Shown: positions 1 to 64,000 of the stretch, piece by piece
How positions within the stretch are numbered: the stretch's first letter is position 1
Layout: each line of letters begins with the position of its first letter
Source of the DNA: a virus
Lineage: Duplodnaviria; Heunggongvirae; Uroviricota; Caudoviricetes
Length of the DNA stretch: 64,000 bases
IMG/VR virus record: IMGVR_UViG_3300031088_000793
Reading direction: 5' to 3' (one strand)
The notes under the pieces: model-generated
The model's input: the letters and a program-made list of their open reading frames with translations, nothing else
Databases searched by the model: none
Told to the model about the DNA's origin: nothing
Translations under genes and position numbers: made by a program

Positions 1-5
1 ACTGC

Positions 6-272
6 CTAGGAGCGAGCCTCAGCGGGAACGCTGAGGAGGTAGACGGAGCCGTCGAAGCCCTCGCCGTAGCGAACGAGCCCCTCCTCGAGGAGGTCGTCGT
101 GCTCGGCCCGGTGGTCAGTGGCTCGCGAGCAGACGAAGCAGTACTCCCAGTCGGGAGTCTCCGCGAGGAGGTCGAGCTCCTGGATGAGCTCGGCGGAGAG
201 CGCCTCGAAGACGGCCTCGCCCTCGGTGGAGGTCGAGTAGACGGGCGTCGGAGTGGGGATCGTGGTGTCCAT
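6..272 (-). CDS. small acidic hypothetical protein with CxxC...H motif, leaderless
   Basis: ORF with CFVC-x5-H; TTGCGC-17-TAAGTT promoter ends 7 nt before the ATG. Confidence 0.75.
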   Translation of the reverse strand: MDTTIPTPTPVYSTSTEGEAVFEALSAELIQELDLLAETPDWEYCFVCSRATDHRAEHDDLLEEGLVRYGEGFDGSVYLLSVPAEARS

Positions 273-309
273 GGGTTCAACTTACACCCGATACCAGCAC
301 AGCGCAACC
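273..309 (-). promoter_or_regulatory. sigma70/SigA-type promoter, leaderless transcript
   Basis: -35 TTGCGC (302-307), 17 nt spacer, -10 TAAGTT (279-284). Confidence 0.7.
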
Positions 310-334
310 ACGAATTCCAACTGGATTCAGCCTG

Positions 335-1087
335 TCAGTCCTGCCGGCTATCCTCGGGGCCGAAGCCCACCCCAGTGAGCTCGAGGAGCTTGCCCTGGGC
401 CATGAGCACTCCCTCGCCGTGCCAGTCGAAGCCGGCCTCCTCCGCGAGCCCAGCTTCGGTGAGGGCCTGGGCTACCTCTCCGGTGTTCCAGGTGTCCGTG
501 GGGATCAGGTACTCATCGCCGAGTCCCACCACGGAGCGAAGGATGGCTCGCTTCCTCCCCGAGGCTTCGACGAGCATGATCCGGAAGCCTCCGTCGATGG
601 GCTGAAGCTCAAGGGAGGGATCGTCGTAGCCCTCCATGCCCATGAGGAGCTCTCCTTCGAGCTCGACCCGACTGAAGCCGTTGATCTGAGCTTCGATCTC
701 CTCGACGGTGGGCATCAGCAGCGCCAGCACGGCCTCCCTGAGCTCACTGGGAAGGTCCTCGATGGCGCCGAAGCCTCCGTAGCCCATCTCAGAGGGCCGA
801 GGCTCAGTGGGCTTCGGAGACTCCCAGCGGCCACGGAAGGATCCACCCCTGCCGTTCTCGGCCTGGAGATCTACTGAGAAGAGCGGCACATCCTTCCCTC
901 CGGGGAGGCTGAGCACTCGCTTGCTCACCGAGCCCCGGTGGGGCGAGAGCTCGCCGGCCAGCCCGAACCTCACTGCTGGCGCGCCCGCGGGGAGCGTGAA
1001 GGTGACGATCTCCTCTAGACTCCGAGTGGTCTCAGCCACTGAGAACGGAGCTCTGGGCTCATCGCCATCTGCTGGAACTTCGTACAT
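335..1087 (-). CDS. hypothetical protein
   Basis: 250 aa ORF, GGAG SD upstream, codon style like neighbours. Confidence 0.7.
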   Translation of the reverse strand: MYEVPADGDEPRAPFSVAETTRSLEEIVTFTLPAGAPAVRFGLAGELSPHRGSVSKRVLSLPGGKDVPLFSVDLQAENGRGGSFRGRWESPKPTEPRPSEMGYGGFGAIEDLPSELREAVLALLMPTVEEIEAQINGFSRVELEGELLMGMEGYDDPSLELQPIDGGFRIMLVEASGRKRAILRSVVGLGDEYLIPTDTWNTGEVAQALTEAGLAEEAGFDWHGEGVLMAQGKLLELTGVGFGPEDSRQD

Positions 1088-1135
1088 CTGGGGACTCCTA
1101 GAGGGTTCGGGAAAGAGCGCGGGGAGAGGGCTTAC

Positions 1136-1612
1136 CTACCACCACATGACCCGGTGGACCAGAGCCCAGAGGCTCCAGAAGTTGTCTGCCGCCTTGGAGG
1201 AGAGAGACTCATCCATCTCGCTGTCCAGGGCGTCCTCGGCAAAGCCGATGAGGAGGTCGAGGGCCTGACCCTGATCGAGGGGGAAGCCGTTCCACTCGAA
1301 CTTGTGAAACTCCAGGGAGATCACGGCAGGGGCAAGATCCCGGAACATCCGGAGTCGCTCGTAGGTGAGCTCCAGCATGGCAGTGTCCAGGGACCAGGTG
1401 GCCCGGGAGTCGAAGCCGTAGCGAGCTCGCTGTGCGACCCAGGCCCGCTGACGCTTCGCGGGGTCGGCGCCGTCCTGGAGGCCCCAGGTGTCCACGGGCT
1501 CGTAGCCGTTGAGTCCGTCGAGGTAGGCCCGGCGGCGGGGCTTGAGCTCCGGAAGAACGGAGGGGGCGCTCTCGGCTGAGGGCTCGGGGGAGGAGTCAGA
1601 AATCGTGGCCAT
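1136..1612 (-). CDS. phage-type hypothetical protein (GFD..TWSLD motif)
   Basis: motif seen in small phage proteins; start moved to ATG 1612, just after TTGTGG-17-TATGGT promoter. Confidence 0.7.
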   Translation of the reverse strand: MATISDSSPEPSAESAPSVLPELKPRRRAYLDGLNGYEPVDTWGLQDGADPAKRQRAWVAQRARYGFDSRATWSLDTAMLELTYERLRMFRDLAPAVISLEFHKFEWNGFPLDQGQALDLLIGFAEDALDSEMDESLSSKAADNFWSLWALVHRVMWW

Positions 1613-1656
1613 GAGCTCTACCATACACGATGGCTGACTCCTCCACAACCCGCAGC

Positions 1657-2889
1657 TCAGCTCAGATCGATGAGCTTCGAGATCCTGGCAGGCTCTCGGC
1701 GCTCGATGGCCGCCTCGATGAGCAGAGGCTTCCTGAGCGTTGTGGAGGGGAGGCTATTAGCAATCCGACTCAGCGCGATCTTCGGGGTGGCTGCGTGGAC
1801 TACGATGAGCCTACTCGGTGCGAGCTCTAGGAGCATTTCGATCTCTCGGGATCCAGCGCGGAGCTCGTCCAGGGCTATGAGATCTGAACCGATTCGAAGG
1901 AGCTCAGTGGAGCCATTCGCTGCTGCTACCTCCGCGTCGAGCACAACAGCATTGGAGGCCCTGCGAGCATAGCGCTGCACGCCCTCGACGAGAAGAAGTG
2001 AGCGTAGCTTCGAGAGCTCGATGATGGAGTCGGCCAGGGTGCTCTTTCCGGTACCCGTCACGCCGAAGACTACGATGTCTCGACCCTGCTGAAGTCCCTC
2101 GGCAGCTGCGAGCACATTGTCGATGCTCCCCGATGACTCTGATGCCGTTTCGAAGACGGTCTGCGTCACACCCATGTTCTCGACCGTCAAAGCCGTGGGC
2201 CGGCTGTTCATCTCAGCACTGATCCGGCTGAGAACATTGGGGTCAAGGAGCCTAAGCCCAACGACTCCGTAGCTGCTCCGAGTTCCCTCGAGGTAGAGCG
2301 GATTACGGAGCTCGACATCCGGGTAGATCCGCTGGATTTGCTCGCTCACTCCATGCTCAGAGTTAGCGTGGACGACGATGATCCGGCGCTTCTCGGTCTG
2401 GAGCTGAGCCGCGATGGAGCCAGCTGCAGATCCATTGAGCCGCTGAACCTCATCGATGACGAGGATCTCAGCTTCCCCACTCTCCGCCTTCGGACCCTTG
2501 AGGAGCTCTCCGTAGTGCTGGTAGTGGCTCTGCAGGATCTTAGCAGTAAGCCCCGTAGCTGCGAGCACAGCATCGACCGCTACGCTCTTGCCCGTCATCG
2601 ACTTGCCGAAGATCACGAGGTCGCGCTCGGGAGAGAGTGTTGCTGCCGCGATGGAAGCAAGCTTGAGGTCAGCATCTGTCATCAGCTCAGAGAATCGATC
2701 CGTCAGGTGCTCCCAGTTGAGCCCCAGCGCAGTTGCTTCCTTCACAGTGTAGCAGGAGTCAATGGAGCCCAGATTGAGCCGAACCTGGAGATTGGCTGCA
2801 AGCGCGAGGGCCTGTGTATAGCTGAGCTTGCCGTTGCTCAGAGCCATGAGCTCTCGAGCCTTGAGCTTGTGCGAGTGATTGGCGACCAT
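1657..2889 (-). CDS. basic N-terminal module fused to two tandem VirB11/TadA/PilT-like P-loop domains
   Basis: start MVANHSHKLKARELM...SYTQAL; Walker A GKSMTGKS and GVTGTGKS; Walker B VIDEVQ and ALDELR; VVHA His-box-like motif twice. Confidence 0.75.
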   Translation of the reverse strand: MVANHSHKLKARELMALSNGKLSYTQALALAANLQVRLNLGSIDSCYTVKEATALGLNWEHLTDRFSELMTDADLKLASIAAATLSPERDLVIFGKSMTGKSVAVDAVLAATGLTAKILQSHYQHYGELLKGPKAESGEAEILVIDEVQRLNGSAAGSIAAQLQTEKRRIIVVHANSEHGVSEQIQRIYPDVELRNPLYLEGTRSSYGVVGLRLLDPNVLSRISAEMNSRPTALTVENMGVTQTVFETASESSGSIDNVLAAAEGLQQGRDIVVFGVTGTGKSTLADSIIELSKLRSLLLVEGVQRYARRASNAVVLDAEVAAANGSTELLRIGSDLIALDELRAGSREIEMLLELAPSRLIVVHAATPKIALSRIANSLPSTTLRKPLLIEAAIERREPARISKLIDLS

Positions 2890-3042
2890 GAGGTCTGTCC
2901 CTTCGGAGTCTCCCACACAGGCTCAACAAAGAGGAAAGAGGTTTGAAGTCCTGAGATGCTAAGCACCTTCCCCCTCGTGTGCTGTCCCGTGTGGGTGGAT
3001 AGCCAGAGGCCGCCTTCAGATCGGCGTAGGGCTACACTATCA
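2890..3042 (-). ncRNA. structured leader RNA class A, copy 1 (with TGATAGTGT promoter)
   Basis: 34 nt identical to 9052-9085; long-range helix CCCACAC/GTGTGGG. Confidence 0.7.
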
Positions 3043-3562
3043 CATCCGGACTCGAAGGAGTGCCACGGCGAGCTCTCAGAGAGCCCAGGACCATGAGCAC
3101 ACCGGCTCCAAGGATAGCCAGGGAGCCACCGAGGAAGACCTCTCGCCAGGGTGTCTCCTCGAGCTTAAGCGCAGGATCCACCAGGCTGGAATCAGCGGGA
3201 TTCCCGGGAGCGTAATAGACAGTGCGCTCAGCACCTTCCTTCTGAGCCTCGCCGCAGTCCCTCTGCTCCACGGCCTCTGCCTGGATGGACTCACCGGAAT
3301 CGGCGAGGAAGCTGTAGCTCACCGTGCAGACGGCCTGATCTCCGTAGCTCACTGACTCAGCGCCCGGGAGCACAGTGCCGACGGAGGTTGCTGTCAGCCT
3401 GGAGGCATCCTGTCCAGCGTCGATCCGAAGCCAGAGGGAGCCAGCCATGAGTAGAAGTCCGAGGAGCGCCAGGGCCGTTGCGGCGAGGTAGAAGCGCCTC
3501 GGAGTGAGGGCGCCGCGCTCCAGGGAACTGCGGCTGCCTAGGTAGGGGTTTCCATCGCTCAT
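3032..3562 (-). CDS. DUF3592-like membrane protein
   Basis: two TM segments flanking a beta-rich domain, V.Y.P.NP motif; start MSDGNP at 3562. Confidence 0.65.
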   Translation of the reverse strand: MSDGNPYLGSRSSLERGALTPRRFYLAATALALLGLLLMAGSLWLRIDAGQDASRLTATSVGTVLPGAESVSYGDQAVCTVSYSFLADSGESIQAEAVEQRDCGEAQKEGAERTVYYAPGNPADSSLVDPALKLEETPWREVFLGGSLAILGAGVLMVLGSLRARRGTPSSPDVIV

Positions 3563-3644
3563 GGATCGACTATCGACCGGTAGCGATGCGGGGCGCTCGG
3601 GGGCAGGGGCCGAAGCACTCGCAGCCCCCGAGCAGAGCGGGCCC

Positions 3645-3794
3645 TTAGGCCAGCTCGTAGATGTGCGCCTGCCTCTTGGACAGGACCCAGACCTCCTGGC
3701 CCCGGGCCATGAGCTCGGCGGCCAGGGCCCAGGCTGCGCCCGAGTCCTTGCCGAACTCGCGGATGGTCCGGTTCTTCCCGTAGATAACAACCAT
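3645..3794 (-). CDS. small hypothetical protein (49 aa)
   Basis: AAGGAG SD before MVVIYGK. Confidence 0.55.
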   Translation of the reverse strand: MVVIYGKNRTIREFGKDSGAAWALAAELMARGQEVWVLSKRQAHIYELA

Positions 3795-3967
3795 GATGCT
3801 CTCCTTTTTCATACAGCACTGCCTTAGAAGCACGCAGAAGCGGAATGCCTAAGCGCGGGCAGTGAACTGTCAAAGGAGTTGAGATCAAATCATGGCGGAG
3901 GAGTATCCTTAGGGGTTAGGTGTCAATCGGGGGTGTTGCGAGGCTACCATATCGAAGTGCTTCGACC

Positions 3968-4010
3968 CTGTGCGGGGCTCGGAGGAAATTTCTCTCTGAG
4001 CCCCGCACAG
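3968..4010 (-). terminator. hairpin terminator after the VWA gene
   Basis: CTGTGCGGGGCTC...GAGCCCCGCACAG inverted repeat. Confidence 0.65.
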
Positions 4011-4015
4011 ATGGT

Positions 4016-5863
4016 CTAGCTGTCGATGAGCGCCTCGATGTTGCTCCGGATCTTGTCGAAGAGCTCACTGTCGGCAGATCTGTGGAGAGACCAGTCATCC
4101 TCCTCGATGGAAGAGGTGTCGTAGAAGCCCGCCTCCTCGGTGTCGATGACGCTGATGTGGTTCCTGACCTCGACGCCGTTGCGCTCAGCTGTACAGGAGT
4201 CGGAGAGCTTGAAGCCGATGTTGTCTCCACAGTCGGTGACCAGGATGATCTCATTCTTCTGCAGGATGGGAAGCTTCTGCATCACTTCCTGGTAGACGAA
4301 GCCGAAGGCGTTGCCGCCCGAAGCCTTGAGCGTGAGCTCGCCGATGTCCGTGGACTGCTCCACCAGCTTGTGGTTGTAGGTGAAATAGACGATGTTCTCG
4401 ATGTCCAGCTTCTCCTGGAGCTCCTCGACCATGCCCGAGAGCTCAGCGAACTTGGTGGTCCACTCAGTGTTCATGGAGCCGGAGATATCGAGGCCCACGA
4501 GCACATTGATTCCAGATGCCCTCAGCCGCTTCTTGCCCTTGAGCATGTCCGTCTGGTCGAGCTCCTTCTTGTTGGACTTGAAGTAGCTCAGCTCACTCTC
4601 GGGGAGCTTGACCCGGTTGCTCAGGATGTTGTTGAGCTCGTTCTCCTGGAGCTTGAGCCGCTTAGTCCTGAGCCCCGAGCTGATCCTCTTCAGCGCCGAG
4701 CTGTCTGCCTGACGCTTCAGGCTCTCTGAGCGGTCGATGGTGACTGGATGGGGAAGTCCACAGTCGAAGGAGTGGCCGCCATCTGAAACATCGGCATCGG
4801 GATCGTCCGGCAGGAGGTGGTCCGTCCGGTTCGAGCTCAGCCTTCCATCGGATTCCGCATCGGCATCCTCATCCCCCTCGGGGACGAAGGAGAGCTCAGC
4901 GAGGAGGAGCTCAAGGAGCTCAGCTGAGAGGTTGCGCTTCTTCTGGAGCCGGGTGAGCGCTCTGCCGCGCTCCTCCTCTGCCTCCCGCTGGTCGAGTCGC
5001 TCCCGATCCTTGGACTGGAAGACTCGAACCTTGGCCTCGAGCCTGTTCTTCAGGATCAGGGTCTTCGGCGAGGGGTTCCTCTTGAGCTTGCCCTCGAGCT
5101 TCGAGATCTGAGCGTTGGCCTTCGAGATCTCGCTGACCCTGCGCCAGATCCGCTTGTTGAGGTAGTTAGCGTCCCGGTGGACATCGAGGAGCTTCTGATC
5201 GATCTCCTCGATGTCCGAGCGGAGCTCCTGGATCATGGAGCGCAGGTGGCCTCCCAGACCCATGTAGCTTGCGGCCTTCTCGTCATCGGTGAGGGGCTCC
5301 TTGAGGAGCTTGCCACAGACCTCCTTGGCGATGTGGGAAGCGCTCTCCAGCCTGTCGAGGTGCTTCACTCCAGCCCGGATGCCGCTGAACTCTAGCGTGC
5401 TGTGGCAGACGCACTTGCCCTCGACCACAGTCTCGATGATGATGTCCTCCACGATGTTCTCAGCGTAGAGCAGCCTGCGGATCCCGTAGGCTCGGATGTT
5501 GTCCGGAGTGTAGAGGATCTTGGCGATGGAGGACCGGAGAGTCTGATCGTGGACTGAGACGAACTGGCTCGCATCGAAGAGCATGAGGTGGCCCAGCTCG
5601 TGCTGGATCAGGGTGCTGAGCATCGAGTCCGGGTAGTTCGCATTGACCACGATCTCCCGGGTGGAGGGAGTGGTGTAGGCGATCTTCGGAGTGTCGTAGT
5701 CGAGGTAGAGCTTGAAGCCGTTCTCTGCGATGTAGCGAAGGAAGGCCTTGTTAGTGAGGAAGCGCGCTGGATCGTGCTCAGTGCGCCCCGACTCATCTCG
5801 CTGGGGCTTGGGAGCCTGGCCAGGCCAGAGCTCTCCATAGTGGAAGTTCTTCTGTTCAGCCAT
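4016..5863 (-). CDS. HExxH metallopeptidase-like + coiled coil + VWA domain protein (DUF2201-like, MoxR partner)
   Basis: HELGH, long coiled coil, C-terminal DISGS MIDAS motif and LVTD. Confidence 0.8.
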   Translation of the reverse strand: MAEQKNFHYGELWPGQAPKPQRDESGRTEHDPARFLTNKAFLRYIAENGFKLYLDYDTPKIAYTTPSTREIVVNANYPDSMLSTLIQHELGHLMLFDASQFVSVHDQTLRSSIAKILYTPDNIRAYGIRRLLYAENIVEDIIIETVVEGKCVCHSTLEFSGIRAGVKHLDRLESASHIAKEVCGKLLKEPLTDDEKAASYMGLGGHLRSMIQELRSDIEEIDQKLLDVHRDANYLNKRIWRRVSEISKANAQISKLEGKLKRNPSPKTLILKNRLEAKVRVFQSKDRERLDQREAEEERGRALTRLQKKRNLSAELLELLLAELSFVPEGDEDADAESDGRLSSNRTDHLLPDDPDADVSDGGHSFDCGLPHPVTIDRSESLKRQADSSALKRISSGLRTKRLKLQENELNNILSNRVKLPESELSYFKSNKKELDQTDMLKGKKRLRASGINVLVGLDISGSMNTEWTTKFAELSGMVEELQEKLDIENIVYFTYNHKLVEQSTDIGELTLKASGGNAFGFVYQEVMQKLPILQKNEIILVTDCGDNIGFKLSDSCTAERNGVEVRNHISVIDTEEAGFYDTSSIEEDDWSLHRSADSELFDKIRSNIEALIDS

Positions 5864-5878
5864 GGTAGCCTCCTAGGA

Positions 5879-6934
5879 TCAGGCCAGCACGCGGGAGCTC
5901 GGCAGGGGAGCGTCGTCGGTCTCCACCTCAGCCTCGAACTTGTCCCGGAGGATCTCGACGATGGCCGCGTAGACCTTGGGGTTCTTGATCCGGGAGACGA
6001 ACTTCTTCGAGCGCGTGTAGGAGTAGGAGTTGGCGATGGAGTCCTGACCCCAGAGGATCTGCTGGAACTCCGAGATGTAGTCGCCCGGATCCTTCTTCCA
6101 CTGGCCGTAGGTCAGCGCGAGGTCATCCTCCTCGCCGAGGATGCTTCCGGAGGTCAGGATGTCCTCGGAGAAGAGTCCCATCTCCCGGGCGAAGTCGAAG
6201 GCCTTCTGGCCGAAGCCAGCGATGAGCGTGAGCTTCTCGACCTCGCTGAGCTCGCCGTAGCGGACGATGTTGAAGATGTTGTCCACGACTGCCGAGGAGA
6301 TCTCGTCGTAGTCGCAGTAGTTCACGATGTCATCGTAGTCCACATTGAGGAAGCCTCGAGGCATGGCGAACTTGTGCTTGGCCATCACATACTCGAAGTC
6401 GTCCACGATGGGAAGCATGCAGAGCCGCCGGCGGAAGGCTCCGGAGAGCCGCTTCGCAGCGTAGATAGCGTCCCGGCCGGGAGGGTTACAGGCACCGATG
6501 ATGTGGGTGGTCTTGGGAAGCTTCTGGCCATCGATGACGAAGTCAGAGAACATCTTCTGGAAACCTGAGAGCACATCCTGAGTGGTGTTGTTGAACTCGT
6601 CCACGAAGATGATGCACTTACCAGCTAGTGCCTTCTCAGCCCACTGGGGAAGAGCGGGCATGGTCTGCCAGACACCGTTGACCTTCTCGCGAGCTCCCAG
6701 GCCGATGATGTCGGTGGGCTCGATGCAGGCGAGGTTGAGGTCGATGAGAGTGTAGCCCATGCGCTTGGCCATCTTGGCGATGGTGGCGGACTTGCCGAGG
6801 CCGGGCTTGGAGATCAGGATGGAGACGAAGCGGTCCTCGTCGTTGGACTCCGCGTTCTCGAAGTTGCGGAAGAGCCTCTCGGTGAGCGAAATCGCTCCAT
6901 CGATGCTCTGGGAGAACATTTGCTTCTGGGCCAT
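5879..6934 (-). CDS. MoxR-like AAA+ ATPase
   Basis: SKPGLGKS Walker A, IIFVDEFN Walker B, GACNP, AFRRR arginine finger; adjacent VWA gene. Confidence 0.85.
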   Translation of the reverse strand: MAQKQMFSQSIDGAISLTERLFRNFENAESNDEDRFVSILISKPGLGKSATIAKMAKRMGYTLIDLNLACIEPTDIIGLGAREKVNGVWQTMPALPQWAEKALAGKCIIFVDEFNNTTQDVLSGFQKMFSDFVIDGQKLPKTTHIIGACNPPGRDAIYAAKRLSGAFRRRLCMLPIVDDFEYVMAKHKFAMPRGFLNVDYDDIVNYCDYDEISSAVVDNIFNIVRYGELSEVEKLTLIAGFGQKAFDFAREMGLFSEDILTSGSILGEEDDLALTYGQWKKDPGDYISEFQQILWGQDSIANSYSYTRSKKFVSRIKNPKVYAAIVEILRDKFEAEVETDDAPLPSSRVLA

Positions 6935-7126
6935 GGTGTCTATCTACCTCTGCTGAGTATCGGCTCGTGGGGGTGGTGCTCTTGGTACGAAGCTATGGTA
7001 CCAAGACGCGGCCTAAATCATCGGTGCGAGCGTCGATGCGGTCTGGAGGCTCGAGGGCTTAGACAGGCGCTCAGGGCCTCGATCCACGGCCTGATTGGGC
7101 TGTGAGCCGAGGCCCTGAGCGTAGCC

Positions 7127-8104
7127 TTAGTCTACGACTGACTCGATCACCGGCGGCCTGTCGAGGGGGTAGCGCCTGCCCACGATGGATTCAGCGATCT
7201 TGCCGAAGGTTTTCCCGATCTCGTAGTCGGAGATGATCCGCTCCAGAGCGACCTCGTTCAGAGCGGTCCCTACGATCTTCGGAGCATCTGGGATCACACT
7301 GATGATCGGCAGCTCCTGAGCGTTGGCTACTATGTCCTTGCCGAGCAGAGCGCGCTCGGCTGTGGCTCGATTGACCACGATGCCGATCTTGTCCTTCGGA
7401 ACAGCCATGCCATGCTGGTCGAGGGGGCTCGTCACCTCCCGAATCCAGCGAGCCATCGAGAAGAGCGATGGCTTTGAGGCTTCGGTGACCATGAGGATGA
7501 AATCAGCTAGCGGATAGGCTACCCTCTCGACGGTGGGATCAAGGTAGTTCGATGCCGTGTCGATGATGATGTAGTCGTAGCTGGACTTCAGCTCCTCGAT
7601 GAGCTCCCTGTAGAACTCGGGAGGGAGCTCATCGGCTGATCGGGGCCTGCGGGGAGCCAGCATGAGATCGACCTCAAGTCCCTCGTCGTGGACCTTGGTG
7701 CCTTCGATCTCGCTCTTGCTGATGCCGTAGCGCTTGAGCCTCATCACGGTGGGCTTCCAGAATCCAGTGAAGACTCCGATCTGACCGTCCCGGACATCGA
7801 GATCCAGGACGATGACCTTCAGGGGGTCCTTTGCTGCGCCTCGGGCTACCGACACCTTCGAGGCCTTGGAGATGTAGCTCGCCAGGCTCAGAGCGACGGT
7901 GGTCTTGCCAGTGCCTCCCCGGGAAGAGGTCACGGTGACGACCTGCCCCAGTGGGTGGCGATGTTCGAAGACTGTGGGCTCTGCCCCGTCCTGTCTAGGG
8001 AGCTCCCCGGAGATCTCCAGGGTGAGCCTTGCTTCGAGATAGTTGAGTCCCGTTTCAGCCATGTAGCTGCGGATGACTCGCTTGATCTTGCGGTTGCTGG
8101 TCAT
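7127..8104 (-). CDS. basic N-terminal module fused to MinD/ParA/CpaE-like ATPase
   Basis: MTSNRKIKRVIRSYMAETGLNYLEARL; deviant Walker A SRGGTGKTT, LDLD, YDYIIIDT. Confidence 0.85.
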   Translation of the reverse strand: MTSNRKIKRVIRSYMAETGLNYLEARLTLEISGELPRQDGAEPTVFEHRHPLGQVVTVTSSRGGTGKTTVALSLASYISKASKVSVARGAAKDPLKVIVLDLDVRDGQIGVFTGFWKPTVMRLKRYGISKSEIEGTKVHDEGLEVDLMLAPRRPRSADELPPEFYRELIEELKSSYDYIIIDTASNYLDPTVERVAYPLADFILMVTEASKPSLFSMARWIREVTSPLDQHGMAVPKDKIGIVVNRATAERALLGKDIVANAQELPIISVIPDAPKIVGTALNEVALERIISDYEIGKTFGKIAESIVGRRYPLDRPPVIESVVD

Positions 8105-8263
8105 GAGTATCTACCTTCTGCGGTCAGCCCACGCTTTGACTGCACAGTAAGAGATCCATGGCAATCAGTAACCTACAGGATTCGGAAACCTTGCTCTAGA
8201 GGCGGTCGCGTGGGGACACTACCCAAAGACGGGCCGCTGTAGCCGGCCAGAGCTACACTATCA
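8105..8263 (-). ncRNA. structured leader RNA class B, copy 1 (with TGATAGTGT promoter)
   Basis: shares TGGCCG..ACAGC.GCCCGTCTT, CCCACGC/GCGTGGG helix and AGAGCAAGGTT(C)TCCGAATCCTGT with 13531-13688. Confidence 0.7.
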
Positions 8264-8337
8264 AAGCCCCGTAGGAAAATCTCACAGTTGCTGGAAGTGG
8301 CCACCCAGATCCCGCACCGCGGCTCCCCGCTCAGCAA

Positions 8338-8958
8338 TCAGGCTGCGCGGTGGATGCGCAGCCCTCGGGCTCTCAGCTCCCGGTCATAGACGGACTCAAG
8401 GAAGACAGGTGATCTGAGCTCTAGCTCTGGCATCATGCGCTCGAGCCTCCAGCGAGCACTGTCTAGATCCTCCCCATGGATCACGAGAATCCTAGGTAGC
8501 GCTGTCGAGAGCTGAGCTCCCTGATCTGCGAAGGAGCTGCGAAGCTCATCTACCATCAGTACCTCACTTCTGGCGGCTATAGATCCGGCAAAGTAATGCT
8601 GGGACTGGACAAAGGAGTAGACACCGGCTATGTCCAAAAAGCTCCTGAGCCAGGCTGCTTCGAGATAGTGGCTCGCGAGGATAAAAGCGCGGAGCTGCAC
8701 CGCTTGGAGCACACTGTAGGCAGCTGTGCTCTTGCCCGATCCGGCTAGACCGAAGATCACGAGATCGCTGCCGGCTACCAATGCCCTGGAGGCTTCAGCT
8801 ACGATGGCTTTGCTCTCAGCCGGGAGCTCCCGGGATCGAATCCTTCTAAGGCTGTCGATCTTCGTGACATGGGCCATGGCATCGGTGAAGCCTATGGGCT
8901 TTTCGCTATCGGCCATGATCCGTCGAGCGATTTTCTTCTGAGCGTGATTGGCGACCAT
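8338..8958 (-). CDS. basic N-terminal module fused to single VirB11/TadA-like P-loop domain
   Basis: MVANHAQKKIARRIM; GLAGSGKS, MVDELR, VIHG; paralog of 1657-2889. Confidence 0.75.
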   Translation of the reverse strand: MVANHAQKKIARRIMADSEKPIGFTDAMAHVTKIDSLRRIRSRELPAESKAIVAEASRALVAGSDLVIFGLAGSGKSTAAYSVLQAVQLRAFILASHYLEAAWLRSFLDIAGVYSFVQSQHYFAGSIAARSEVLMVDELRSSFADQGAQLSTALPRILVIHGEDLDSARWRLERMMPELELRSPVFLESVYDRELRARGLRIHRAA

Positions 8959-9102
8959 AGTGGATCCCTTCGGAGCTCCCGCACAGTTCAAAGAGATGGA
9001 AGAAGATGATCTGCGATGCTGAACACCTTCCCTCTCTGAGGCTTCCAGTGCGGGTGGATAGCCAGAGGCCGCCTTCAGATCGGCGGTATGCTCATACTAT
9101 CA
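8959..9102 (-). ncRNA. structured leader RNA class A, copy 2 (with TGATAGTAT promoter)
   Basis: helix CCCGCAC/GTGCGGG covaries with copy 1. Confidence 0.7.
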
Positions 9103-9103
9103 A

Positions 9104-9143
9104 AGAGGCGGAGCGAACGACCTAAGCCCTTCGCTCCGCCTCT
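9104..9143 (-). terminator. hairpin terminator after the ParM gene
   Basis: AGAGGCGGAGCGAA...TTCGCTCCGCCTCT. Confidence 0.65.
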
Positions 9144-9170
9144 AGATCCCGCCAGATGGCGAAGTTACTC

Positions 9171-10460
9171 TCAGTCCTTCTTCTTGGCTGCCTTCTTAGC
9201 CTCAGCCTTGTCCTGGGAGGCGAGGAAGAGCCCGGCCCTGTTGAGGTGGCGAGAGTAGGAGCCATCGAGGTAGAGGAGGGGGAAGGCGCTCACCGAGTTC
9301 ATCTCACTGATCTTGTCCTGGAGCCGGGAGTAGAGCACTTCCTTCATGGCTCCAGCGCCGCCTCCGTAGACGAAGCCGACCTCGGTCATGGCGCCCACAT
9401 TGCGGAGGATAGAGCCGAGCTTCTCAGCAACCTCATCCGCGAAGAACACTGACTCCTGATCCACGAACTGCTGAACCCGGCTGTGGAAGGCGCGCTTCAG
9501 TGCCGAGGGCTTCCTCTGCAGGAATTCAGCGAGCTCCTTCCGGGAGCTGAAGCCAGCCTCGATGCCCTGGTCCTCCATGGCCGTGATGGCAGAGATGAGC
9601 ACTGAGCCCCAGCCCTTGTCCAGAGTCCGGGAAGCGTCAGCGTTGAACTTTCCGTTGGTGAAGACGGGGAAGTTCACGGTGCCCTCTCCCACATCGATGC
9701 CGATGGTGTTGGTGGCAGCGAGCACATCCTTGGGAGTGATCTCAGCGAGCTCTTCCCGGCGCTCGGGAGTGGGAGCGTTCTCCAGCAGATCTGAGAGCAC
9801 CTTGTCCATGATGGAGGCGCCTCGCTCAGCGATGGCGTAGTGGGCCGAAGCGCCCTCGGCGAGGACCTCGACCTTCGAGAAGGTGATCCTCACCACCACG
9901 CTGGTCTCGAAGTTCTTCACCATGGCGATGTGGGCCTTGCCTCCGTTGATGAACTCAGCAGCGTAGCTCTCCCGGTGGCGCATGAACTCGGAGATGGGGA
10001 GAGCGAGCGCAGCGCTGGCGTCCACGAGGATCTCCTCGGTGGGGAGGCTTCCCTCCCGGGTCACATAGTCCTTCAGCGCCTTGGCGGCGAAGATGCCGAG
10101 CACCAGAGCCTTCGAGAGGGGCTGCTTAGCCTTGGAGGCCCTGCCCACAGTGTCGAACTCCTCGAAGGCGCCGTCGGCCGAGAGGGAGCGCATGCCGAAG
10201 ACCCGGCGGTAGCTGTCGGGGATCAGGGGACTGTCGAAGGACACATCGAGCTGATTGAAGAAGTCGGGATCGCTCTCAGCGAGGACCTCGGGAGCGTCCT
10301 CGTCAGCGATGGGGATCTGGTTGGGCCGGGTGAGGATAGCCACGGAGGAGGGCATGTCCACCGAATCCCGGGGCTTGCCGTCACCCCTGCTTTCGATGAG
10401 TGCCTTGACATAGCCGTTGCCGATGTCTAGCCCGCCGTTGAGCTCTACCTTGATCGCCAT
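9171..10460 (-). CDS. ParM/StbA family actin-like ATPase
   Basis: phosphate-1 GLDIGNGYVK, connect AEG, phosphate-2 GIDVGEGTVN, adenosine YGGGA. Confidence 0.85.
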   Translation of the reverse strand: MAIKVELNGGLDIGNGYVKALIESRGDGKPRDSVDMPSSVAILTRPNQIPIADEDAPEVLAESDPDFFNQLDVSFDSPLIPDSYRRVFGMRSLSADGAFEEFDTVGRASKAKQPLSKALVLGIFAAKALKDYVTREGSLPTEEILVDASAALALPISEFMRHRESYAAEFINGGKAHIAMVKNFETSVVVRITFSKVEVLAEGASAHYAIAERGASIMDKVLSDLLENAPTPERREELAEITPKDVLAATNTIGIDVGEGTVNFPVFTNGKFNADASRTLDKGWGSVLISAITAMEDQGIEAGFSSRKELAEFLQRKPSALKRAFHSRVQQFVDQESVFFADEVAEKLGSILRNVGAMTEVGFVYGGGAGAMKEVLYSRLQDKISEMNSVSAFPLLYLDGSYSRHLNRAGLFLASQDKAEAKKAAKKKD

Positions 10461-10567
10461 GAGATTTCCCTAGTTCAGTGTGCTGTTCATTGGAGCTATC
10501 CTATCGAAAGCTGCACAAAAGACGCGGATCTACACGGATTCGCTGAGAGGGTAGCGGGTGGATGAAC

Positions 10568-11065
10568 TCAGTACTTGAGCTCCAGGGCTCGCACGGCCTT
10601 CGTGGGCCTTGCCTTGCCCGTGAAGTAGCCCCGGACGATGATGGAGCCGTGCTGATTGAGGTAGAAGGTGTTGAACTCGAAGTTCGGATCGAACATCGGA
10701 CGGGGATAGTCATCCGAAGGGTCGGAGATCTCTTTGAATCCTCCAGCGATGAGCTCGTCAGCAATGAGCCGGTTGATCCGAGCCTCATCCTCCTTCGAGA
10801 ACTTGAGGTCGAATCCCCAGGCCGTGAGCGAGAGCTCCCCCTGATCCTTAGCTCGTTCCTTAGTCTGCTCGTTGAAGGTCACATAGAGCTCGTAGTCTCC
10901 CCAGTCTTCGGAGGAGATCTCCATGAAGCCATTGAGTCGGGCTCCAGCACAGCTGCTGCAGCACTCGAACTTGGGAAGGTAGCGAAGCCTGCCAGCGAGC
11001 TCTAGGGGCTCCAGCGCCTTGGCTAGAGTCTTGAAGCTGCTCTCAGTGGGCATTGCGAAGCTCAT
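10568..11065 (-). CDS. hypothetical protein with FECCxxCA motif
   Basis: paralog of 16113-16673 (YLP.FECC..CA, TFN.QTK). Confidence 0.7.
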   Translation of the reverse strand: MSFAMPTESSFKTLAKALEPLELAGRLRYLPKFECCSSCAGARLNGFMEISSEDWGDYELYVTFNEQTKERAKDQGELSLTAWGFDLKFSKEDEARINRLIADELIAGGFKEISDPSDDYPRPMFDPNFEFNTFYLNQHGSIIVRGYFTGKARPTKAVRALELKY

Positions 11066-11274
11066 GGGTTCTCCTCGGGTATCGCGGCCATGGTATCGAG
11101 AGCTGCTCCATGACCCTCAGCGGCCCTAGCCTGCGCCCTGAGACGCTTTCAGCACAGAAATGTGGGCGTGTGTCGAGCCGAGCACAGCGGGCTCAGAACA
11201 GCAGCTACTGAGCTACTGGAGTCAGTCGAAGGCTCCGTTAGCCATCCACTCGATGGTGCCGTGGCCCGGAGGGG

Positions 11275-11688
11275 TCAGGCTACGCTGTCGGGGACCAGCA
11301 CACCTGAGCGGATCAGCTTCCGGATCCTGCGCTGAAGCTTAGAGGGCAGCGGCTCCCAGTCTGTTTCGGGCACGGAGGGGAGAAGGAGCGTCAGCTGGAA
11401 CCAGCCGATCCCTCGAGTGTAGCTGATCGCAGCTGTCAGTATGGGGCTGAGCGTTTCCGGGCCTACCCGCTTGGCTGCGACGATGTCTTCGGAGAGTTCG
11501 ATGTCCTCCAGGGAGGTCATGGTCAGTCCCAGATAGTCCAGCCTGTCTCTGAGCTCATCCAGAGTCTCAGCTCGAAGGAAGCCCACTACGAGGCTGTCGG
11601 AACCTGACTTCAGCCGCTCGTACTCCTCGAAGCCCCGAAGATAGTCAACCTTGGCTGTGTCCTCGAAGAACCTGTCGAAGAACTCCAT
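11275..11688 (-). CDS. hypothetical protein
   Basis: ORF with GGGAG SD. Confidence 0.65.
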   Translation of the reverse strand: MEFFDRFFEDTAKVDYLRGFEEYERLKSGSDSLVVGFLRAETLDELRDRLDYLGLTMTSLEDIELSEDIVAAKRVGPETLSPILTAAISYTRGIGWFQLTLLLPSVPETDWEPLPSKLQRRIRKLIRSGVLVPDSVA

Positions 11689-11733
11689 GCTTTGCTCCCT
11701 CTCTGTGCCGATGGAGTTCCTATCGCTCGGGCT

Positions 11734-12291
11734 CTAGCCCATCTTCCGGGCCAGAATTTCCTCGTACTCGTCCAGGACCTCCTGGGCCACGGGGGTCACC
11801 CGGGGAAGGTTCGGCATCCGCTCGAGGAGAGCCAGAGCCGAGATCACTGAGTCCCGATCCTCTGCCTGATCGGCTACGCTCTCCCGGGCGCTGGGCTTCA
11901 GGGGTGCCGAAAGGCTGTCGATGATCTGCTCATCGAGGGACTGAAGGATGTCCGGGAGCAGCGTGGTCAGAGCGACCTCGGAAACGACCTCCAGGTGGCC
12001 CAGGCACTGACGGACCAGGGTCTCCCAGTTGCCACCCACTGCCTCGCCCTTGTAGAGGGCCTCCTTGCCGTACTTGTCCACGAAGGGGTGAAGCTCCGGA
12101 ATGAGGGGGCCGTAGCCCTCCCAGACCTCCTCGACGGGGATCGCAGTCCAGCGGCAGGCACAGCTCGCGTAGAGCGTCTGAGGCTCGCCCCAGCCGATTG
12201 CCGAGGTTTCGATGGTGTGAGCGATGGAGTCCTTCTGAGCTACGAGGGGTCCCTCGTCCTTGAAGCCCTCGAGGATGCTGTCGATGTCCAT
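11734..12291 (-). CDS. hypothetical protein
   Basis: ORF with GAAGGG SD. Confidence 0.65.
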   Translation of the reverse strand: MDIDSILEGFKDEGPLVAQKDSIAHTIETSAIGWGEPQTLYASCACRWTAIPVEEVWEGYGPLIPELHPFVDKYGKEALYKGEAVGGNWETLVRQCLGHLEVVSEVALTTLLPDILQSLDEQIIDSLSAPLKPSARESVADQAEDRDSVISALALLERMPNLPRVTPVAQEVLDEYEEILARKMG

Positions 12292-12376
12292 GCTGTGCTG
12301 CCCTTCCCTCTGGAGGTTGCTCCTGAGTACGGAGCTGTCATGGTGATCCTATCACGCGGGAGCCCTAGGGCCATTG

Positions 12377-12476
12377 AGCGGCGCGAGGATGCTGTCTAAG
12401 GCGTCTTCCTTCGAGTATCGTTCGATGATGTGTGGTAGGATAGCCACATCGTTAGACAGCCAGGAAAGGTAGACAG
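12377..12476 (+). promoter_or_regulatory. duplicated promoter cassette bracketed by inverted repeat, copy 1
   Basis: GCTGTCTAA (12391) ... TGG-TAGGAT ... TTAGACAGC (12452); homologous to 13070-13169. Confidence 0.6.
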
Positions 12477-13037
12477 ATGGTAGCAGGTATCCCGAGGGAA
12501 CGCATCGAAGGGTTGGCGAAGCGCCTCTACTACCCCGAGAGCGGTGAGCCCACAGCTGAGGATCGCGAGGAGGCTCGAGGCTTCGTCGAGAACACTTTTG
12601 CCACCATCGCTGCCAGTCCCCTCGCCTATCGAAACCTGGGTCTCTTCCTCGGCATCAAGGAGGCGGATCTCCCTCCCGCTCCAAAGCCAGCCGCCCCGAA
12701 GCCTGACGAGGAAGCTCCAGAGCTCACCGATGATGAGCTCACCGATGATGAGCTCATCGAGGAGCTTCGGCTCCAGACAGCTGACGGCACTGGCTTCGAG
12801 CTCAACTCCGATCTGTTCCGCAGCATCGTCCTCGCCGATGGTGATCTACTCAAGGACGCTGACCGCTGGGGCGCTGGAGACACGGTGGTCCGGGAGTCTG
12901 CCTACTCAGTGTTCTCCCAGGCTCTCCTCGGCAGGGACTGGCCTATCTACAGAGATGGGATCGGCGAGGATGGACTCAAGAGCTTCCTCGATGAGCTCAA
13001 GGTCGCCCACGACGAGAGAGTAGCTAGCGCTGCGTAG
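12477..13037 (+). CDS. hypothetical protein
   Basis: GAAAGG SD; contains a short 15-bp tandem repeat (ELTDD x2). Confidence 0.7.
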   Translation: MVAGIPRERIEGLAKRLYYPESGEPTAEDREEARGFVENTFATIAASPLAYRNLGLFLGIKEADLPPAPKPAAPKPDEEAPELTDDELTDDELIEELRLQTADGTGFELNSDLFRSIVLADGDLLKDADRWGAGDTVVRESAYSVFSQALLGRDWPIYRDGIGEDGLKSFLDELKVAHDERVASAA

Positions 13038-13069
13038 CTAGAGCCCTGGGGACACTCAGAGCATGGCTC

Positions 13070-13169
13070 AGCGGCGCGAGGATGCTGTCTAAGGCGCTTT
13101 CCGCCAGGAGCCGTTCGATGATGCGTGGTAAGATGACCGTACTGTTAGGCAGCCCAGAGGAGATCAAGC
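13070..13169 (+). promoter_or_regulatory. duplicated promoter cassette, copy 2
   Basis: GCTGTCTAA (13084) ... TGG-TAAGAT ... TTAGGCAGC (13145). Confidence 0.6.
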
Positions 13170-13496
13170 ATGAGTGAGACAGTTGCCTACGAGGGAAAGC
13201 TCATCCCCGTCGACTGCGGAGGAGAGTCTCTGGATATCTGGATCCAGGAACGCCTCGGCTGGAGCGACCTCCGCGGCCACAGCAACTGGCTAGAAGCCCT
13301 AGAGGAGACGATCTACGGAGGCTATTTCTACGACAGCTCCAAAGCCGTGCTCTATGAGGTCCAGCGCAGGGAGCTGCATCCCGAAGACTTCATCCACGCT
13401 ACGGCCAATGCCGACGGGAGCTTCGACTTCGTGGTGAGCTACTACAACGGTGGAGCGAGCTTCGAAGAGGTCATGGGCTCAGTCGTCGAGAACTAG
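13170..13496 (+). CDS. phage-type hypothetical protein
   Basis: GAGGAG SD; C-terminal YYNGGASFEE motif. Confidence 0.7.
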   Translation: MSETVAYEGKLIPVDCGGESLDIWIQERLGWSDLRGHSNWLEALEETIYGGYFYDSSKAVLYEVQRRELHPEDFIHATANADGSFDFVVSYYNGGASFEEVMGSVVEN

Positions 13497-13530
13497 CCTC
13501 GAAGCCTCCGGTGCACAGCTGCGCTCAGTG

Positions 13531-13688
13531 TGTTAGCATGGGACTGGCCGCCCACAGCAGCCCGTCTTAGAGCAACGCTCCCACGCAGCGAGCTCGGCAA
13601 GAGCAAGGTTCTCCGAATCCTGTGGATGCATGGACTATCTCCTATCGAGTAGCCAGGCGTGGGACGGCTGCAGAACAGGAATAGCACC
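13531..13688 (+). ncRNA. structured leader RNA class B, copy 2 (with TGTTAGCAT promoter)
   Basis: CCCACGC 13580-13586 pairs with GCGTGGG 13657-13663; homologous to 8105-8263. Confidence 0.7.
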
Positions 13689-15182
13689 ATGACCAAGAAC
13701 CGTCGCAGGAAGCAGGACGCTCGCCGCCAGAAGGCCGCAGAGTCAGTCAGCTACACTCAGGCTCTCCGAGAGACTCAGCTCCAGTCCGCCGGCCAGGAAA
13801 TCCTAGGGATCCCCACTTCGCTTCCGAGCCTCACCGGCTACACTGGAGGCTGGCAGCCCGGACAGCTCATCACAGTGGGCGCTGGAATCGGCGTAGGTAA
13901 GTCCGTCTTCGCCCTCAACAGTGTCGTTGCCGCTCTCCGAGCAAAGAGCTCAGTGCTCCACTTCTCCTTGGAGCTAAGCGCTGAGGAAGTCACCCAGCGT
14001 AGGCTATCATCCATGAGCGGCATCTCCCTGGGAGCCCTCAAGGACGGGATCGAAACTGACGCACTGGAGCAGGCTCGCGTTGAGTCTCAGTGGTTCAAGT
14101 ACGCGCTGGTCGCAGAGCCCGAACAGACCTTGGATTCCATCAGCTCCCGAGCTCGCCTCCAAGCTCGAAGCGGGTTCGGCCTCGATCTCATCGTCATCGA
14201 CAGCCTCCAGCTCATCGCAGCCACGGGTGAACCCTCGCTGCGGCATGAAGCAGTTACCCGAATCTCTCGGGGGCTCAAGCTCCTCGCCGAGGAGCTCCAG
14301 ATCCCCATCATGGTCACCGCTCAGCTCAGCCGCTCCTTCCACGAGCGCCTTGGAGGTCCCCGGATCTCCGACATCCGAGAATCTGGTTCTATCGCTATGG
14401 ACTCCGATGTGATCGTGCTCCTCAACAGAAGGTACGATCTCGGAGAGGTCGCTCAGCCCACACAGGTCATCCTCGCTAAGAATCGAGGAAGCAGCCAGGG
14501 TCAGATCATTGAGTGCCACACTGAGTTCGACTGGGCTACCCTCCGCGAGATCAAGGCCAATCCGCTGACCCTCGCCGAGGCACGGACCAGGATCAATCCC
14601 AACCCCATCCTTCAGCGCTGGAGCGCAGCCATCGAAGCTGGAAGCCACACCGTCCGAACCCTCGCAGCTAAGAAGTTCAGCGAGGGCTGGACCACCGACG
14701 GCGAAGGTGCAGATGTTTCTCACCAGGCAGATGCCTCCAATGAGCTCAGCAGGCTGAAGCGGTTCGTGGAGAACTGGCTCGACGGTACCGAAGCCACGGG
14801 GGCACTCAAGCCCTCCATGCTGGCCATGGTAGAGAGCTGGAGCCGAGGACAGGCGGCTCCCGGAGACCTGGAGCCCCAGGAGGGACTCGTCTGGCCTCTG
14901 GGGGAGGACAGCGAAGCCTGGTTCATCCAGGGCACAACGGATGAGGAGCTCGCTGTGGGAAGCCTTAGCCGCTGGCTCCACAGCTCTGACCCCGAGACAC
15001 TGGAGAGCTACGAGGATCTCGAGACTGAACTCAGCAGCGATCTCACCGCCCGGGACGACTGGTTCTGGGCGCCCCTCGTCGGAGGACCCCAGGACGGCGA
15101 CCTGGAGCTCTGCCACTACGGCAAGGACAGCGCTCGCTGGACCGGCCAGCCGCTGGTCCGAGGCGTCCACGCTCAGGTCTAA
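13689..15182 (+). CDS. basic N-terminal module fused to DnaB-like helicase ATPase domain plus unknown C-terminal domain
   Basis: MTKNRRRKQDARRQKAAESVSYTQAL; GIGVGKS, FSLEL, VIDSLQL, AQLSR, DIRESGSIAMDSD, AKNR; lacks the DnaB N-terminal domain. Confidence 0.85.
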   Translation: MTKNRRRKQDARRQKAAESVSYTQALRETQLQSAGQEILGIPTSLPSLTGYTGGWQPGQLITVGAGIGVGKSVFALNSVVAALRAKSSVLHFSLELSAEEVTQRRLSSMSGISLGALKDGIETDALEQARVESQWFKYALVAEPEQTLDSISSRARLQARSGFGLDLIVIDSLQLIAATGEPSLRHEAVTRISRGLKLLAEELQIPIMVTAQLSRSFHERLGGPRISDIRESGSIAMDSDVIVLLNRRYDLGEVAQPTQVILAKNRGSSQGQIIECHTEFDWATLREIKANPLTLAEARTRINPNPILQRWSAAIEAGSHTVRTLAAKKFSEGWTTDGEGADVSHQADASNELSRLKRFVENWLDGTEATGALKPSMLAMVESWSRGQAAPGDLEPQEGLVWPLGEDSEAWFIQGTTDEELAVGSLSRWLHSSDPETLESYEDLETELSSDLTARDDWFWAPLVGGPQDGDLELCHYGKDSARWTGQPLVRGVHAQV

Positions 15183-15197
15183 GCACTGGGAAACAGC

Positions 15198-15240
15198 AAG
15201 AGAGGGCGCACTGGATTTCGATTCCAGTGCGCCCTCTCTT
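15198..15240. terminator. bidirectional terminator between convergent genes
   Basis: AAGAGAGGGCGCACTGGA-loop-TCCAGTGCGCCCTCTCTT. Confidence 0.75.
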
Positions 15241-15365
15241 CTATGGGTAGTGCTCTCAGCTCAGTGCGGGAGGTGCCGGCATCCGTTCGCGGATGTGGCT
15301 CACAGCCTCGGCGGGCTCGATGCCGTTCAGGCTGGGCTCTTCCATCTACTGGGCTACTTTCTGTA

Positions 15366-15698
15366 TCACGCGGAGGCGTCCCGGCGCTGCTCCGCGAGGA
15401 TCAGCTTGTAGAGCTTAGCCTGGAGCTGAGGGCTGTGCTTGAGCTCGCCCTGGAGGTAGAGCCGGAAGGCTCGACGGCCGGAGAACTCCTCGGGTACCTC
15501 CAGGCCGGTGGGATCCTCCGGAATGGGCTCTCCCGTGGGGTCCGTGAGGAACTCCCCGTCGAAGGTCGAGCTCTTGGCCCCGTAGGCTTCGGGCTTCGCG
15601 GGGTGGTGCTCGTCCAGAGACAGGCTGCCCCCGCTGTGCTGCCAGCGGGGAGCTACGAACTCGACGGGACGGCCACAGATGGCACAGTTGCGCTCCAT
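15366..15698 (-). CDS. hypothetical protein with N-terminal CxxC..H..H motif
   Basis: start MERNCAICG at 15698. Confidence 0.6.
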   Translation of the reverse strand: MERNCAICGRPVEFVAPRWQHSGGSLSLDEHHPAKPEAYGAKSSTFDGEFLTDPTGEPIPEDPTGLEVPEEFSGRRAFRLYLQGELKHSPQLQAKLYKLILAEQRRDASA

Positions 15699-15703
15699 GG
15701 TGC

Positions 15704-16051
15704 TCAGACCTGAACCGTCGCGGCGTAGGCCGGCGGGTTGACCACGATGGCGGCGAACTTGGGCGTGGAGCCGTTGTAGTAGTGGCCCGTGTACTGGCCC
15801 ATGTAATCGCCGAAGTACTCGTAGTAGCCCAGGCTCGAAGCCTCGATCACATCGGACTCGCTGGCGTCCTCGTAGCTGAAGTCGGTGCCGCCGCCGATGG
15901 CGTGCTGGCTGCCGTTGATGTCGTCGTTGTCGGCCGTGGGCTTCAGCACGAGGATGTCCGAGCTGATCTGCTCGCTCTCGATGAGGGAGAGGATGCCCTC
16001 CTTGACCGAGGCCGGAACATCGCGGTTGAAGAAGATGTCTGATGCGTACAT
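15704..16051 (-). CDS. acidic hypothetical protein, leaderless
   Basis: start MYASDIFF; TTGTGG-17-TACAGT directly upstream; strong GC3 bias. Confidence 0.75.
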   Translation of the reverse strand: MYASDIFFNRDVPASVKEGILSLIESEQISSDILVLKPTADNDDINGSQHAIGGGTDFSYEDASESDVIEASSLGYYEYFGDYMGQYTGHYYNGSTPKFAAIVVNPPAYAATVQV

Positions 16052-16112
16052 GAGTGACACTGTACACTGAGGACAGGCTGTCCACAACCGGCCTAAGCGA
16101 TCAGAGTGGGGA

Positions 16113-16673
16113 TCAGCCCAGAGTGAAGCTCTCGTGGGCCCGGTGGAGCTCCTCAGCCCGGCGAGCGCTGTAGTCAGAGGGCCAGTACTCAACCACGGAT
16201 GAGTCGCCGAATGGAGAGGTGACCTGATCTCCGTAGCTGAAGACCTTGAGCACCTCGGGGTCGAGCTCTGCATCGCCCTCGAAGCTTCCGAAGATCAGGA
16301 AGGATGAGTTGATCTTGAGGAAGCTCTGGTTCTCCGGAGCCTCGTGCTCATCCTGGAGCCTTCTGAAGCCGCCCTCCTGGAGCTGCGATTCCACCAGAGA
16401 CTGAGTCATGGCATCGGGCTTTCCATCGGTGCCCCAGCGCTGCTGGTTACCGAGGATCGAGAGCTCGAGTTGACCGAACTCATCGGCCACAGCCTTGGTC
16501 TGCACATTGAAGGTAGCCACGCCGCGAGCGTTGCCCCAGTCCTGCCACTGAATCCTGTGCTGAGCACAGTTCCTGCAGCACTCGAAGACAGGCAGGTAGT
16601 AGACCTTATCCTCGAGCATCAGTGGGGCTAGCGCTGTTGCTAGCTTCTTGTAGCTGTTGGGCTCATATGACAC
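16113..16673 (-). CDS. hypothetical protein with FECCxxCA motif
   Basis: paralog of 10568-11065. Confidence 0.7.
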   Translation of the reverse strand: MSYEPNSYKKLATALAPLMLEDKVYYLPVFECCRNCAQHRIQWQDWGNARGVATFNVQTKAVADEFGQLELSILGNQQRWGTDGKPDAMTQSLVESQLQEGGFRRLQDEHEAPENQSFLKINSSFLIFGSFEGDAELDPEVLKVFSYGDQVTSPFGDSSVVEYWPSDYSARRAEELHRAHESFTLG

Positions 16674-16883
16674 TTAGGGGCCGTCCTCTTCGTTCGCTGG
16701 CTATCTATGCCACAGATATCGAGGAAGCTGCACAAAAAGCAGAAAGAGGGTCACCTTCAGGGCTGAGAGGGCACCATGCTGCGGCTAAGCCCGGAGCGTT
16801 AGCCCACCGTAGTGCGATGGGAACAGACGAAGAGAGGCCCTGAGCACAGCGCCCAGGGCCTCTCCGTACGCTTCTGTGAACCC

Positions 16884-17321
16884 TTAGCCGTCGAAGAGTC
16901 CGAGCTTGTAGAGCGGGTCAGACTCTCCGCTCTCGAAGCCACCGTTCTCGAAGTAGTGGATGGCCTTGGTGACCTGGCCGAAGTTCGAGAGGTCGTAGAC
17001 AGCCCTGGCCGGGTGGTAGCGCTCGGGCTCGTCGTCATCGTCCCAGTCGTCGTCGTAGTCCTCGTCACCCTCCTCGTAGTCTTCGTCGGCTTCCTCTTCT
17101 TCGACGATGGTGGGGATCTCCTTGACCCGGCGGAGCTCGTAGGGGCACTCGCTCGGCTCAGCGTCGAGGAGTTCCTTCAGCCTGACGAGGTCAGCGAAGT
17201 GAGCCTCGGGGACCTCGAAGTAGGATGTCCAGGTCTCACCCTCCCACTCGTTCTCCTCGCGGAAGGCCCAGAAGGACACTCCGGGTGCGGTGGTCTCTGC
17301 GGTGTCAGTCTCTGCTGCCAT
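16884..17321 (-). CDS. very acidic hypothetical protein
   Basis: start MAAETD; ENEWEGETW motif and D/E tract. Confidence 0.7.
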   Translation of the reverse strand: MAAETDTAETTAPGVSFWAFREENEWEGETWTSYFEVPEAHFADLVRLKELLDAEPSECPYELRRVKEIPTIVEEEEADEDYEEGDEDYDDDWDDDDEPERYHPARAVYDLSNFGQVTKAIHYFENGGFESGESDPLYKLGLFDG

Positions 17322-17388
17322 GGGTTTCTCCAGTCTTGGATCAGTTGTTGTGTAGTTGGGGGCGAGGCGGCTGCCTGGCTGACTTCGA

Positions 17389-17754
17389 TCAGAGGATGAA
17401 TCCTCCGTCATCGTCATAGCCATCTCCGTCGAGCTCTGGCTCTACAGCCTTGTGGAGGAGCACCCACTGACCCTCGGTGAGGATGCTCACTGAGCTCGTG
17501 AGCTTGAGCTTCAGCTTCTTCGACGAGCCTCGGAGCCTCACTCGAATCGCACCGCCATCGACGCGCTTGATCCAGAGAAGCTCACCGATCACGGTGTAGG
17601 ACTCCCGGTAGTGGTGGTAGTAGCCGTCACCTTCCCTGGAGGGCATCTCCAGCTTCAGCACTCTACCCACATGGAGCTCGAGGCGGCTCAGGAGCTCCTT
17701 CCGGGACTTTGCAGGGAGCTCTCGAAGCCTCTGGGCCTCGTCTACTGCGATCAT
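17389..17754 (-). CDS. tandem paralog 3 of the MI.V(D/E)..QR family
   Basis: similar to the two upstream ORFs; ATGA overlap. Confidence 0.7.
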   Translation of the reverse strand: MIAVDEAQRLRELPAKSRKELLSRLELHVGRVLKLEMPSREGDGYYHHYRESYTVIGELLWIKRVDGGAIRVRLRGSSKKLKLKLTSSVSILTEGQWVLLHKAVEPELDGDGYDDDGGFIL

Positions 17755-18092
17755 CTCTGGTCTCCGTCCTTCGGGTCGTGGATGGTCACCCAGCTGCCAT
17801 CAGTGAGCACACTGACCTTGGAGCTGAGTAGAACCTTGCGGCGCTGTTCGACATTGCTGCTCGATGCTCCGAGGTAGACAGAGATAGTGTCGAGACCCTT
17901 CGGGAACACAAGGCTATCCAGGATACCCACGGCGGTGTAGGCTCGATTCGCCGGTGCCCATCGAGTTGCGTCTGCGCGAGGTACCTCCAGCCGAACCACT
18001 CTGCCGACCAGCAGGTAGATCCTCTCGGCGAGCTCTTCGACGGTCTGTGCAGCCGCATCGCGCTTCCTCTGCGCCTCATCCACGGCGATCAT
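17751..18092 (-). CDS. tandem paralog 2 of the MI.V(D/E)..QR family
   Basis: shared GR..(K/R)L, L.S.V.(I/V)L..G.W..(I/L)H. Confidence 0.7.
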   Translation of the reverse strand: MIAVDEAQRKRDAAAQTVEELAERIYLLVGRVVRLEVPRADATRWAPANRAYTAVGILDSLVFPKGLDTISVYLGASSSNVEQRRKVLLSSKVSVLTDGSWVTIHDPKDGDQR

Positions 18093-18424
18093 CGCTGGTC
18101 ACCATCTTCGGGCCGGTGGATGGGTGTCCATGTGCCGTCGGCGAGGATGTTGACCTCGGATGTCAGCTTGAGGCCGAGGGCCTCTTCCTTGGAGTGGGCG
18201 GAGAAGCGAACCATGATCGACTTGCTGTACTCAGGGAAGTAAACTGCCTCGAGCACTCCCGAGGTCGTATAGCCACTGGCCCCTCCACTGTAGTTTGTGC
18301 CGGGTACCCTCGCAACATTGAGCTTGAGCGTCCTACCGATGAGGCCGTAGAGGCGGTCAGCGAGCTCCTCCAGGGTCTTAGCAGGAGCCTCCCGGGCTCT
18401 CTGTGTGGCTTCCACATCGATCAT
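18089..18424 (-). CDS. tandem paralog 1 of the MI.V(D/E)..QR family
   Basis: same motifs, ends DGDQR like paralog 2. Confidence 0.7.
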   Translation of the reverse strand: MIDVEATQRAREAPAKTLEELADRLYGLIGRTLKLNVARVPGTNYSGGASGYTTSGVLEAVYFPEYSKSIMVRFSAHSKEEALGLKLTSEVNILADGTWTPIHRPEDGDQR

Positions 18425-18539
18425 CGATAGACGCTCCAGAATCCTAGCGGCCCGGATCCCGGCTCTCGGGATCCGTGCTCTCAGAGGGAGCTGCCGCAGA
18501 GCAATGCTATACGATGGGGAGGCTCAGCGCAACGGGCTG

Positions 18540-18866
18540 CTAGGAGACGATGGCAGTTGCGAGGCTTCGAGCAGCGGCCACGAAGCGGCTACCCCTACCC
18601 TCGGGGAGGTCTCCATAGCTCAGAGCGAGCTCGAGGAGCTGGAGCTGAGCGTCGATGGTGCCGTAGAGGGTGGTGAAGAGCTCCTCGCTGACGCCGAAGT
18701 TCTCTTCGCTGCCATCGTACTCCTCGTGGTCAGCGATGTCGGCCCGGCGGAGCTCAGTGAGTCTGTCGATGGCGCTCTGGATCAGGACAGTGAACTCAGT
18801 GGGCTCACCCTGAACCTCGACCTCAAAGAGGTCGTTACCGTCTGCATCCTTGATGATCTTGCCCAT
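18540..18866 (-). CDS. hypothetical protein
   Basis: GAGGAG SD. Confidence 0.65.
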   Translation of the reverse strand: MGKIIKDADGNDLFEVEVQGEPTEFTVLIQSAIDRLTELRRADIADHEEYDGSEENFGVSEELFTTLYGTIDAQLQLLELALSYGDLPEGRGSRFVAAARSLATAIVS

Positions 18867-18956
18867 GGGATTCTCCTCGAGTTAAGTGAGTGTGGTACAG
18901 CTATCGCTACGGTACCACCGAAGTGCCACTTCGATCCGAACATCAGATCGCAGCTC

Positions 18957-19559
18957 TCAGCTCGCAGTCACCATGAGCCAGCTCGAGGATCCGCTCCACT
19001 CCTCAGCAATGCTCACAGAGCTGAATCCAGCACCCTGGAGCAGGGCCGTGAGCGCTGGGGCCTTCCAGTAGACGAAGTAGCGGGGAGCGCTGAGCTTCTC
19101 TTCGCTCCACTCCTCGCCGGAGCCCTGCTTCAGCGTGAAGATCAGCCTACCCTGGGGATTCAGCGCGGCCCGGCAGCGAGAAAGGGTCTCAGCGAGCTCT
19201 GCCCTTGTCAGGTGGAGGAAGACTGCATTGGCGTAGATCACATCGGCTGCAGGAATCTCGTCGGTGAGCACATTGAGCTGGTAGGCGGGGAACCCTCTCT
19301 GCTGAAGCTCTCCGACGAAGCTCAGAGCTGCATCGGTGGGGATCACAGCGAAGCCCAGGGACTGCAGATAGAGCGCGTCCCGGCCGAAGCCTGCTCCGAG
19401 CTCAAGCACTGTGGCGTCCTTGGCTACACCCTCGAAGGCCCTGCCGATGAAGGCTTCGAGCTCTGGATTCACGCTCTGAGGGCTACCCTGGATGTAGGCG
19501 TCGAGCATGTGCTCGTAGCTCTCCAGGGTGGAGGCATTGGTCTGCGAGGGAGCAGTCAT
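18957..19559 (-). CDS. class I SAM-dependent methyltransferase
   Basis: VLELGAGFGRD, ANAVFLH, L.P.G motifs. Confidence 0.85.
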   Translation of the reverse strand: MTAPSQTNASTLESYEHMLDAYIQGSPQSVNPELEAFIGRAFEGVAKDATVLELGAGFGRDALYLQSLGFAVIPTDAALSFVGELQQRGFPAYQLNVLTDEIPAADVIYANAVFLHLTRAELAETLSRCRAALNPQGRLIFTLKQGSGEEWSEEKLSAPRYFVYWKAPALTALLQGAGFSSVSIAEEWSGSSSWLMVTAS

Positions 19560-19631
19560 CCTCAGAGCCTCCTAACTGGATCGAAACAGCGGTCAGGATT
19601 CACCCTATCACCGGCCACGGCAACCCTCAGC

Positions 19632-20270
19632 TCAGAGGCGGTACTTGCCCAGCTCATCTTCCCAGCTGTCCACGAAGCTGTAGGTAGCTCCATCCTTAGG
19701 CACTTGGAGCTTCTGCCCCATCTGGATGGCCACGAGCTTCTCTCCTGTGGCTGCCTCGTGGGCCTGGAGCCTCTGGAACATCCTGTAGCCATCCTCGGAG
19801 AAGGTTCCCGTGAACTCTACCTGATCGGCTCCGTAGGTCTCCTTGAGCTTCCGCATGAGCTCTAGAGGATAGCCCCGGCCCCGGGCTGCTGGGTTGATCT
19901 CCACATCGCAGATCACCACCCCAGGCTTAGCGCCCAGGCTGCCGTCTGGAAGCGTACCCCAGGTCTCGAGATTGACCTTGGCGTAGATCATCGAGGCGCC
20001 GGTCTCATCCTTGAGCCAGAGCTCCTGGTAGCGATAGCCAGAGCCGCTTATCTCCGCCTTGACCTCGATCTCCCCCAGGGGCACAGAGGGCTGCCTCTCA
20101 GCCCGGGACTGAGTCTCCGGTAGCGCTCCACCGGCAGAGCTGAGAGCAGCCTCCTCCACTGCGCTCAGGGCCTCTGCCTTCGTGCTGTAGTGCTCGTAGT
20201 CGCAGTTGCCAGGCCGCGCGACACAGCGGGCTGGGCCGTTGGTCTTCGGGCTGATGTGGTACTTGGCCAT
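19632..20270 (-). CDS. MxKYHI Zn-module fused to GNAT-like domain
   Basis: MAKYHISPKT..ARC....NC..EHY; VEINPAARGRGY acetyl-CoA motif A. Confidence 0.7.
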   Translation of the reverse strand: MAKYHISPKTNGPARCVARPGNCDYEHYSTKAEALSAVEEAALSSAGGALPETQSRAERQPSVPLGEIEVKAEISGSGYRYQELWLKDETGASMIYAKVNLETWGTLPDGSLGAKPGVVICDVEINPAARGRGYPLELMRKLKETYGADQVEFTGTFSEDGYRMFQRLQAHEAATGEKLVAIQMGQKLQVPKDGATYSFVDSWEDELGKYRL

Positions 20271-20324
20271 AGATGCTCCTCGCTACGGGAGATCGATCTA
20301 ACCCTCCGACTTAGCCCAACGGAA

Positions 20325-20360
20325 AGAGCCGGTCGCCCCGAAGAAGAGGTGACCGGCTCT
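20325..20360 (-). terminator. hairpin terminator
   Basis: AGAGCCGGTC...GACCGGCTCT. Confidence 0.6.
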
Positions 20361-20390
20361 GAGTGCTGAGGTTGGAGGGGACCCGTCAGC

Positions 20391-20648
20391 CTAGGCTGCC
20401 TGTCGGCGGGTGCTGCTGTCGAGGGCGATCAGCGCCTTCATGGCCCGGCTCTCGGTGTAGTAGTCGGCGGAGAGGCAGCCCTCCATGAAGGCATCCCGGA
20501 GGGTGCGGGTCTCGGCGATGTCGGCCATCGCCATGTACTCGGCGGCCTTGCCGACGGGCTTTCCGGCGATCACGCCGGGCTCGCTGAGAGCTGCCTGAGC
20601 GAAGCCCCGCATGGCCTTGAGGTCAGCTTCGGAGATGTTGTTGGCCAT
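20391..20648 (-). CDS. small helical hypothetical protein
   Basis: own TTGCGC/TAGCAT promoter, GC3-biased ORF. Confidence 0.7.
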   Translation of the reverse strand: MANNISEADLKAMRGFAQAALSEPGVIAGKPVGKAAEYMAMADIAETRTLRDAFMEGCLSADYYTESRAMKALIALDSSTRRQAA

Positions 20649-20751
20649 GGTTCCGGTTTCCCGTCAGTTCGTGGTGGATGTGGTGGTGTAGTGCTATGCT
20701 ACGACCGTGCGCTCAGAAGCGCAACCGGCAGTTTGGGAAAGGCTAGCGGAG

Positions 20752-21021
20752 TCAGTCCCAGCCCTGGATGAGCTTCAGGGTGCCCTCGAGCTCGGCGAGC
20801 TGGGGCTCCGTGAGGCTGTAGAGCATGCCGATGGCCTGGTCGATGTCGGCGGAGCTTGAGCTCGCACCGATCCGGCAGATCGAGGCGAAGATCTCGGCGT
20901 CGGTCCGCTTAGCGAGGGCTCGCTTCAGTCCGTTGAGCTCCTTCTTCGAGAAGCTGTACTCAACCGCCAGCGCGTAGCACTCTTCGGCGAGGGTGAGCTC
21001 TTCGGTGGCGATGCTAGCCAT
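20752..21021 (-). CDS. small hypothetical protein
   Basis: start MASIATEE with GAAGGA SD. Confidence 0.7.
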   Translation of the reverse strand: MASIATEELTLAEECYALAVEYSFSKKELNGLKRALAKRTDAEIFASICRIGASSSSADIDQAIGMLYSLTEPQLAELEGTLKLIQGWD

Positions 21022-21117
21022 GGGATGTCCTTCGGTAGTGCGGATGTGGTGTAGCACAGACGATACACGAAAGGCCGACTCCCCACAACGGGGAAAGTCG
21101 GTGAGGTTCGGTGGCGT

Positions 21118-21366
21118 TCAGCTGCAGCAGCCGCAGCGGATCGTGAGCGCCTCGATCCGCATGGAGATACCCTCCAGGGGCATGGTGCCGAGGACGGTGA
21201 CTCGCTCGAAGGCCCGGTCGATGACCCCGCGAACTCGGCTCTTCGCCTCGGAGCTGATCTGGAGACATTCGACGATGGCAAAAGCGCCTCGGCGATCTAC
21301 CTTGCCCGGCTGGAGAAAAGCCCGGCGAGCCTCCTGGAGATCCTGTCCAGAGATGTGATCAGCCAT
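21118..21366 (-). CDS. small hypothetical protein, paralog of 21478-21726
   Basis: AR.AF..PGK....A..I...L..S.EA..RVR shared. Confidence 0.65.
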   Translation of the reverse strand: MADHISGQDLQEARRAFLQPGKVDRRGAFAIVECLQISSEAKSRVRGVIDRAFERVTVLGTMPLEGISMRIEALTIRCGCCS

Positions 21367-21477
21367 GGGATGCTCCTGAGATTGCAGAACGGACGCGGTG
21401 TAGCACTGACGATACACGGAGGCCCGGCCTACCGCAACAGGGAAGCCGGGCCTCGGTTGAGCTGAGTGAGCAGCCGG

Positions 21478-21726
21478 TCAGCGCGCCAGACGGATCTGGA
21501 GGATCTCGAGGATGCCCACGAGGCTGTCGTAGCGGAAGAAGCCGGCCGACTCGTCCTTCTGGAAGCTGCGGATGACCTCCTGGCGAACGCGAGTGTCGGC
21601 CTCGGGGCTGAGCTTCAGGCCGTCGAGGATCTCGAGGGCATCGGAGAGCTCGTGCTTGCCGGGCTTGGAGAAGGCGATGCGGGCCCGGTCGAGCTCGGCG
21701 AGGACGCGGTCGGTGGTGACAGCCAT
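21478..21726 (-). CDS. small hypothetical protein
   Basis: AGGAG SD, own promoter. Confidence 0.7.
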   Translation of the reverse strand: MAVTTDRVLAELDRARIAFSKPGKHELSDALEILDGLKLSPEADTRVRQEVIRSFQKDESAGFFRYDSLVGILEILQIRLAR

Positions 21727-21838
21727 GGGGATTCTCCTGAATCAGTGGGGGAGTGATGCGGTGTGAGATTCACTGTACACGGGAGCCCTTCGAGGCACAA
21801 CCGTCTATAGCTTAGGCCTATGCTGAGCTCGCTGATCT

Positions 21839-22204
21839 TCAGTACTTGTGGTGGACGATCACAGAATCGTCGGCGCCGATGGTGTACTTGTAGTCAGGAG
21901 AAGCGATCTCTGCCCCGTCGTAGAACATGGGAGCGTGGGTGTAGCTGTCGTGCTCCACGGTGAGCCGTTCACCCTGGGTGGGGTAGATCACACCGATCTC
22001 AGGAGCAAGGTTGCCGAAGCCTACGGTCGTTGCGTCCGGGTTCGCTCCGAGCATCAGGTAGTCGCCGACCTCGAAGAGCTCCTCCCGGTGGCCACCCTCG
22101 ATGAGGCGCTTGAGCTCTGCCTCCATGGCCGACGGATAGCCGTCCATGCCGACGAAGATAGCGCTCTTGCTTCGTTCATCGTAGACAGCTGCGGTGGTTG
22201 CCAT
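21839..22204 (-). CDS. phage-type hypothetical protein (DGYP motif)
   Basis: AGGAG SD; DGYPS motif. Confidence 0.7.
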   Translation of the reverse strand: MATTAAVYDERSKSAIFVGMDGYPSAMEAELKRLIEGGHREELFEVGDYLMLGANPDATTVGFGNLAPEIGVIYPTQGERLTVEHDSYTHAPMFYDGAEIASPDYKYTIGADDSVIVHHKY

Positions 22205-22302
22205 GGGATTCTCCTGAGTCAGTGGGTGGCCAAAGCTGAGCGTTCAGCTCCGTAGGGCCAGAGTACACCCGGAGCCAGAGCCTCGCAACTACCTGAAGGG
22301 GA

Positions 22303-22698
22303 TCAGCGAGCCTCGAGCTTCACGGCCTCACTGTCGTAGTAGTAGCCCACCGAGGCCTTCTCGAAGATGTCAGCGGGGACATCCACCGTGCTGCTCTCCT
22401 CGCCGTCGGAGAGGATGAACTTGTAGCTCGCGGGGATCTGCTTCTCCACATCGTGGTACTCCACGCACTTGTAGACATTGCGGTAGCCGCTCTTCATCTT
22501 CCCCGTGGAGGGATCGAGGTAGGTGCCGAACTCGTAGGAGTAGCCGTGGCGAGCGCACTCCTCCACCATCACCGTGTGGGCTTCCTTGAAGTCCTTGGAG
22601 GCGATGGTCCCAGCCTTCACGGAGCTGCAGGCAGTGAGAGCCCCGATGCTCAGGGCGAGGATAGCGGAAACTCCGAGGGCTCGGCGCAGGATGCTCAT
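22303..22698 (-). CDS. lipoprotein
   Basis: signal peptide with LTAC lipobox. Confidence 0.75.
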   Translation of the reverse strand: MSILRRALGVSAILALSIGALTACSSVKAGTIASKDFKEAHTVMVEECARHGYSYEFGTYLDPSTGKMKSGYRNVYKCVEYHDVEKQIPASYKFILSDGEESSTVDVPADIFEKASVGYYYDSEAVKLEAR

Positions 22699-22768
22699 GG
22701 GCTGTCTTTCTTCAGGTAGGAAGGATGTCTCTCGGATCCTACATGCCCCTTAGCCCTCAGCGCAACTC

Positions 22769-23815
22769 CTAGGCGGAGGCTTCGCCGCGAGTGCTCTGGA
22801 GCTCAGCCCAGAGCTCTGACTCTCTTTCAGAGCCATGCTCCCGGACCCAGTTGAGCCCGTCTTCGGTGTGGAGCTCAGGGAGCTCGATCTCCGTGCGTTC
22901 ATCGGTACCAACGACGAGTCCCCGGCGAGCGATCCTCCTACCGTAGCTATCCCCCTCGTAGCCGTGGAGCACCTCGGGGAGGTCTTCGGAGTCCACCTTG
23001 CCGATCACAGCGTAGAGGGCCTTCGATCCGAGGCAGCTCAGCGGAGCTCCAGTGAAGCTCCGCATGGAGCACACTGCGAGGTGGATCCCCACTGCGCCTC
23101 CGGAGCGGCCGAGACTGTCGAGGATGACGAAGGACTCCTCAGCGAGCCTACGCTCAGCGAGGTCCTCGCTCTCGAGGCCATTGAGGAGGTACTGGAGGTT
23201 GTCCACTGCGAGGAGAACTGGTGTGGGAGCACCCACCCGGGATCCAAGGACAGAGGCCTCCTTGAGCCGTTCCTCCATGAGTCCCTGGAGCCCACCGAGG
23301 AGCTCGCGGACCTCGGAGCTGCTCTGAGCGATGGTTCGAGTGGTGCCCCGGTAGCGAGCGAACTCGCTGAGCTGCACGCGGAGGAGATCGATGCCGTAGT
23401 AGTCCCAGCCCTGGGCCAGAGCGTGGTAGAAGAGAGCTCTCTGCAGCCTGTTGACACCCCTGCTGTCGGAGTAGACCCAGAGGTTGGGAGCGCCGTTGAG
23501 ATCCCAGAGCACATCCTGGCCCTGCTTCCCCGTGCCGAGGATGATCCGGTCCGGGTTCTCCGGGCTGAAGACTCGGCTGAGGAGCGCAGTTCGGTCGAGC
23601 TCTGGCCAGGGAGTCTCAGCGATGATCCCCGCCTCGAAGAGGAACTGCCGAGCGTGCTCGTCCTCGCTGCTTCCAGGAACAACGAGCTTTCCCGGATACT
23701 CGTCAGGATGACTCGGCCTACTCTTGGGAGTGAGGACAATGGAGTCATTCTTCGGATCGTAGGTGATCTTCACCTCTCCGGCCTGGATGGTCTTTCTGCG
23801 GTGCTTGAGTCTCAT
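22769..23815 (-). CDS. degenerate FtsK/SpoIIIE-like protein
   Basis: ILGT..G..V.WD....PNL, YGIDL, GR..GIHL; Walker A absent, Walker B AVDNL. Confidence 0.7.
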   Translation of the reverse strand: MRLKHRRKTIQAGEVKITYDPKNDSIVLTPKSRPSHPDEYPGKLVVPGSSEDEHARQFLFEAGIIAETPWPELDRTALLSRVFSPENPDRIILGTGKQGQDVLWDLNGAPNLWVYSDSRGVNRLQRALFYHALAQGWDYYGIDLLRVQLSEFARYRGTTRTIAQSSSEVRELLGGLQGLMEERLKEASVLGSRVGAPTPVLLAVDNLQYLLNGLESEDLAERRLAEESFVILDSLGRSGGAVGIHLAVCSMRSFTGAPLSCLGSKALYAVIGKVDSEDLPEVLHGYEGDSYGRRIARRGLVVGTDERTEIELPELHTEDGLNWVREHGSERESELWAELQSTRGEASA

Positions 23816-23893
23816 GGACTGCTCCTTAGCTGCGATGCTCTACGGCTTGTGGCCATTGCTCACTATCGATGGCCAGCTGCGAGCTGGCAGCCC

Positions 23894-25012
23894 CTAGCCG
23901 ATGGGCCTATCGGGAGACATCTCCTTGAGCACAACGGGCTGGAGGCGGTTGGAAAACCCCGAGGAGAGCGCCTTATCAGCTATCGCGGGGAGCGCTCCAC
24001 CCTGTGCAGCTACCTCCCTGCTGCTATCCCTGAGCTCCTGGGGGAAGTAGGGAATCTCGAAGTCGATCTGACCCTGGTGAGTCAGCACCGATGCTCTACC
24101 TATGACTCCGTTGGAGCGCTTCGGCGAGTAGAGCTCCCGGACATGCTTCGGAAGATCCTCTGGAGAAAGCCTACCGAGGGCTACGGGGAGGAAGTTGAAG
24201 ATCTCGCTGTCTAGGGGTGACTCCTCGTAGGCACCTGAGATCGAGAGGTGGATGCCCGCAGGCCTGCCGAGCCGAACGATCTTCTTCAGCAGTCGAAGGG
24301 AGTCCATGGCCTGAGTTCTCGTGTCGAAGTCGGAGGACTCCATCGCATCGAGGAGTGGCTCCAGAGCGTCCACGAGCACCAATATCCGATTCATGGTGTG
24401 GCCTTCGGGGAGCGAGCTCCGGTCATTGAGGCCCAGCGCTTCGAGGTTCCGGTAGCGACCGTCGAGGAGTCCCTCGATCCGGGAGAGCATCCTGTGGACA
24501 GATTCCACAGTGGTTGCGATCTCGGTGGAGACCAGGGGATAGTCGACATACTCAGTGAGCTCTACCTTCTTCAGGTCGATGCCGTAGAAGTCCCAGTCTC
24601 GAGAGAGGCAGTGGTAGAAGAGCGCTCGCTGAATGACGCTTGCTCCACTCCCGGAGGGCTGCCGGTGGAGCCAGAGGTTGGGGTCCCGGCGAGTGTCCCA
24701 GTAGACCGACTCTCCTGTGATGTCCGTGCCGAGGAGCACCTTGGAGGGGTCACCCTGGGGATCGAAGATCCGAGCGAAGAGCTCTTCGCTTTCGAGCTTA
24801 GGCCAGGCCTTCCAGATCAGGCCCTTCTCAGTGAGCAGCTCTCGGAGCGCGCCGTCGGCTCTGCTTCCGGGAGCCACATCGAGCTTCAGACCGCCTCGGT
24901 CCTTGAGCTCGGCGTCTCCGGCCGTGAGCATGATGGAGTCCTGGCGGGGGTCATAGGAGACTCTCACATCGTCCAGGATGAGGAACTTGTTGTGCTTAGG
25001 CTGCTTCGCCAT
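23894..25012 (-). CDS. degenerate FtsK/SpoIIIE-like protein
   Basis: start MAKQPK; PSGSGAS in place of Walker A, YGIDLKKVEL, LVDAL, RLGRPAGIHL. Confidence 0.75.
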   Translation of the reverse strand: MAKQPKHNKFLILDDVRVSYDPRQDSIMLTAGDAELKDRGGLKLDVAPGSRADGALRELLTEKGLIWKAWPKLESEELFARIFDPQGDPSKVLLGTDITGESVYWDTRRDPNLWLHRQPSGSGASVIQRALFYHCLSRDWDFYGIDLKKVELTEYVDYPLVSTEIATTVESVHRMLSRIEGLLDGRYRNLEALGLNDRSSLPEGHTMNRILVLVDALEPLLDAMESSDFDTRTQAMDSLRLLKKIVRLGRPAGIHLSISGAYEESPLDSEIFNFLPVALGRLSPEDLPKHVRELYSPKRSNGVIGRASVLTHQGQIDFEIPYFPQELRDSSREVAAQGGALPAIADKALSSGFSNRLQPVVLKEMSPDRPIG

Positions 25013-25210
25013 GGGATTACTTCCTTCGGGGTCTGGTTCTTGCCAGTTCAGAGATCCTGCTGGATCGAGTGTCACTATCGCCTGAGGCGCTCAGAGCTGT
25101 GCTAAGGCTCAGCATGATCTTCCCACATCGATGCTCACAGTTGCTGCGAAGCTCACTCAGGGCGCAGCACAGCGCCGCTCTGTGGCCCTTCTGTCGCTCC
25201 GGGAAGATGG

Positions 25211-25777
25211 CTACTGCACGGTGCTGAGGATGTAGCTGATGAGAAGCGCAGCGATGGAGGTCCAGCCAGCGATGGCGATGGCCTGCCAGAAGATGATCCT
25301 CCTGGGAGCGACACCGGCTCCAGCGAGCATGGTTGCGGTGAACTGAGTGGGAAGGAGTGCCGGGCCGAGAAGGCTCACTCCAGGAACTCCCCAGCGAGAG
25401 AAGACTCGCTGGAACTTAGCTCTCCTCGGAGACAGAGTGACACCAGCTCTTTCGGCATCCTCAGCTGTGAGCTCAGCCTCCGAGAGCCCCTCTCGGCGCG
25501 ATCTTTCCCGCCTGCCCCGGTGCCCCACCACTGCGCCTCTAGTGCCCGAGCCGAGGAGCACGAGGAGTACCACACAGAGCAAGTTTCCCGCGAAGCCAGC
25601 GAGCGCTGCAGCTAGAGGATTGATCCCTCCGAGCACGCCGATGGTGGTGGCACCTTCACCCTCGATGAAGGGCACAGCTCCAGCAGCTGCTAGGATCAGG
25701 GGATGAACGAACTCAGGGACCTGCTGCACGAGCTCCTGGAAGTTCTGGAAGACGCCGAGGATGATGCCGTTGGCCAT
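25211..25777 (-). CDS. small multidrug-export-like membrane protein
   Basis: four TM segments, VPFIEGEG and GVPGVSLLGP motifs. Confidence 0.7.
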   Translation of the reverse strand: MANGIILGVFQNFQELVQQVPEFVHPLILAAAGAVPFIEGEGATTIGVLGGINPLAAALAGFAGNLLCVVLLVLLGSGTRGAVVGHRGRRERSRREGLSEAELTAEDAERAGVTLSPRRAKFQRVFSRWGVPGVSLLGPALLPTQFTATMLAGAGVAPRRIIFWQAIAIAGWTSIAALLISYILSTVQ

Positions 25778-25984
25778 GGTCAGCTGCTCCTTCGTGCTGA
25801 ACGCCTGTTCAGCTGCTGGGCTCGATTGCCTGTGGGGTAGAACTATCGCGTGGAGCGCGCTTGGGGCTGCTCCAGACCTCGAGCATAGCTCTCCACAGCG
25901 ATTGCTTCGAACTGCACTCCAGGGCGCTGAGAGCGCAGCCTCCGGCCTCCTAGGGCCAAGCCACAGCTATCCTTCGGAGTGAGA

Positions 25985-26950
25985 TCAGAAGTCGAGGTCT
26001 ATGGAGTCGAGCTCATCCTCGCTGGGCCGCCTCGAGCGGTGGTAGCGGGGAACTCGAAGGAAGGCGATGAGCTCCTCTGTTCCATCCTCCACTCCGTAGC
26101 GGCCAAAGAGGTAGCCCACAGCCTCACTGTCGAGGCCGTTGCGATGGCGAGCCTGATAGGCAAGCTCTCTCCGGAATGGCTCATCGGCGGGATCAGGATA
26201 GCGCTCCTCGAGCCGCTGGAGCACGATCTCCCTGACCTCAGCCTCCCGGTCTAGCCTTCGCTCTCGCCTCTTCCGGTCCTCTCTGAACCTGCGCTTCTCG
26301 GCTGCCCGATCAGCGCGGAGCTTCCTCTGGCCCTCCTCAGTGCTCGCAAGCTCCAGCCAGCTGTTGATCTCCTCGATGTCCTCTTCGGTGATGCCGAGGA
26401 AGGGGTTGATCTTGTAGCTCAGAGTGAGCGCTCGATCCACAGGCCTCCGGCGCGCGTCGAGCCTTTCCCAGGGTCTCTCGGGCATGTTGTCATCGATCCA
26501 GACCAGGGGGCGGCCATCGAACTGCCGGGAGAGCTTCGAGCTCTTCCAGTCGGGGGAAGAACTGTAGCGGTAGCTGTAGCCCCTGCCATCCCCGTCTCCA
26601 TCCTCTGCCTCTACGGCCACGGGGAGCTCCTCGAGGCCCAGGGGCTCTACGAAGTAGCTGTTGGCCCAGCGCTGCCAGGTCGTGGCCCAGACGGGCTCTC
26701 GCTCAGGGTGGTCGATCATCGACCGGAGATAGGCAACGGCCACGGGGGAGAAGTGGTGCTCGTAGGTGAGCTCGCCCTGCTCATTCCAGCGGGGCTGTCC
26801 GTGGAAAAGCGTGGGATACTCGTCCCGGTGCATGGTGATCTTGACGGGGATGAGCTGGTCATCGAAGCCAGCCATTTTCCGGATCCGAATCACACCGTCC
26901 ACATCGAAGGCTACGACGGGCTTCAGCCTGAGTTCTCTCTCAGTGGCCAT
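25985..26950 (-). CDS. HAD-family phosphatase (RNA-repair-associated type)
   Basis: FDVDGV, WATTW, WIDD motifs. Confidence 0.8.
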   Translation of the reverse strand: MATERELRLKPVVAFDVDGVIRIRKMAGFDDQLIPVKITMHRDEYPTLFHGQPRWNEQGELTYEHHFSPVAVAYLRSMIDHPEREPVWATTWQRWANSYFVEPLGLEELPVAVEAEDGDGDGRGYSYRYSSSPDWKSSKLSRQFDGRPLVWIDDNMPERPWERLDARRRPVDRALTLSYKINPFLGITEEDIEEINSWLELASTEEGQRKLRADRAAEKRRFREDRKRRERRLDREAEVREIVLQRLEERYPDPADEPFRRELAYQARHRNGLDSEAVGYLFGRYGVEDGTEELIAFLRVPRYHRSRRPSEDELDSIDLDF

Positions 26951-26998
26951 GGTGCTTTCACTTTCTCTAGGCTGTTCTGGGGTGCCCTGTTGAGGGGT

Positions 26999-27394
26999 CT
27001 AGCTCTGATCCCAGGCTTCGACGAGGTAGAGCGTCTCGGGATCGAGCAGTTCCTTGAGATCCTCGTGGCGGCTTCCTTCGACTTCGGCGATCTCCTCGAT
27101 GATGGTCCGTCCTGAGACGATGAGGAGGAAGGGATGACCGCTGTCGATGAGCACAGTACCTCCAGAGCGTTCCTCTGTGACCTTGAGGAGCGCAGCCGGA
27201 GTCCACCAGGGAGTCACCACAGAGATGTAGCTCACTTGCTCACCCTGGAGCTGTTCTCGGAGCGCATCGGGCGTGGAGTCATCCAGGGACCTTCGAGCCC
27301 TGGTGAGAATCTTCCTGCTCAGCGAGCACTTGAGCTCGCTGATCTTCATGCTGTAGCCGATCATCTCTTCGCTTTCGTCTGTGGAGAACTGCAC
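26999..27394 (-). CDS. hypothetical protein
   Basis: ORF in the run of minus-strand genes; start uncertain. Confidence 0.5.
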   Translation of the reverse strand: MQFSTDESEEMIGYSMKISELKCSLSRKILTRARRSLDDSTPDALREQLQGEQVSYISVVTPWWTPAALLKVTEERSGGTVLIDSGHPFLLIVSGRTIIEEIAEVEGSRHEDLKELLDPETLYLVEAWDQS

Positions 27395-27427
27395 AGTAAC
27401 CCTATCGGACCGAGGCTACCTCAGCCC

Positions 27428-27664
27428 TCAGACCCGGTAGAGGTCGGCGAGGCTGGTGGGCTCTCGGCTCTCATCCCAGGATCGGTCGAGGCCACCTCCC
27501 CAGCGGTCGGACTCCCAGGTCTCCAGGGTATCCCAGTTCTCGGAGGCCCTGGCATCGAGGCTGTCCGCTCGAAGCTCCTGGCGAGCTCCACCTCGAGCTC
27601 GGAGCCGATCAGCCTTGCTCTCGGCTCGCTCTGCCTGACGGATCAGCTTGGATCGGACGCTCAT
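27428..27664 (-). CDS. small hypothetical protein
   Basis: coupled by ATGA overlap to the upstream Zn-ribbon ORF. Confidence 0.65.
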   Translation of the reverse strand: MSVRSKLIRQAERAESKADRLRARGGARQELRADSLDARASENWDTLETWESDRWGGGLDRSWDESREPTSLADLYRV

Positions 27665-27822
27665 GCTTCCTCCTCAGCGCACTTCGGGCAGAAGTCCTCG
27701 GCTGAGCTGTGGATCCAGCCCTCGTCGATGACTCCGTCGATCTCGTTGGTGCCTGCGTCGTGCTGAGTGCTGGTCTGAGCGGATTCGCCGCAGCCATCGC
27801 ACTCGATGTAGACGGTCATCAT
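27661..27822 (-). CDS. 53 aa Zn-ribbon protein (not in ORF track)
   Basis: MMTVYIECDGCG...GWIH...DFCPKC; GGAGG SD. Confidence 0.7.
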   Translation of the reverse strand: MMTVYIECDGCGESAQTSTQHDAGTNEIDGVIDEGWIHSSAEDFCPKCAEEEA

Positions 27823-27824
27823 GG

Positions 27825-27983
27825 TCAGTCCTCCTCCTTGAGAAGGCCCTCGGCCCGGAGGGCGTCGGTGATGGTTCGGGCGGCGGAAAGGCCGACGACG
27901 CCACTGGCGACTTCGTTCTGCCAGCGGCTCAGAGCCCTGTGGACAACGCGCTCTGCGGCGGTCCAGGTTGCTGGATTCTCCAT
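27825..27983 (-). CDS. 52 aa hypothetical protein (not in ORF track)
   Basis: MENPATWTAAERVV...RAEGLLKEED; AAGGA SD. Confidence 0.65.
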   Translation of the reverse strand: MENPATWTAAERVVHRALSRWQNEVASGVVGLSAARTITDALRAEGLLKEED

Positions 27984-28031
27984 GGTGCTATTCCTTTGCT
28001 CGTGCTGCTGGACTGAGGAGAGGGTGAGCTC

Positions 28032-28370
28032 TCAGCTCAAGCCCGAGGGCTTCTCCAGCTCGGCCCAGCGGCCGGCGATCACAGTGCGACCCTCGACGGT
28101 TCCTTCGGCGGTCTCACGGCTCTCGAAGCTCACCGAAGCGCCCTCGGGGATCTTGACCTTGGGCTGAGCCTCGTCGGAGGCGATCTGGTCGATGAGGGAC
28201 TTGATCTCCTTGAGCTTCTCCTCGAGGGCCTCCACCTCGCTCTGCCCGAACTGGTCGATGAGTCGGTCGTTGAAGTAGACCGCCTCCCGGACAAGCCCGC
28301 CGATCTGGAGGCCGATGCCGATCTCGTCGGCAAGGCCCTTGAGACGCTTGATGTCAGTGGTTTCAGCCAT
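28032..28370 (-). CDS. hypothetical protein
   Basis: GC3-biased ORF with upstream GTTGCG promoter. Confidence 0.7.
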   Translation of the reverse strand: MAETTDIKRLKGLADEIGIGLQIGGLVREAVYFNDRLIDQFGQSEVEALEEKLKEIKSLIDQIASDEAQPKVKIPEGASVSFESRETAEGTVEGRTVIAGRWAELEKPSGLS

Positions 28371-28471
28371 GATCTGTCCGTATCTACTCTTGGGTCAGTG
28401 GTTCTATGACACAACGCTACATGGTCCAGCACAGAACCGCAACCGTCGAGAGCTCAGAGAGCCGGAGCTGC

Positions 28472-29299
28472 CTACTGAGCGGAGAGCCGCCGGAGGATCT
28501 TGATGTCCGAGGGGAAGTTGGTGCCGGGAGTCTCCAGGATCAGCGGCACGCCAGACTTCAGCAGCTGTCCCCAGAGCTCCTCGGCGCAGTGGCCGTAGCC
28601 CAGGTTGGCGTGGCGATCCCGATGGGAGCCTCGCTCGAAGGCTGAGTCGTTGGAGTGGAAGAGCTCTAGCCGCTCTCGGAGCCCGAGCTTCTCCACCGTG
28701 CTGAGGAGCTCGTCGCCTCCTGTTGCCGTGTCCAGGGACTCTCCGGCTGCGAGGAGGTGGGCCGTGTCGAGGCAGAGTCCGAGGAGTGGATGATCGTCGA
28801 GCGCGGCGAGGTAGTCGGGGATCGAGTCCAGGGTGGCCACGAGGCTGTTGCCCTGGCCAGCCGTGGGCTCAAGGAGTACCTTTGGACCGTCTGCTGGCAG
28901 CTCTTCGAGCACGGGGAGGAGACTCTCTCGGAGTCGCTTCAGTCCCTCTTCGAGGCTGGCTCCCGTGCTGGAACCTCCGTGGAAGATCACGCCTCGAGCG
29001 CCGATCCGAGCAGCTCGCTCCATGTTCCGGCGAAGCATCTGCTGAGAGCCTTCCCGGACTCCATCCTTGGCTGAGCCGAAGTTCATCAGGTAGGGGCCGT
29101 GGATGAAGAGCTGAACTCCGAGGCTCTCTACAGCATGAGCTGTGAGCTCGTCGAACTCCTCTGTGCCCGTCGGCATCTTGCTCGTGGTGGGACCGTGGAG
29201 GAAGATCTGCATGGCTCCGAAGCCGTAGTGGGCTGCGATGGCGACCGCGGGTCGAAGATCCTTGCCGCCTGAGAGGTGGGCACCGAAGACTGAGGTCAT
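28472..29299 (-). CDS. nfo: endonuclease IV (AP endonuclease family 2)
   Basis: GAH, HGPYLMN, FHGG, LEPTAGQG, CLDTAH, HSND, DRHANLG, ILETP. Confidence 0.9.
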   Translation of the reverse strand: MTSVFGAHLSGGKDLRPAVAIAAHYGFGAMQIFLHGPTTSKMPTGTEEFDELTAHAVESLGVQLFIHGPYLMNFGSAKDGVREGSQQMLRRNMERAARIGARGVIFHGGSSTGASLEEGLKRLRESLLPVLEELPADGPKVLLEPTAGQGNSLVATLDSIPDYLAALDDHPLLGLCLDTAHLLAAGESLDTATGGDELLSTVEKLGLRERLELFHSNDSAFERGSHRDRHANLGYGHCAEELWGQLLKSGVPLILETPGTNFPSDIKILRRLSAQ

Positions 29300-29309
29300 A
29301 AATGCTCTA

Positions 29310-29561
29310 TCACTCCCAGGGATAGATGAACTCCATCTGATCCACACGGAAAACTCCCGGCTGAGCTCGCAGCTCCACGAGGAAGGGCTCGAGATCGTTC
29401 TCGATCATCCCAGGAGAGCCGTCCTCTGCCCGCTCTGCGCATTCCCTCAGAAAGTCGTGGATGGCCCCCTCCTCAGACTCCTCGAGCTCGATGTGAAGAT
29501 GCACCGTGTAGTGCATGTCGAGGCCCGGTTCCTCAGTGAGGCTGGTGTAGATATGCTTCAT
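29310..29561 (-). CDS. small hypothetical protein
   Basis: ORF in operon-like run. Confidence 0.6.
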   Translation of the reverse strand: MKHIYTSLTEEPGLDMHYTVHLHIELEESEEGAIHDFLRECAERAEDGSPGMIENDLEPFLVELRAQPGVFRVDQMEFIYPWE

Positions 29562-29595
29562 GGTTCTTCTCTTTTCGTCTTTGGTCTTCCAGGAT

Positions 29596-29841
29596 CTAGC
29601 CTTCGGGTGGAGCCTGCAGCCCCTGGCTCCGAGCGAGGTCGATGACCTCCTGCACGCCTACAGCAGCTGCCTTCAGCTTCTCGTCGAGGTACTTGAGCTC
29701 GACTGCCGCAGCGAGGAGAGCCTGGAGGAGACCGTCCCGGTCGTCGCCGTCGATGAGACCCTCGGGTCCCACTGGGATCACCTGGCCACTGTCGGCGAGG
29801 ATCACTCCGTAGCTCCCGTTGATCTGGAAAGCGCTACTCAT
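29596..29841 (-). CDS. small hypothetical protein
   Basis: start MSSAFQ overlapping the upstream stop. Confidence 0.6.
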   Translation of the reverse strand: MSSAFQINGSYGVILADSGQVIPVGPEGLIDGDDRDGLLQALLAAAVELKYLDEKLKAAAVGVQEVIDLARSQGLQAPPEG

Positions 29842-30766
29842 CTTGGTCTCCCCAGAGATCGATGGGCTCATAGGGCCCAGCCGATGCTGCTCCGGTGCCC
29901 TCCAGTGGATCCGGTTCAGGGTCGGCGAAGCGCGACATCCGCGCCCCGATCTCCTCTAGGCTCGGCGAATCGAGGCTGAGAACGCCGGGAGACTCGTCGA
30001 TGGGACCCCTCACCTTGAGCGCTCGAACCCAGGCCCTGAAGCCCACCACTTCGCGACCAGCCGCCACCTCTCCTCGCCAGCGCTCGAAGAGAGCCTCCTC
30101 AGCATCGTTGCCAGCTGTCATGTGGTCGGGGAGATGGTCCTCGAAGTCTGTGAGGAGCCCGTTGAGCTCAGTGAGGCTCTGGCCATCTGCTGCGAGGACC
30201 GAGTAGGGCTGAGTCTCCTCCACGATGATCTCGCCGAGGTGGACACGCCAGGCTGTCTCCAGGTCGTCTCCAAAGCTGTGGACATCGAAGAACCGCGAGT
30301 TGGGACCGGCGGACTCCCGGAGCTGATCCTCAGTGACGATCTTGCAGATCCCTGACTCCTTCACGATAATCTCAGTCTTGGGAAACTCCTCGAGGAACCA
30401 TTCTCGCAGATCGTGGAGGGGTCCAGTGTACTTCCATGCCTGGTGCTTGCTGTCGGCTACGAAGTCGTCTCCGCTGATTTCGAAGAGCTCAGCAACGCCC
30501 GGAATGAGCTCCCCATCCTGAGGGGAATCAACACCGCTGTTCAGGTTGCCGCGAGCATCGAAGCTGAGCTCTGTCCACATGTCGTAGACCAGCTCTCTGC
30601 CATCCAGGAATCTCACCACAAGCTCGATGGGCATATCCCGGGCTAAGTAGCGATGGACATTGGGAGCCAACAGAAGCAGGTCGGCAAGCCTGGAGCTGAC
30701 CTTGACCTGTCTATCGCCCAGAGGAGACCAGATCTCATCGCCTACGATGAAGGATCGAGGGTCCAT
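29834..30766 (-). CDS. hypothetical protein
   Basis: 310 aa ORF. Confidence 0.7.
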   Translation of the reverse strand: MDPRSFIVGDEIWSPLGDRQVKVSSRLADLLLLAPNVHRYLARDMPIELVVRFLDGRELVYDMWTELSFDARGNLNSGVDSPQDGELIPGVAELFEISGDDFVADSKHQAWKYTGPLHDLREWFLEEFPKTEIIVKESGICKIVTEDQLRESAGPNSRFFDVHSFGDDLETAWRVHLGEIIVEETQPYSVLAADGQSLTELNGLLTDFEDHLPDHMTAGNDAEEALFERWRGEVAAGREVVGFRAWVRALKVRGPIDESPGVLSLDSPSLEEIGARMSRFADPEPDPLEGTGAASAGPYEPIDLWGDQDE

Positions 30767-30768
30767 GG

Positions 30769-31071
30769 CTAGCCAGCCGTCGGAGCCGTCGAGACCGAGA
30801 CGAGGTTGCCGCCGGGGCCGAAGCTCAGGGTGCTGCCCTCGCCAGCGAGGATGAAGTTCCTAGTGCCGTCGATGAGCTCGATGGCGAAGCCCTGGGGCAT
30901 GTCGCCGAAGCCGTTGGAGATCAGGTAGGCGTCCTTCACATTGGGCGCGTCGATGAGGAGGTACTCGACCTCCACGATGGCGCTCTCGAAGTCGCTGGCC
31001 GAACTTCCGGGCTCGTTCCAGTCGTTCTTCAGCTCGATGGTCTTGAGCTCAGCGGTGGCGATGGTAGCCAT
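30769..31071 (-). CDS. hypothetical protein
   Basis: AGGA SD, GC3 bias, upstream GTTGCG promoter. Confidence 0.7.
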   Translation of the reverse strand: MATIATAELKTIELKNDWNEPGSSASDFESAIVEVEYLLIDAPNVKDAYLISNGFGDMPQGFAIELIDGTRNFILAGEGSTLSFGPGGNLVSVSTAPTAG

Positions 31072-31345
31072 GGGTTCGGTCCTGTCTTCGGGAAGTCTCT
31101 GGATGCAGTTAGATCCACCTTACATCGAAGATACCCTCGCCGCAACTACCTCCTAGGACGGCCATGTTTCCCTAGGAAGAGGGCGGTCCAGAGTCGTCAA
31201 CCGCAAAGCGCCATTCCCGAGGAAGTACCGGAGCGCGGTGCGAAGTGACAGCCTAGAGGGACACTCTAGCAATGGCTCTAGGCTGCGCGCTCAGACTGCG
31301 ATTGCTGGCAGCTGAGACGGTGCTAAAAGTGCCGCTTCCGATGGC

Positions 31346-31873
31346 TCAGAGGCCGATCCTCACCGACCCCAGGATCTCGCTGCTGAGGAAGCGGCCCTTG
31401 CGGCTGAGCTGAGAGTCCGTGAGGGTCAGCGAGTCCAGGGAGCGTCCCTTGAGCTGCCAGGTGAGCTCAGCCCGGGAGAGGCTCTGCAGCGGACCCAGCA
31501 AGCTGATGTGGGGCCTGAAGTCGAGGCTCTCGTGGCGGGGCTGGCGGATCTCAAAGCCGAGCTCCAGAGCCGAGGCCTTCAGTGAGCTGTGGAGCTCGCC
31601 GAGGGCTCCCTCGGAGTCCTTCAGGGTGAAGACCCTGCAGCGGCCAGAGGCGCCGAAATGCTCGATGGAGCGGCCCTTGAGCGGCGGCGCTTCGAGCTGA
31701 AGCGCCTGGAGCGGAGCGAGGAGAGCGGAGAATCCGACTGAGTGAGGATCAGCGATGTGGCCGAGGAGAGTGAGGTGCGCTGCCTGAGGGCCCTCGGCAG
31801 TCTCCAGCTCGAAGAAGTGGATGAGGAAGCCCCGGTGGATCGACTTTGAGATCGAGGGGTTGGCGGTGTCCAT
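31346..31873 (-). CDS. 2H phosphoesterase (2'-5' RNA ligase family)
   Basis: two Hx(T/S) motifs: AHLTL and PHISL. Confidence 0.75.
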   Translation of the reverse strand: MDTANPSISKSIHRGFLIHFFELETAEGPQAAHLTLLGHIADPHSVGFSALLAPLQALQLEAPPLKGRSIEHFGASGRCRVFTLKDSEGALGELHSSLKASALELGFEIRQPRHESLDFRPHISLLGPLQSLSRAELTWQLKGRSLDSLTLTDSQLSRKGRFLSSEILGSVRIGL

Positions 31874-31894
31874 GGGGCCAACGGTATACTGCCT

Positions 31895-32134
31895 TCAGTC
31901 TCCTGTCAACAGTGCTACGAGCAGCTGAGTCGATGTGCTCTGAGCTTCGGCATCCTTCGCCTCGGATTTCTTAGCTTCGGCTCTCTTCAGCATGGCGTTC
32001 TCTACCTCAGTGATCCGAGAGAGGGCACGCAGGGCGGCGTCGGTCTCACTCTTGGCTCCAGCCGTGGAGAAGATCAGCATGGCGAAGCCCAAGCTGCCGA
32101 GGAAGCTAAGGAGGGGAATGAGGAGGGGATCCAT
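31895..32134 (-). CDS. small membrane protein
   Basis: N-terminal TM segment. Confidence 0.5.
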   Translation of the reverse strand: MDPLLIPLLSFLGSLGFAMLIFSTAGAKSETDAALRALSRITEVENAMLKRAEAKKSEAKDAEAQSTSTQLLVALLTGD

Positions 32135-32191
32135 TGCTAACTGCTTTCTATGGCTGTTCGAACGATGCGGGCAGTAGTCTAGTTCTGAGGG

Positions 32192-32914
32192 CTACTGACT
32201 GGGGACGAGGCCGTCGAAGGTCTCTGAGACTTCGACATCCTTCGCCTCCTCTGAGCGAGCGAGGTTTCTCAGCCAGCGCTGGATCACGAAGAGCTTCCGG
32301 CCCGGAACGAGCTTGAGGAAAGGGCCCATACCAGCGTAGTGGGGCCGGCAGAGCTTGACGGGCTTCTTGCGGCCCATGATGAAGAGGAACTCGACCTCGT
32401 TGGTGCAGTAGCTGTCACCGACACCTACGCAGAGGCTGTCTCCAGGAGCTACCTGGAGCACTCGCTGTCCCGTCGAGACGAAGCCCTCCTCGTACTCAGT
32501 GACATCTCCGTAGTGGAGGACCTCGAGGATAACCGCGCCGCGAAGGTGGTAGCCCTCGTCCCGACTGTGGCGCTGGAGGAGCTCGATGGACTTGTAGCTG
32601 TGGAAGCCCATGGCGCTGTCGGATACCTGGCTGTCGAGCCAGTAGGTCTTACCCCGGGAAAGGCCGATGAACCTACCGCTTCGGCTCAGATTGGCGTACT
32701 TGTAGCCGATGGGCTCCAGGGGCTTCTGAGGCTTCTGAGGGCTCTTGGCGCTGGGCTCCGCGCTGTGGCTATCCCCGCTGCGGATGGTCAGCAAGATCAT
32801 GGCCGTGACGCTCACGGCCACAGCCAACAGGCCGATGGCTACGAGCACGCTGTTGGCTGCGGCCCAGCTGAGGACGAGCTCTACCGGATCGCTGGCGCTG
32901 GCAAGGGGGATCAT
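32192..32914 (-). CDS. membrane-anchored hypothetical protein
   Basis: N-terminal TM; GFHSY and EV...G.V.EYE.GF motifs. Confidence 0.65.
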   Translation of the reverse strand: MIPLASASDPVELVLSWAAANSVLVAIGLLAVAVSVTAMILLTIRSGDSHSAEPSAKSPQKPQKPLEPIGYKYANLSRSGRFIGLSRGKTYWLDSQVSDSAMGFHSYKSIELLQRHSRDEGYHLRGAVILEVLHYGDVTEYEEGFVSTGQRVLQVAPGDSLCVGVGDSYCTNEVEFLFIMGRKKPVKLCRPHYAGMGPFLKLVPGRKLFVIQRWLRNLARSEEAKDVEVSETFDGLVPSQ

Positions 32915-32924
32915 CGGATTGAGC

Positions 32925-33278
32925 TCAGCTTTCCTGGGCCCTGGGGCCGTAGGCCTCGTCGAGGATGGAATCCATGGTCTCGTAGAAGGCGGTCATGTCC
33001 ACCTTGACTCCGGTGCCCTCGATCCAGCGGTGGCCGTCCTCCGTGGAGTAGACTCGAAGCGGGTGGATGTAGACCTCCTCGTAGATCTCCCCGTCGTCAT
33101 CGATGAAGTTGTCGCTCCTGAAGGGGATCTCCTCTGCGATGAGGTCGTCTTCGAGGTACATCCGCTTACTCTCGGCCCAGAGCTCCCGGAAGGTCACCTC
33201 AGAGATGGACAGCTCTCGGAGCCCCTTGACCGCGAGTGCCACGATCTCGGGGGATGCGTTGATGTAGATGGTCTTCAT
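32925..33278 (-). CDS. hypothetical protein, MKTIY paralog
   Basis: similar to 33356-33691 (D.DG..YE.V, I.GT). Confidence 0.7.
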   Translation of the reverse strand: MKTIYINASPEIVALAVKGLRELSISEVTFRELWAESKRMYLEDDLIAEEIPFRSDNFIDDDGEIYEEVYIHPLRVYSTEDGHRWIEGTGVKVDMTAFYETMDSILDEAYGPRAQES

Positions 33279-33355
33279 GGTCAGTTCCGATCTCAGATGT
33301 AGAGCTTAGTCGATTCGATGCTACGCGGGAAGCATCTTGCTGTCAACTGGCGACA

Positions 33356-33691
33356 TCAGCTCCAGCGAAAGGCCTCATCAGCGAGCTCGAGGAGCTCTCG
33401 AGCGTAGTGGCTGTAGTTGAGCCTGAAGTCGGTGCCAGAGATGTAGGTCTCTCCGTCGATCTTGTAGCTGCTCAGGATCTGGAAGGTCACAGTCTCATAG
33501 CTAATGCCATCTTCGTCCGAGAGATACGGCCCTCCGAAGATCCTACCGATGGGATTCTGCTTCAGGAGCTGGTCAGTGATGAGGGTGATGGATTCGAGGA
33601 TTTTGTCCCGGTTGGAGCTCAAATTGAGATACCCAGCTCTGAGCTCGTCCATGGCCTGAGCGTTGGCGGTGTCAAGGTAGATGGTCTTCAT
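33356..33691 (-). CDS. hypothetical protein, MKTIY paralog
   Basis: similar to 32925-33278. Confidence 0.7.
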   Translation of the reverse strand: MKTIYLDTANAQAMDELRAGYLNLSSNRDKILESITLITDQLLKQNPIGRIFGGPYLSDEDGISYETVTFQILSSYKIDGETYISGTDFRLNYSHYARELLELADEAFRWS

Positions 33692-33745
33692 GAGATGCTT
33701 CTTTCTTTGGGATGTGCTGCTGTGTGGCAGAAGACTACTGAATGC

Positions 33746-34144
33746 TCAGCGCTCGATGCCGTTGATGTTGCAGGAGATCTGGTCAGCGTTGCCACTCCAG
33801 TCCCGGGCGAGACAGACAGTGGTGCCTCCCTCGAGCTCGAGGAAGACCAGAGTCCAGTCATTCCTGAACTCCTCCTTGAGCTCAAGGTTGACCTTCGGCG
33901 CCTGGCTCCAGTCGCAGATCACTGCGGTGGCGTAGGCATCGGCGTCGGACTCGAAGCAGTTCATCTCTTCGCCGCTCTGGAAGCCGATCACTGTCCGGCT
34001 GTCGAAGAGCTCGCCTCCATAGAGCGGCTTCGTCTCTGTTCCAGCGGGCTCACTGGAGCCACTGCAGGCAGCGAGGGTCAGAGTGAGTGCTCCGACGACG
34101 GCCAGAGTTGAGCTTATCCGGCCGAGCCTCCGTAGGCCGCTCAC
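33746..34144 (-). CDS. lipoprotein with two Cys-pair repeats
   Basis: LAAC lipobox; similar Cys pattern to 63687-64000. Confidence 0.7.
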   Translation of the reverse strand: MSGLRRLGRISSTLAVVGALTLTLAACSGSSEPAGTETKPLYGGELFDSRTVIGFQSGEEMNCFESDADAYATAVICDWSQAPKVNLELKEEFRNDWTLVFLELEGGTTVCLARDWSGNADQISCNINGIER

Positions 34145-34527
34145 AGCGCGCCTCCCCGGTGCTCGCGCAGTCGTTCGATGGCTCGCTGAGCGTTCTCTAG
34201 CTGCCAGCTGCTGGGCTCACAGGGACCGTAGAACTCCTCGACGAGGATACGAGCCTCGGCACCGATGTTCTGGGGACCGAGAACTCGAGTCGCTCCAGCG
34301 ATGTAGGCCGCCTCGACCTCCTCAACCGCCCGGGGCGAAGGCTGCAGCCCTCTCAGCACCAGGTTCACATAGCGCCGAGCCTCGACTCGAAGGCCGTCGA
34401 GATCCCTGCCGGCAGCTGCTCGATGGGCTCGCCGAGCCTCGGCTTTGGCGATGACGGACTGAGCGTGGGTCACTGTGGCATCGGTGTCCCTGCCGAGGTC
34501 ATCGTTTGAGCGGTGTCTTGAGCTCAT
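34141..34527 (-). CDS. hypothetical protein
   Basis: translationally coupled ORF. Confidence 0.6.
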   Translation of the reverse strand: MSSRHRSNDDLGRDTDATVTHAQSVIAKAEARRAHRAAAGRDLDGLRVEARRYVNLVLRGLQPSPRAVEEVEAAYIAGATRVLGPQNIGAEARILVEEFYGPCEPSSWQLENAQRAIERLREHRGGAL

Positions 34528-35195
34528 TAGTACAGTTCCTCACTGGTGATCTCTGAGATCTTGTCGGTGGTCGAGTCGTAGCTGTAGGAGGTGCCGGGAT
34601 TGTCACCGTCCACGGTGAAGTCGATGGTGTAGTGCGCCACCGTGCCGCTGATCTCATAGCTGTGGCCCTCAGCGCCGAAGACCGGCTCTTCCTTCAGCGC
34701 GTTGCCCGTGGCGGGATCTTCGTAGACAATGACTCGCTCTTGATCCTCTGAAGCTGTACCGTCGAAGGTTGCCTCCACAACCGTAGAGCTAGGGAGCCCC
34801 TCGGCGGCTTCGTCTAAGATCCCTGAGATAACCGTAGTGTAGGTGCGAGAGTCGACGGCAGTGAGGATGTCATCCTGCTGAGCCTCCATGAGGCTGCCCA
34901 TTAGGAAAACGGACCCGATGCCCGCTCCGATTGCTCCGACTATTGCCAAGGCTGTAAACCCGTTCAGCAGGAGCTCCTTAGAGACTAGGCTTCTGCTCTC
35001 GGCCTCCTCGGTGGGATCGCTGAGCTTCTCACGCTCAGCCAGTTCGCTGGACTTCTTCTTCAGCTCTAGATTACTGCCTGCAGACTGAGCATCAGCTACA
35101 TCCTCGTCGAAGCTGTCGACCTCTGGAGCCTCCGTGACCTCGGGCTCAGGCTCCTTGAAGAGAGTGCTGCGCCTTTCCTCATCGAAGTCGATCAT
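34527..35195 (-). CDS. single-TM pilin-like paralog 4
   Basis: GLP, DP.TG, YEISGTV..YTI, YDSTT motifs. Confidence 0.7.
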   Translation of the reverse strand: MIDFDEERRSTLFKEPEPEVTEAPEVDSFDEDVADAQSAGSNLELKKKSSELAEREKLSDPTEEAESRSLVSKELLLNGFTALAIVGAIGAGIGSVFLMGSLMEAQQDDILTAVDSRTYTTVISGILDEAAEGLPSSTVVEATFDGTASEDQERVIVYEDPATGNALKEEPVFGAEGHSYEISGTVAHYTIDFTVDGDNPGTSYSYDSTTDKISEITSEELY

Positions 35196-35689
35196 CGGTT
35201 CTCCTCCGTGACGCTGTCAGTCTTCGAGTCGTAGACGAAGCGGTGCTCCTTGCCGCCTACCTCCACGGTCGAGGTGATGGTGTACCCACCGAGGACGCCG
35301 CTCACCTCGTGGCGGTAGCTGTGGGGAAGATCTCGCTCCACGGTGCCCAGGCTATCCCCCGTCTTCGGATCGATGTAGCTCACGCTCTGGCCGTCCTGGA
35401 GGGAACCCGTGACCACGGTGTCTCGAGGGAGATTCCTGCCGCCCTGGTCCACCTGAGTGGCAACGATCTCGAGCGTGGTCGGCACATGGGCCAGCCTGTT
35501 GGCATTGCCGTTGGCCACGCTGATCCCCACCGAGAGGCCGATGAGAATGAAGAGCACCACCAGGGCCAGGGTCGCCAGCACGATGGTCCTCATGCGCTTC
35601 CCCTTGGCCGGAGCTGCGGGGTCGAGCTTAGCGATGATGGAGCGGGCGTGGGCCACTGTCTCCGGGTAGTCACGCTCTCGTTCAGCCAT
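35192..35689 (-). CDS. single-TM pilin-like paralog 3
   Basis: same motifs. Confidence 0.7.
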   Translation of the reverse strand: MAERERDYPETVAHARSIIAKLDPAAPAKGKRMRTIVLATLALVVLFILIGLSVGISVANGNANRLAHVPTTLEIVATQVDQGGRNLPRDTVVTGSLQDGQSVSYIDPKTGDSLGTVERDLPHSYRHEVSGVLGGYTITSTVEVGGKEHRFVYDSKTDSVTEENR

Positions 35690-35722
35690 GGTGCTATCTC
35701 CTCTGTCTCAGCCAGCCCTAGG

Positions 35723-36379
35723 CTAGTTGAGCTCCTTCTCTGTGGTCTTTCCGGTGGTTGAGTCGTAGGTGAGCTGATGCGTCTTGGAGTCGCGCTCGAA
35801 GCTGAGCTCGATTGAGTAGTCGTCCACCGTGCCACTGACCTCGTAGCTATAGTAGCTGCCCTGAGAATCGATGAGCTCAGAGCGCTGGAGCTGAGAGCTT
35901 TCGGGATCAGTGAAGGAGATTGTGCCGCTGCCCTGGAAAGATCCGAAGAGCTCAGTGTCTCCGGGAAGGCCTTGGGCGGACCGATTCAGGGTCTCGGCTA
36001 CCTGCCCAATAGCGGGCTCGGCTCCGCCAGCGACGGTTCCTTCGGCGACCCCGGGTAGGACAACGATCCCCAAGAAGAGAGCCAGCCCCGTGACAGGGAG
36101 AGCGGTCAGATTGAAGATGGCGATTGGGCTATCGCTCACATCCTTGAGGAAGCGCTTGGCCCTCTCGATGAGCCCAGGGGATTTCTCAATCTCCGCTTCG
36201 GCGGCCTGAAGAGCTGTTGAGCGCTCGACTCTGACGAGCTCGGCATCAGTAGCCTCGGCTGCCTCACTCTTCGCAGTGCTGACACTGCCCTCTGGCCCGG
36301 CGAGCTCGTCCTCAGGCTCGAGGTAGGGCAGAGGGGCGGCCCGTTCAGTGACCAGGGGCTTAGGCTCTATGTACCTCAT
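35723..36379 (-). CDS. single-TM pilin-like paralog 2
   Basis: same motifs. Confidence 0.7.
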   Translation of the reverse strand: MRYIEPKPLVTERAAPLPYLEPEDELAGPEGSVSTAKSEAAEATDAELVRVERSTALQAAEAEIEKSPGLIERAKRFLKDVSDSPIAIFNLTALPVTGLALFLGIVVLPGVAEGTVAGGAEPAIGQVAETLNRSAQGLPGDTELFGSFQGSGTISFTDPESSQLQRSELIDSQGSYYSYEVSGTVDDYSIELSFERDSKTHQLTYDSTTGKTTEKELN

Positions 36380-36384
36380 GGCGC

Positions 36385-36843
36385 TCAGCCCTTCTCTTCC
36401 TTGACGGTCTCGCCGGTGGTGGAGTCGTAGGTGAACTGGGCATCCGAGTCGGTGTAGGTGATGGTGTAGTCACCCACGGTGCCCTTGACCTCGGAGCTGT
36501 ACCTAGAGGAGGCTTCGATGGACCGGGTAGCCTTGAGCACTCCGGTCTCGGGATCGTTGTAGGAGACATCCATCACGCTGTTGTCGTCGAGGACGCCATA
36601 CCTCGCAGAGTAGACGCTCTTCAGCAGAGTGCCCTCGGGAAGCCCCTTCGCTTCTGCATCGACCTGAGAGGCGATGTTCTCGAGGATGGCTGGAGCGTTC
36701 TCCCTGTTGGCACTGTCCATGATCTTGCCGAAGACAATGCTGCCTCCCATGGCGAGTGCAACCATGGCGGAGACCACCATTATGTTCACCATGGCGCCTG
36801 TCCGCCCGGTAGCCTGCCCGCTGTTCTCTGTCGGTGTGCTCAT
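36385..36843 (-). CDS. single-TM pilin-like paralog 1
   Basis: same motifs. Confidence 0.7.
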   Translation of the reverse strand: MSTPTENSGQATGRTGAMVNIMVVSAMVALAMGGSIVFGKIMDSANRENAPAILENIASQVDAEAKGLPEGTLLKSVYSARYGVLDDNSVMDVSYNDPETGVLKATRSIEASSRYSSEVKGTVGDYTITYTDSDAQFTYDSTTGETVKEEKG

Positions 36844-37046
36844 GCCCTCTCGTCTCTCTGCTGTTCTGAGCCCTCGGGGTCAGTCTCGGTGTCGTGCTGT
36901 GCGATGACCTCTAGGATGCGCCCCTTGACGCCTCCCTGGCCAGTCCATGTGACCGCGGGCGTCCTGTCGATGAGCCGGATGAGCTCCCGGAGGGTAGCTA
37001 GATCGGGCTTACCCCGGAACTGAGGCTCCTGCTTGCCGGTGGCCAT
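36840..37046 (-). CDS. small hypothetical protein
   Basis: ATGA overlap with the downstream gene. Confidence 0.55.
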   Translation of the reverse strand: MATGKQEPQFRGKPDLATLRELIRLIDRTPAVTWTGQGGVKGRILEVIAQHDTETDPEGSEQQRDERA

Positions 37047-37131
37047 AGGATAGGTCCGTTTCTATGCTCGAAGTCACTAGTCACTTGTCAGTCGATGCTA
37101 ACACAGCAAGCCGCTAGCCACAACTCTGAGC

Positions 37132-37572
37132 TCAGCGAGCCTCGTCGTCGAGGGGCAGGAGCTCCCGGTCCCCAGCGCTGACGAGGAGGATCTTCCCGCC
37201 GTCCCGGATCAGGGTGATGGTCTCCTCGGAGTAGCCCTTCCCCTCGGGCTCGGTGAGCACGGTGGAGCCGTAGCGCTCGAAGCCATCCTCGAGCTCACCG
37301 ACGGGGTAGTCGAGCTCATCGAGCTGCTCCTTGGTGAGCTCGACGCCGTAGGTCTCCTTGACCTCAGCGAGGATCTGCTTGTCCCAGAGGGCGAGGGGAG
37401 CGATGGCCGAGGCGAAGATCAGCCCGACTCCGACGATGGCGGCCAGGCCCCGGAGGAAGCCGGTGAGCTTCGAGCTGAAGAGCCAGTCCACGATTGCCGC
37501 GACGATCAGCACGAGGCCGATGATCTGCAGGGTGTAGGACAGGGGAGTGTCTGCGATGCGGATGTAGTCCAT
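37132..37572 (-). CDS. two-TM array paralog (MDYI family)
   Basis: YG.ELT...L.YP, FE.YG motifs. Confidence 0.75.
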   Translation of the reverse strand: MDYIRIADTPLSYTLQIIGLVLIVAAIVDWLFSSKLTGFLRGLAAIVGVGLIFASAIAPLALWDKQILAEVKETYGVELTKEQLDELDYPVGELEDGFERYGSTVLTEPEGKGYSEETITLIRDGGKILLVSAGDRELLPLDDEAR

Positions 37573-37602
37573 GGTCTGGTCTCTCTATAGCTGTTCTGTG
37601 GG

Positions 37603-38100
37603 CTAGCTCGGGGGAGTGAGCAGGGGGAGGGGCTGAGGAGTTCCAGCACTGTCTGGAGCTGTGAGCATCATCTGAGCACCGTCCCAGTGGAGAGTGACCT
37701 TCCGGTCCTCCACGCCGGCCTCCGTGGGGAACTGCAGGGTGGCGGTGCCGTAGTCCAGAGGGGTGAGCTCCTCAGGCTCCTCCGAGGGGTAGCTCAGTGC
37801 GACGAATTGGTCCGGAGTGAGCTGAACGCCGTAGCTCTCGGAGATCGAGGCGGTGAGCGTTTCCTTCCAGGGCGTGTAGCCAGCTTCGGGATTCTCCTCG
37901 CTGATCAGCACCACGCTCCCCACCACGGTGAGGAATCCCAGCGCGGCGCCCGTGCTGAAGATCGCCTTCTTCCAGGGGCTGTCCTGTCCCTTGGTCAGGG
38001 CGAGGAGCGCCATGAGTCCTCCCACCAGCGAGCCGAGGGGGAAGAGCCACATGGCCAGCTGAAGCTGCTCTGCGCCGCTCTGGATTGGGATGTAGTCCAT
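37603..38100 (-). CDS. two-TM array paralog
   Basis: start MDYIPIQ at 38100. Confidence 0.75.
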   Translation of the reverse strand: MDYIPIQSGAEQLQLAMWLFPLGSLVGGLMALLALTKGQDSPWKKAIFSTGAALGFLTVVGSVVLISEENPEAGYTPWKETLTASISESYGVQLTPDQFVALSYPSEEPEELTPLDYGTATLQFPTEAGVEDRKVTLHWDGAQMMLTAPDSAGTPQPLPLLTPPS

Positions 38101-38228
38101 GGATCTCTGGGCCGTTCTGCTTACTCTAGCCACTCGAGGTGGCTCCGGTCTCGACCTGTCTGAACGCAGGCTCCAGTCAACTGTACACGGGAATCCCCCG
38201 GATGGTCAACTTCAACCCAGAGCTGCTG

Positions 38229-38747
38229 TCAGCTGCGACCCGCGAGGGGAAGGATCTCTCCGTCGATCCCGGCAGCCGAGAGCGCCATGCTGTCGCCTGT
38301 CCAGATGAGGAAGAGCTCCCGGCGGACGATCTTTCCATCTCCATCCTGCACTGCGCTCAGAGTCGAGCCGTAGCTCTCGAAGTCGCCGCTGGGCCGATCC
38401 TCGGGATAGTTGAGCTCGGCGAGCTGGTCAGTGGTGAGCTCGAAGCCGTAGCTCTTCTGAATCGCCTGGCCCAGAGACTCGCTCCGAGCGTCGGCCGAGA
38501 GCTGTGAGCTCACAGCGAAGGCCACTACGGCGGCGAGGGGACCCAGGATAGCGAGCCAGAAGCCGAAGGCTCCAGCAGCACTGATACCTCGACTCCCCTC
38601 GAAGTTCTCCAGGGGCACGCCGGCTCTCTTAGCATCCCGGGAGGCTAGGGAGAAGGAGATCACGACGAGGATAACGCCGATCAGGAGCAGGGCTGCAGCT
38701 CCAATGCCGTAGGCTGTGCCGTCTGTGCTGGCTTCGATGTAGTCCAT
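38229..38747 (-). CDS. two-TM array paralog
   Basis: family motifs. Confidence 0.75.
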   Translation of the reverse strand: MDYIEASTDGTAYGIGAAALLLIGVILVVISFSLASRDAKRAGVPLENFEGSRGISAAGAFGFWLAILGPLAAVVAFAVSSQLSADARSESLGQAIQKSYGFELTTDQLAELNYPEDRPSGDFESYGSTLSAVQDGDGKIVRRELFLIWTGDSMALSAAGIDGEILPLAGRS

Positions 38748-39019
38748 GGTCGTTCCTATTCTGCGCCGGGCCGAGGCTAGGCTATGTGGGGATGTCCGCT
38801 GATCGACACCATGCTACATAATCCCGATGCAAAAGCGACGGCTGAGTATGTATTGATCTCGTTATGCATTCTTTATACCAGCACAACTGATTTCATATGT
38901 AGCGTTATGACCAATCAGGCTCTTCGGAGCTCTCGAGTCAGCGATTGCTACTCCATCCAAACAGAGGGAGAGCCCGGAGATCAGCGTAGATCTCCGGGCC
39001 CTCGGGTGTTGCTAAGGGA

Positions 39020-39511
39020 TCAGTTCTGAAGCTCCAGAGGCTCGAAATCCTCCCCGTTCTTGGACTGAGCAAGGATCATCTTGCCATCCTTCCAGACCAG
39101 GGAGATCTCTCGCTTCAGGATGCTGTCATCATCTGCGAGCGTGGTCTTGTCGATGGAGCCGAAGGACTCGAAGTCGCTGGTGGGCCTCTCGCTGGGGTAC
39201 TCCAGCGCCTCGACCTCATCGGTGCTGAGCTTGAGATCGTAGCTCTCCTCGATGGCGGTCTGAGCCGCCACTATCCTGTTGTGGATGGGCTCAACGAACC
39301 AGAAGTTGATCGCACTGACGAAGGAAATGACCCCCATGGCGAAGCTAAGCGACATTCCCAGGAAAAGGTAGTTCCTCTTGGCCGATGGCTCTGCGCCGAG
39401 CTTGTCTAGGCCGTTAGCGCAGAATAGCAGAACGGCCACAGAGACCACGATGCCCGCGAGAGATAGCAGCGTGAGCCCGACGGTCGATGATGAGGTGTCG
39501 ATGAAGTCCAT
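39020..39511 (-). CDS. two-TM array paralog
   Basis: family motifs. Confidence 0.75.
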   Translation of the reverse strand: MDFIDTSSSTVGLTLLSLAGIVVSVAVLLFCANGLDKLGAEPSAKRNYLFLGMSLSFAMGVISFVSAINFWFVEPIHNRIVAAQTAIEESYDLKLSTDEVEALEYPSERPTSDFESFGSIDKTTLADDDSILKREISLVWKDGKMILAQSKNGEDFEPLELQN

Positions 39512-39598
39512 GATGGTGCTGTTCCTGCTCTGTGCTGTTGAGACGATGATGAGCGCTGTGCTCTTTGAGAAGTAAAAGGATGAGGCTGCGGAGAGACC

Positions 39599-39862
39599 CT
39601 ATCGAGCTTCGCTGGACTCGTAGGACCGGGTGCCTTCTTCGCCCATGATGCCCTGGCCGATGAGGGTAGTGATGCCCACAGTGCCGATGAAGAGTCCGAG
39701 GATGAAGATTCCCGTGCCGAACTCCTGCTTCAGCCGACCCTTGGCCTCGGGGCGCCATCTACTGTCGAGCCTGTAGCCGAAGACAGCGATGGCCGAGCCG
39801 AGCACTATGACGATCACGGGGAGGAGCCATCTGGCCTCTGAGAGGCTACTGAGGATGTCCAT
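39599..39862 (-). CDS. two-TM protein lacking the array C-terminal domain
   Basis: two TM segments only. Confidence 0.55.
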   Translation of the reverse strand: MDILSSLSEARWLLPVIVIVLGSAIAVFGYRLDSRWRPEAKGRLKQEFGTGIFILGLFIGTVGITTLIGQGIMGEEGTRSYESSEAR

Positions 39863-39928
39863 TTTCTGCGCTTTCTTTGAGTTTGATCCTGGTTCATACT
39901 CCAGGTCTAAGGCCGTTGGAGGCTGAGC

Positions 39929-40402
39929 TCAGTCCTGCCGAGTCAGAGGCTTGAAGGCCTCGCCGTCGGAGGACGAGGCCAGGACCATGCGGTCCCTGTC
40001 CCAGAGGAGCTGCACATCGACCCTGGAGTAGCTCTCGCCATCTCGGATTGTGACACCCTCGGCTGTGCCGTAGGAGACGATGCCACTGGTGGGCTCATCG
40101 CTGGGGTAGTCGAGGTAGTAGATGTCATTGCTGTCGAGACTGACGCCGTAGACCCTGGCAGCCTCTGCTTTGATGGCCTCTGACCTCTGGCTGTCTGCTG
40201 CAAATCCAGCGGCCATGCCTAAAACGACTCCCGCAATGATGAAGACTATAGACCCGACGACGATGGAAGTCTCCACCCCTGTGTCTCGCTTCCTTCGCGG
40301 CAGGAAGAAGTGAGAAAGTATCAGCGCTACGATTCCCAGAAGGACGAGGCTGATGGGCCAGGTCAGTAGGGTGAAGTGGAAGGGGTTTTCGATGAAGTCC
40401 AT
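39929..40402 (-). CDS. two-TM array paralog
   Basis: start MDFIENPF at 40402. Confidence 0.75.
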   Translation of the reverse strand: MDFIENPFHFTLLTWPISLVLLGIVALILSHFFLPRRKRDTGVETSIVVGSIVFIIAGVVLGMAAGFAADSQRSEAIKAEAARVYGVSLDSNDIYYLDYPSDEPTSGIVSYGTAEGVTIRDGESYSRVDVQLLWDRDRMVLASSSDGEAFKPLTRQD

Positions 40403-40552
40403 GGGGGACCTTTCGGAGCTGTGGATTGGGAAAGCTGTGGGAGGATGTGGGAGGCTGACTGAGACCTTAGCTCGATGGGTCGTGGAGTTCATCCGGAGCC
40501 CACAGCTACAGCCCTAGGGACAGTGCTGCGGGCTCCCAGAGGGAACTGAGCG

Positions 40553-41101
40553 TCAGCCCTGGGGCGCGGTCTCGTAGAGAGGCTCGTCGCTGAGCTCAGC
40601 GGGCTTCTCGCTGGGCTCTTCGCGGTTCAGAGGCTTCAGAGGTACGAAGCTCTTGCCATCCTCGGACTGAGCGAGCTCGAAGCGCTCGCCGTTCCAGATC
40701 AGCGAGACCTCCTGGCGCTCGAAGCCGTCACCATCGGTTCGCACATTGCGGATAGCGGAGCCGTAGACCTCGAAGTCCTTCTCGGGCTCGGCCGAGGGGT
40801 AGTTGAGCCTCTCGACCTCACGGTCAGTGAGCTTGAGTCCGTAGCGATCCTCGATCTGTTCCTGGATCTTACCGTCACGCGCGGCCATTTGGTTCAGGCT
40901 CGGGCCTGGACCCTCGACGGTGAGCGCAACGATGCCGCAGGCGAGGGCTGCGGCTGCGACGATGGCGGGAACGGGCAAGAACTCACCCTCCCTGAGCATC
41001 AGTCCAACGAAAATGATGACGACAGCTGCGCAGAATCCTGCGAAGATGTAGACCGTTAGGTCGGTTGCTGCTGCGACATCAGCGAAGTCAATGTATCTCA
41101 C
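40553..41101 (-). CDS. two-TM array paralog
   Basis: family motifs; C-domain close to 41195-41815. Confidence 0.75.
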   Translation of the reverse strand: MRYIDFADVAAATDLTVYIFAGFCAAVVIIFVGLMLREGEFLPVPAIVAAAALACGIVALTVEGPGPSLNQMAARDGKIQEQIEDRYGLKLTDREVERLNYPSAEPEKDFEVYGSAIRNVRTDGDGFERQEVSLIWNGERFELAQSEDGKSFVPLKPLNREEPSEKPAELSDEPLYETAPQG

Positions 41102-41194
41102 GGTGATTCCTGTCTGTGGTTGGAGTATTGGAGCATTGCTACTAAATCGTAGGGTGGTGCTAGGTGCTAAAGTGCCGCTATTCAGCTCAAGGCG

Positions 41195-41815
41195 CTATTC
41201 CGCCTCGGGAGCAACTGTGGGGGCAGGGCTCCGACCGCCTAGCTGGAGCTGAGGACCCTCTTCGAGCTTCGGAGCGTAGAAGGGCTTGTCGCTTACCTCA
41301 ACGGGCTTCTCGACAGGCTTGGCGGGTTCCTTCACAGGCAGAGGCTCCAGGGAGGTGAAAGCTTCTCCATCTGAGGACCGGGCGAGCTCGAAGTCCTTGC
41401 CGTTCCAGATCAGCGAGACCTCCTGGCGCTCAAAGCTGGTTCCCTCGGTTCGGAGGTTGCGCTCAGCAGTGCCGTAGACCTTGAAGTCATCCTCGGGCTC
41501 AGCGGCCGGGTACTTCAGCTCCTTGACTTCGCCCTCAGTGAGCTCGATCCCATAGTAGTCTTCGATCTGTTCCTGTACCTGACTGTTCCGCTCGCTGAGT
41601 TTCTTCTCAGCATCACCCTCAACGGGTGAAGTGCTGAAGAAGAACACTCCTGACATCACGAATGCGCCCAGCGCAAAGACAGTGTTGAGTAGGTTGCCGC
41701 CTCCGTCAAAGGCCGCACCGACGCATAGGATACCTGCAAGCAAGAGGACGGCAGCGACGATGTAGTGCTCTGTGCTCACGCTTTCAGCTGTTTCTGCGAG
41801 CCTGATGAAGTTCAT
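41195..41815 (-). CDS. two-TM array paralog
   Basis: family motifs. Confidence 0.75.
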   Translation of the reverse strand: MNFIRLAETAESVSTEHYIVAAVLLLAGILCVGAAFDGGGNLLNTVFALGAFVMSGVFFFSTSPVEGDAEKKLSERNSQVQEQIEDYYGIELTEGEVKELKYPAAEPEDDFKVYGTAERNLRTEGTSFERQEVSLIWNGKDFELARSSDGEAFTSLEPLPVKEPAKPVEKPVEVSDKPFYAPKLEEGPQLQLGGRSPAPTVAPEAE

Positions 41816-41873
41816 GGTATTCCTACTCTACAAATAAGATGATCGGCCGGCGGAAGTCGATAGGCGGGCTGGG

Positions 41874-42362
41874 TCAGTTCTGAGCTTCGAGGGGGACAAA
41901 GTCCTCGCCGTTCTCGGACTGGAAGATGCCGAAGCTGTCCTCATCCCAGACGAGATAGAGCTTCCTCTCGAGGAGCTTCTCGTCTCCAGCCTTGGTGATC
42001 TTGTCGATGGAGCCGAAGGCCTCGAAGTTTGACTCGGGCTCAGCTTTGGGGTAGTTGAGCTTTGCAAGCTCACTCTCAGTGAGCTCGAGTTCGTAGATCT
42101 CCTCGATGGCGGCAATCACTCTGCTGTCTCGCTCCTGAAGTGCGTTTCGCTTCGCATGATCTGAGAGCCCATCTCCCATCAAAGCGAGGACCATACCTCC
42201 TACCATGGACAGTGCCACTACGACAGCCAGCCATTTGGACACTCTCTTTTGGGTCATCAGAACGAAGAAGCCAAAAGCAAAGACACCCAGGAGTATGATC
42301 CCTCCCACGCCCATGAGGGTGAAGATTGTGCTGTCGATGGGTTCTGGGGCAATGAAGTCCAT
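41874..42362 (-). CDS. two-TM array paralog
   Basis: family motifs. Confidence 0.75.
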   Translation of the reverse strand: MDFIAPEPIDSTIFTLMGVGGIILLGVFAFGFFVLMTQKRVSKWLAVVVALSMVGGMVLALMGDGLSDHAKRNALQERDSRVIAAIEEIYELELTESELAKLNYPKAEPESNFEAFGSIDKITKAGDEKLLERKLYLVWDEDSFGIFQSENGEDFVPLEAQN

Positions 42363-42427
42363 GGGAGTGTTCCTGTTCTAGATTCGGTCGAAGTCAGTCA
42401 GCTGGAGAAAGCCGGAGTCAGTTGGAC

Positions 42428-42946
42428 TCAGTCCTGGCGGTCGAGCTGCTGGAAGCTCTCCCCGTCAGCCGACTGGGAGAGCTGGAGCTCATCGTTGGCC
42501 CAGACGAGGTAGATGGTCTGCTTGGAGAAGTCAGCATCCTGGAGCTGCTCGTTGCGGACGATGGAGCCGAAGACCTCGAAGTCCCTCTCGGGAGCCGCAG
42601 TGGGGTACTCCAGATCATTGACCTCAACCTCGGTGAGCTGAAGCCCGTAGGCTGCATCGATCTGGGTGCTGATGAGCTCGTTCCGGTCATCGATGGCCTC
42701 AGCCTGCGCCTTGTAGTCAGGCCGGTCGCCACTAGAAAGCATGGCGCCGCCGAAGAGGAAGCCGACGAAGCCAGGTATGAAGAGGACAAGTCCTCCGATA
42801 GCGGACAGGATATTCTCCTTTTCCGCACCCTGGGTAAAGAGGAAAAGTCCCCCTACGAAGGCCAGAGCACCCAAGATGAGCACTGGCAGCGCGAATCCTG
42901 GGACTACAGTTACAAGGCTGTCGAGATCTAGAGAAATGGGCTGCAT
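42428..42946 (-). CDS. two-TM array paralog
   Basis: family motifs. Confidence 0.75.
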   Translation of the reverse strand: MQPISLDLDSLVTVVPGFALPVLILGALAFVGGLFLFTQGAEKENILSAIGGLVLFIPGFVGFLFGGAMLSSGDRPDYKAQAEAIDDRNELISTQIDAAYGLQLTEVEVNDLEYPTAAPERDFEVFGSIVRNEQLQDADFSKQTIYLVWANDELQLSQSADGESFQQLDRQD

Positions 42947-42948
42947 GG

Positions 42949-43557
42949 TCAGTCTTTCTTCTGAGATTGAGAAATCAGTAGGTCTTCGACGGCCTGAACG
43001 ATGAGCTCGCGCTCCTCGGCCAGAGTAGGCTCAGAGCCATCGCGGTCTTCGATGGCCACAGCGAAGTCTTCGGGGCCATCGCCAGTGGACTGGATCGAGA
43101 AGTGCTTGATCCGGCCATTGCTGTAGCCGTAGGCTGCCATGTCATCGATGATGTCATCTGGGACCAGTCTGCCACCCACAGCAGCCCGGGCCTCGTTGCG
43201 CCGTCGGCAGTCATCGATGGTGAAGTCGAGATGGCCATGGACTACGCGAGCATCGAAGCGTCGAGCGAGTTCCACGAGGGGACGGATCCTGTACTCATTG
43301 AGGTTGGTGTCTGAGACAACCACGACCCGACCCTGGCTCAGAGCGTCCTCGATGAGCTCATGCTGAGCGGCTGTGACCAGTGCCTCGCTGGCATCGTCGT
43401 GGCCCTTCTTGTGGTAATCCGCAGGGAGGAGAAGAACTCGAAGCTCATCTCGCTCGGCCACCGTGACGAGATCGGGATAGAGCCTGAGCAGCCAGCGCGC
43501 CAGATAGGACTTTCCGGCTCCAGGAAGGCCGTGAGTGAGCACGAGCAGGCCGCCCAT
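42949..43557 (-). CDS. polynucleotide kinase-like P-loop protein (AAA_33 type)
   Basis: GLPGAGKS, ERDELR, VVSDTNL, RRNEAR...VP. Confidence 0.85.
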   Translation of the reverse strand: MGGLLVLTHGLPGAGKSYLARWLLRLYPDLVTVAERDELRVLLLPADYHKKGHDDASEALVTAAQHELIEDALSQGRVVVVSDTNLNEYRIRPLVELARRFDARVVHGHLDFTIDDCRRRNEARAAVGGRLVPDDIIDDMAAYGYSNGRIKHFSIQSTGDGPEDFAVAIEDRDGSEPTLAEERELIVQAVEDLLISQSQKKD

Positions 43558-43764
43558 CGAACTCCCTTTGCTGTTAGCTGCTGGACTGAGTATCCAGACA
43601 TTCGAAGCTCACGATACACCATGAGCAGCCCGAAGAACAACCGGAAGTCCCGATGGGCTGGACTTTTTCGCTCAGAGTCCACAGCTTTCGCTCCAAAGCT
43701 GCACAGATGGCCGTCTCTATGCAATGAATGCGTAATGTCGTATGCTAAATATCTAAGTCCAATG

Positions 43765-43811
43765 AGCGAAGAGAGCCCCGGAGCATGACTTGCTCCGGGG
43801 CTCTCTTCGCT
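43765..43811. terminator. strong hairpin terminator
   Basis: AGCGAAGAGAGCCCCGGAGCA-loop-TGCTCCGGGGCTCTCTTCGCT. Confidence 0.75.
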
Positions 43812-43827
43812 GGCGCTAAGTGATCGG

Positions 43828-44226
43828 CTATCGAGCTCTACTTCCAGCGAGCTCAGCCCGGGCGGCTCGATCCAGCTCATCGGGTCCGAAGCCGTAGTGG
43901 AATCCTCGGCTGCGCCATTCTTCGTAGCGGTCCCGGGGATCATGGCCGTGCTCGATGTCCCGGACCACGATCTCAGCGAGGATCTCGAAGATCGATCTGC
44001 TCACTGCTGGCTCCACGGTCTCAGCGAGGCTGTAGGCAGCTGGAGTCGGTGTGGAATCCCGGGGACTGTCCTCTGCCGCTGCGTCCTCTGCTGCGGCGCT
44101 ATAGCTCTCTAGGCTGGGCCGGAAGGACTCGAAGGCGTCGAGGAGATTGCTGAGCACTGAGAGCGGCGTTTGCTCGTAGGCCCTGCACTGCACTACCTCG
44201 TCGATCTCGTCATCGGTGATGAACAT
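43828..44226 (-). CDS. hypothetical protein
   Basis: start MFITDDE with GAGGAG SD. Confidence 0.6.
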   Translation of the reverse strand: MFITDDEIDEVVQCRAYEQTPLSVLSNLLDAFESFRPSLESYSAAAEDAAAEDSPRDSTPTPAAYSLAETVEPAVSRSIFEILAEIVVRDIEHGHDPRDRYEEWRSRGFHYGFGPDELDRAARAELAGSRAR

Positions 44227-44432
44227 GGGAGTCTCCTCTGCTGATTGGCGCCGCAGCAGAACAGCTGCGGCCTCAGAGTGACTATCGGCGGACGGCTTCA
44301 GGACAGTCAACAGCCGTTGCCAGGAGATGCCCTAGATCTCAACCATCGAGCGATTGCGCGGGGGACGCTATCCAGGGCGCTCAGAACAGGAGCTACGGCC
44401 TCTGAGCGGTGCTCTGAGCGCCCTGGAGCAGC

Positions 44433-45494
44433 TCACCTTTCAGGTGCGGTTCGGAGCTCCCGGAAGGACTCGAGCGCCACATAGGAGGCTCCCAGCTGAG
44501 GCTGAAGCTCCGTTGCCTCGCCGAAGAGAGCTAGCCTCACAGCGTCCCAGATCAGGTTGACTCCAGTGAGCTCAGTTGCGTAGAGACCCCCAGCCGGTCG
44601 AGTGTTGGTTTCGAGGAGAGCTAGCTCCCCACGCCACCAGCGAAGCTGAGTGTTGGTGATGTAGCGAAGGCCCCGGCCAGCGTAGAGGCGCTCCACGAGC
44701 TCAAGCGCTTCGGGATAGGCCTCGGTGAAGACTCGGGATCGGCTGAGCTTAGCCCGGGGAATGAGCTTCAGCAGCTCTCCCTCGGTGCTGCTGAGACAGT
44801 CCACGCTGAGCTCCGGATCCTCGAGGAAGGGTAGGAGCATGAGCTCGGGCAGATGCTCACCAGCAGCTTCGCTACCCCGATAGGCCTCGATGAGCTTTGC
44901 CGAGCTCACGGTGGGATTCCTGCTCAGGAGATCATCGATGGATCGCCGGCCGTCATCGATGATCCGGAAGCCCTGAGCCCCCACACCCACTGTGGGCTTG
45001 ATGACCACTCGATCCTCGGGAGAGAGCTCACTGCGGAGCGATTCGAGCGCCAGTTCGATGCCAGCGGCCGTGGAGGCGACTCTCCAGGGCGGCACGGCTA
45101 CCCCGGCTCGCTGAGCCGCTGCGTAGGTCAAGTTCTTGTCCTCGAAGAGCCGAAGCGCTGAGGCTGAAGAGGCCAGCACCTTGACCCCCAGAGCGGCGAA
45201 GCGCTCCTCAGCCTCAGCGATGACTTCGATCCGGTGGCGAGGAAGGAAGATCTCGATGCCGTGGCGTTCGCAGAAGTCTAGCGCCCACTCCACATAGGCC
45301 CTGTCGTCGAGCTTCGGCTCTAGCTCAGTGAGGTCAGCACCCTGGAGCACCGGGGAGTTCGGATCACTGTGGGTGGCGTAGATCTTGACCTCAACTCCAT
45401 CCGGATTGGCCCGGAGCATGGGCATGAGCCAGAAGTTGGTGGCAAAGGTTCTGTTGAACCAGATCCGGACTGGAGTGGATGGAGCGAGCGTCAT
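44433..45494 (-). CDS. ATP-grasp domain protein
   Basis: IWFNRTF, EDK..TY, IKP.VGVGAQGFR, ELSVDCL, LLETNTRPAGG. Confidence 0.85.
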   Translation of the reverse strand: MTLAPSTPVRIWFNRTFATNFWLMPMLRANPDGVEVKIYATHSDPNSPVLQGADLTELEPKLDDRAYVEWALDFCERHGIEIFLPRHRIEVIAEAEERFAALGVKVLASSASALRLFEDKNLTYAAAQRAGVAVPPWRVASTAAGIELALESLRSELSPEDRVVIKPTVGVGAQGFRIIDDGRRSIDDLLSRNPTVSSAKLIEAYRGSEAAGEHLPELMLLPFLEDPELSVDCLSSTEGELLKLIPRAKLSRSRVFTEAYPEALELVERLYAGRGLRYITNTQLRWWRGELALLETNTRPAGGLYATELTGVNLIWDAVRLALFGEATELQPQLGASYVALESFRELRTAPER

Positions 45495-45576
45495 GGACTA
45501 CCTTCGAGGAGAGCGGGATGGGCAAGTAAGCACTATCTCTCCGTGGCTCTGGAGCGTGGGATGTGGAGGCTAAAGC

Positions 45577-46017
45577 CTACTCCGTGAGCCGATCCCTGAG
45601 CCCCTCGAGCCTTCGCAGCGCAGCCTCAGTGAAGGGAGTGACGGACCTCTCGAGGTAGCTGTCGAAGGCCGACTCCAGGCCCGTTCGAGTCAGAGTGGCA
45701 GTCACTCCGTCATCATTTGCCCTACCGCTACTGAGCATGAAGCTCCGCAGGTGATCGTACTCAATCTCCACGATGTCCTGGGAGTAGCTGTTCCCCAGGG
45801 CCTTGGCTAGCTCACTACGAAGTTCTTCGAGAGTGATCGTGAGCGGTGCCGCAGCTCCGGGCGACTCCCAGAGATCCTCGATGAGATTCTCGTAGAGGGC
45901 TGCGATGTAATTCTTGATCTCCCGATGCGCCTCAGAACCTACCTCGTAGTGAGAGTCCACCGACTCAAAGATCTCACCGAGCCTTGCTCGACTGAATGTG
46001 GGAGTGGGATTGGCCAT
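45577..46017 (-). CDS. hypothetical protein
   Basis: AAGGA SD. Confidence 0.65.
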   Translation of the reverse strand: MANPTPTFSRARLGEIFESVDSHYEVGSEAHREIKNYIAALYENLIEDLWESPGAAAPLTITLEELRSELAKALGNSYSQDIVEIEYDHLRSFMLSSGRANDDGVTATLTRTGLESAFDSYLERSVTPFTEAALRRLEGLRDRLTE

Positions 46018-46050
46018 GGTGCTTCCTTCTGTTCTTAGCGAGGCTTAACC

Positions 46051-46290
46051 TCAGCGGCGGGGATCTTCCCTGAGCATGGACTCGAGGATCGCTCTGTCCT
46101 GGGAGCTCAGGGGAGGTCGAGCAACGGAAGTACCCTGAGACCGGGCCGCCTCGAGCTTGCCCTGGATCACGCCAGCACGGTAGCTGAGCTGAAGCTCTCC
46201 GACCTTCTTGCCGAGGATCTTAGCCCCGCGCTGAGCGACACTGAGAGCGGGCCGAGCTGCATTGATCGCTGATTCGATTTCCTTTGCCAT
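46051..46290 (-). CDS. small hypothetical protein
   Basis: AAGGA SD. Confidence 0.6.
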   Translation of the reverse strand: MAKEIESAINAARPALSVAQRGAKILGKKVGELQLSYRAGVIQGKLEAARSQGTSVARPPLSSQDRAILESMLREDPRR

Positions 46291-46334
46291 GGTATTTCCT
46301 TCTGTCTGGGTGGAGCAGTCGATCTGAATTGAGC

Positions 46335-46967
46335 CTAGAGCTCGATGCGGTCACCCACGAGGGGGATCTTCTTAGCAGCGAGGTAGTGCTCAGTGAGCTC
46401 CCGAGTGAGGGGCGCCTTACCCATCACGGTGATCTGAGAGGGAGTGAGGCTCCGGCGCTTGCCGTCACCGGCCAGGGGCTTAGCTCGGATCTTGCAGCTC
46501 TGCAGCGTGAGGAGTGCGAAGTCCTTGGGGAGCTTCTTGAAGCGTCTGTGGGTTTCGGGGAGAAGGAGCAGTGCGAGATGAGTGCCGATCCACTCCGGAT
46601 CAACGAGCTGGATGAACTCTCGGTTGTCCCTCGCAGCGTAGTCGTAGTCCCAGCTGATCCAGTAGACCCTCTGAGTGCTCTGCTCGAGATAGAGGCGGAA
46701 CTCGTACTCCTCGTAGGGCTTACCCTTGCCGTCATCGAGGGTGATCTCCTCGACCTCGAAGAAGCTGTTGTCGCTGCCTCCAGTGCCGAGGATGAGATCG
46801 CCCTTGGCGAAGGACTGACCGAGCCAGTCCTTGCCGAAAGGCGCCTTGCGCTGAGCCGAGCCAGCCGCTGGCTGAAGCTGCTGGATCTGCTTGACCTGCT
46901 GCTCCAGGGGAGGGAAGTTGAAGGGGTTGGGGATCTGATCCCAGGGCTTTTGGTTTGCTGCGCTCAT
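46335..46967 (-). CDS. hypothetical protein
   Basis: 210 aa ORF with AAGGA SD. Confidence 0.7.
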   Translation of the reverse strand: MSAANQKPWDQIPNPFNFPPLEQQVKQIQQLQPAAGSAQRKAPFGKDWLGQSFAKGDLILGTGGSDNSFFEVEEITLDDGKGKPYEEYEFRLYLEQSTQRVYWISWDYDYAARDNREFIQLVDPEWIGTHLALLLLPETHRRFKKLPKDFALLTLQSCKIRAKPLAGDGKRRSLTPSQITVMGKAPLTRELTEHYLAAKKIPLVGDRIEL

Positions 46968-47141
46968 CGTCTAATCCTTGCTTGAGGCCGTCAGGCTCTT
47001 CTCTGGTCTTACTGATCCTATCATACCGAAGTGCCCTGCCCAGACCAGCCCCTACGCCGTTGCGCTGAGCAGTGCCATAGCATAGGATAGCACGGCCACA
47101 GCCATGCCGAGCTGTGCTCTAACTCCGAAGGACTCTCACCG

Positions 47142-47315
47142 ATGGCTTTCTCTCAGCTCCCCCAGGGCTTCGTTCCCCGGGACTCTCCTCCGCTTCGCTA
47201 CAGCACTACCCTGGAGCCCGTGGACTCTCGCTGGCTCGTCGTCGAGGCAATCGGCACGCTGGAGACTCCGATCTCCGGAGATGATCTCACTCGGCTCAGG
47301 GCTGCTGGGCAGTAG
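47142..47315 (+). CDS. 57 aa hypothetical protein (not in ORF track)
   Basis: MAFSQLPQGF...; GAAGGA SD and TTGCGC...TAGGAT promoter at 47060-47089. Confidence 0.5.
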   Translation: MAFSQLPQGFVPRDSPPLRYSTTLEPVDSRWLVVEAIGTLETPISGDDLTRLRAAGQ

Positions 47316-47391
47316 TTTCTCCACGGCCATTGCGGCCTGGCTAGCTGTGGCATAGAGTAAGCCGTACCACATCCCCGAACTAGGAGTCCCC

Positions 47392-47715
47392 ATGGGCTAC
47401 GCATTCAACAGCGCCAAGAGCCAGCTGGACAAGCGCACGCTGGGCGGATTCTTCCCCGCCCCCATCGGCATCCCCATGACCGAGGACACCGCCGCGATCC
47501 TCGAAGACAGCATCCTGGAGCTCGGGCTCCCCGTCTACGAGGGCGACCGCACCACGGCCTATGCCCTGGAGGTCGATGGCAAGGAGGTCGGCACGGTCCG
47601 GGGCAGTGGGCACTCCTGGTACTTCATCGACCTCGCTGGCAAGCGAAGCGAGAAGACCTACCGCTCGCGGAAGCTCAGCTCCAACGCCCTCGCGCTCCAG
47701 AGCTTCGCCGAGTAG
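47392..47715 (+). CDS. hypothetical protein
   Basis: AGGAG SD; TTGCGG-17-TAGAGT promoter. Confidence 0.7.
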   Translation: MGYAFNSAKSQLDKRTLGGFFPAPIGIPMTEDTAAILEDSILELGLPVYEGDRTTAYALEVDGKEVGTVRGSGHSWYFIDLAGKRSEKTYRSRKLSSNALALQSFAE

Positions 47716-47831
47716 ATCCTTTACCCTACGGCGCTCCCGGCAGCATCCATTGCGCGGCTGCGCTCCGTAGTATAAGGTGCAACTAGGGAGCCAGCAAGGC
47801 TCCCCCCGACCGACAGGAAAGGTTCGATCCC

Positions 47832-48143
47832 ATGGCTTCGATCCCCAAGCTCCTCATGGATGAGTTCTACGCCATGGAGCGAGCAGCTCTGGACGCGGAG
47901 GACTACGATCGGTCCACCGCGTTCTCCTCCTGTGAGAGCATGGTCAACAACTTCATGCACGGCCGGGAGCCCCGGATCACGCTGAGCTTCTGCCGGAAGA
48001 TCTTCCTCGAGAACTCGCTCAACGAGGACTTCGAGGCCGGCAGCCGGGAGGCCTACGCTGAGGCCGTCATCGTCGTGGACATCTTCGCTGACCAGTACGG
48101 CCTGAAGCTCATCTCCGAACCCTACTCCTCCGAGACGCTCTAG
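47832..48143 (+). CDS. hypothetical protein
   Basis: GAAAGG SD; resembles the N-half of the next gene. Confidence 0.7.
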   Translation: MASIPKLLMDEFYAMERAALDAEDYDRSTAFSSCESMVNNFMHGREPRITLSFCRKIFLENSLNEDFEAGSREAYAEAVIVVDIFADQYGLKLISEPYSSETL

Positions 48144-48190
48144 TCTCAGCCCACCAGAAACATCCTACGATTCAGCAGAAAGGCCCACCC

Positions 48191-48808
48191 GTGGCTATCG
48201 AATCCACCACGCAGCACATCCTCGACAAGCTCTCCGAGACCCACAATCTCTCCATGCGGAGGGCGAAGTTCGGCGAGGCAGACGGCCTCAACAAGGCCAT
48301 GACCATCCTGATCTGCAGGGTCGCCGAGGAGGGACCCGGGTTCACTCCGGATTCACTCCGGGCCGTGACGAGGCACCTCCGAGAGAAGGCTCGAAGCTCC
48401 GGCTTCTACGAGTCCGTCCAGGGAGGCCTGACCACGGCCGCTGACCTCATCGATCAGATCGCCGAGACCTACGGGGTCTACGAAGCGACGGATGAGGAAG
48501 AAGCGCCTTCGGTCCTCCCGGAGCCCGTGATCCCCGCCCCCATCGGCGAGATCGTCAGCCTCGACACCGACCCCCGGGCTGAGCGCGAGCGGATCCAGGG
48601 CTTCCTCCAGGCCGCAGAGCTCGAGCTCCTCGCCTGGGCCAGCGGCAATCGCTCCAGCAACAACGAGCAGCTCAACGCCGAGGCGAGCCCCGAGGATCGC
48701 GGTGAGACCCTGGTCCGCATCGCTCAGCAGGACGCCGCAGAGCTGGAGCTCGCCATCCGGAAGGTCGAGGCGCTCCGGCTCCTCCTCGCCGGTCTGCCCA
48801 CCAGCTGA
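48191..48808 (+). CDS. hypothetical protein
   Basis: C-half AE.EL..W..G...V.AL..LL shared with 48858-49352. Confidence 0.7.
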   Translation: MAIESTTQHILDKLSETHNLSMRRAKFGEADGLNKAMTILICRVAEEGPGFTPDSLRAVTRHLREKARSSGFYESVQGGLTTAADLIDQIAETYGVYEATDEEEAPSVLPEPVIPAPIGEIVSLDTDPRAERERIQGFLQAAELELLAWASGNRSSNNEQLNAEASPEDRGETLVRIAQQDAAELELAIRKVEALRLLLAGLPTS

Positions 48809-48857
48809 CTCCAGCTTCCGGCAAGATCCTAGACAGCACAGAAGAAGGGGCCGCCCT

Positions 48858-49352
48858 ATGGCCATGATCCATCAGGAATTGAAGCGAGACATCCTCGAGC
48901 TCAACGCCGATGCCGCTCGAGTCGAGCAGTGGGACAGTACCGCCGTCTATCTCAAGGCTGTGCGGTACCTCGCCACCCTCCAGGGCTCCGGCACCGAGGA
49001 CGGACTCACTCTCCGACAGTTCTACGCGCACTACGCGGGGAACGCTGGCTATCAGGGCTACACGGACGGCGAGCGAACGGCTATCCGCAACCTCATGGGG
49101 CTCGCTGAGGCCGCAGGTGCCCGGATCGGCGTGAAGGCCACCGTCGCTCCCCTGAAGCCCCGGACCGCGATCCAGAAGCTCCAGGACCAGATCAGCGATG
49201 CTGAGTGCGAGCTTGAGCTCTGGGTCAACGGCACTGCCGGCAGCGAGGGCTTCGAGCACTCGAAGAGCCTGCGGGAAGCCCTGGAGCGAGTCCAGGCGCT
49301 GCAGATCCTCCTGAGCTCCACTCTGAGGAGGCGCTCTGATGGCTGGGGATAG
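48858..49352 (+). CDS. hypothetical protein, paralog of 48191-48808
   Basis: start MAMIHQE at 48858. Confidence 0.65.
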   Translation: MAMIHQELKRDILELNADAARVEQWDSTAVYLKAVRYLATLQGSGTEDGLTLRQFYAHYAGNAGYQGYTDGERTAIRNLMGLAEAAGARIGVKATVAPLKPRTAIQKLQDQISDAECELELWVNGTAGSEGFEHSKSLREALERVQALQILLSSTLRRRSDGWG

Positions 49353-49515
49353 CGGCGAGCAGAAAGACTACACCGAGGCTGAGGTGCAGGAGCTCCTCTT
49401 CTCCAACATCCGGAGCCTCGGCATCGACAAGACCCTGGAGGAGATCCTCCAGCGCAGAGAGAACGAGACCCGAGCAGCTGCTCAGGAGAACGGAGCCACC
49501 GATGGCCAAGGCTGA
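49339..49515 (+). CDS. 58 aa hypothetical protein (not in ORF track)
   Basis: MAGDSGEQKDY...; GGAGG SD; overlaps both neighbours. Confidence 0.55.
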   Translation: MAGDSGEQKDYTEAEVQELLFSNIRSLGIDKTLEEILQRRENETRAAAQENGATDGQG

Positions 49516-49801
49516 AGACAAAGAGCAGGAAGGCTCCGGACTGGGGTTCCTGGCAACGCTCAATGAGGATCTGCTCACGGCGGCCCTCGACGGCATCGAG
49601 AGCGCTCAGGGGAAGCTCCGGCCCAACACGCTCCTTCCCTTCGGCGAGGACGAGTCGCTGCTCACCGACGGAGAGCGGGAGGACACCGAGGCTGGTCAGC
49701 GCGCTGTGCTCAACGGCATGACCCTGGCTGAGTACCTCGACGACCAGGGCGAGGAAGCCTGGGAGCACTTCGCTCGAGACGCAGAGCGGACGGCTGGCTG
49801 A
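49502..49801 (+). CDS. small acidic hypothetical protein
   Basis: GGAG SD. Confidence 0.65.
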   Translation: MAKAEDKEQEGSGLGFLATLNEDLLTAALDGIESAQGKLRPNTLLPFGEDESLLTDGEREDTEAGQRAVLNGMTLAEYLDDQGEEAWEHFARDAERTAG

Positions 49802-50069
49802 CCATGGCCATCGAGGAGAGCACAGCACAGCAGGAGACCGGAGCCTACGGTCTCGACGAGTATCTCGAGGACATGCTGGACTATCCCGAGGACTGGGCTG
49901 ACTGAGCAGAGGCTCGAATCCGCCCGAAGCTTGGATGGGGCAGCGGAGGGTCTTTCCACCCCGCTGCCCCGCTGTATTGCCTTCGAGGAAACACTATGCC
50001 GACAGCTGACGGAAGTCAACCGTCCCCCACCGATTTTGAAACAGATCCACCGATCCTAGAGGAAGCGCC

Positions 50070-50408
50070 ATGAGCACAGTTGAGAATCCCACAGTCGATC
50101 AGGAGAAGCTGAAGGAGATCGTTCGGATCACCGGCGACCTCGGCCTCATGGGTAGCGGGAGAGCCGCAGTGCTCCCCAGCCTCATCGAGGACCCTCGCTT
50201 CTACATCCCTCGGCCCTACCCGGGTGGCGCTCCCGTCCCCGCTCAGATCATCGACGATCCGGAGCTCGATGTGGCTCTGGTCCTCGTGCTCGAGCCCTCC
50301 ACTGGGCTCCTTCGAGACGCTCGGATCATCAGTGGCGACGACAGCACCCTGAGCGAGGAGCTCATCGACGCGGCCAACATCCAGCTCTCGGCTGTGCTCC
50401 AGGGCTGA
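50070..50408 (+). CDS. hypothetical protein
   Basis: GAGGA SD. Confidence 0.7.
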   Translation: MSTVENPTVDQEKLKEIVRITGDLGLMGSGRAAVLPSLIEDPRFYIPRPYPGGAPVPAQIIDDPELDVALVLVLEPSTGLLRDARIISGDDSTLSEELIDAANIQLSAVLQG

Positions 50409-50420
50409 GAGCAGCCTGCC

Positions 50421-50457
50421 GGTTGCGCTCGCCGGGAGCGAGTGTTAGGTTGACCCC
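50421..50457 (+). promoter_or_regulatory. promoter, leaderless transcript
   Basis: TTGCGC-17-TAGGTT, ATG 7 nt later. Confidence 0.7.
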
Positions 50458-50646
50458 ATGAGCTCCTCCACCTTGAAGAAGTACCTGGGTCAGAACCCGG
50501 TCAACCTGACGGCCATCCTCGCTGCGGTGATCGTGAACCTGGCCGTCGATGACTTCCAGATCGACATCCTCTGCGCTGCGGCAATCGGCAGCTGCGGCTC
50601 TAACCTCTTCCGCAGCGCTCTCAAGATGGGCCGAGAGCCCCGCTGA
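50458..50646 (+). CDS. small membrane protein, leaderless
   Basis: two hydrophobic segments. Confidence 0.65.
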   Translation: MSSSTLKKYLGQNPVNLTAILAAVIVNLAVDDFQIDILCAAAIGSCGSNLFRSALKMGREPR

Positions 50647-50731
50647 CCCACTGCGGGCTGAGCGTCACCATCCGCTCCCTCGGAAACTCTCCGAGTTGCG
50701 CCGGAGCTCCAGGGGATGTTAGCATAGCTCC

Positions 50732-50917
50732 ATGAACCTCAACCTCGACGCTGTGAAGCGCTACATCCGTGCCAACCCCCTCGCCTTCGTCCTCATCGCC
50801 GTGGGTCTCCTCAACGGACTCATGGGCTCGACCCTGTTCTCGATCCTCTTCATCGGTGCCGGCATCTTCGTGCTGGTCCGTCAGGCCCGCAACGGAGGCG
50901 GCCGGGATCGGATCTGA
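50732..50917 (+). CDS. small membrane protein, leaderless
   Basis: TTGCGC-18-TAGCAT, ATG 7 nt later; two TM segments. Confidence 0.7.
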   Translation: MNLNLDAVKRYIRANPLAFVLIAVGLLNGLMGSTLFSILFIGAGIFVLVRQARNGGGRDRI

Positions 50918-50946
50918 TCGCTGACTGATGCTCTCCTCGTAGAGCT

Positions 50947-50980
50947 GTAGCCCCGCACTTGACTTTCGGTGCGGGGCTAC
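50947..50980. terminator. hairpin terminator between convergent genes
   Basis: GTAGCCCCGCAC...GTGCGGGGCTAC. Confidence 0.7.
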
Positions 50981-51001
50981 CTCTCTGTGGATCTGCTCTA
51001 G

Positions 51002-51832
51002 CTACACACCGGTGAGTCCGTCGATGGTCTGCTGGAGCCGAGGGAGCGCTACGCCCGTGCCGTAGATCCAGGAGTGGCCGGGGATCCTGCGAACTCCATA
51101 GGATCCGAGCTCCACTCCAGTCTCAGCGTCCACGATGTCCCAGGACAGCTCTCCCTGCTGCTCGATCCGGACTTCCCGGTAGCGAGAGAGGAAGAGGAAG
51201 GCATCCTCGAGCACCGAGAGCACTCCCTCCACAGTTGGAGGCAGGATGCTGTCGAAGAGCTCAGTCTTTAGGAAGTAGGGGCTGTGGAGCTCATCGTGGG
51301 CCTCGTCCCGGAAGCAGGGCGTCGTGGCCTGAACCCGGCCCAGCTCGTCACCCGAGAGGAGCATGTCGATGAAGGACTGCTCAGCGCTTCCTACGAGGTA
51401 GCCTCCGAAGGTGGCGTAGGGATCCTTGCCCGCTGGGAGCGTCGAATCCATAGCCTCCCGGGAGATCACCCAGGGCACCGCGATGTCCTCGTAGCCGAGC
51501 TCTTCGTAGTGATCCTGAGCGTCCGCGATGATCCTGAAGTTGAAGCGAAGCCGGCGCCTGTAGTCCCTGGTGCCCACCACCTCTGGGGAGACAGTGGGTA
51601 CCACCGAGGGCTCTGGGATCTGCTCCGAAGCCCCTCCTGAGACTGAAGGCGGTGAGATCGTGCTTCCAGCCGGCCGAGCGATGGGGTGGAAGTGGAGCTG
51701 AGCATAGACGATGCCGTGCTCCAGCCCGTGATTGTCGGAGCACCAGCGGCCTGCCTGGGGATCATCGGAAGCTGCTAGCCGAGCCCGGCTCTGGGCTTCG
51801 GATTCCGGTTCGAGTACTCCTCCGGGGGCCAT
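51002..51832 (-). CDS. stand-alone class II aminoacyl-tRNA synthetase-like catalytic domain
   Basis: LVGSAEQ, TPCFRDE (motif 2), F.KTEL, ELGSYG, GTGVALPRL (motif 3); start uncertain. Confidence 0.75.
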   Translation of the reverse strand: MAPGGVLEPESEAQSRARLAASDDPQAGRWCSDNHGLEHGIVYAQLHFHPIARPAGSTISPPSVSGGASEQIPEPSVVPTVSPEVVGTRDYRRRLRFNFRIIADAQDHYEELGYEDIAVPWVISREAMDSTLPAGKDPYATFGGYLVGSAEQSFIDMLLSGDELGRVQATTPCFRDEAHDELHSPYFLKTELFDSILPPTVEGVLSVLEDAFLFLSRYREVRIEQQGELSWDIVDAETGVELGSYGVRRIPGHSWIYGTGVALPRLQQTIDGLTGV

Positions 51833-52119
51833 CAGCTCCTCCGTCCTGAGACGAAGGCCCGGGCAGTGATCGAGGAGAAGGTCTCCAGCTCATCGATGCC
51901 GATGGTGGGATGATGCTTCGCCAGGTAGGCCTTCAGGGCGCCGAAGAGGTCAGCGAGCTCTACGAGGGCCATGAGCGACGAGCCCTGAGCCTCCGCATCC
52001 AGAGCCTCGAGCACTTCTTCGTAGATCTTGGAGAGCTCACCCAGCTCTCCCTTGGGGATGTGCCGGAGGTGGTATCCGGGATTCTCAACTACGGACAGGT
52101 GGGCAAGCGTTTCAGCCAT
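51832..52119 (-). CDS. MazG-like all-alpha NTP pyrophosphatase fold protein
   Basis: KIYEEVLE...VELADL acidic motif. Confidence 0.65.
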   Translation of the reverse strand: MAETLAHLSVVENPGYHLRHIPKGELGELSKIYEEVLEALDAEAQGSSLMALVELADLFGALKAYLAKHHPTIGIDELETFSSITARAFVSGRRS

Positions 52120-52213
52120 GCTCTTTTCCTTTTCGTTGGGACACTATTCTATCGCAGCGCCGGGAAGCATGCTCTCAGCCTGGGGTCAGATTCCTGCCTC
52201 TGAGCCCAGAATT

Positions 52214-52259
52214 CCCCGGCGCGGTGTCGTTGCTGCGCCTCTGTCGCCGGGGCGCTCAG
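52214..52259. repeat. REP-like hairpin, diverged copy
   Basis: CCCCGGC.CGGTGTC...GCCGGGGCGCTCAG. Confidence 0.5.
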
Positions 52260-52289
52260 CGGGGCTCCTAGGGCCTTCTAGTGCGCCTT

Positions 52290-53369
52290 CTACGCCGACT
52301 GACGGAAGTCCAGGGAGTAGCCCGTGCTCACAGTGCGCTCGCCTCGACCCTGGTAGACACTGTTGCTGACCTTGACGGGGAAGCGCAAGTCAGCAGCCAT
52401 CCGCTTCCAGCTCTTCTTAGCCTCGGGAGTCTGCAGCCCAGAGGCTCGGAGCGAAAGGCCCTGCTCAGCTTGCTTTCGAGCCATGAAGACATAGAGGGAC
52501 GCTCCGAGCCCCTGCCCGCGGAGCTCATCCCGGTCGAGATTGATGTAGTCGATGAAGGGCTCAGCGAAGCCCGCTCCGTGGGCGTCGAGCCTGTCGGAGG
52601 CTTCCTTCTGGAGCCGGGAGAGCTCAGTGCGGAGCTCAGCCTCATCCATCGACATCGGCAGCCTGTCTGTGTAGGACCGGAGGTGGCTTTGGGCCTTACC
52701 CACGAACTCGACGAGCTTCTCCTTCGTGTCGAGCTCAGGGATGTCCACCCTAGCCCTGTCGAGCCCCACTGCGCTCTGCTCGGGGCTGTAGTTACCCTCA
52801 GGGTAGTGCAGATCCATGGCGTAGAAGGAATCCCGGTGGCGAGAGTAGCGGAGGCCTCTCCACTCGTCGGAGCCGTAGCTATCATTGAGCGCAGCTGGGC
52901 TGATGTGGGCAGCCTTCGCATAGGCTACGATCTCGCCTTTCCTCAGAGTACGGTAGGTGATCCGAGCTATCCGGTAGCCCTGCTCGATCTCTGAGGAGAT
53001 GTCGTTAGCCTCCACAGAAGCCGCCTCCCAGACCACAGCGAGGGGTCCCAGGGGACTGTCTATGACGGCGATGGCCTGGGGAGTGACTCCGAAGAACTCC
53101 TGCTGAAGCCGGGAGCTGATCTTCTTGATCCAGCGGGGCTGCTTGGAAAGGGGCTCCAGGGAGGCAGTGAGAGCGAGCTCTGTGGCTGGGCTCAGAGCAG
53201 GACCGTCTCCTACTCCGATGTCGGCGAGGAGCTCCTGCTGCCGCTCGTAGATCTTGCGAGCTTCCATGGGGTCAGCGTAGTGGTCACTCTCGCCGCCGAA
53301 GGGACAGGGCTTAGTCCGAGCCTTGCAGACTCCGGGATTGCCCGCCTCATTGATGTGGTACTTCGCCAT
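52290..53369 (-). CDS. MxKYHI Zn-module fused to a large domain ending in a GNAT-like motif
   Basis: MAKYHINEAGNPGVC...PCPFGGESDHY; LRGQGLGASLY. Confidence 0.75.
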   Translation of the reverse strand: MAKYHINEAGNPGVCKARTKPCPFGGESDHYADPMEARKIYERQQELLADIGVGDGPALSPATELALTASLEPLSKQPRWIKKISSRLQQEFFGVTPQAIAVIDSPLGPLAVVWEAASVEANDISSEIEQGYRIARITYRTLRKGEIVAYAKAAHISPAALNDSYGSDEWRGLRYSRHRDSFYAMDLHYPEGNYSPEQSAVGLDRARVDIPELDTKEKLVEFVGKAQSHLRSYTDRLPMSMDEAELRTELSRLQKEASDRLDAHGAGFAEPFIDYINLDRDELRGQGLGASLYVFMARKQAEQGLSLRASGLQTPEAKKSWKRMAADLRFPVKVSNSVYQGRGERTVSTGYSLDFRQSA

Positions 53370-53402
53370 GGACACCCCTTCTGGCAACTAGTAGAGCTGA
53401 AT

Positions 53403-53894
53403 TCAGCTGGCGTCGCGGAGAATGTCTCGGACTACGAAGTGGCTTAGGAGGAGCTTGTCCGTGGATGGCCTATTGGGGGAGATCACTTCCTTGAGCTCAT
53501 CCTTGGCTCCCTGGAAGGCGTCGAGGAGCTTCGGGTCCTGAGTGCTCTCCAGGAGAGCGCCGAAAGTATCGTTGAGGGCCTCGGCGTAGTTGGCGAGCTG
53601 GTAGCCGGTGAAGTCATCCGGGCGGCGCTTGATCTCCTCAAGCCTGTCGGCCATAGAGTTGAGGAAGTAATCTACACTAGACTGGGGAAGCTTAGGGCTC
53701 CAGGCAGGGGTTGCAGCTGCGGCTGTAGCCCCATCAGCAAATGTCTCCATCTGCCTCTCGTAGGCCTCCCGGGCTTCGGGCACGCTGGCATAGTGGTCGC
53801 TCTCGCCGCCGAAGGGGCAGGGCCTGCCGTTTACGGAACGGCCTGCGGAACAGACTCCGGGATTGCCTTCGCCGTTGATGTGGTACTTCTGCAT
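53403..53894 (-). CDS. MxKYHI Zn-module fused to helical domain
   Basis: start MQKYHINGEGNPGVC at 53894. Confidence 0.75.
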   Translation of the reverse strand: MQKYHINGEGNPGVCSAGRSVNGRPCPFGGESDHYASVPEAREAYERQMETFADGATAAAATPAWSPKLPQSSVDYFLNSMADRLEEIKRRPDDFTGYQLANYAEALNDTFGALLESTQDPKLLDAFQGAKDELKEVISPNRPSTDKLLLSHFVVRDILRDAS

Positions 53895-53968
53895 GGTGTG
53901 CTCCTCTTCCTGCAGTTTTCTAACAAAGTAGGCAGCTGCAGGACCCAGGAGCGATTCTGCGCTAGACT

Positions 53969-54033
53969 GCGATCTAAGCCCTGAGAGCCCCGGCACCGTG
54001 TCATCGTCGGACGACAGGCGCCGGGGCGCTCAG
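53969..54033. repeat. REP-like hairpin
   Basis: GCGATCTAAGC...GCCCCGGCACCGTGTCATCG...GACAG.(C)GCCGGGGCGCTCAG, repeated at 61132-61196. Confidence 0.7.
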
Positions 54034-54138
54034 GGAGGTTCCTCGGGTCAGCTAGGCGGTTGCTAGCTCGGCCCTACTGCCGTAAGACATTAGAACCGAT
54101 GCGGAACGCATTTCCCAATATCTAAAGAGGACGCTCCC

Positions 54139-54612
54139 ATGCCTAAGTTCCACATCACCGACGGCGGCGACCCCGCTATCTGCGAAGCCAAGCCCGGAAA
54201 CTGCCCCAAGGGCGAAGACGCTCCCCACGGAGAGTTCGAGTCCCAGGAGGCAGCTCGCTCCTGGGCTGAGGAATCCAACGCGAAGAAGTACGCTACCGTG
54301 CCCGAAGTTGAGAAGCCCAAGAGGACCAAGAAGAACAGGTTCGTCGAGAAGCTCAGCCCAGAGCAGGTCAAGGGCCTCGCCAAGGGCTTCGAGGAGCTCT
54401 ACGAGAACTCGAAGTATGACGACATCAGCCCCGCTCGACTCGATAGGCTCTGGGAGGCCTCCGAGGACGCCAAGCTGTTCGACAAGATGGACGCTGAGGA
54501 TAGGCTCAACTGGGCTCATAGGGCGGCGAATCTAACTGAAACGGTGTCCAATCACCACGACTCAATCGCCGTTGCGAAGATCTACGATGAGCTAGTCGAC
54601 ATGGGGAGCTAG
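54139..54612 (+). CDS. MxK(F/Y)HI Zn-module fused to helical domain
   Basis: MPKFHITDGGDPAICEAKPGNCPK...H. Confidence 0.75.
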   Translation: MPKFHITDGGDPAICEAKPGNCPKGEDAPHGEFESQEAARSWAEESNAKKYATVPEVEKPKRTKKNRFVEKLSPEQVKGLAKGFEELYENSKYDDISPARLDRLWEASEDAKLFDKMDAEDRLNWAHRAANLTETVSNHHDSIAVAKIYDELVDMGS

Positions 54613-54635
54613 CAGCTAGCGAAGCTCACAGACCG

Positions 54636-54664
54636 AAGCCGGGCACATTCTCTGTGCCCGGCTT
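54636..54664 (+). terminator. hairpin terminator
   Basis: AAGCCGGGCACA...TGTGCCCGGCTT. Confidence 0.6.
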
Positions 54665-54727
54665 TAGCTCTGTCAGGAGCAGGTCCCTGCGATTACTCTG
54701 TCACTCCAGAGAGACCCTCGGAGGAGG

Positions 54728-55021
54728 CTACTCGACGAAGCTGTAGTCCTTGACGACCACAGTGCGCTCAGTCTGCTCGACCTCCTTGAGGGGCTGGGGG
54801 TACTTGTAGACCTCGCCCTCGCCCATGTGGACAGCGAGCTCACCTCCGAAGAGCGTCCCCTCCTCGTCCTGAACCACGAGGAGGTAGATCAGTCCGCCGT
54901 GGCTGTCGTGCTCCTGGGTGTCGTGGAGCGCTACGAAGCTCACGCCCACGATGTCAGCGTGCTCCTCCTGCTCGTAGAGCTCCCGCACAGTGCTCTCGTC
55001 GAGATTCAGTGTCTTAGCCAT
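54728..55021 (-). CDS. small acidic hypothetical protein
   Basis: start MAKTLNL with GAAGGG SD. Confidence 0.65.
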   Translation of the reverse strand: MAKTLNLDESTVRELYEQEEHADIVGVSFVALHDTQEHDSHGGLIYLLVVQDEEGTLFGGELAVHMGEGEVYKYPQPLKEVEQTERTVVVKDYSFVE

Positions 55022-55076
55022 GGTGTTGCCCTTCTGTCTGTTGCCCTGTGGATGGAGTGGGATCGGAGCTCGAGGC

Positions 55077-55916
55077 TCAGACCTTCCACCAGCTGTCGGT
55101 GGGTGCAACGGGAGGCTGACGCTTGTGCTCAGTGGCTGCGTAGCGGCGCTCCAGGATCTCGGTCGAGTAGGGATCGATCTCCTCGCCGCGGAGGAAGCCG
55201 TCGATCTGTGCGTAGCTCACGCCGAGGCTGTCCTCGTCGGGCTGGGCGGGGATGCCGTCGAGGAGGTCAGCAGTGGGAGCCTTCTCGTAGAGCCGAGCGG
55301 GAGCGTCGAGCTCCTTCAGCATGGCGGCACCCTGGGACTTCGTGAGACCCGAGAGGGGGAGCACATCGGCAGCGCCGTCGCCGAACTTGGTGAAGAAGCC
55401 AGTCACGGCCTCCGCAGCGTGGTCCGTGCCGATGACCAGGAGCTTGAGCTCTCCGGCGATGGCATACTGAGCCACCATCCGCATCCGGGCCTTGATGTTG
55501 CCCCGATGGAAGTCGGCCACATCGAAGCCCAGACCCTCGCTCACCGAGCTGGCGATGGCATCGACTCCGGGTGCCACATCGACCACGACGGTCGAGACGG
55601 GCTGGATGAAGGAGAGCGCGAGCTGAGCGTCCTCCTCATCCTTCTGCACACCGTAGGGGAGCCGAACGGCCACGAAGTCGTAGGACTTGCTCTTGTCGCT
55701 CTCGTCGGCCTGGAGCCGCTCCACGGCGAGCTGTGCGAGCCTGCCAGCGAGGCTGGAGTCCTGGCCGCCGGAGATGCCGAGGACGAAGCCTCGAACTCCA
55801 GGGACCGAGCGAGCGTAGTCCACGAGGAAGGAGACCCGGCGCTCGATCTCCTCTCGGGGATCGATCTCGGGCTTCGAGCCCAGGGCTTCGATGATCTGAT
55901 GCTGCAGTTCGCTCAT
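55077..55916 (-). CDS. nadE: NH3-dependent NAD+ synthetase
   Basis: GISGGQDS, GNIKARMRM, GTDHAAE..TGFFTKFGDG, KAPTADL, TEHKR. Confidence 0.95.
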   Translation of the reverse strand: MSELQHQIIEALGSKPEIDPREEIERRVSFLVDYARSVPGVRGFVLGISGGQDSSLAGRLAQLAVERLQADESDKSKSYDFVAVRLPYGVQKDEEDAQLALSFIQPVSTVVVDVAPGVDAIASSVSEGLGFDVADFHRGNIKARMRMVAQYAIAGELKLLVIGTDHAAEAVTGFFTKFGDGAADVLPLSGLTKSQGAAMLKELDAPARLYEKAPTADLLDGIPAQPDEDSLGVSYAQIDGFLRGEEIDPYSTEILERRYAATEHKRQPPVAPTDSWWKV

Positions 55917-56026
55917 TGCTGTGCTTCCTCTAGGGGACTCGGGTCAAGCTGTGGGCTATCGTAGTGAGAGCTTCGTTTCCATGCTACACCGTTTCGCGCA
56001 GCGCTGTCAACAGCTCCCCCGGCGGG

Positions 56027-56221
56027 CTACCTCGAAGTGAGCTCAGCATCAGCCTCGACGCCCCGGCACCTGTAGGTTGCGTCGTGACCACCTTCCGGAG
56101 TGGTCTCCATGTAGGTCCCGGGTGGGAACCAGCCCAGGGGCTCCTCCGCGCGCTTGGGCCAGTGGTGGACAAAGACATGGGTCCCGTGGACAGCTGTTTC
56201 GGGGCATTCCTTGACGAACAT
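56027..56221 (-). CDS. small hypothetical protein
   Basis: AAGGAG SD. Confidence 0.55.
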   Translation of the reverse strand: MFVKECPETAVHGTHVFVHHWPKRAEEPLGWFPPGTYMETTPEGGHDATYRCRGVEADAELTSR

Positions 56222-56265
56222 CGGTTCTCCTTAGTGGTCGTGGTGAGGTGGTTGGATGGATCGGC

Positions 56266-57201
56266 CTAGAGCTCTAGGACTCCGTAGGAACTCCGAGAGT
56301 AGGGGTATCCAGGACGCCCCTCTTCCTCCAGGGTGATGATGTCCCCGTCGAGGGTGAAGGTGAAGACCACTCCAGTGACATCGCGGAGCACGAAGTCCTT
56401 GCTCCGGAGCCCGAGGCCGTCGAAGAATCCCTGCAGATCATCCGGATACTGGCTAAGGAAGATCCGAAGGCTATTGAGCTGGGATCTATCTGTGGCCCTG
56501 CCGTAGAGCGGATCCACTGAGGTAGCCAGGAGGCTGTAGGAGCTAGACCACTTCTCGAAGAAGCTGCCGCCATCGCCGTTGGTGTGGTAGCGAGGGAGAT
56601 TGAGCTCTCCGGCAGGTCTGCCTTCGATGAGCGCAGAGAGCTGGTCTTCGGTGATGGGGAGCAGCGTGAAGCGGTCCTGGATGTCAGTGTGACGAGCTAT
56701 GCTCACTCCGAAGATCCCCAGCCGATCACCCTCGAGGAAGATCGTGTCCATGCCGGCGCCGATCCGTGCCCCGTAGTGATGGAGGAAGGGCTCCAGAGCT
56801 GGAGCGTCAGCACCGAGCAGTCCCCCGCGCTGCAGCACTCGATACTCCCAGATGTTCTCAGCTCCGGCATCTTCGAGGAGCTGTAGCCGTCTCCCGATCT
56901 CTCTGAGGAGGTCCCGGGTTCCGTCGAAGTGAGAGAGCCCCGCGGCCTTGATGGTGCTGAGATAGGCAGGGTTGCCGAAGTCGTAGCTGAGCTCAGGGTA
57001 GGCTGAGGAGTAGATGCTCTCCTCACCGATGAGCCGAAAGTGAGGGTAGAGCGCGGTGTACCTCTGAGCTGGAAATGCTGAGAAGGTCCGGAGCTCGTGG
57101 AGTGGCTCATCGACGGCCTTGAGCGCTGAGAGGTAGGAGAGACCGTGGGTCTCTGCGAAGTCCTTGGCTCGCTTCTTCAGTGCCTTGTTCGCTGTTGCCA
57201 T
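56266..57201 (-). CDS. basic N-terminal module + FtsK-remnant family, paralog 1
   Basis: N..LK..A..F...HGLSY..ALKAVDEPLHELR; E..RR...L...G..NIW.YR; EPF.HHY. Confidence 0.8.
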   Translation of the reverse strand: MATANKALKKRAKDFAETHGLSYLSALKAVDEPLHELRTFSAFPAQRYTALYPHFRLIGEESIYSSAYPELSYDFGNPAYLSTIKAAGLSHFDGTRDLLREIGRRLQLLEDAGAENIWEYRVLQRGGLLGADAPALEPFLHHYGARIGAGMDTIFLEGDRLGIFGVSIARHTDIQDRFTLLPITEDQLSALIEGRPAGELNLPRYHTNGDGGSFFEKWSSSYSLLATSVDPLYGRATDRSQLNSLRIFLSQYPDDLQGFFDGLGLRSKDFVLRDVTGVVFTFTLDGDIITLEEEGRPGYPYSRSSYGVLEL

Positions 57202-57389
57202 GGGGTTAGCCGATTCCGTGGTTCACTACCCTGCGCCTACCGAACCACTGTCTGCTGAGCTTGGCGGCATCTGTCTGTTGAAGTGGAGCAAGAGCGGCCG
57301 CCATCGAATAGCTGTCTGGAATGTGATCGACCCGCGCAGGGAGTCGAAACCAGGAGCCCGATCCGCAGGGCTCACTGGCTACGCTATCA
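57202..57389 (-). ncRNA. structured leader RNA class C, copy 1 (TGATAGCGT promoter)
   Basis: GAGCCC/GGGCTC hairpin, CTGGTTTCGACTC, CCTGCGC/GCGCAGG helix; four homologous copies. Confidence 0.75.
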
Positions 57390-57433
57390 CACTTCCAGCA
57401 GAGCTCCAAACAGCTGACGGACGATCTGAGTGC

Positions 57434-58330
57434 TCAGTCCCAGAGGAACATGTGCTCAGTGCTGCCGAACTCAAAGAGAGACTCTTCGTCCAGCGTGGCC
57501 GTAATGTGACTGCTGAAGTGCCTGAACTCGATCGTTCCGTCCGACAGATCGCGGAAGGTGAAGCCGAAGGGGTCGAGCCCTCTGGCTCTCATTTCTCCGT
57601 GGAGCTCATCGAGGTCTCTCCTGAAGAGGATGGCCATCTGTGGGAGATCGAAGCGGTTGTTCTTAGCCTTTGAGATAGCGAGCACGCTATAGCGATCAGT
57701 CCAGCAGTCAGGGCTGCTAGGATCATCGCTCTCCGCGCGTCTAAACCCCTCGATGGGACCTACGGGGGTGCCAGAGCTCAGCGCCGTGAGCTGCTCAGGA
57801 GTGACGGGGATGAAGCTGTGGCTATCCTGAATCTCTAGGAATCCGGACAGGTTGACGGGAATGAGCCCCAATCTGCGGCCCATGGCATACATGGGAGCAT
57901 AGGGCGACCTTAGCTCTTCGAAGTAGTGATGGAAGAACGGCTCGAGCTCCGGCTCATCTGGGCCCAGGATGCCGGAGCGCTGCAGCTCTCGATACTCCCA
58001 GTATGTCTCCAGACCCCTGTCCTTGAGGATCTGGTGGCGTCTAGCTGACTCCCCGATGAACTCCCAGAGACCCTTGAACTGACTCAGCTCATCGCCAGCC
58101 ATGTAGGGCATTTCTAGCCCTCGAGCGCTGTAGACTGAGCCATAGCTACCCTGTTTGTCCACGACGCGGAACATCGTAGCGAAGTTGAAGTCCTGAGTCT
58201 GGGGAAGCTCCATGAGGTCGCGGAGCTCGTGGAGTGGCTCATCCACTGCCTTCAGCGCGACGGTGTAGGAGACATCGTGCTTCGCTGCGAAGGCCTGTGC
58301 TCGACGCTTGAGCTTGTTGTTCTGTGCCAT
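57434..58330 (-). CDS. same family, paralog 2
   Basis: MAQNNKLKRRAQAF...SYTVALKAVDEPLHELR. Confidence 0.8.
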   Translation of the reverse strand: MAQNNKLKRRAQAFAAKHDVSYTVALKAVDEPLHELRDLMELPQTQDFNFATMFRVVDKQGSYGSVYSARGLEMPYMAGDELSQFKGLWEFIGESARRHQILKDRGLETYWEYRELQRSGILGPDEPELEPFFHHYFEELRSPYAPMYAMGRRLGLIPVNLSGFLEIQDSHSFIPVTPEQLTALSSGTPVGPIEGFRRAESDDPSSPDCWTDRYSVLAISKAKNNRFDLPQMAILFRRDLDELHGEMRARGLDPFGFTFRDLSDGTIEFRHFSSHITATLDEESLFEFGSTEHMFLWD

Positions 58331-58514
58331 GGGCTATGCCGTTCCATGGATCTCACCCTGCGCCTGCTGATCCACTTGACTGCTTGCCGGTAGGGCTACT
58401 GAACAATGGAGGTGGAGAGCGGCCGTCTACCGGGTAGCTGTCTGGATTGCTCCGAGCCCGCGCAGGGGGATCGAAACCAGGAGCCCGGACCGCGGACTCA
58501 CTCCCATGCTAACA
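58331..58514 (-). ncRNA. structured leader RNA class C, copy 2 (TGTTAGCAT promoter)
   Basis: same blocks as copy 1. Confidence 0.75.
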
Positions 58515-58553
58515 CACTGGAGTCAGTTCCGCGATCCGGGCTAGCTAGGTCGA

Positions 58554-59753
58554 TCAGCGACCGGCCTCGCTGGCTGCCGAGGGCCTAGTAGGCCTTTCGT
58601 CCCAGATATGAGGATTGTCCCACTCAAGCTGCAACCTCTCGGGTCCACCGTTGCGGCCACAGCCGTAGCAGGAGAAAAAGCCGCGAGGCTCACGCTCCGG
58701 GTAGATGACGAATCTGTCCCCGTTCTCCTCATGGAAGGGGCAGGCAGTAGAGATCTTGTTCTCATCATCCCTAGTAAGCGTGCCGTCGGACTCTCGCTCA
58801 AACTTCGCTCCGATGCTCTCGGCCACCTCCAGGATGGTGGGCCTCACGGGGAGCTCCTTTCCCCAGATGAGCACACGCATGAGGCTATTGCTCAGAGAAG
58901 CGTCCAATTCGACCTCACGGCCTCTATGCTTGACTCGGAGGTGTGACTCTATGGCGCGAAGCTCCAGCTCTAGCTCAGAGATGTTCCTGAAATCAAAGTC
59001 GAGCGGATCAAGATCCCTGCTGCGAAGCTCTTCCTGGAGCGATGGTAGATCACCCTTAAAGAGCACAGAGAGCAATGACTGATGGCCATAAATGTCCTTG
59101 GCCCTGGAGGTAGCGAGTATGCTGAACCTATCCTCCCAATCAGCCCAGCCCTCGAGCTCAGCACCTACGATCTGAGTGAAGCGCTCGATGGCTCCCACGG
59201 GTTCGCCGTTACCGAGCGCCTGGAGCTGATCCTGGGTCACAGGTATGAACTTCTCACTCTCATCCCGGATACCCATGAACTCTGTAGTGTTGACGGGATA
59301 GATCCCTGAGATACTCCCAAGGATGTGCTGTAGCGATCTGTAGGGACCATTGAGCCCCTCATCGTAGTGATGGAAGAAGGGCTCTAGAGCCTCAGCGTCG
59401 GCGTCTAGTAGTCCAGCTCTCCAAAGTTCCCTGTAGGCCCAGATGTTCTCTGTACCTGAGGCTTCGAGGAGGCCTTCCCTCCGTACGATCTCTTTGAGAC
59501 ACGCGATGGGGTTCTCAAAGGACGAAAGCCCTAGGTTCTTAGTTAGATCGTAGGAATCTACTCCAGGAAAACCAGAGCCGTAGCTCCCTTGCCGGGGGAC
59601 GATTCGAAAGCTGTGCGCTCCGTAGTAGCTGCGGCCGATGTCCCGGAGCTCGTGGAGGGGCTCATCCACCGCGCGGAGGGCCGTGCTGTAGCCCACAGCG
59701 TGCTTCTCCATGAAGGATCGAGCGGCTCGCTTGAGATTGGCGTTGTTGGTCAT
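58554..59753 (-). CDS. same family, paralog 3, with C-terminal CHC2 (primase-type) zinc finger
   Basis: family N-terminus; CPFHEE...FFSCYGCGRNG. Confidence 0.8.
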   Translation of the reverse strand: MTNNANLKRAARSFMEKHAVGYSTALRAVDEPLHELRDIGRSYYGAHSFRIVPRQGSYGSGFPGVDSYDLTKNLGLSSFENPIACLKEIVRREGLLEASGTENIWAYRELWRAGLLDADAEALEPFFHHYDEGLNGPYRSLQHILGSISGIYPVNTTEFMGIRDESEKFIPVTQDQLQALGNGEPVGAIERFTQIVGAELEGWADWEDRFSILATSRAKDIYGHQSLLSVLFKGDLPSLQEELRSRDLDPLDFDFRNISELELELRAIESHLRVKHRGREVELDASLSNSLMRVLIWGKELPVRPTILEVAESIGAKFERESDGTLTRDDENKISTACPFHEENGDRFVIYPEREPRGFFSCYGCGRNGGPERLQLEWDNPHIWDERPTRPSAASEAGR

Positions 59754-59940
59754 AGCTTAGCTCTTCCGTGGATCCTCATCCTGCGCCTGCTGACCCACTC
59801 GTTGCTTAGCCTATGAGAAGGTGCCAAGGAACTGCTAGGGAAAGCGGTCGCCTATCCAATAGCTTCCCGGACTCATCCGATCCCGCGCAGGGGGATCGAA
59901 AACCAGTAGCCCGACCGTGGGCTCAGAGTCCACACTATCA
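59754..59940 (-). ncRNA. structured leader RNA class C, copy 3 (TGATAGTGT promoter)
   Basis: same blocks as copy 1. Confidence 0.75.
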
Positions 59941-59992
59941 TACTGGAGTCAATCTGCAAAGAGACCAGCGACCGCTTTCCTCAGCTCAGCAC

Positions 59993-60892
59993 TCAATCCC
60001 AGAGGAGGATCTTGTCCGTACCGCCCCGGACGATCCTTTTGCTTCCCTGTCCTACCCTGAGAGAGGTGCCCCAGAGCTCGAAGTTGAGCTCGACCTCGAC
60101 CCCATCATCGGCTAGATCCTCTACTGCACAGCGCCAGGAGGGAATGCCTCTACGCTCGAGATCGTCGATCAGCTCACCGGACGGCTTCTTAGAGAAAACA
60201 GTCACGCTGGGCCGATTGTGACTGTCCTTGCGCGTGGAGACCGCCATCGAGCGGTAGCTGTCTGTCCAGCGCTCAGCGTCATCCCTCTCTGCGAGGGAGT
60301 AGCGGAAGCCCTCGACGGGGCCTGCGGGACTACCTTCGGCCAGGGACTTGAGCTGCTGGTCAGTAACGGGGATGAGTGGGAAATGCTCAGAGATGAAAGC
60401 AAACTGATCCATGTTCACTCCGAAGATTCCGAGCATTCCTCCGTGGACAGCGATGGGACTGAAGGATGATCCAAGCTCACCCATGTAGTGATGGAAGATC
60501 GGCTCGATTTCAGGGGAGTCGGGAGCAGTAAGTCCCGCCCGGCGAAGCTCTCTGTAGTACCAGATATCCAGCACCTTGTGATCCCGGAGGAGCTGGTACC
60601 TTCGAACTGACTCCTCCATGTACTTCAGGCTATTCCTATAGCTGAAACGGTCGTCGTGTCCTGTGCCGCTAGGGCTGAGCAGATTCTTGCTGAAGTAGGG
60701 CTCGCCGTAGATGCTATCCTCAGTTACGAGCCTGAAGCCCTGTGCGAAGGAGAACTCTCTAGCACGGGGATTTCTAAGGAGTGATCTCAGCTCGTGGAGG
60801 GGCTCATCCACCGCGCGGAGGGCAGTAGAGTAGGAGACGCTGTGGCGCTCCATGAAGCTGCGAGCCTGCTGCTTGAGAGTGTTCTGGACCAT
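59993..60892 (-). CDS. same family, paralog 4
   Basis: MVQNTLKQQARSFMERHSVSYSTALRAVDEPLHELR. Confidence 0.8.
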   Translation of the reverse strand: MVQNTLKQQARSFMERHSVSYSTALRAVDEPLHELRSLLRNPRAREFSFAQGFRLVTEDSIYGEPYFSKNLLSPSGTGHDDRFSYRNSLKYMEESVRRYQLLRDHKVLDIWYYRELRRAGLTAPDSPEIEPIFHHYMGELGSSFSPIAVHGGMLGIFGVNMDQFAFISEHFPLIPVTDQQLKSLAEGSPAGPVEGFRYSLAERDDAERWTDSYRSMAVSTRKDSHNRPSVTVFSKKPSGELIDDLERRGIPSWRCAVEDLADDGVEVELNFELWGTSLRVGQGSKRIVRGGTDKILLWD

Positions 60893-61079
60893 GGGCTGAG
60901 CCGTTCCGTGGATCTGCTGAACCTGCGCTTGGCCGATCCACTGAGTGCTGAGCCTGGAAGGCAGAATGAGCAGTGCTAGTGGATGACGGCCGCCTACCTA
61001 GTAGGTCTCTGGATCGATCAGCCTCGCGCAGGGAGTCTGAACCAGGAGCCTAGACCGCAGGCTCAAGGTGATCCTATCA
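60893..61079 (-). ncRNA. structured leader RNA class C, copy 4 (TGATAGGAT promoter)
   Basis: GAGCCT/AGGCTC hairpin covaries with GAGCCC/GGGCTC of copy 1. Confidence 0.75.
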
Positions 61080-61131
61080 CAGATTCCCCGTGTTCGCACT
61101 GAGCGCAGCCCCAAGGCCATAGCGCTGAGCG

Positions 61132-61196
61132 GCGATCTAAGCGTCGAGCGCCCCGGCACCGTGTCATCGCTGCGGAGACAGTGCCGGGGCGCTCAG
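61132..61196. repeat. REP-like hairpin
   Basis: near copy of 53969-54033. Confidence 0.7.
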
Positions 61197-61232
61197 CACA
61201 GGAGCTAGAGGCTCTCCGGTGCGAATCTCAGC

Positions 61233-62660
61233 CTACCTACCGTAGCTGAAGTGCCGAGCGATCTCCGTGGCCGAGAGCGCGGTGGGGTAGAGAGTGGTGT
61301 TGTCTAGGCTGCCAGCGAAGTAGTTCGAGGTCGGCGAGCCTGCCCAGCTGTTGCCGATGCTGTCGTAGCCCACTCGCCAGTAGCCGTTGGAGGAGTTCTG
61401 CCCCGTGGTCATGGAGCCGTTGGCCGCCACAGCAACGCCGTCCACATAGAGCGTAGTGCCTCCCGTGGAGGACATGGAGACCGTAGCGAGGTGCCACTGA
61501 CCATCGTTGTAGCTCTGAGGGGAGCTCAGAGTCACGGGAGTGTTGAAGAGCCCTAGGAAGCCGGGCTGCATCAGTCCGAAGGTCAGGGTGCCAGCATCTG
61601 TCATGTAGAGATGGCGGTCGTAGGTCGTGGATGCTCCCGACTGCGAGTTGCCGTAGCCGATGAGCTTACCGCCTCGAGTGGTGGTGGTCTTGAACCAGGT
61701 CTCCACCGAGAAGGTGTTGGGAGCAGCACCCGAGAACCGGCCACCGGAGATCTGTCCTGAGCTTCCGTTGAGGGTCACGAAGGGATTGTCAGCCTCGGTG
61801 GAGCGAGTGACTCCCGAGCTCAGCGTGCCGTTCTGAGCGGTGCCCACATCGTCGAGCGCGAGGGTGCCGCTCTCCGAGTAGCCCCAGTGGAAGGTAGCGA
61901 AGTCCCAGGGCTTGGGGAAGCTCGTCGAAGCACCGAAGGCAGAGCTGCTAGCCGTGGTGCTTGAGAAAGCAGCACTTGCAGAGCCACCGATGAGGTAGAC
62001 AGCTGTCACAGCTGTGATCAGCACTGCTGTGAGGGGCATGAGCGAGCCAGTGAGCTTAGGATTCCGCGCTCGGAAGTTCATGCCGTTGCTGTGGCGAGGG
62101 CCCCTAGCATCCCGATCCCTCCGCCTGAGGTCTCCATCGAGACCGGCGAGGTAGGAGGCGGCTGCGAGGGCTCCGAGGAAGATGCCCAGGGGAACCCAGT
62201 TGCCCCGGTGGAGCCAGTTGATGGGAACCCCCACGGAGGGCACCCGGACGAAGCCCACGCCCACCACAGCGCTGGGCTCTACGAGCATGGGGTCGGGCTC
62301 AGGGTTAGCATCGCCCTGGGTCTGAAGCCCATCCTCGCTCTGGTCGATGATCCGGTGGAGCTTCAGCCTGTCGGCCACAGCGGGGTCATCGAAGAGCACG
62401 ACCTGCCCAGTCCTGAGCTCGCTCTCGGCCACGGGGAGGCTTGCCACCACATCGCCCGTGCGGATCCCCGGCTCCATGGAACCCGAAGCAACGGTGGTCA
62501 CGGGGAGCCCGAAGAGTAGGGGTACCAGGGACCAGAGCACGAGGCTTCCAGTGGCGAAGAGCACGATCTTGCCGATGCTCGCCAGGACGAGCAACAGCCA
62601 GTCCCTTCGAGTGGAGGCATCCTGCTGGAGGGCCTGCGAGGACTTCGCGGTGGCTTCCAT
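61233..62660 (-). CDS. SipW-type signal peptidase I fused to LamG-like domain
   Basis: SGSMEP, LHRI, TQGDAN; internal ASAAFS signal; WFKTTT.RGG, NDGQWH, LYVDG LamG motifs. Confidence 0.85.
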   Translation of the reverse strand: MEATAKSSQALQQDASTRRDWLLLVLASIGKIVLFATGSLVLWSLVPLLFGLPVTTVASGSMEPGIRTGDVVASLPVAESELRTGQVVLFDDPAVADRLKLHRIIDQSEDGLQTQGDANPEPDPMLVEPSAVVGVGFVRVPSVGVPINWLHRGNWVPLGIFLGALAAASYLAGLDGDLRRRDRDARGPRHSNGMNFRARNPKLTGSLMPLTAVLITAVTAVYLIGGSASAAFSSTTASSSAFGASTSFPKPWDFATFHWGYSESGTLALDDVGTAQNGTLSSGVTRSTEADNPFVTLNGSSGQISGGRFSGAAPNTFSVETWFKTTTTRGGKLIGYGNSQSGASTTYDRHLYMTDAGTLTFGLMQPGFLGLFNTPVTLSSPQSYNDGQWHLATVSMSSTGGTTLYVDGVAVAANGSMTTGQNSSNGYWRVGYDSIGNSWAGSPTSNYFAGSLDNTTLYPTALSATEIARHFSYGR

Positions 62661-62731
62661 GGGATGACTCCTTTCGAGGGAACTGGCTGCTACTTACTGT
62701 GGATTTTTCGGAGGGCGGTGGAGCTCAGCGC

Positions 62732-63352
62732 CTAGGGGGCGGTGGTGCCGGACTGCAGCTCCCAGTTGAAGTTGATGTTCGAGGTGCCGCCCTGGACGGT
62801 GTTGGGGGCGGAGTCCTTGACCTTGTAGGAGATCTGGTAGGTCCGGCTGTCGGTCTTCACGCTGTTCCAGCTGCCGGCCGAGGAGTTGGCGTAGTTGGTG
62901 CGGCCGGTGGCGAAGGCGGCCAGGGTGCCCGAGTAGACATCGGTGGCCTTGACGAAGCCGGTGCAGTCGCCGAAGGATCCGCCGTTGCCCAGAGCGACCG
63001 TGAGGTCGATGTTGTCGGAGAGTGCCTTGGTGGTGGTGTGGGCGGCGCTATACATGCGGACCTGGCCGTCGAGGTCGGCGGTCGAGGTCACCTTGATGCA
63101 CTTGCTGCCGGTGTCGCCGGGCTTGAGGCCGGTCGCGCTGAAGGCGGCGAGGTTGGTGTCGTCGTCCGTGAGGGTCACGGCGCCGGCCTTCCAGTTGTTG
63201 CCAGCGTTCTCCGTGGTGGAGGAGAAGGCAGCGTAGGAGGACTGGCCGATGGCCGCTCCGGAGCCGGCGAGGACGGCGAGGCCCAGAGCCCAGGGAGCGA
63301 GGCGAGCTGCTCGAGTGGCCTTCGTACGGCGTGAGTTGACGGATCTTGACAT
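62732..63352 (-). CDS. TasA/camelysin-like secreted protein (SipW substrate)
   Basis: start MSRSVN; signal ending SYAAFS, N.W.AG.V.L, LKPGDT, N.VQG motifs. Confidence 0.8.
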   Translation of the reverse strand: MSRSVNSRRTKATRAARLAPWALGLAVLAGSGAAIGQSSYAAFSSTTENAGNNWKAGAVTLTDDDTNLAAFSATGLKPGDTGSKCIKVTSTADLDGQVRMYSAAHTTTKALSDNIDLTVALGNGGSFGDCTGFVKATDVYSGTLAAFATGRTNYANSSAGSWNSVKTDSRTYQISYKVKDSAPNTVQGGTSNINFNWELQSGTTAP

Positions 63353-63536
63353 AGCTGTAGCCCTCCAGGCTGGATTGGTGATTGCTTCCGCCCGGCTAAC
63401 CGTCAACCCCGAAGGAGACAGTGCTGTGGCACAGAAGGGAGTGGTTCGTTCCACTCAGAGATAGGCACAGGACTTTCCTGGTTGAGCGGAAAGGTGCCTA
63501 CTCATACAGTACACTCAAAGCTACTTCGATGCAACT
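63353..63536 (-). promoter_or_regulatory. promoter and structured 5' UTR of the TasA-like gene
   Basis: TTGCAT...TACTGT; stems TAGGCAC/GTGCCTA, CTTTCC/GGAAAG, GAGTGG/CCACTC. Confidence 0.5.
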
Positions 63537-63686
63537 GTATGGATCAAAAAGTTGAGAAAAGTTCTAACATTGCGCGCTGTGCAGATCTTCAGAGCTACTA
63601 GGATCGAGAAATAGTGCCGCCCATAGGGAAAGCCGCTCCGAGGTCAATGACCCAGAGCGGCTCTCTGTGCTGAAGCGCGGGTGGAG

Positions 63687-64000
63687 CTACTGCTTCGTAG
63701 CGCCGTCCCAGTTGCAGTCGGGCTGGACGGCGCTACCCGTGTAGCGAGAGGCCACGCAGATGACCTCGCGGCCATCCTCCATGGCGACCCGGTAGCTCTT
63801 GAGCGTGCTGTCGGCCTGGCTGCTGCCGGCATCTGCCTCCCGGATGGAGGCCCAGTCGCAGTCGGGGTCCACGACGCTGCCGCTGTAGGTGGAGCCGACG
63901 CAGTCCACGACCTTGTTCCCGGGGAGGTCGACCGGATAGACCACCAGGGTCTCCGACTCGATGCCAGGACCAGCGTCGGGAGCCTGACCGACACAGCCCG
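63687..64000 (-). CDS. partial secreted/lipoprotein with Cys-pair repeats (runs off the window)
   Basis: C...CDW / C...CNW repeats like 33746-34144. Confidence 0.6.
   Translation of the reverse strand, partial: GCVGQAPDAGPGIESETLVVYPVDLPGNKVVDCVGSTYSGSVVDPDCDWASIREADAGSSQADSTLKSYRVAMEDGREVICVASRYTGSAVQPDCNWDGATKQ

What the first reader, a model, noticed from the sequence alone, without database searches (positions are those of the whole stretch)
1657..61079. Candidate new system: structured leader RNA plus shared basic N-terminal module fused to interchangeable NTPase cargo (8 copies)
Seen: eight genes (starts 2889, 8104, 8958, 13689, 57201, 58330, 59753, 60892) begin with the same ~30 aa basic helix, consensus N-x(2-3)-K-x2-(A/I)(R/K/Q)-x-(F/Y/L/I)M-x(3-6)-(S/G/N)Y-x2-AL. 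After it come unrelated domains: VirB11/TadA-like, MinD/CpaE-like, DnaB-like and FtsK-remnant. All eight, and no other gene I saw in the window, have a 140-190 nt leader with one architecture: extended -10 TGnTAGnnT, 5' hairpin, conserved 13-17 nt linker, a CCC-led helix (CCCACAC, CCCGCAC, CCCACGC or CCCTGCGC) closing about 70-110 nt, then SD and ATG. Many other genes here are leaderless or short-leadered. Inference: RNA and peptide form a portable cassette, and the basic helix may bind its cognate RNA (autoregulation, an RNP, or an RNA-antitoxin-like switch) that is grafted onto different effectors.
Basis: partly seen in the sequence, partly recalled or inferred. Interest (0 to 1): 0.92.

Follow-up and report, generated by a model that had tools for sequence, protein, structure and literature searches.

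The report
Portable leader RNA plus peptide tag
Eight genes in this window each start with the same uncatalogued, intricately folded leader RNA followed by the same 30-residue two-helix peptide, a pairing that recurs in front of many unrelated ATPase genes in Actinomycetota plasmids and metagenomes and probably forms a self-contained gene-control cassette whose mechanism is still untested.

Summary
All eight genes have an extended -10 box, a 150-190 nt leader and the same N-terminal peptide. No other reading frame in about 230 kb of this lineage carries the peptide.

The leaders fall into three classes (A, B, C) of one architecture. A 5' hairpin and a linker are followed by a hairpin whose CC(C)-led loop pairs with the loop of a second hairpin that ends at the ribosome-binding site.

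- **RNA structure:** covariation supports it. In class C 97% of cells are paired, 11 pairs changed on both sides, and 0 of 500 shuffles reached this. Eight different loop pairs all stay complementary.
- **Selection:** the leader is more conserved than the coding sequence. The peptide is conserved at the protein level.
- **Catalogues:** Rfam, Pfam and PDB sequences hold neither part.
- **Distribution:** the same leader plus peptide precedes genes on Amycolatopsis plasmids, soil metagenome contigs and a 37% GC contig. The peptide heads 272 protein clusters, whose recognisable cargo is all P-loop NTPases.

The function is inferred, not shown. My best guess is autogenous translational control, with the peptide binding the kissing-loop leader. 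Earlier agents of this scan noted the same cassette on other DNA.

The parts
2890..3044 (-). Class A leader 1: -10 box, P1 hairpin, P3 hairpin with loop K1 (2995-2989), K2 (2918-2912), SD
1657..2889 (-). Gene with the N-terminal module and two P-loop domains (Walker A at residues 104 and 285 of P0001)
8105..8265 (-). Class B leader 1 (K1 starts at 8214)
7127..8104 (-). Gene with the module and a ParA/MinD (CbiA) ATPase. It is 58% identical to the full-length TadZ/CpaE-like P0050 of this lineage, whose N-terminal domain is here replaced by the module
8959..9104 (-). Class A leader 2 (K1 starts at 9054)
8338..8958 (-). Gene with the module and a single P-loop domain (Walker A at residue 81 of P0003)
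13529..13688 (+). Class B leader 2 (K1 starts at 13580)
13689..15182 (+). Gene with the module and a DnaB_C helicase domain (E 1.3e-48)
57202..57391 (-). Class C leader (P1, P2, P3/K1, P4, P6/K2)
56266..57201 (-). Class C paralogue P0005: module plus cargo of unknown family
58331..58516 (-). Class C leader
57434..58330 (-). Class C paralogue P0006. AF2 model with pLDDT 88.6: helices 2-18, 22-29 and 34-41, then a weakly FtsK/EccC-like fold
59754..59942 (-). Class C leader
58554..59753 (-). Class C paralogue P0007 with a C-terminal CHC2 (DnaG-type) zinc ribbon
60893..61081 (-). Class C leader
59993..60892 (-). Class C paralogue P0008

Best explanation
Each of the eight genes is its own transcription unit, driven by an extended -10 promoter.

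**The RNA.** The mRNA starts with a leader of about 140-180 nt belonging to one undescribed superfamily. It has a 5'-terminal hairpin (P1) and a conserved linker. A hairpin (P3) follows, whose 7-9 nt loop begins 48-53 nt after the -10 box. Then come a variable middle domain and a hairpin (P6) that ends directly 5' of the Shine-Dalgarno sequence. The loops of P3 and P6 pair over 6-8 Watson-Crick base pairs, an intramolecular kissing complex.

**The peptide.** The first 30-35 codons encode a basic helix-turn-helix hairpin with invariant Lys8 and Ala25 and near-invariant Asn4.

**Shown.** The RNA fold, the strict pairing of RNA and peptide in this lineage, strong purifying selection on both, portability across cargo, and wide distribution.

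**Inferred (most likely mechanism).** The peptide, as part of the finished or nascent protein, binds the kissing-loop leader next to the ribosome-binding site. This tunes translation of its own mRNA and of sister mRNAs of the same class. The cassette would then give dosage control to mobile-element NTPases that could be harmful in excess, whatever the cargo.
For: **RNA fold**
- Class C, 23 copies: 97.3% of cells paired, 11 pairs with changes on both sides, covariation 0.277 against 0.156 in shuffles (0 of 500 reach it); slid controls 26-48% paired.
- The loop-loop pairing is invariant within class C but takes eight complementary forms across classes and lineages, for example CCCACAC/GUGUGGG, CCCGCAC/GUGCGGG and UCCACGC/GCGUGGA. 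The P3 and P6 stems covary.

**Selection**
- The leader is 62-94% identical between orthologues whose cargo DNA is 45-69% identical.
- Window gene 58330 against L121: the leader is 94% identical, while the first 39 codons show 16 synonymous and 2 non-synonymous changes and the cargo is 51% identical.
- The invariant Ala uses four codons.

**Coupling**
- 35 of 35 leaders are followed by the module, and no module stands without a leader in the window and the eight related loci.
- A leader-first blastn search of plasmids found a second Amycolatopsis leader, and its gene also starts with a diverged module.
- The same architecture precedes a ParA-like gene with the module in a 37% GC contig.

**Peptide and position**
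- The peptide is basic and confidently helical (pLDDT 90-96 over residues 11-40).
- P6 abuts the SD in all classes.
- Established knowledge gives precedents for proteins that read pseudoknots or kissing loops at a ribosome-binding site: S15 on rpsO, T4 gp32, Rop on ColE1 kissing loops.
Against: - There is no direct evidence of binding.
- Thermodynamic folding does not show consistent burial of the SD: mean unpaired probability 0.26-0.58, against 0.33-0.39 for the rest of the leader.
- Three stand-alone module proteins of 42-82 aa sit in operons without any leader, so the peptide has a role that does not need a cis leader.
- Co-inheritance by duplication of a promoter-leader-start unit could by itself explain the association within this lineage.
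Confidence: 0.42

Rival explanations
1. The two functions are independent and inherited together. The leader is a general cis element: a 5' stabiliser, a translation enhancer, or an operator for a trans factor such as the small stand-alone module proteins, an sRNA or a metabolite. The peptide is a DNA-binding or partner-binding anchor for ring or filament NTPases. They co-occur because the promoter-leader-start unit spreads as one recombination module.
For: - The conserved block has sharp edges from the -10 box to about codon 37.
- The cargo is mostly DNA-handling NTPases: DnaB, FtsK, ParA, T2SSE and HerA-like folds.
- Stand-alone module proteins lack leaders.
- P1 is a 5'-terminal hairpin, as in known mRNA stabilisers (established knowledge).
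Against: - The pairing holds from 37% to about 70% GC organisms and across at least four leader classes. Linkage alone should have been broken over that range.
- No leader was seen without the module in any sequence examined.
Confidence: 0.3
2. Control acts at the DNA level. The peptide is a small DNA-binding domain that represses its own promoter, as the N-terminal domain of type Ia ParA or the ribbon-helix-helix N-termini of antitoxins do. The leader conservation partly reflects operator DNA.
For: - N-terminal DNA-binding autorepressor domains on ParA proteins and antitoxins are well known (established knowledge).
- The peptide has the helix, G-x-S/N turn, helix pattern typical of ribbon-helix-helix proteins.
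Against: - Compensatory changes in P1, P3, P4, P6 and the loop-loop pairing point to a folded single strand, not a duplex operator.
- No RHH or HTH Pfam model matches even at E 10.
- The AF2 model is helical from residue 2, with no N-terminal strand.
- No repeated operator-like motif flanks the -10 box in the alignments.
Confidence: 0.12
3. The nascent peptide captures its own mRNA leader and stays tethered to it as an RNP. The protein would then act in cis, next to its template DNA, or the mRNA would be carried along, for example during transfer of the element.
For: - The peptide is the first part of the chain to leave the ribosome, and its binding site would lie on the same mRNA only about 40 nt upstream (inference from the anatomy).
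- The cargo genes belong to replication, partition and transfer functions of mobile elements, where cis action is known for some initiators and transposases (established knowledge).
Against: There is no evidence beyond the anatomy. The cargo types are very diverse (STAND, DEAD).
Confidence: 0.08
4. Translation depends on an activating pseudoknot that an antisense RNA controls, as for the rep genes of IncB and IncI-alpha plasmids.
For: An upstream hairpin loop pairs with a sequence just 5' of the ribosome-binding site, as in repZ and repA (established knowledge).
Against: - No antisense extended -10 box lies in or near any of the eight leaders.
- No leader peptide frame is conserved.
- This model does not account for the N-terminal module.
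Confidence: 0.05

Closest known systems
Autogenous translational operators (ribosomal protein S15 on the rpsO pseudoknot, T4 gp32, ThrRS operator)
   Same: A structured 5' leader with a tertiary pairing next to the ribosome-binding site lies in front of the gene whose product is proposed to bind it.
   Different: Those operators belong to one specific protein. Here RNA and binding peptide would form a transferable tag placed on many unrelated proteins. Binding is untested, and there is no sequence relationship.
ColE1 RNA I / RNA II kissing complex and the Rop (Rom) protein
   Same: There is a fully paired loop-loop helix of about 7 bp between two hairpins, and a small helix-turn-helix hairpin protein that could read such a shape.
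   Different: The kissing is intramolecular and lies in an mRNA leader rather than between two RNAs at a replication primer. A profile of the module finds no Rop or other chain among PDB sequences. The resemblance is an analogy recalled from knowledge, not a tested relationship.
Rep-gene pseudoknot activators of IncB / IncI-alpha / IncL/M plasmids
   Same: The loop of an upstream hairpin pairs with bases just 5' of the RBS of a mobile-element gene.
   Different: No antisense promoter was found and no coupled leader peptide. The conserved N-terminal peptide has no counterpart there.
Lambda N / boxB (arginine-rich N-terminal peptide binding a hairpin in the nascent transcript)
   Same: A basic N-terminal helix is proposed to recognise an RNA hairpin in a leader transcript.
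   Different: N acts in trans on antitermination at downstream terminators. No conserved terminator is seen inside these leaders: one weak consensus match in a single class C copy, and no U-tracts on reading the alignments. The peptide is also part of large enzymes.
Earlier AI notes of this scan (e1-5040922, e1-5355411, e1-5228237)
   Same: They describe the same pairing of an uncatalogued leader with a 30-residue basic two-helix N-terminal peptide on other DNA.
   Different: They are unpublished and unchecked notes, not independent evidence. One says the leader buries the RBS, which my folding of these eight copies does not show consistently.

Membership tests
Any Rfam 15 family | cmscan match at or near the family's gathering score | tested here: not met
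   No match at gathering score in the whole window. At E up to 10, only far sub-threshold matches to animal miRNA and togavirus frameshift models overlap two class A leaders; no other leader is touched. The Amycolatopsis copy also gives nothing.
Ribbon-helix-helix (Arc/MetJ/CopG) DNA-binding domain | Match to RHH profiles; an N-terminal beta-strand followed by two helices | tested here: inconclusive
   No RHH Pfam model matches ten stand-alone module proteins at E up to 10. The AF2 monomer model is helical from residue 2. A monomer model cannot exclude a strand that forms only in a dimer.
Rop/Rom RNA kissing-complex binder | Sequence or profile similarity to Rop; antiparallel helical hairpin that dimerises; binds loop-loop helices | tested here: inconclusive
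   No similarity to any PDB chain apart from chance hits at E 0.4-0.8. A helical hairpin is predicted. Dimerisation and RNA binding were not tested.
IncB / IncI-alpha type rep pseudoknot control | Hairpin loop pairs with bases 5' of the RBS; antisense RNA from the opposite strand; coupled leader peptide | tested here: not met
   The loop to pre-RBS pairing is present. No antisense extended -10 box lies in or near any leader, and no leader frame is conserved.
DnaB-like helicase (cargo of gene 13689) | DnaB_C domain above the Pfam cut-off; Walker A | tested here: met
   PF03796 at E 1.3e-48, 166 bits against a cut-off of 27. Walker A at residue 75.
ParA/MinD (CbiA) ATPase (cargo of gene 8104) | CbiA/AAA_31 domain above the cut-off; deviant Walker A | tested here: met
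   PF01656 at 31.7 bits against a cut-off of 25.4, and PF13614 at 30.5 against 27. The protein is 58% identical to the TadZ/CpaE-like P0050.
FtsK/EccC-type P-loop ATPase (class C cargo) | FtsK_SpoIIIE profile match; Walker A; RecA-like fold | tested here: inconclusive
   No Pfam match and no Walker A. The five best structural matches are all EccC, FtsK or TcpA, but only at Z 4.5-5.8, rmsd 4.4-6.6 A, 128-138 residues aligned.
T2SSE / VirB11 / TadA ATPase (class A cargo) | T2SSE profile above the cut-off | tested here: inconclusive
   Generic AAA models match; only PF00004 and PF07728 just clear their cut-offs, with no stretch significant on its own. The L130 orthologue has a faint T2SSE hit on record.

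The most novel reading that the evidence does not exclude
The leader and the peptide are a self-contained, transferable autoregulation tag. The 30-residue helical hairpin recognises the kissing-loop fold of the RNA that encodes it. Any gene fused behind the cassette then acquires built-in dosage control or cis-tethering. Evolution has grafted this tag onto hundreds of different proteins, mostly NTPases of mobile elements, in Actinomycetota and beyond.
Probability: 0.35. Interest if true: 0.9.

Novelty: new variant of a known kind. Interest (0 to 1): 0.8.

Why it matters
If the peptide reads its own leader, this would be the first portable RNA-peptide control module. Known autogenous operators are each tied to one protein.

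Even without that, it is a widespread, strongly conserved structured RNA family with a clean intramolecular kissing loop, absent from Rfam. It is paired with a short protein module absent from Pfam that heads at least 272 protein clusters.

It marks genes of giant mobile or variable regions and of plasmids: replication, partition, pilus or secretion ATPases, and STAND NTPases. It may therefore explain how such elements keep potentially toxic NTPases in check.

A copy sits on plasmids of a cultured strain, Amycolatopsis sp. AA4, so the idea can be tested at the bench now.

Tried and rejected
- **Loose DNA pattern in IMG/VR:** only chance hits. I kept them as a 1.1 Mb negative control.
- **Protein-based scans of viral contigs:** nothing found, so the cassette was not seen in viral collections.
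- **Genome-contig scans with the ParA-like alignment and with LigA:** No whole genome is held for the window.
- **Single-sequence AF2 of P0006:** useless (pLDDT 39). The alignment-based model was good.
- **Foldseek against PDB:** no match at E 0.001 or better.
- **ESM Atlas:** gave nothing for a stand-alone module protein.
- **PADLOC:** no defence-system assignment.
- **blastn of leaders against plasmids:** apart from the two Amycolatopsis copies, only spurious short matches in Ralstonia, Curtobacterium and S. clavuligerus, which I inspected and rejected.
- **Class C covariance model:** does not detect classes A and B at E 1. A single model for the whole superfamily was not built, because the MAFFT alignment A7 misplaces K2.
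- **Ideas rejected:**
  - Conserved terminator or attenuator in the leader: one weak match in one copy only.
  - Antisense control.
  - Single-stranded DNA promoter of a conjugative leading region: the -10 box lies outside the folded part.
  - Known ribozyme or riboswitch: no Rfam match.
Full report
**1. What is in the window**

The window has 61% GC, no tRNA gene and no Rfam match at gathering score. Its genes are mostly short, lie mostly on the minus strand, and mostly have no Pfam family.

Its contig is 673,773 bp long. Relatives lie on contigs of 475-698 kb. A distant part of a 673-kb contig of this lineage carries LigA, tad-type T2SSE/T2SSF genes, TcpE, a VirB4-like ATPase and a Replic_Relax gene.

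The replicon is therefore either a very small cellular genome or a giant mobile element. I could not name the organism.

**2.

Cargo by Pfam:
- DnaB_C for gene 13689.
- ParA/MinD (CbiA) for gene 8104.
- Generic P-loop matches for genes 2889 (two Walker A motifs) and 8958 (one Walker A motif); the motif counts are.
- Nothing for the four tandem paralogues at 56266-60892, except a C-terminal CHC2 zinc ribbon in one.

The box T.TG.TAG..T occurs ten times in 64 kb, eight of them in front of these genes. The eight upstream regions align in three classes, A, B and C.

**3. Relatives keep the cassette**

Homologues of the class C protein and of the ParA-like protein led to contigs from other samples. 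nhmmer profiles of the three classes find 23 class C, 5 class A and 7 class B leaders in the window plus eight loci, at E 1e-19 to 1e-51.

Every one of the 35 leaders is followed by a frame that starts with the peptide. A profile of the peptide finds exactly those 35 frames in the six-frame translation of the same DNA; the next best hit has E 0.24. It finds none in 1.1 Mb of control loci.

**4. The RNA fold**

For class C I built a covariance model. I realigned the 23 copies and counted pairs:
- 97.3% of cells form standard pairs, against 26-48% when the partners are slid.
- 11 of 34 pairs changed on both sides.
- The covariation score was reached by 0 of 500 shuffles.

P3 carries most of the compensatory changes (6 of 8 pairs). 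The 7-bp pairing between the P3 loop and the distal segment is invariant inside class C.

An anchored comparison of all classes and outside copies shows three things:
- K1 always sits in the loop of a covarying hairpin, 48-53 nt after the -10 box in nearly every copy.
- K2 lies in the loop of a second hairpin whose 3' arm ends at the Shine-Dalgarno sequence; in most copies that stem covaries.
- K1 and K2 take eight different, always complementary forms.

The 'CCC-led helix' is therefore an intramolecular kissing loop.

**5. Selection**

Between orthologues the leader is 62-94% identical. The first 35 codons are 59-87% identical and the cargo 45-69%.

For window gene 58330 against L121, identity jumps from about 40% to 80-100% at the -10 box. 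It drops again near codon 37. Within those codons 16 changes are synonymous and 2 are not, while the non-coding leader is 94% identical.

Invariant residues use up to four codons. So the peptide is selected as protein, and the leader as nucleic acid, more strongly than synonymous sites.

**6. Neither part is catalogued**

- Rfam at E up to 10 gives only far sub-threshold matches to unrelated eukaryotic or viral models, two of which overlap class A leaders.
- Pfam gives no family for the peptide, even for stand-alone proteins at E 10.
- A profile search of PDB sequences gives only chance hits.

**7. Distribution beyond this lineage**

A profile of the 35-residue module against 1.84 billion representative proteins gives 272 clusters at E up to 0.001. 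Nearly all have the match at residue 1, and lengths run from 36 to 675 aa. Many look like proteins of high-GC actinobacteria.

Of 58 longer ones, Pfam finds DnaB_C in 7, FtsK_SpoIIIE in 4 and AAA_16 in 8. It also finds ParA, T2SSE, KaiC-like, DEAD and STAND NTPases. Many have no family.

I looked upstream of nine outside genes.
- **Six have the same leader architecture.** These are two plasmids of Amycolatopsis sp. AA4, three metagenome contigs and a 37% GC contig with a ParA-like cargo.
- **Three lack it.** All are proteins of 42-82 aa: two overlap or abut the preceding gene and one follows it by about 75 nt.

The second Amycolatopsis copy was found from the leader alone, and its gene again begins with a diverged module. 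On those two plasmids a linker-plus-K1 pattern gives exact matches at only the two known leaders. A module profile finds those two genes plus two marginal hits.

**8. The peptide and the cargo**

With an alignment of 30 relatives, AlphaFold gives a confident model of P0006 (pLDDT 88.6). Helices span residues 2-18, 22-29 and 34-41.

The rest of the protein has no clear fold match in Foldseek. Its five best VIA-align matches are EccC, FtsK and TcpA ATPases at Z 4.5-5.8. That is weak but consistent. It lacks a Walker A motif.

The ParA-like gene 8104 is 58% identical to the full-length TadZ/CpaE-like protein P0050. The module stands in place of that protein's N-terminal domain. This fits capture of a resident gene behind the cassette.

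**9. Mechanism**

Shown: the fold, the coupling, the selection and the portability. Not shown: what the cassette does.

I favour autogenous translational control by the peptide binding the kissing-loop leader next to the ribosome-binding site (confidence about 0.4). The reasons are as follows.
- The association survives large changes in GC content, leader class and cargo.
- The peptide is basic and helical.
- The conserved tertiary pairing sits at the ribosome's entry point.

Arguments against:
- The SD is not consistently buried in thermodynamic folds.
- Stand-alone modules exist without leaders.
- Co-inheritance could explain much of the pattern.

The rivals are these.
- Independent functions inherited together.
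- DNA-level autorepression, disfavoured by the compensatory changes.
- Cis-tethering as an RNP.
- Antisense-controlled pseudoknot activation, for which no antisense promoter was found.

**10. Relation to earlier notes of this scan**

Notes on the same genome already described the class A compensatory change, the class B pair on unrelated ATPases and the four class C cassettes. I re-tested and confirm these.

Follow-up notes on other genomes describe the same leader-plus-peptide cassette. They agree with my reading but are not independent evidence. One says the leader buries the ribosome-binding site, which I do not see consistently here.

Noticed in passing
window 7127-8104 (-) and locus L131 10001-11377: The ParA-like module gene is 58% identical over 82% of its length to a 458-aa TadZ/CpaE-like protein (P0050) that lies in a tad/T2SS cluster elsewhere on a 673-kb contig of this lineage. 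The N-terminal domain of the long form is replaced by the 30-aa module. This looks like capture of a resident gene behind the cassette.
   Followed up: partly
window 47015-47025 (-) and 37095-37105 (-): Two more copies of the same extended -10 box drive genes with short leaders (about 40-50 nt) that lack both the fold and the peptide. The box is therefore a general promoter of this region, not part of the cassette proper.
   Followed up: partly
window 9171-10460 (-), 5879-6934 (-), 23894-25075 (-): An actin-like ALP_N/ParM-type gene, an AAA+ gene and an FtsK/SpoIIIE-like gene lie among the cassettes. The same order (ParA-like, ALP, AAA) recurs in L128 and L129. This suggests a segregation or transfer module of a mobile region.
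   Followed up: no
locus L127 10112-11401: An IS605 OrfB/TnpB (Cas12f-like) gene is inserted between two class C cassettes in one relative.
   Followed up: no
loci L135, L138, L141/L142: Stand-alone module proteins of 42-82 aa lack the leader: two overlap or abut the preceding gene and one follows it by about 75 nt. They could be trans-acting partners of the leaders, or they may show that the peptide has a leader-independent role.
   Followed up: partly
window 56266-60892 (-); model m535859a9d219: The class C cargo, four tandem paralogues with more in relatives, has a confident AF2 model. Only weak matches to EccC/FtsK/TcpA ATPase folds were found (Z up to 5.8), and there is no Walker A. It is possibly a degenerate translocase-like domain. 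Longer paralogues add a DnaG-type zinc ribbon.
   Followed up: partly
window 44433-45494 (-), 61233-62660 (-): An ATP-grasp gene of the Ter-operon type and a Laminin_G_3/ConA-like gene flank the class C array. Both are conserved next to it in relatives (L125, L126, L127).
   Followed up: no
whole contig: Relatives of this replicon assemble repeatedly at 673-698 kb in different samples. No species genome of the GTDB set matched the proteins tried. The organism or element type remains unidentified.
   Followed up: partly

Follow-up and report, generated by a model that had tools for sequence, protein, structure and literature searches.

In the Lambda N-boxB system, an arginine-rich N-terminal peptide binds a small hairpin in the nut site, and R1 CopA/CopT and the IncI repZ pseudoknot exemplify plasmid rep leaders controlled by antisense RNA. 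In phage T4, the replication genes 32 and 43 have autogenous translational operators in their leaders, through which each nucleic-acid-binding protein represses translation of its own message (PMC3014915, PMC535899). Ribosomal-protein leaders are autogenous cis-regulators as well (e.g., PMC3616713, PMC4137082). Here we analyze a 64,000-nt stretch of DNA (the window) containing two paralogous ATPase genes, each preceded by the same folded mRNA leader of ~140 nt (about 130-140 nt). This leader probably represents a new family of cis-acting structured 5' leaders outside Rfam, and we tentatively read it as a protein-bound translational operator for the downstream traffic-ATPase-like gene.

Two paralogous leaders and the genes behind them

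Both leaders lie on the minus strand (copy 1, 2890-3030; copy 2, 8959-9089), and when that strand is read, all leader features listed in an earlier note on this DNA are where it placed them (Table 1). These include a 34-nt block identical between the copies (2993-3026 and 9052-9085; two matches at ≤3 mismatches, versus none in 100 shuffles), the hairpin CGCC-GAUCUGAA-GGCG inside it, and the motifs GGAAGGUG.U.AGCAUC.CAG and CUCCGAAGGGA, both found in each leader. The note further described a double compensatory change in a long-range helix. The helices indeed read CCCACAC/GUGUGGG and CCCGCAC/GUGCGGG, but a single pair (G-C to A-U) is altered on both sides, not two pairs. Comparing this helix between two sequences alone is weak evidence; the relatives gathered below make the case solid.

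Table 1. Positions of leader elements, flanking signals, and encoded genes in the window
Feature	Coordinates	Strand	Basis
Copy 1 extended -10 promoter-like box TGTGATAGTGT	3034-3044	-	sequence only
Copy 1 P1, 5'-terminal hairpin CGCC-GAUCUGAA-GGCG	3011-3026	-	stem paired in 17/17 distinct sequences
Copy 1 linker GCCUCUGGCUAUCCA	2996-3010	-	invariant in 13 lineages
Copy 1 P2 5' arm CCCACAC, with derived A-U at position 4	2989-2995	-	pairs with 2912-2918
Copy 1 P3 5' arm ACGAGGGGGAA	2968-2978	-	single-sequence MFE fold
Copy 1 P4 hairpin GGUGC-UUA-GCAUC, holding SD-like GAAGGUG	2955-2967	-	single-sequence MFE fold
Copy 1 P3 3' arm UUCCUCUUUGU	2926-2936	-	alignment pairs
Copy 1 P2 3' arm GUGUGGG	2912-2918	-	sequence, alignment
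Copy 1 Shine-Dalgarno (SD) block CUCCGAAGGGA, 8 nt before AUG	2898-2908	-	invariant in 13 close leaders
Copy 1 gene P0001 (410 aa): basic helical N-terminal module, then two tandem P-loop ATPase modules	1657-2889	-	
Terminator-like hairpin at the end of the preceding actin-like (ALP/ParM-like) gene, immediately upstream of the copy 2 promoter	9104-9143	-	sequence
Copy 2 extended -10 box TTTGATAGTAT	9094-9104	-	sequence
Copy 2 P1 hairpin	9070-9085	-	fold, alignment
Copy 2 invariant linker	9055-9069	-	sequence comparison
Copy 2 P2 5' arm CCCGCAC, ancestral state	9048-9054	-	alignment
Copy 2 P3 5' arm UCAGAGAG	9032-9039	-	fold, alignment
Copy 2 P4 hairpin GGUGU-UCA-GCAUC	9015-9027	-	fold, alignment
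Copy 2 P3 3' arm CUCUUUGA	8988-8995	-	fold, alignment
Copy 2 P2 3' arm GUGCGGG	8978-8984	-	sequence, alignment
Copy 2 SD block CUCCGAAGGGA	8965-8975	-	sequence comparison
Copy 2 gene P0002 (206 aa): N-terminal three-helix module, then minimal traffic-ATPase-like core	8338-8958	-	

The motif TGWTAGNNT stands upstream of all eight leader-bearing genes of the window. A distance of 8-10 nt separates the -10 box from P1, and from its sequence we infer that this box belongs to a promoter. Relatives agree in the box, differ around the putative start site, and agree again from P1 onward, ~8 nt downstream. A scan for the sigma-70 -35/-10 consensus returned no promoter-like site on either strand of either leader, and the sole terminator-like match (plus strand, 8909-8926) falls inside coding sequence. 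At the far end, the SD, with core GAAGGGA, precedes the AUG by 7-9 nt; comparably spaced SDs of AGGAG or GAAAGG type precede other genes of the window. On these sequence signals the leader is a non-coding, sense-strand element between the predicted promoter and the start codon. We dropped the idea of a leader peptide, as there is no conserved ORF and indels break every frame: the spacing to the AUG differs by 1-7 nt among relatives, so no reading frame is kept in the leader. This difference in spacing marks the long ORF of L001 (P0004) as an accident of frame, and public gene calls that read through the leader produce false N-terminal extensions (P0004, P0033).

Among metatranscriptome contigs, X17 record 2 covers 2734-3019, from coding sequence to 7 nt inside P1, which is weak, contig-level evidence of transcription, and contig X20 extends beyond the -10 box before diverging. 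For copy 2, metatranscriptome contigs give the leader almost no cover in any run, probably because the repeat breaks the assembly.

P0002 contains the motifs VIFGxxGxGKS (Walker A), VDE (Walker B), and VVHG/A (His-box-like), and its AlphaFold2 (AF2) model has a pLDDT of 86. The best Foldseek matches in the PDB are FlaI, GspE, VirB11 (HP0525), PilT, and TadA, each with a probability of 1.00 and a TM score of about 0.45-0.5 over the query. Judged by its motifs and by the match of its modeled fold, P0002 is a traffic ATPase of the PilT/VirB11/FlaI type; it is without the usual N-terminal domain of these enzymes, and none of the Pfam traffic-ATPase models reached cut-off against it. Both genes reside in a replication and segregation cluster encoding ParM-like, ParA-like, and DnaB-like proteins, and the actin-like gene upstream of copy 2 (ORF 9171-10460) matches Pfam ALP_N.

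The N-terminal module is carried by exactly eight genes of the window, each with its own -10 box and an upstream leader of roughly 150-190 nt. Their leaders fall into three structurally different classes, A (the subject of this report), B, and C. In class B, the analogous long-range helix has undergone a compensatory change from C-G to U-A. We rejected homology across classes, since class A covariance models miss the class B and C leaders. The module varies at synonymous sites and is therefore selected as protein. It has no match to Pfam or PDB sequences and none to a known RNA-binding family. Assignment to ribbon-helix-helix (RHH), SAP/HeH, or similar folds was abandoned for want of a Pfam or PDB sequence match and because the AF2 model of P0002 contains only helices in the module, with no ribbon strand.

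Fold and conservation among relatives

We recovered 15 further distinct leaders from metagenome contigs, giving 17 distinct sequences in all. The structural alignment of homologs that the earlier note had proposed as a check was made with cmsearch, which fits the sequences to a covariance model; in this alignment, both P1 and P2 are fully paired (100%) in all 17 sequences. P2 is a 7-bp long-range helix with consensus CCCRCAC/GUGYGGG, whose arms lie ~70 nt apart, and one paralogue lineage (W1, L010/L016, L015, L017) carries a fixed A-U in place of G-C. Pairs changed on both sides total 17, compared with 5.2 ± 1.5 in shuffles (0/500) and 3-9 in slid controls. This excess calls for caution on two counts: the alignment was itself fitted to the model, and a distant relative, L019, which scores just 19 bits, supplies most of the new covariation. 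In L019 both sides are altered in two of four P1 pairs and three of seven P2 pairs, with pairing kept.

Six of the seven P3 pairs change on both sides and G·U pairs are numerous, but the register of P3 is ambiguous, its arms being purine and pyrimidine tracts. The P4 stem is 97.6% paired, its loop varies, and it competes with a longer alternative stem (GGUGCUC/GAGCAUC) that is lost in W1-type and L011 leaders; we treat the apical region as variable. The G·U pairs of P3 and P4 form on the sense strand only, and the fold is assigned to that strand for this reason. Single-sequence folding z-scores are modest (-1.7).

The earlier note had also held that the downstream proteins diverged far more than the leaders. 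Copies 1 and 2 bear this out, with leaders 74-79% identical and proteins 42% identical in amino acids (52% in nucleotides). Among orthologues, leader identity is 87-99%, compared with 50-79% for the proteins and 36-65% at four-fold degenerate sites, and the leader persists in at least 11 lineages whose four-fold sites are saturated. The excess of leader over four-fold identity, the pairing of P2 in every sequence, the changes in L019, and the sense-strand G·U pairs together support the selection on RNA structure that had been proposed. In L018, P1 and P2 survive in all three paralogous copies despite the divergence of these copies from one another.

Nearly every leader nucleotide is conserved, including loops and the 15-nt single-stranded linker, which is replaced in L018c and L019; the SD-like GAAGGUG motif of P4 is kept even in L019. 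Such near-invariance of loops and linker, seen at the level of sequence, points to sequence-specific recognition by a partner rather than to secondary structure alone. The start codon may pair with the linker and the SD with the pyrimidine tract; in the alignment, the linker can pair with the start-codon region UGG.U(A/C)GCCA, and 85% of cells are paired.

Database searches returned no described relative. Rfam 15 gave no match anywhere in the window at gathering thresholds, and at E ≤ 10 on 8900-9200 the best sub-threshold scores were below 20 bits, against thresholds of 40-100, and belonged to unrelated families. No match was obtained by blastn of the leader against plasmids and phages, or by pattern and protein scans of IMG/VR and of GTDB genomes. 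ARAGORN detected no tRNA, tmRNA, or tRNA-like gene. Neither the linker nor the SD block has a second copy or a complement elsewhere in the window, and a trans partner encoded within the window was rejected on this basis.

A candidate operator and competing readings

In our tentative operator model, the mRNA would begin a few bases after the extended -10 box, with the leader as its 5' untranslated part. P1 would sit at the very 5' end, and P2 would close the irregular purine/pyrimidine hairpin P3, whose tip, P4, would present the SD-like GGAAGGUG, with the real SD, GAAGGGA, downstream. A protein recognizing the near-invariant loops and linker could then set the output of the downstream traffic-ATPase-like gene, so that the leader would be a cis-acting, post-transcriptional operator of translation that might affect mRNA stability too. 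As candidate effector we favor the basic, helical module at the N-terminus of the encoded protein or of its paralogues. The conservation, the fold with its compensatory changes, the strand, and the place between predicted promoter and ribosome-binding site are shown by the sequences; control of translation, and a protein (in particular the N-terminal module) as its effector, are inferred. The sole argument for an autogenous operator is the co-occurrence of leader and N-terminal module, seen in eight of eight genes. Constitutive masking of the SD/AUG region was dropped, since its predicted accessibility is the same in the leaders as in 48 control genes. Also telling against the model are the modest folding z-scores, the large share of L019 in the covariation, the replaced linker of L018c and L019, and the lack of a match between the N-terminal module and known RNA-binding families.

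The leader might instead be a riboswitch or another direct sensor (of temperature, a small ligand, or an ion), with conserved junctions and loops as its pocket and the pyrimidine tract CUCUUUG switching translation by pairing alternatively with the upstream purine tract or the SD. The combination of invariant loops and linker with covarying stems is aptamer-like, opening the SD/AUG region has a computed cost of 3.5-10 kcal/mol, and suitable pairings can be read by eye (AUCUCUUUG with CAGAGAG of P3 or with the SD block CGAAGGGAU; CCUCU of the linker with AGAGG). We nevertheless consider a sensor unlikely. No Rfam riboswitch family matches, the downstream genes encode replication- and segregation-type NTPases, here traffic-ATPase-like, rather than metabolic or transport functions, and purine and pyrimidine tracts pair by chance in many registers. 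Moreover, one protein module accompanied by three leader structures suits protein partners better than three aptamers. Comparably unlikely is an element that mainly stabilizes or processes the mRNA, its 5' hairpin blocking 5'-end-dependent decay and its body serving as an RNase site, with no regulatory input. Such a role fits the position of class A P1, a few nucleotides at most from where the transcript is predicted to begin, and the fact that classes B and C also start with a hairpin; however, a stem alone would suffice for it, and it leaves unexplained both the near-invariance of ~130 nt, loops included, at saturated synonymous divergence and the strict association with one protein module.

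Two further explanations would dispense with a functional RNA. The conserved block could act as DNA, as an operator or centromere-like site for the N-terminal module or a partition protein, in keeping with the replication/segregation cluster around it, with P1 as a short palindrome immediately following the -10 box, and with the basic, helical character of the module. It is improbable that this is the case: the arms of P2 compensate for each other's changes at a distance of ~70 nt, the many G·U pairs correspond to C·A mismatches on the opposite strand, no iterated repeats were found, and conservation spans the entire transcribed stretch up to the SD. Alternatively, promoter, leader, and N-terminus might constitute a module boundary subject to recurrent exchange or conversion, both between copies and between related elements, the fold being a by-product without function. 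The identity of the 34-nt block between paralogues of one genome and the occurrence of the same leader plus N-terminal unit on unrelated cargo genes speak for such recombination, whereas retention of the leader at saturated four-fold divergence and of P1 and P2 among the diverged L018 copies speaks against it; conversion alone is also not expected to give compensatory changes, and we regard this explanation as very unlikely.

Returning to the operator, we speculate, with considerable doubt, that leader and a basic helical peptide of ~30 aa form a portable cassette in which the module binds the leader of the mRNA that encodes it, each class (A, B, and C) having a matching pair of its own. Such a cassette would have been transferred to replication and segregation NTPases of unrelated kinds (traffic-ATPase-like, MinD/ParA-like, DnaB-like, and primase-like) and, if real, would be a self-contained RNA-protein circuit balancing the replisome and segrosome components of a giant element. 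The host elements are giant, uncultivated, and from plant surfaces, on contigs of 0.1-0.8 Mb. If our reading is right, they carry an undescribed structured-leader family under unusually strong sequence constraint that controls replication- and segregation-type ATPases, and the leader offers a defined RNA of ~135 nt whose helices are clear and for which a peptide partner can be proposed.

Relation to described leader systems

The resemblance to Lambda N-boxB, a basic N-terminal helix together with a small conserved CUGAA-containing hairpin near the 5' end of the transcript, serves as a lead only; unlike boxB, P1 has an 8-nt loop rather than a GNRA-like pentaloop, and there is no boxA or antitermination context. 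Plasmid rep leaders resemble ours in being structured, in preceding genes for replication or maintenance, in having a stem-loop on the 5' side, and in the possibility that a loop pairs with downstream sequence; in a rep-leader-like manner, UCUG of the P1 loop or linker could pair with the invariant CAGA after P4. They differ in their antisense promoter and terminator, neither of which was found on the opposite strand within our leaders by simple consensus scans, which led us to reject this assignment, and our leaders have no conserved leader peptide.

Like ribosomal-protein leaders, the family described here is lineage-restricted and combines invariant, putative recognition nucleotides with covarying stems, and several RNA structures would serve one kind of regulation. 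It differs from them in gene class, in lacking evident rRNA mimicry, and in occurring solely within a rare clade of giant uncultivated elements. As in the T4 operators, a folded element occupies the 5' leader of a replication-related gene, where the structured part lies toward the 5' end and is followed by the ribosome-binding site. The leaders are unrelated to those operators in sequence and in Rfam, and binding by the encoded protein is here only a candidate mechanism; whereas the T4 proteins are Ssb and a polymerase, those encoded here are traffic-ATPase-like, and the leader forms a cassette with an N-terminal peptide shared across different cargo genes.

Genes and relatives of the class A leaders

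The window has a G+C content of 61% and forms part of a 673,773-bp contig; phyllosphere, plant and straw metagenomes contain this stretch. Neighboring genes encode an actin-like (ALP/ParM-like) protein, a ParA/MinD-like ATPase, an AAA ATPase and a DnaB-like helicase, and most of the remaining surrounding genes gave no family match. The AF2 model of P0002, the product encoded behind leader copy 2, comprises three helices at the N-terminus and then a RecA-like core (pLDDT 86), and in the PDB it best matches the traffic ATPases FlaI, GspE, VirB11, PilT and TadA. P0001, encoded behind copy 1, contains two such ATPase modules in tandem. Family architectures vary (P0005, P0007, P0008, P0015, P0017), from a single module (~206 aa) through a module with a ~130-aa C-terminal extension to two-module proteins (383–501 aa) such as the tandem P0001; in the longest of these, P0015 and P0017, a middle domain separates the modules. 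The N-terminus MV(A/T)NH(A/S)xK is retained down to family members at E ~1e-9 and presumably resembles the ClpX-recognized N-terminal tag of lambda O. Val2 is encoded by GUA in six leaders, in most of which this lengthens complementarity to the invariant linker UGGCUA. Public gene calls for two relatives, P0004 and P0033, run through the leader, resulting in false N-terminal extensions (46 and 26 residues before MVANH).

Homologs of P0001 and P0002 are few. A profile search covering 1.84 billion representatives returned 39 proteins at E<=0.001, including 20 at E<=1e-10; plasmid, phage, IMG/VR and GTDB collections yielded nothing. The homologs' contigs and one metagenome pattern scan provided 17 distinct class A leaders in total. 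Two copies also occur in one other element, L013, and the 123-kb relative L018 carries three tandem leader-plus-ATPase cassettes, with linkers that have diverged from one another and P1 and P2 kept. In one of these (L018a), both P2 arms are one base shorter. A distant homolog (L019, also L020 and L021; contigs up to 828 kb, 56% G+C) retains the leader architecture, and its neighbors (TelA, NucS, an MFS transporter, TPM phosphatases) seem closer to genes of cells or plasmids than to those of phages.

Leader elements and associated features (window positions unless a contig is named)
Feature	Position	Strand	Description
Class A leader, copy 1	2890-3030	-	
Class A leader, copy 2	8959-9089	-	
P0001 gene	ATG 2889	-	410 aa; leader directly upstream
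P0002 gene	ATG 8958	-	206 aa; leader directly upstream
Conserved N-terminus	2875-2889, 8944-8958	-	
P1			5' hairpin, CGCC/GGCG, 8-nt loop
P2			long-range helix
P3			inner purine/pyrimidine helix, capped by P4 (GGUGY/GCAUC) with variable loop
GAAGGUG in P4	2955-2967, 9015-9027	-	
Class B leader	8105-8250	-	before MinD/ParA-like gene
Class B leader	13544-13688	+	before DnaB-like gene
Further TGWTAGNNT boxes, examples	12354, 19610, 47023	-	
Further TGWTAGNNT boxes, examples	50443, 50717	+	
Metatranscriptome contig	2734-3019		
X20 match	2984-3047		151-nt metatranscriptome contig
L018 cassettes	L018:8444-10627		
L019 leader	L019:9869-10015		
Class B ortholog	L003:1722-1990		
P0004 gene call	L001:343-1131		

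Conservation and covariation of the fold

The earlier note reported an identical 34-nt block in both leaders; it is present, occurs nowhere else in the window and had 0 matches in 100 shuffles. The claim that the proteins have diverged more than the leaders was borne out (42% versus 74–79% identity). Among orthologs, leaders are 87–99% identical, proteins 50–79% and four-fold degenerate sites 36–65% (copy 1 versus L017: 93%, 55% and 47%). Spacing between the Shine-Dalgarno (SD) block and AUG differs by 1–7 nt among relatives, indicating that the leader is non-coding. Conservation covers the -10 box (TGWTAGNNT), lapses over the following ~8 nt and resumes at P1. The best-conserved motif of the whole leader family is the SD-like GAAGGUG in P4. 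No start codon follows it, and its role could be that of a decoy or standby site for ribosomes, or of a protein site.

Three elements, P1, P2, and P3 with P4, are recovered both by single-sequence folds and by RNAalifold. Among the 13 close sequences, 93% of cells are paired, and the only change in P2 is G-C to A-U, seen in four sequences from a single lineage; because L011, at the copy 1 position, retains G-C, A-U is derived. The compensatory P2 change proposed earlier is real (CCCACAC/GUGUGGG in copy 1, CCCGCAC/GUGCGGG in copy 2), but "double" overstated it: one base pair differs, on both sides. Covariance models from these alignments match class A copies only, and full-length alignments to them are obtained for the L019 leader and all three L018 copies (L019: 19 bits; E ~8e-5 locally, 0.04 over 189 kb). 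L019 retains the motif GAGGAAGGUGCUUCGCAUCC, with UGCA/UGCA as P1 and GCCGCGU/ACGCGGC as P2. The structural alignment of homologs suggested previously upholds the reading of the pair as an RNA fold, with P1 and P2 paired in 100% of the 17 distinct sequences and both-side changes at two of four P1 and four of seven P2 pairs. In all, 17 pairs changed on both sides versus 5.2±1.5 in shuffles (0/500) and 3–9 with slid partners, in an alignment fitted to the model and with most new changes coming from L019. P3 and P4 are rich in G·U pairs, which on the opposite strand would read as C·A mismatches; the fold therefore belongs to the sense RNA. The linker (UGGCUA.CCA) is also predicted to pair with the start region (UGG.UAGCCA), but this helix is tentative, as only 85% of it is paired and neither L018c nor L019 retains it.

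Leader classes and a shared N-terminal module

Exactly eight stretches of the window match a profile of a shared, basic N-terminal module, built from those same eight stretches. Each of the eight genes has a -10 box and a ~150–190-nt upstream leader, in three classes (A, B and C), all with a hairpin at the start and a long-range CCC.../...GGG helix ~25–40 nt before AUG. The class B helix is CCCACGC/GCGUGGG, and its L003 ortholog has CUCACGC/GCGUGAG; this C-G to U-A change is an independent compensatory change. The module's codons differ at synonymous sites, arguing that it is selected as protein; it has no family match in Pfam or PDB. Further TGWTAGNNT boxes bring the window's total to 15, only ~2x the ~7 estimated from base composition. 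Some lie 42–63 nt upstream of gene starts (12291, 19559, 46967), suggesting that only the eight module-bearing genes may have long leaders.

Possible roles of the leader

Between a promoter-like box and the ribosome-binding site lies a fold that the data show to be conserved, non-coding and on the sense strand. The class A leader has no Rfam match, and its two copies are members of a new structured-leader family. That the leader is a functional cis-acting RNA we consider probable. A metatranscriptome contig covering 2734-3019, most of the copy 1 leader, is a weak hint of its transcription. A second contig, X20, matches the leader and -10 box and then continues into unrelated sequence; it probably stems from a relative with a different upstream neighbor, or from read-through or DNA carry-over. 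Recombination hitch-hiking, which would also yield similar leaders, is very improbable alongside paired substitutions across relatives, and a DNA operator is scarcely more plausible for a block whose G·U-rich fold reads on one strand.

We infer that the leader regulates translation. A simple translational model is weakened by predicted SD/AUG accessibility equal to that of control genes and by single-sequence folding z-scores of only ~ -1.7. A pure stabilizer is unlikely, as near-invariant loops and linker argue for a sequence-specific partner; a ligand or temperature sensor, for which such loops might also serve, is no likelier. The N-terminal module is the best partner candidate, since leader classes pair strictly with subclasses of this one protein module. 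A protein-bound translational operator is a tentative reading, somewhat short of an even chance; with the module as the partner, it would resemble the autogenous control of T4 genes 32 and 43 (PMC3014915, PMC535899).

What the first reader, a model, noticed from the sequence alone, without database searches (positions are those of the whole stretch)
8105..13688. Class B leader shared by two unrelated ATPase genes on opposite strands
The MinD/CpaE-like gene (minus) and the DnaB-like gene (plus) share no catalytic domain. They do share the leader blocks TGGCCG..ACAGC.GCCCGTCTT, CCCACGC...GCGTGGG, AGAGCAAGGTT(C)TCCGAATCCTGT (T-loop-like) and GCAGAA, and the N-terminal peptide. This is the clearest evidence that leader and peptide travel together independently of cargo, rather than reflecting simple whole-gene duplication.
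Basis: seen in the sequence. Interest (0 to 1): 0.8.

Follow-up and report, generated by a model that had tools for sequence, protein, structure and literature searches.

The report
Pseudoknotted leader RNA with portable tag
Two unrelated DNA-handling ATPase genes in an uncultured phage- or plasmid-like element are preceded by the same undescribed ~145-nt doubly pseudoknotted leader RNA and start with the same ~33-residue basic helical tag, and this RNA-plus-tag pair recurs on many other proteins in related elements, which suggests a portable control cassette of a kind not described before.

Summary
The 5' UTRs at 8105-8254 (minus, ParA/MinD-like gene) and 13540-13688 (plus, DnaB_C helicase) are homologous: 70% identity against 52 +/- 2.7% for shuffles. 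Profile comparison limits protein homology to residues 1-33 plus the Walker A region.

In 24 distinct copies from metagenomic relatives the leader folds as a double pseudoknot. 96% of cells are paired, 18 of 30 pairs change on both sides, and slid controls pair at 47% or less. The loop of hairpin P1 pairs with the six bases just after hairpin P3. The seven-base loop of hairpin P2 (CCCACGC) pairs with GCGUGGG about 25 nt before the AUG.

Rfam 15 has no match. It is not a T-loop, and it fails the sequence hallmarks of HDV-like ribozymes.

The N-terminal module is a predicted two-helix hairpin on a disordered linker. It heads 193 protein clusters with varied cargo: DnaB, ParA, FtsK, AAA+, DUF1963 and many unknowns. 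The pseudoknot signature precedes 25 of 27 module genes but only 4% of other ORF starts. It holds in elements from 35% to 71% GC.

The function is inferred: most likely autogenous translational control or tethering through peptide-RNA recognition.

The parts
13531..13539 (+). Extended -10-like box TGTTAGCAT. The transcription start is inferred to lie about 7 nt downstream, at the foot of P1.
   Evidence: Motif scan. The same TGNTARNNT box precedes all eight module genes. No experimental TSS exists, and a simple sigma-70 scan finds nothing here.
13540..13688 (+). Class B leader RNA (5' UTR) of the DnaB-like gene
   Evidence: CM R1 scores 150.3 bits. Covariation is shown.
13546..13562 (+). Hairpin P1. 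The stem is 13546-13550 with 13558-13562. The loop carries PK1a, CCACAG, at 13552-13557.
   Evidence: Helix 1 and helix 2
13576..13590 (+). Hairpin P2. The stem is 13576-13579 with 13587-13590. The 7-nt loop CCCACGC at 13580-13586 is PK2a.
   Evidence: Helix 3. Three to four stem pairs change on both sides.
13607..13619 (+). Hairpin P3 (GGUUC-UCC-GAAUC) with an invariant G.U pair.
   Evidence: Helix 5, 100% paired; U-A changes to C-G in L296.
13620..13625 (+). PK1b, CUGUGG, which pairs with the P1 loop
   Evidence: Helix 2: 5 of 6 pairs change on both sides.
13631..13655 (+). Variable hairpin P4
   Evidence: Helix 6
13657..13663 (+). PK2b, GCGUGGG, which pairs with the P2 loop. It ends 25 nt before the AUG.
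   Evidence: Helix 4, 100% paired, 3 covarying pairs. Distance.
13689..13787 (+). Coding region of the N-terminal module of the DnaB-like protein (residues 1-33)
   Evidence: Module HMM E 9e-18; hhalign
13689..15182 (+). DnaB_C helicase-like gene. It lacks the DnaB N-terminal domain and has a ~210-aa C-terminal extension.
   Evidence: Pfam DnaB_C 1.3e-48 and no PF00772; phrog_19
8255..8263 (-). Extended -10-like box TGATAGTGT
8105..8254 (-). Class B leader RNA (5' UTR) of the ParA/MinD-like gene
   Evidence: CM R1 scores 125.8 bits.
8232..8248 (-). Hairpin P1. The stem is 8248-8244 with 8236-8232. The loop carries PK1a, CUACAG, at 8242-8237.
8205..8217 (-). Hairpin P2. The stem is GUC/GAC. The loop CCCACGC at 8214-8208 is PK2a.
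8173..8190 (-). Hairpin P3 (8190-8179) followed directly by PK1b, CUGUAG (8178-8173)
8128..8134 (-). PK2b, GCGUGGG. It ends 23 nt before the AUG.
8006..8104 (-). Coding region of the N-terminal module of the ParA-like protein. The predicted fold is helix 3-18, a turn, then helix 22-32.
   Evidence: AlphaFold2 model, pLDDT 72-90 over the module, with a disordered linker at residues 33-53; HMM
7127..8104 (-). ParA/MinD-like ATPase gene
   Evidence: Pfam CbiA, AAA_31, MipZ; phrog_164 ParA-like

Best explanation
Shown. Both leaders are copies of one structured 5'-UTR RNA of about 145 nt that starts at or next to the transcription start.
- It has two local hairpins, P1 and P2, whose loops each pair with a downstream strand.
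- PK1 is the P1 loop paired with the six bases directly after hairpin P3.
- PK2 is the P2 loop paired with a strand that ends 19-29 nt before the start codon.
- P3 is an almost invariant hairpin with a fixed G.U pair. P4 is a variable hairpin.
- The RNA belongs to a wider family: classes A, B and C in this window, and variants in elements of 35-71% GC.
- The family is found in front of genes whose products begin with a ~33-residue basic two-helix module (M-x-x-N-x-x-x-K-x-x-A-R ... S-Y-x-x-A-L) joined to varied cargo by a flexible linker.

Inferred. RNA and module form one functional cassette.
- The basic first helix has its conserved N4, K8 and R12 on one face, like an arginine-rich motif. 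It recognises the folded leader of its own mRNA, and the invariant P3 hairpin is the most likely contact.
- The fold sits just upstream of the ribosome-binding region. Binding would therefore limit further initiation, giving autogenous translational control. It could also keep the new protein tethered to its own nascent transcript, and so to its own DNA.
- This would give tight, self-limiting and possibly cis-preferential supply of replication and segregation NTPases.
For: Structure:
- 96.6% of cells are paired and 11 pairs change on both sides in 19 sequences.
- 96.1% are paired and 18 of 30 pairs change on both sides in 24 sequences, against 47% or less paired when partners are slid.
- PK2 occurs in at least seven compensated versions: CCCACGC/GCGUGGG, UCCACGC/GCGUGGA, CCCACAC/GUGUGGG, CCCGCAC/GUGCGGG, CCCGCGU/ACGCGGG, CCUGCGC/GCGCAGG and CCGUGC/GCACGG.

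Selection on the RNA:
- The leader is more conserved than the coding sequence in all 20 ortholog pairs. For example, leader identity is 0.75 where the proteins are 0.38 identical.

Coupling of RNA and module:
- Exactly eight module genes lie in the window, and all have inferred UTRs of 129-173 nt. Seven other genes behind the same -10-like box have UTRs of 0-48 nt; two further matches give 144 and 185 nt and were not examined.
- The signature lies upstream of 25 of 27 module genes, against 4.2% of other ORF starts and 3.0% of random sites.
- The pairing persists across cargo types and GC contents.
- Cargo varies while the module stays at residue 1 in 193 clusters.

Module and position:
- The module is an independently folded helical hairpin on a disordered linker.
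- PK2b keeps a constant distance of 19-29 nt from the AUG.

Precedents:
- Pseudoknotted leaders bound by their own gene products are established for r-proteins S4 and S15 (PMC3616713, read).
- From my own knowledge: N-terminal arginine-rich helices that bind RNA hairpins, as in lambda N with boxB.
Against: - No binding, expression or transcript data exist. The TSS is inferred from a motif only.
- No conserved pairing sequesters the SD or AUG. The candidate alternative pairings are not kept in L296.
- The ParA-type and DnaB-type modules are only about 26% identical while their RNAs are 70% identical. Recognition would have to rest on a few shared residues.
- A basic helix with N...K...AR could equally bind DNA.
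- Most sequences come from one clade of elements, so the counts of covarying cells overstate the number of independent events.
Confidence: 0.4

Rival explanations
1. The leader is a cis-regulatory RNA that responds to something other than its own product. This could be a small-molecule ligand (riboswitch), a separate element- or host-encoded RNA-binding regulator, or an sRNA. The N-module then has an unrelated job, such as DNA or partner binding, or a degradation tag. The two are inherited together only because they form one promoter-proximal expression cassette.
For: - Many unpaired nucleotides are nearly invariant, as in aptamers: the linker GUCUU and AAGAGCAAGG.
- The fold is a compact double pseudoknot.
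- Several genes of one element share near-identical leaders, which suits co-regulation by one signal.
- From my own knowledge: the extreme N-terminus (MT.N..K) recalls N-terminal ClpX recognition motifs such as that of lambda O. This was not tested.
Against: - The cargo is functionally mixed and shares only the module. Riboswitch regulons normally share a pathway.
- No conserved terminator or SD-sequestering platform was found.
- No Rfam family matches, even at E 10.
- This rival does not explain why the module never appears without the leader signature in the loci examined.
Confidence: 0.3
2. The leader is a ligand-free structural element. It is a 5'-terminal, pseudoknot-locked fold that protects the mRNA from 5'-end-dependent decay (RNase J/E). 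It may also act as a ribosome standby or enhancer platform for genes that need steady low expression.
For: - P1 begins at the inferred transcription start.
- The structure ends just upstream of the RBS, and the SD and AUG are left unpaired.
Against: - Simple stabilisers do not need about 150 nt with near-invariant loops and linkers.
- This rival does not explain the exclusive link with the module.
- The other genes of the element manage with inferred UTRs of 0-48 nt.
Confidence: 0.12
3. The leader is a self-cleaving ribozyme related to the HDV-like class. It trims read-through transcripts and leaves a defined 5' end.
For: - The strand order PK1a - PK2a - P3 - PK1b - P4 - PK2b is that of the nested double pseudoknot of HDV-like ribozymes, with P3 running directly into the 3' strand of the first helix (topology described in PMC4836649).
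- There is a conserved G.U pair in P3.
Against: - No conserved C lies between P4 and PK2b. The only candidate column changes C to U while keeping its pair with G.
- The first PK1 pair is C-G, not G.U.
- Twenty nucleotides and an extra stem separate PK2a from P3, where P2 and P3 are contiguous in HDV-like ribozymes.
- Both 5' strands sit in closed hairpin loops.
- No HDV-family Rfam model matches at E 10.
- The inferred TSS lies only 6-8 nt before the would-be cleavage site.
Confidence: 0.05
4. The conserved block works as DNA, either as an operator or iteron for the N-module or as a single-strand origin. The apparent RNA structure is incidental.
For: - P3 is an imperfect inverted repeat.
- The cargo proteins act on DNA.
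- Type Ia ParA proteins autoregulate through an N-terminal DNA-binding domain (my own knowledge).
Against: - The element always lies in the sense orientation between a -10 box and the start codon, at a fixed distance.
- G.U pairs are conserved. G.U in P3 is found in 24 of 24 sequences and is kept even when the neighbouring pair changes U-A to C-G. These would be mismatches in duplex DNA and C.A on the other strand.
- Long-range loop-strand pairings covary.
Confidence: 0.05

Closest known systems
Autogenous translational operators in mRNA leaders (E. coli S4/alpha-operon double pseudoknot, S15 pseudoknot; phage T4 gene 32 and RegA)
   Same: A pseudoknotted 5'-leader structure next to the ribosome-binding region of the gene whose product is proposed to bind it. 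The S4 and S15 leaders are described as pseudoknotted in PMC3616713.
   Different: - Those operators are each tied to one protein and usually include the SD or start codon. Here the SD and AUG lie outside the conserved fold.
- Here the putative ligand is a small portable N-terminal tag shared by unrelated proteins.
- Binding has not been shown for this RNA.
Lambda-type N protein arginine-rich motif binding the boxB hairpin of nascent RNA
   Same: A basic alpha-helix at the extreme N-terminus, with a flexible remainder. The proposed target is a small conserved hairpin in the 5' part of a transcript, and tethering to nascent RNA is the suggested mode. The comparison rests on my own knowledge.
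   Different: - N acts on transcription elongation and binds in trans to nut sites.
- Here the module has two helices, is fused to NTPases, and its RNA is a 145-nt double pseudoknot.
- No sequence relationship was tested or claimed.
HDV-like self-cleaving ribozymes (nested double pseudoknot)
   Same: The same order of strands for two interlocked long-range helices around an internal hairpin and a variable P4 (PMC4836649).
   Different: - It lacks a conserved J4/2 cytosine, the G.U pair at the cleavage site and P2-P3 continuity.
- It has two extra closing stems.
- No Rfam model matches.
Pseudoknotted riboswitch aptamers
   Same: Compact size, pseudoknots, near-invariant junction nucleotides and a position in the 5' UTR.
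   Different: - There is no common metabolic theme among the regulated genes.
- No conserved expression platform was found.
- No known family matches.
Type Ia ParA (P1 ParA, F SopA) N-terminal regulatory domain
   Same: An extra N-terminal nucleic-acid-binding part on a ParA ATPase that is used for autoregulation (my own knowledge).
   Different: - That domain is a winged HTH of about 100 aa that binds promoter DNA and is specific to ParA.
- Here the module is about 33 aa and is shared with helicases, FtsK-like and other proteins.
- Here the module is linked to an RNA structure.

Membership tests
Any Rfam 15 family | Covariance-model match at the gathering score | tested here: not met
   No match in the whole window at gathering. 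In E-value mode over both class B leaders and the neighbouring class A leader (8040-9140) there are only chance hits, at E 0.8-5.
HDV-like ribozyme | Nested double-pseudoknot strand order P1a-P2a-P3-P1b-P4-P2b | tested here: met
   PK1a (13552-13557), PK2a (13580-13586), P3, PK1b (13620-13625), P4, PK2b (13657-13663). All helices are supported by covariation.
HDV-like ribozyme | Conserved catalytic cytosine in J4/2 | tested here: not met
   Only one nucleotide (R) separates P4 from PK2b. The nearest C column is paired with G and becomes U in L050 and L297, keeping a G-U pair.
HDV-like ribozyme | G.U wobble closing P1 at the cleavage site, and P2 continuous with P3 | tested here: not met
   The first PK1 pair is C-G in 23 of 24 sequences. 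About 20 nt, including the 3' strand of P2, lie between PK2a and P3.
HDV-like ribozyme | Self-cleavage | not testable with these tools
   This needs an in-vitro transcription and cleavage assay.
tRNA-like element / T-loop | T-arm with a 7-nt T-loop consensus, in a tRNA-like context | tested here: not met
   ARAGORN finds nothing in the window. The loop is 3-5 nt and variable (UCC, ACC, CCU, CCC, UUC, UCCG, UCAG, AUC), with a covarying closing pair.
Riboswitch | Conserved structured aptamer in a 5' UTR | tested here: met
   conservation exceeds that of the CDS.
Riboswitch | Conserved expression platform, and a regulon tied to one metabolite | tested here: not met
   No terminator. Candidate alternative pairings are not kept in L296. 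Cargo is diverse.
Autogenous translational operator | Structured RNA next to the RBS of the regulator's own gene | tested here: met
   PK2b ends 19-29 nt before the AUG in 33 of 33 module genes.
Autogenous translational operator | Specific binding of the gene product to the leader, with repression | not testable with these tools
   This needs EMSA or filter binding, and reporter assays.
ParA/MinD (SIMIBI) ATPase, gene 7127-8104 | Pfam CbiA/AAA_31 above cut-off | tested here: met
   CbiA 31.7 bits (cut-off 25.4) and AAA_31 30.5 bits (cut-off 27); phrog_164 E 9e-15.
Replicative DnaB helicase, gene 13689-15182 | DnaB_C RecA-like domain | tested here: met
   PF03796 E 1.3e-48.
Replicative DnaB helicase, gene 13689-15182 | DnaB N-terminal domain (PF00772) | tested here: not met
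   It is absent from the window protein and from its closest relatives P0001-P0006. More distant hits carry it. The N-module takes its place.

The most novel reading that the evidence does not exclude
The leader and module form a portable 'self-addressing' cassette. As the N-terminal basic hairpin leaves the ribosome it grips the double-pseudoknot leader of its own, still nascent, mRNA. This would cap its own synthesis. It would also hold helicase, ParA, FtsK-like and other DNA enzymes at the genome that encodes them, giving cis-preferential action of replication and segregation proteins in a mobile element. Evolution could move the cassette onto any cargo by recombination in the linker.
Probability: 0.15. 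Interest if true: 0.92.

Novelty: new variant of a known kind. Interest (0 to 1): 0.8.

Why it matters
- It adds a well-supported structured RNA class to the catalogue. The fold is a double pseudoknot with many compensatory changes and is absent from Rfam 15. It comes from uncultured phage- or plasmid-like elements.
- The RNA is tied not to a gene family or a pathway but to a 33-residue N-terminal protein module found on at least 193 protein clusters with diverse cargo.
- If RNA and peptide recognise each other, this would be a modular, transferable post-transcriptional control or tethering device for replication and partition proteins. That bears on how mobile elements set the dosage of such proteins and keep them acting in cis.
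- Such a device could also be a compact orthogonal RNA-peptide pair for synthetic biology.
- Even if they do not bind, the strict co-inheritance needs an explanation.

Tried and rejected
- **Own genome.** None is held for this window. The records behind the large contigs L078 and L044 could not be searched either.
- **Cultured relatives.** Megablast against phages and plasmids found nothing. tblastn against phages finds only the ATPase cores, never the module.
- **Exact-motif scan of viral contigs.** It returned nothing.
- **Looser motif scans.** The scan of the viral contigs returned 25 stretches, all chance, and gave no true copy.
- **Thermodynamic folding.** MFE folds of single leaders are no better than shuffles (z +1.0 and -0.5). 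RNAalifold on two sequences missed both pseudoknots. The structure came from covariation instead.
- **Rejected pairings.** An extension of P3 (GCA/UGU) conflicts with PK1 and breaks in L025. An extension of the long-range helix outward from PK2 (GCU/GGC, AGC/GCU) is less well supported than the local P2 stem.
- **Alternative partner for PK1b.** The 3' tail CUGCAG pairs in 93.9% of cells, with many G.U pairs. By my reading of the aligned L296 leaders it is not kept there. This is left open.
- **PK2b pairing with the CCAUG start region.** It appears. By my reading of the L296 sequences it is broken there, so I judge it probably chance.
- **uORFs.** One uORF in the DnaB leader ends in ATGA over the start codon. 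It is not conserved in frame or presence in relatives, as read from the sequences.
- **Module searches.** Pfam on the isolated module gave nothing. The Atlas feature search gave nothing.
- **Literature.** A search for a described equivalent returned nothing relevant.

Full report
**1. What is there**

The window is about 60% GC and gene-dense, with most genes on the minus strand.
- The minus-strand gene 7127-8104 is a ParA/MinD-type ATPase: Pfam CbiA, AAA_31 and MipZ and phrog_164.
- The plus-strand gene 13689-15182 carries a DnaB_C domain (E 1.3e-48). It has no DnaB N-terminal domain and has a long C-terminal extension.
- Upstream of each gene lies a stretch of about 150 nt between an extended -10-like box (TGATAGTGT / TGTTAGCAT) and the ATG.
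- The two stretches align along their whole length with a few indels.
- Identity is 0.70, against 0.52 +/- 0.027 for shuffles.
- No tRNA or Rfam family is found, even at E 10.

**2. Relatives**

No whole genome is held for the window, and no cultured phage or plasmid is close. The DnaB-like protein has metagenomic relatives at 98-36% identity. Their contigs are syntenic, with an actin-like ALP, an AAA protein, ParA-like, two small genes and DnaB-like.

A motif scan of metagenome contigs followed by nhmmer gave 25 true class B leaders, 19 of them distinct. Each of these is followed by a DnaB-type or ParA-type gene. One truncated case in L050 was assigned only by its N-terminus; its full-length counterpart in L297 turned out to be a 539-aa protein with no Pfam family.

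In every ortholog pair the leader is more conserved than the coding sequence. For example, leader identity is 0.75 where CDS nucleotide identity is 0.61 and protein identity is 0.38.

**3. Structure**

Single-sequence folding was uninformative. A scan for runs of covarying columns gave a model, which I then counted formally.
- P1 is a 5-bp hairpin at the very 5' end.
- Six of its seven loop bases pair with the six bases that directly follow hairpin P3. This is PK1, seen as CCACAG/CUGUGG, CUACAG/CUGUAG, CCAUAG/CUAUGG and CAGCGC/GCGCUG.
- P2 is a 3-6 bp hairpin with a strongly covarying stem.
- Its seven-base loop pairs with a distal strand. This is PK2, seen as CCCACGC/GCGUGGG, UCCACGC/GCGUGGA and CCCGCGU/ACGCGGG.
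- P3 is an almost invariant hairpin with a fixed G.U pair.
- P4 is variable.

On 19 sequences, 96.6% of cells pair and 11 pairs change on both sides. On 24 sequences, including L295-L297, 96.1% pair and 18 of 30 pairs change on both sides. Sliding the partners gives 30-47% pairing and at most 4 such pairs. The sequences are related, so cell counts overstate the number of independent events. The slid control and the number of distinct compensated versions are the safer measures.

Its CCCACGC...GCGTGGG block is PK2.

**4. Where the protein homology ends**

Profile-profile comparison of seven DnaB-type and seven ParA-type orthologs aligns only residues 1-78 with 1-87 (E 3.7e-5). Real similarity lies in residues 1-33 and again at Walker A.

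AlphaFold2 on the ParA-type alignment predicts helix 3-18, a turn and helix 22-32 (pLDDT 72-90). A disordered linker follows at residues 33-53, and then the ATPase core. The shared unit is therefore promoter, leader and a two-helix module, joined to cargo through a linker.

**5. The module and the leader go together**

- An HMM of the module finds exactly eight genes in the window (starts 2889, 8104, 8958, 13689, 57201, 58330, 59753, 60892). The match always begins at residue 1.
- All eight have inferred UTRs of 129-173 nt. Seven other genes behind the same -10-like box have inferred UTRs of 0-48 nt. Two further matches, upstream of starts 3790 and 31071, give 144 and 185 nt and were not examined.
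- The class B model scores the class A leaders as its next-best full-length hits, ending exactly at their ATG. Class A shows the same P1/PK1, P2/PK2 and P3 layout. All class C leaders carry a P2-loop/PK2 pair, CCUGCGC/GCGCAGG.
- A profile of the module against 1.84 billion representatives gives 193 clusters at E 1e-3 or better, almost all with the match at the N-terminus.
- Among 88 of these hits of 150 aa or more, the cargo includes DnaB_C (8), ParA-type (4), FtsK/SpoIIIE (4), AAA+, DUF1963, a primase zinc ribbon and STAND-type NTPases. Most have no Pfam family. All ten that I looked up are metagenomic and carry no informative name.
- I fetched five of their contigs.
  - L295 repeats the window's arrangement.
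  - L296 (about 70% GC, encodes WhiB, phage-like) has model hits at 37.8 and 20.3 bits. They lie in front of a 350-aa unknown protein and an FtsK-like protein, and both proteins carry the module.
  - L297 has class B leaders on a 539-aa unknown protein and on a 572-aa DnaB.
  - L298 has a 35% GC leader. It sits in front of a module-bearing ParA-like gene and has the same layout with different sequences.
  - L299 (DUF1963 cargo) has P1, P2/PK2 and P3, but I could not find PK1.
- A strict signature precedes 25 of 27 module genes, 22 of 529 other ORF starts and 152 of 5000 random positions. The signature requires a stem of at least 3 bp around a 7-8 nt loop, with a perfect 7-nt complement that lies 40-120 nt downstream and ends 15-35 nt before the start.
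- With a 6-nt threshold, all 33 module genes pass, and the distal strand ends 19-29 nt before the AUG. That threshold has a 23-27% background.

**6. What it is not**

The strand order matches the nested double pseudoknot of HDV-like ribozymes (PMC4836649), but several defining features fail.
- There is no conserved cytosine between P4 and PK2b.
- The first PK1 pair is C-G.
- About 20 nt and an extra stem separate PK2a from P3.
- No HDV-family model matches.

It is not a tRNA-like element. It is unlikely to work as duplex DNA. Its orientation and its distance to the ATG are fixed, G.U pairs are conserved, and loop-strand helices covary.

**7. How it most likely works (inference)**

The only thing the regulated genes share is the module. 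The fold ends just upstream of the ribosome-binding region. The module's first helix is basic, with its conserved N4, K8 and R12 on one face.

The most economical reading is that the peptide recognises the RNA, giving autogenous translational control and possibly tethering of the new protein to its own transcript. Pseudoknotted leaders bound by their own products are known for S4 and S15 (PMC3616713).

I put this at about 0.4. The rivals are:
- a leader that responds to another ligand or regulator (0.3)
- a ligand-free stabiliser or standby site (0.12)
- a ribozyme (0.05)
- a DNA-level site (0.05)

No conserved SD- or AUG-sequestering platform was found. Two candidate alternative pairings are not kept in L296.

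**8. Novelty and verdict**

The structured RNA has no Rfam match, and neither the module nor its strict coupling to the RNA across unrelated cargo matched any family or paper I could search. Pseudoknotted regulatory leaders are a known kind, so I class it as a new variant of a known kind. A more novel reading, a portable self-addressing cassette, is not excluded.

Other first-stage notes of this scan had already flagged the eight-gene set and the class A and class C leaders on this same genome. No look-alike was noted on other DNA.

Noticed in passing
window 12377-12461 and 13070-13154: A second, unrelated duplicated upstream cassette, 79% identical over 85 nt. It lies in front of the two small plus-strand genes at 12477 and 13170 and has short inferred UTRs of about 29 nt.
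   Followed up: no
window 7127-8104 (residues ~60-68): The window's ParA-like protein has SSRGGTGKT where seven orthologs have the consensus SSKGGxGKT. The signature lysine of the deviant Walker A is therefore Arg in this copy.
   Followed up: no
L048:5038-5189 (minus): In this near-identical relative the DnaB-like start codon reads ATT instead of ATG, with leader and ORF otherwise intact. This could be a sequencing error or a non-canonical start.
   Followed up: no
L296:12905-12919: The public gene call starts this ORF at 12905. The leader model and the module place the start at 12917 (MTTNRARK...).
   Followed up: yes
window 13631-13691: A 20-codon uORF in the DnaB leader ends in ATGA, overlapping the main start. 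It is not conserved in relatives: in L025 the upstream AUG is in frame with the gene, and in most ParA-type leaders it is absent.
   Followed up: partly
window 8105-8127 against L026:9740-9768: The 3' tail of the window's ParA-type leader (CAGAAGGUAGAUA) resembles the tail of the L026 and L297 DnaB-type leaders more than it resembles other ParA-type tails. This hints at exchange between leader copies, or at retention of the ancestral tail.
   Followed up: no
proteins P0130, P0135, P0139, P0140 and others: Many database hits to the module are only 36-100 aa long. They may be contig-end fragments, or free-standing module proteins that could act in trans.
   Followed up: no
window 23894-25075 (minus): An FtsK/SpoIIIE-family gene (E 1.4e-12) without the N-module. 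In L296 and three other clusters, FtsK-like proteins do carry the module.
   Followed up: no
window 50443-50458 and 50717-50732: Extended -10-like boxes end immediately before the start codons of two small plus-strand genes. This suggests leaderless mRNAs, as is common in Actinobacteria.
   Followed up: no
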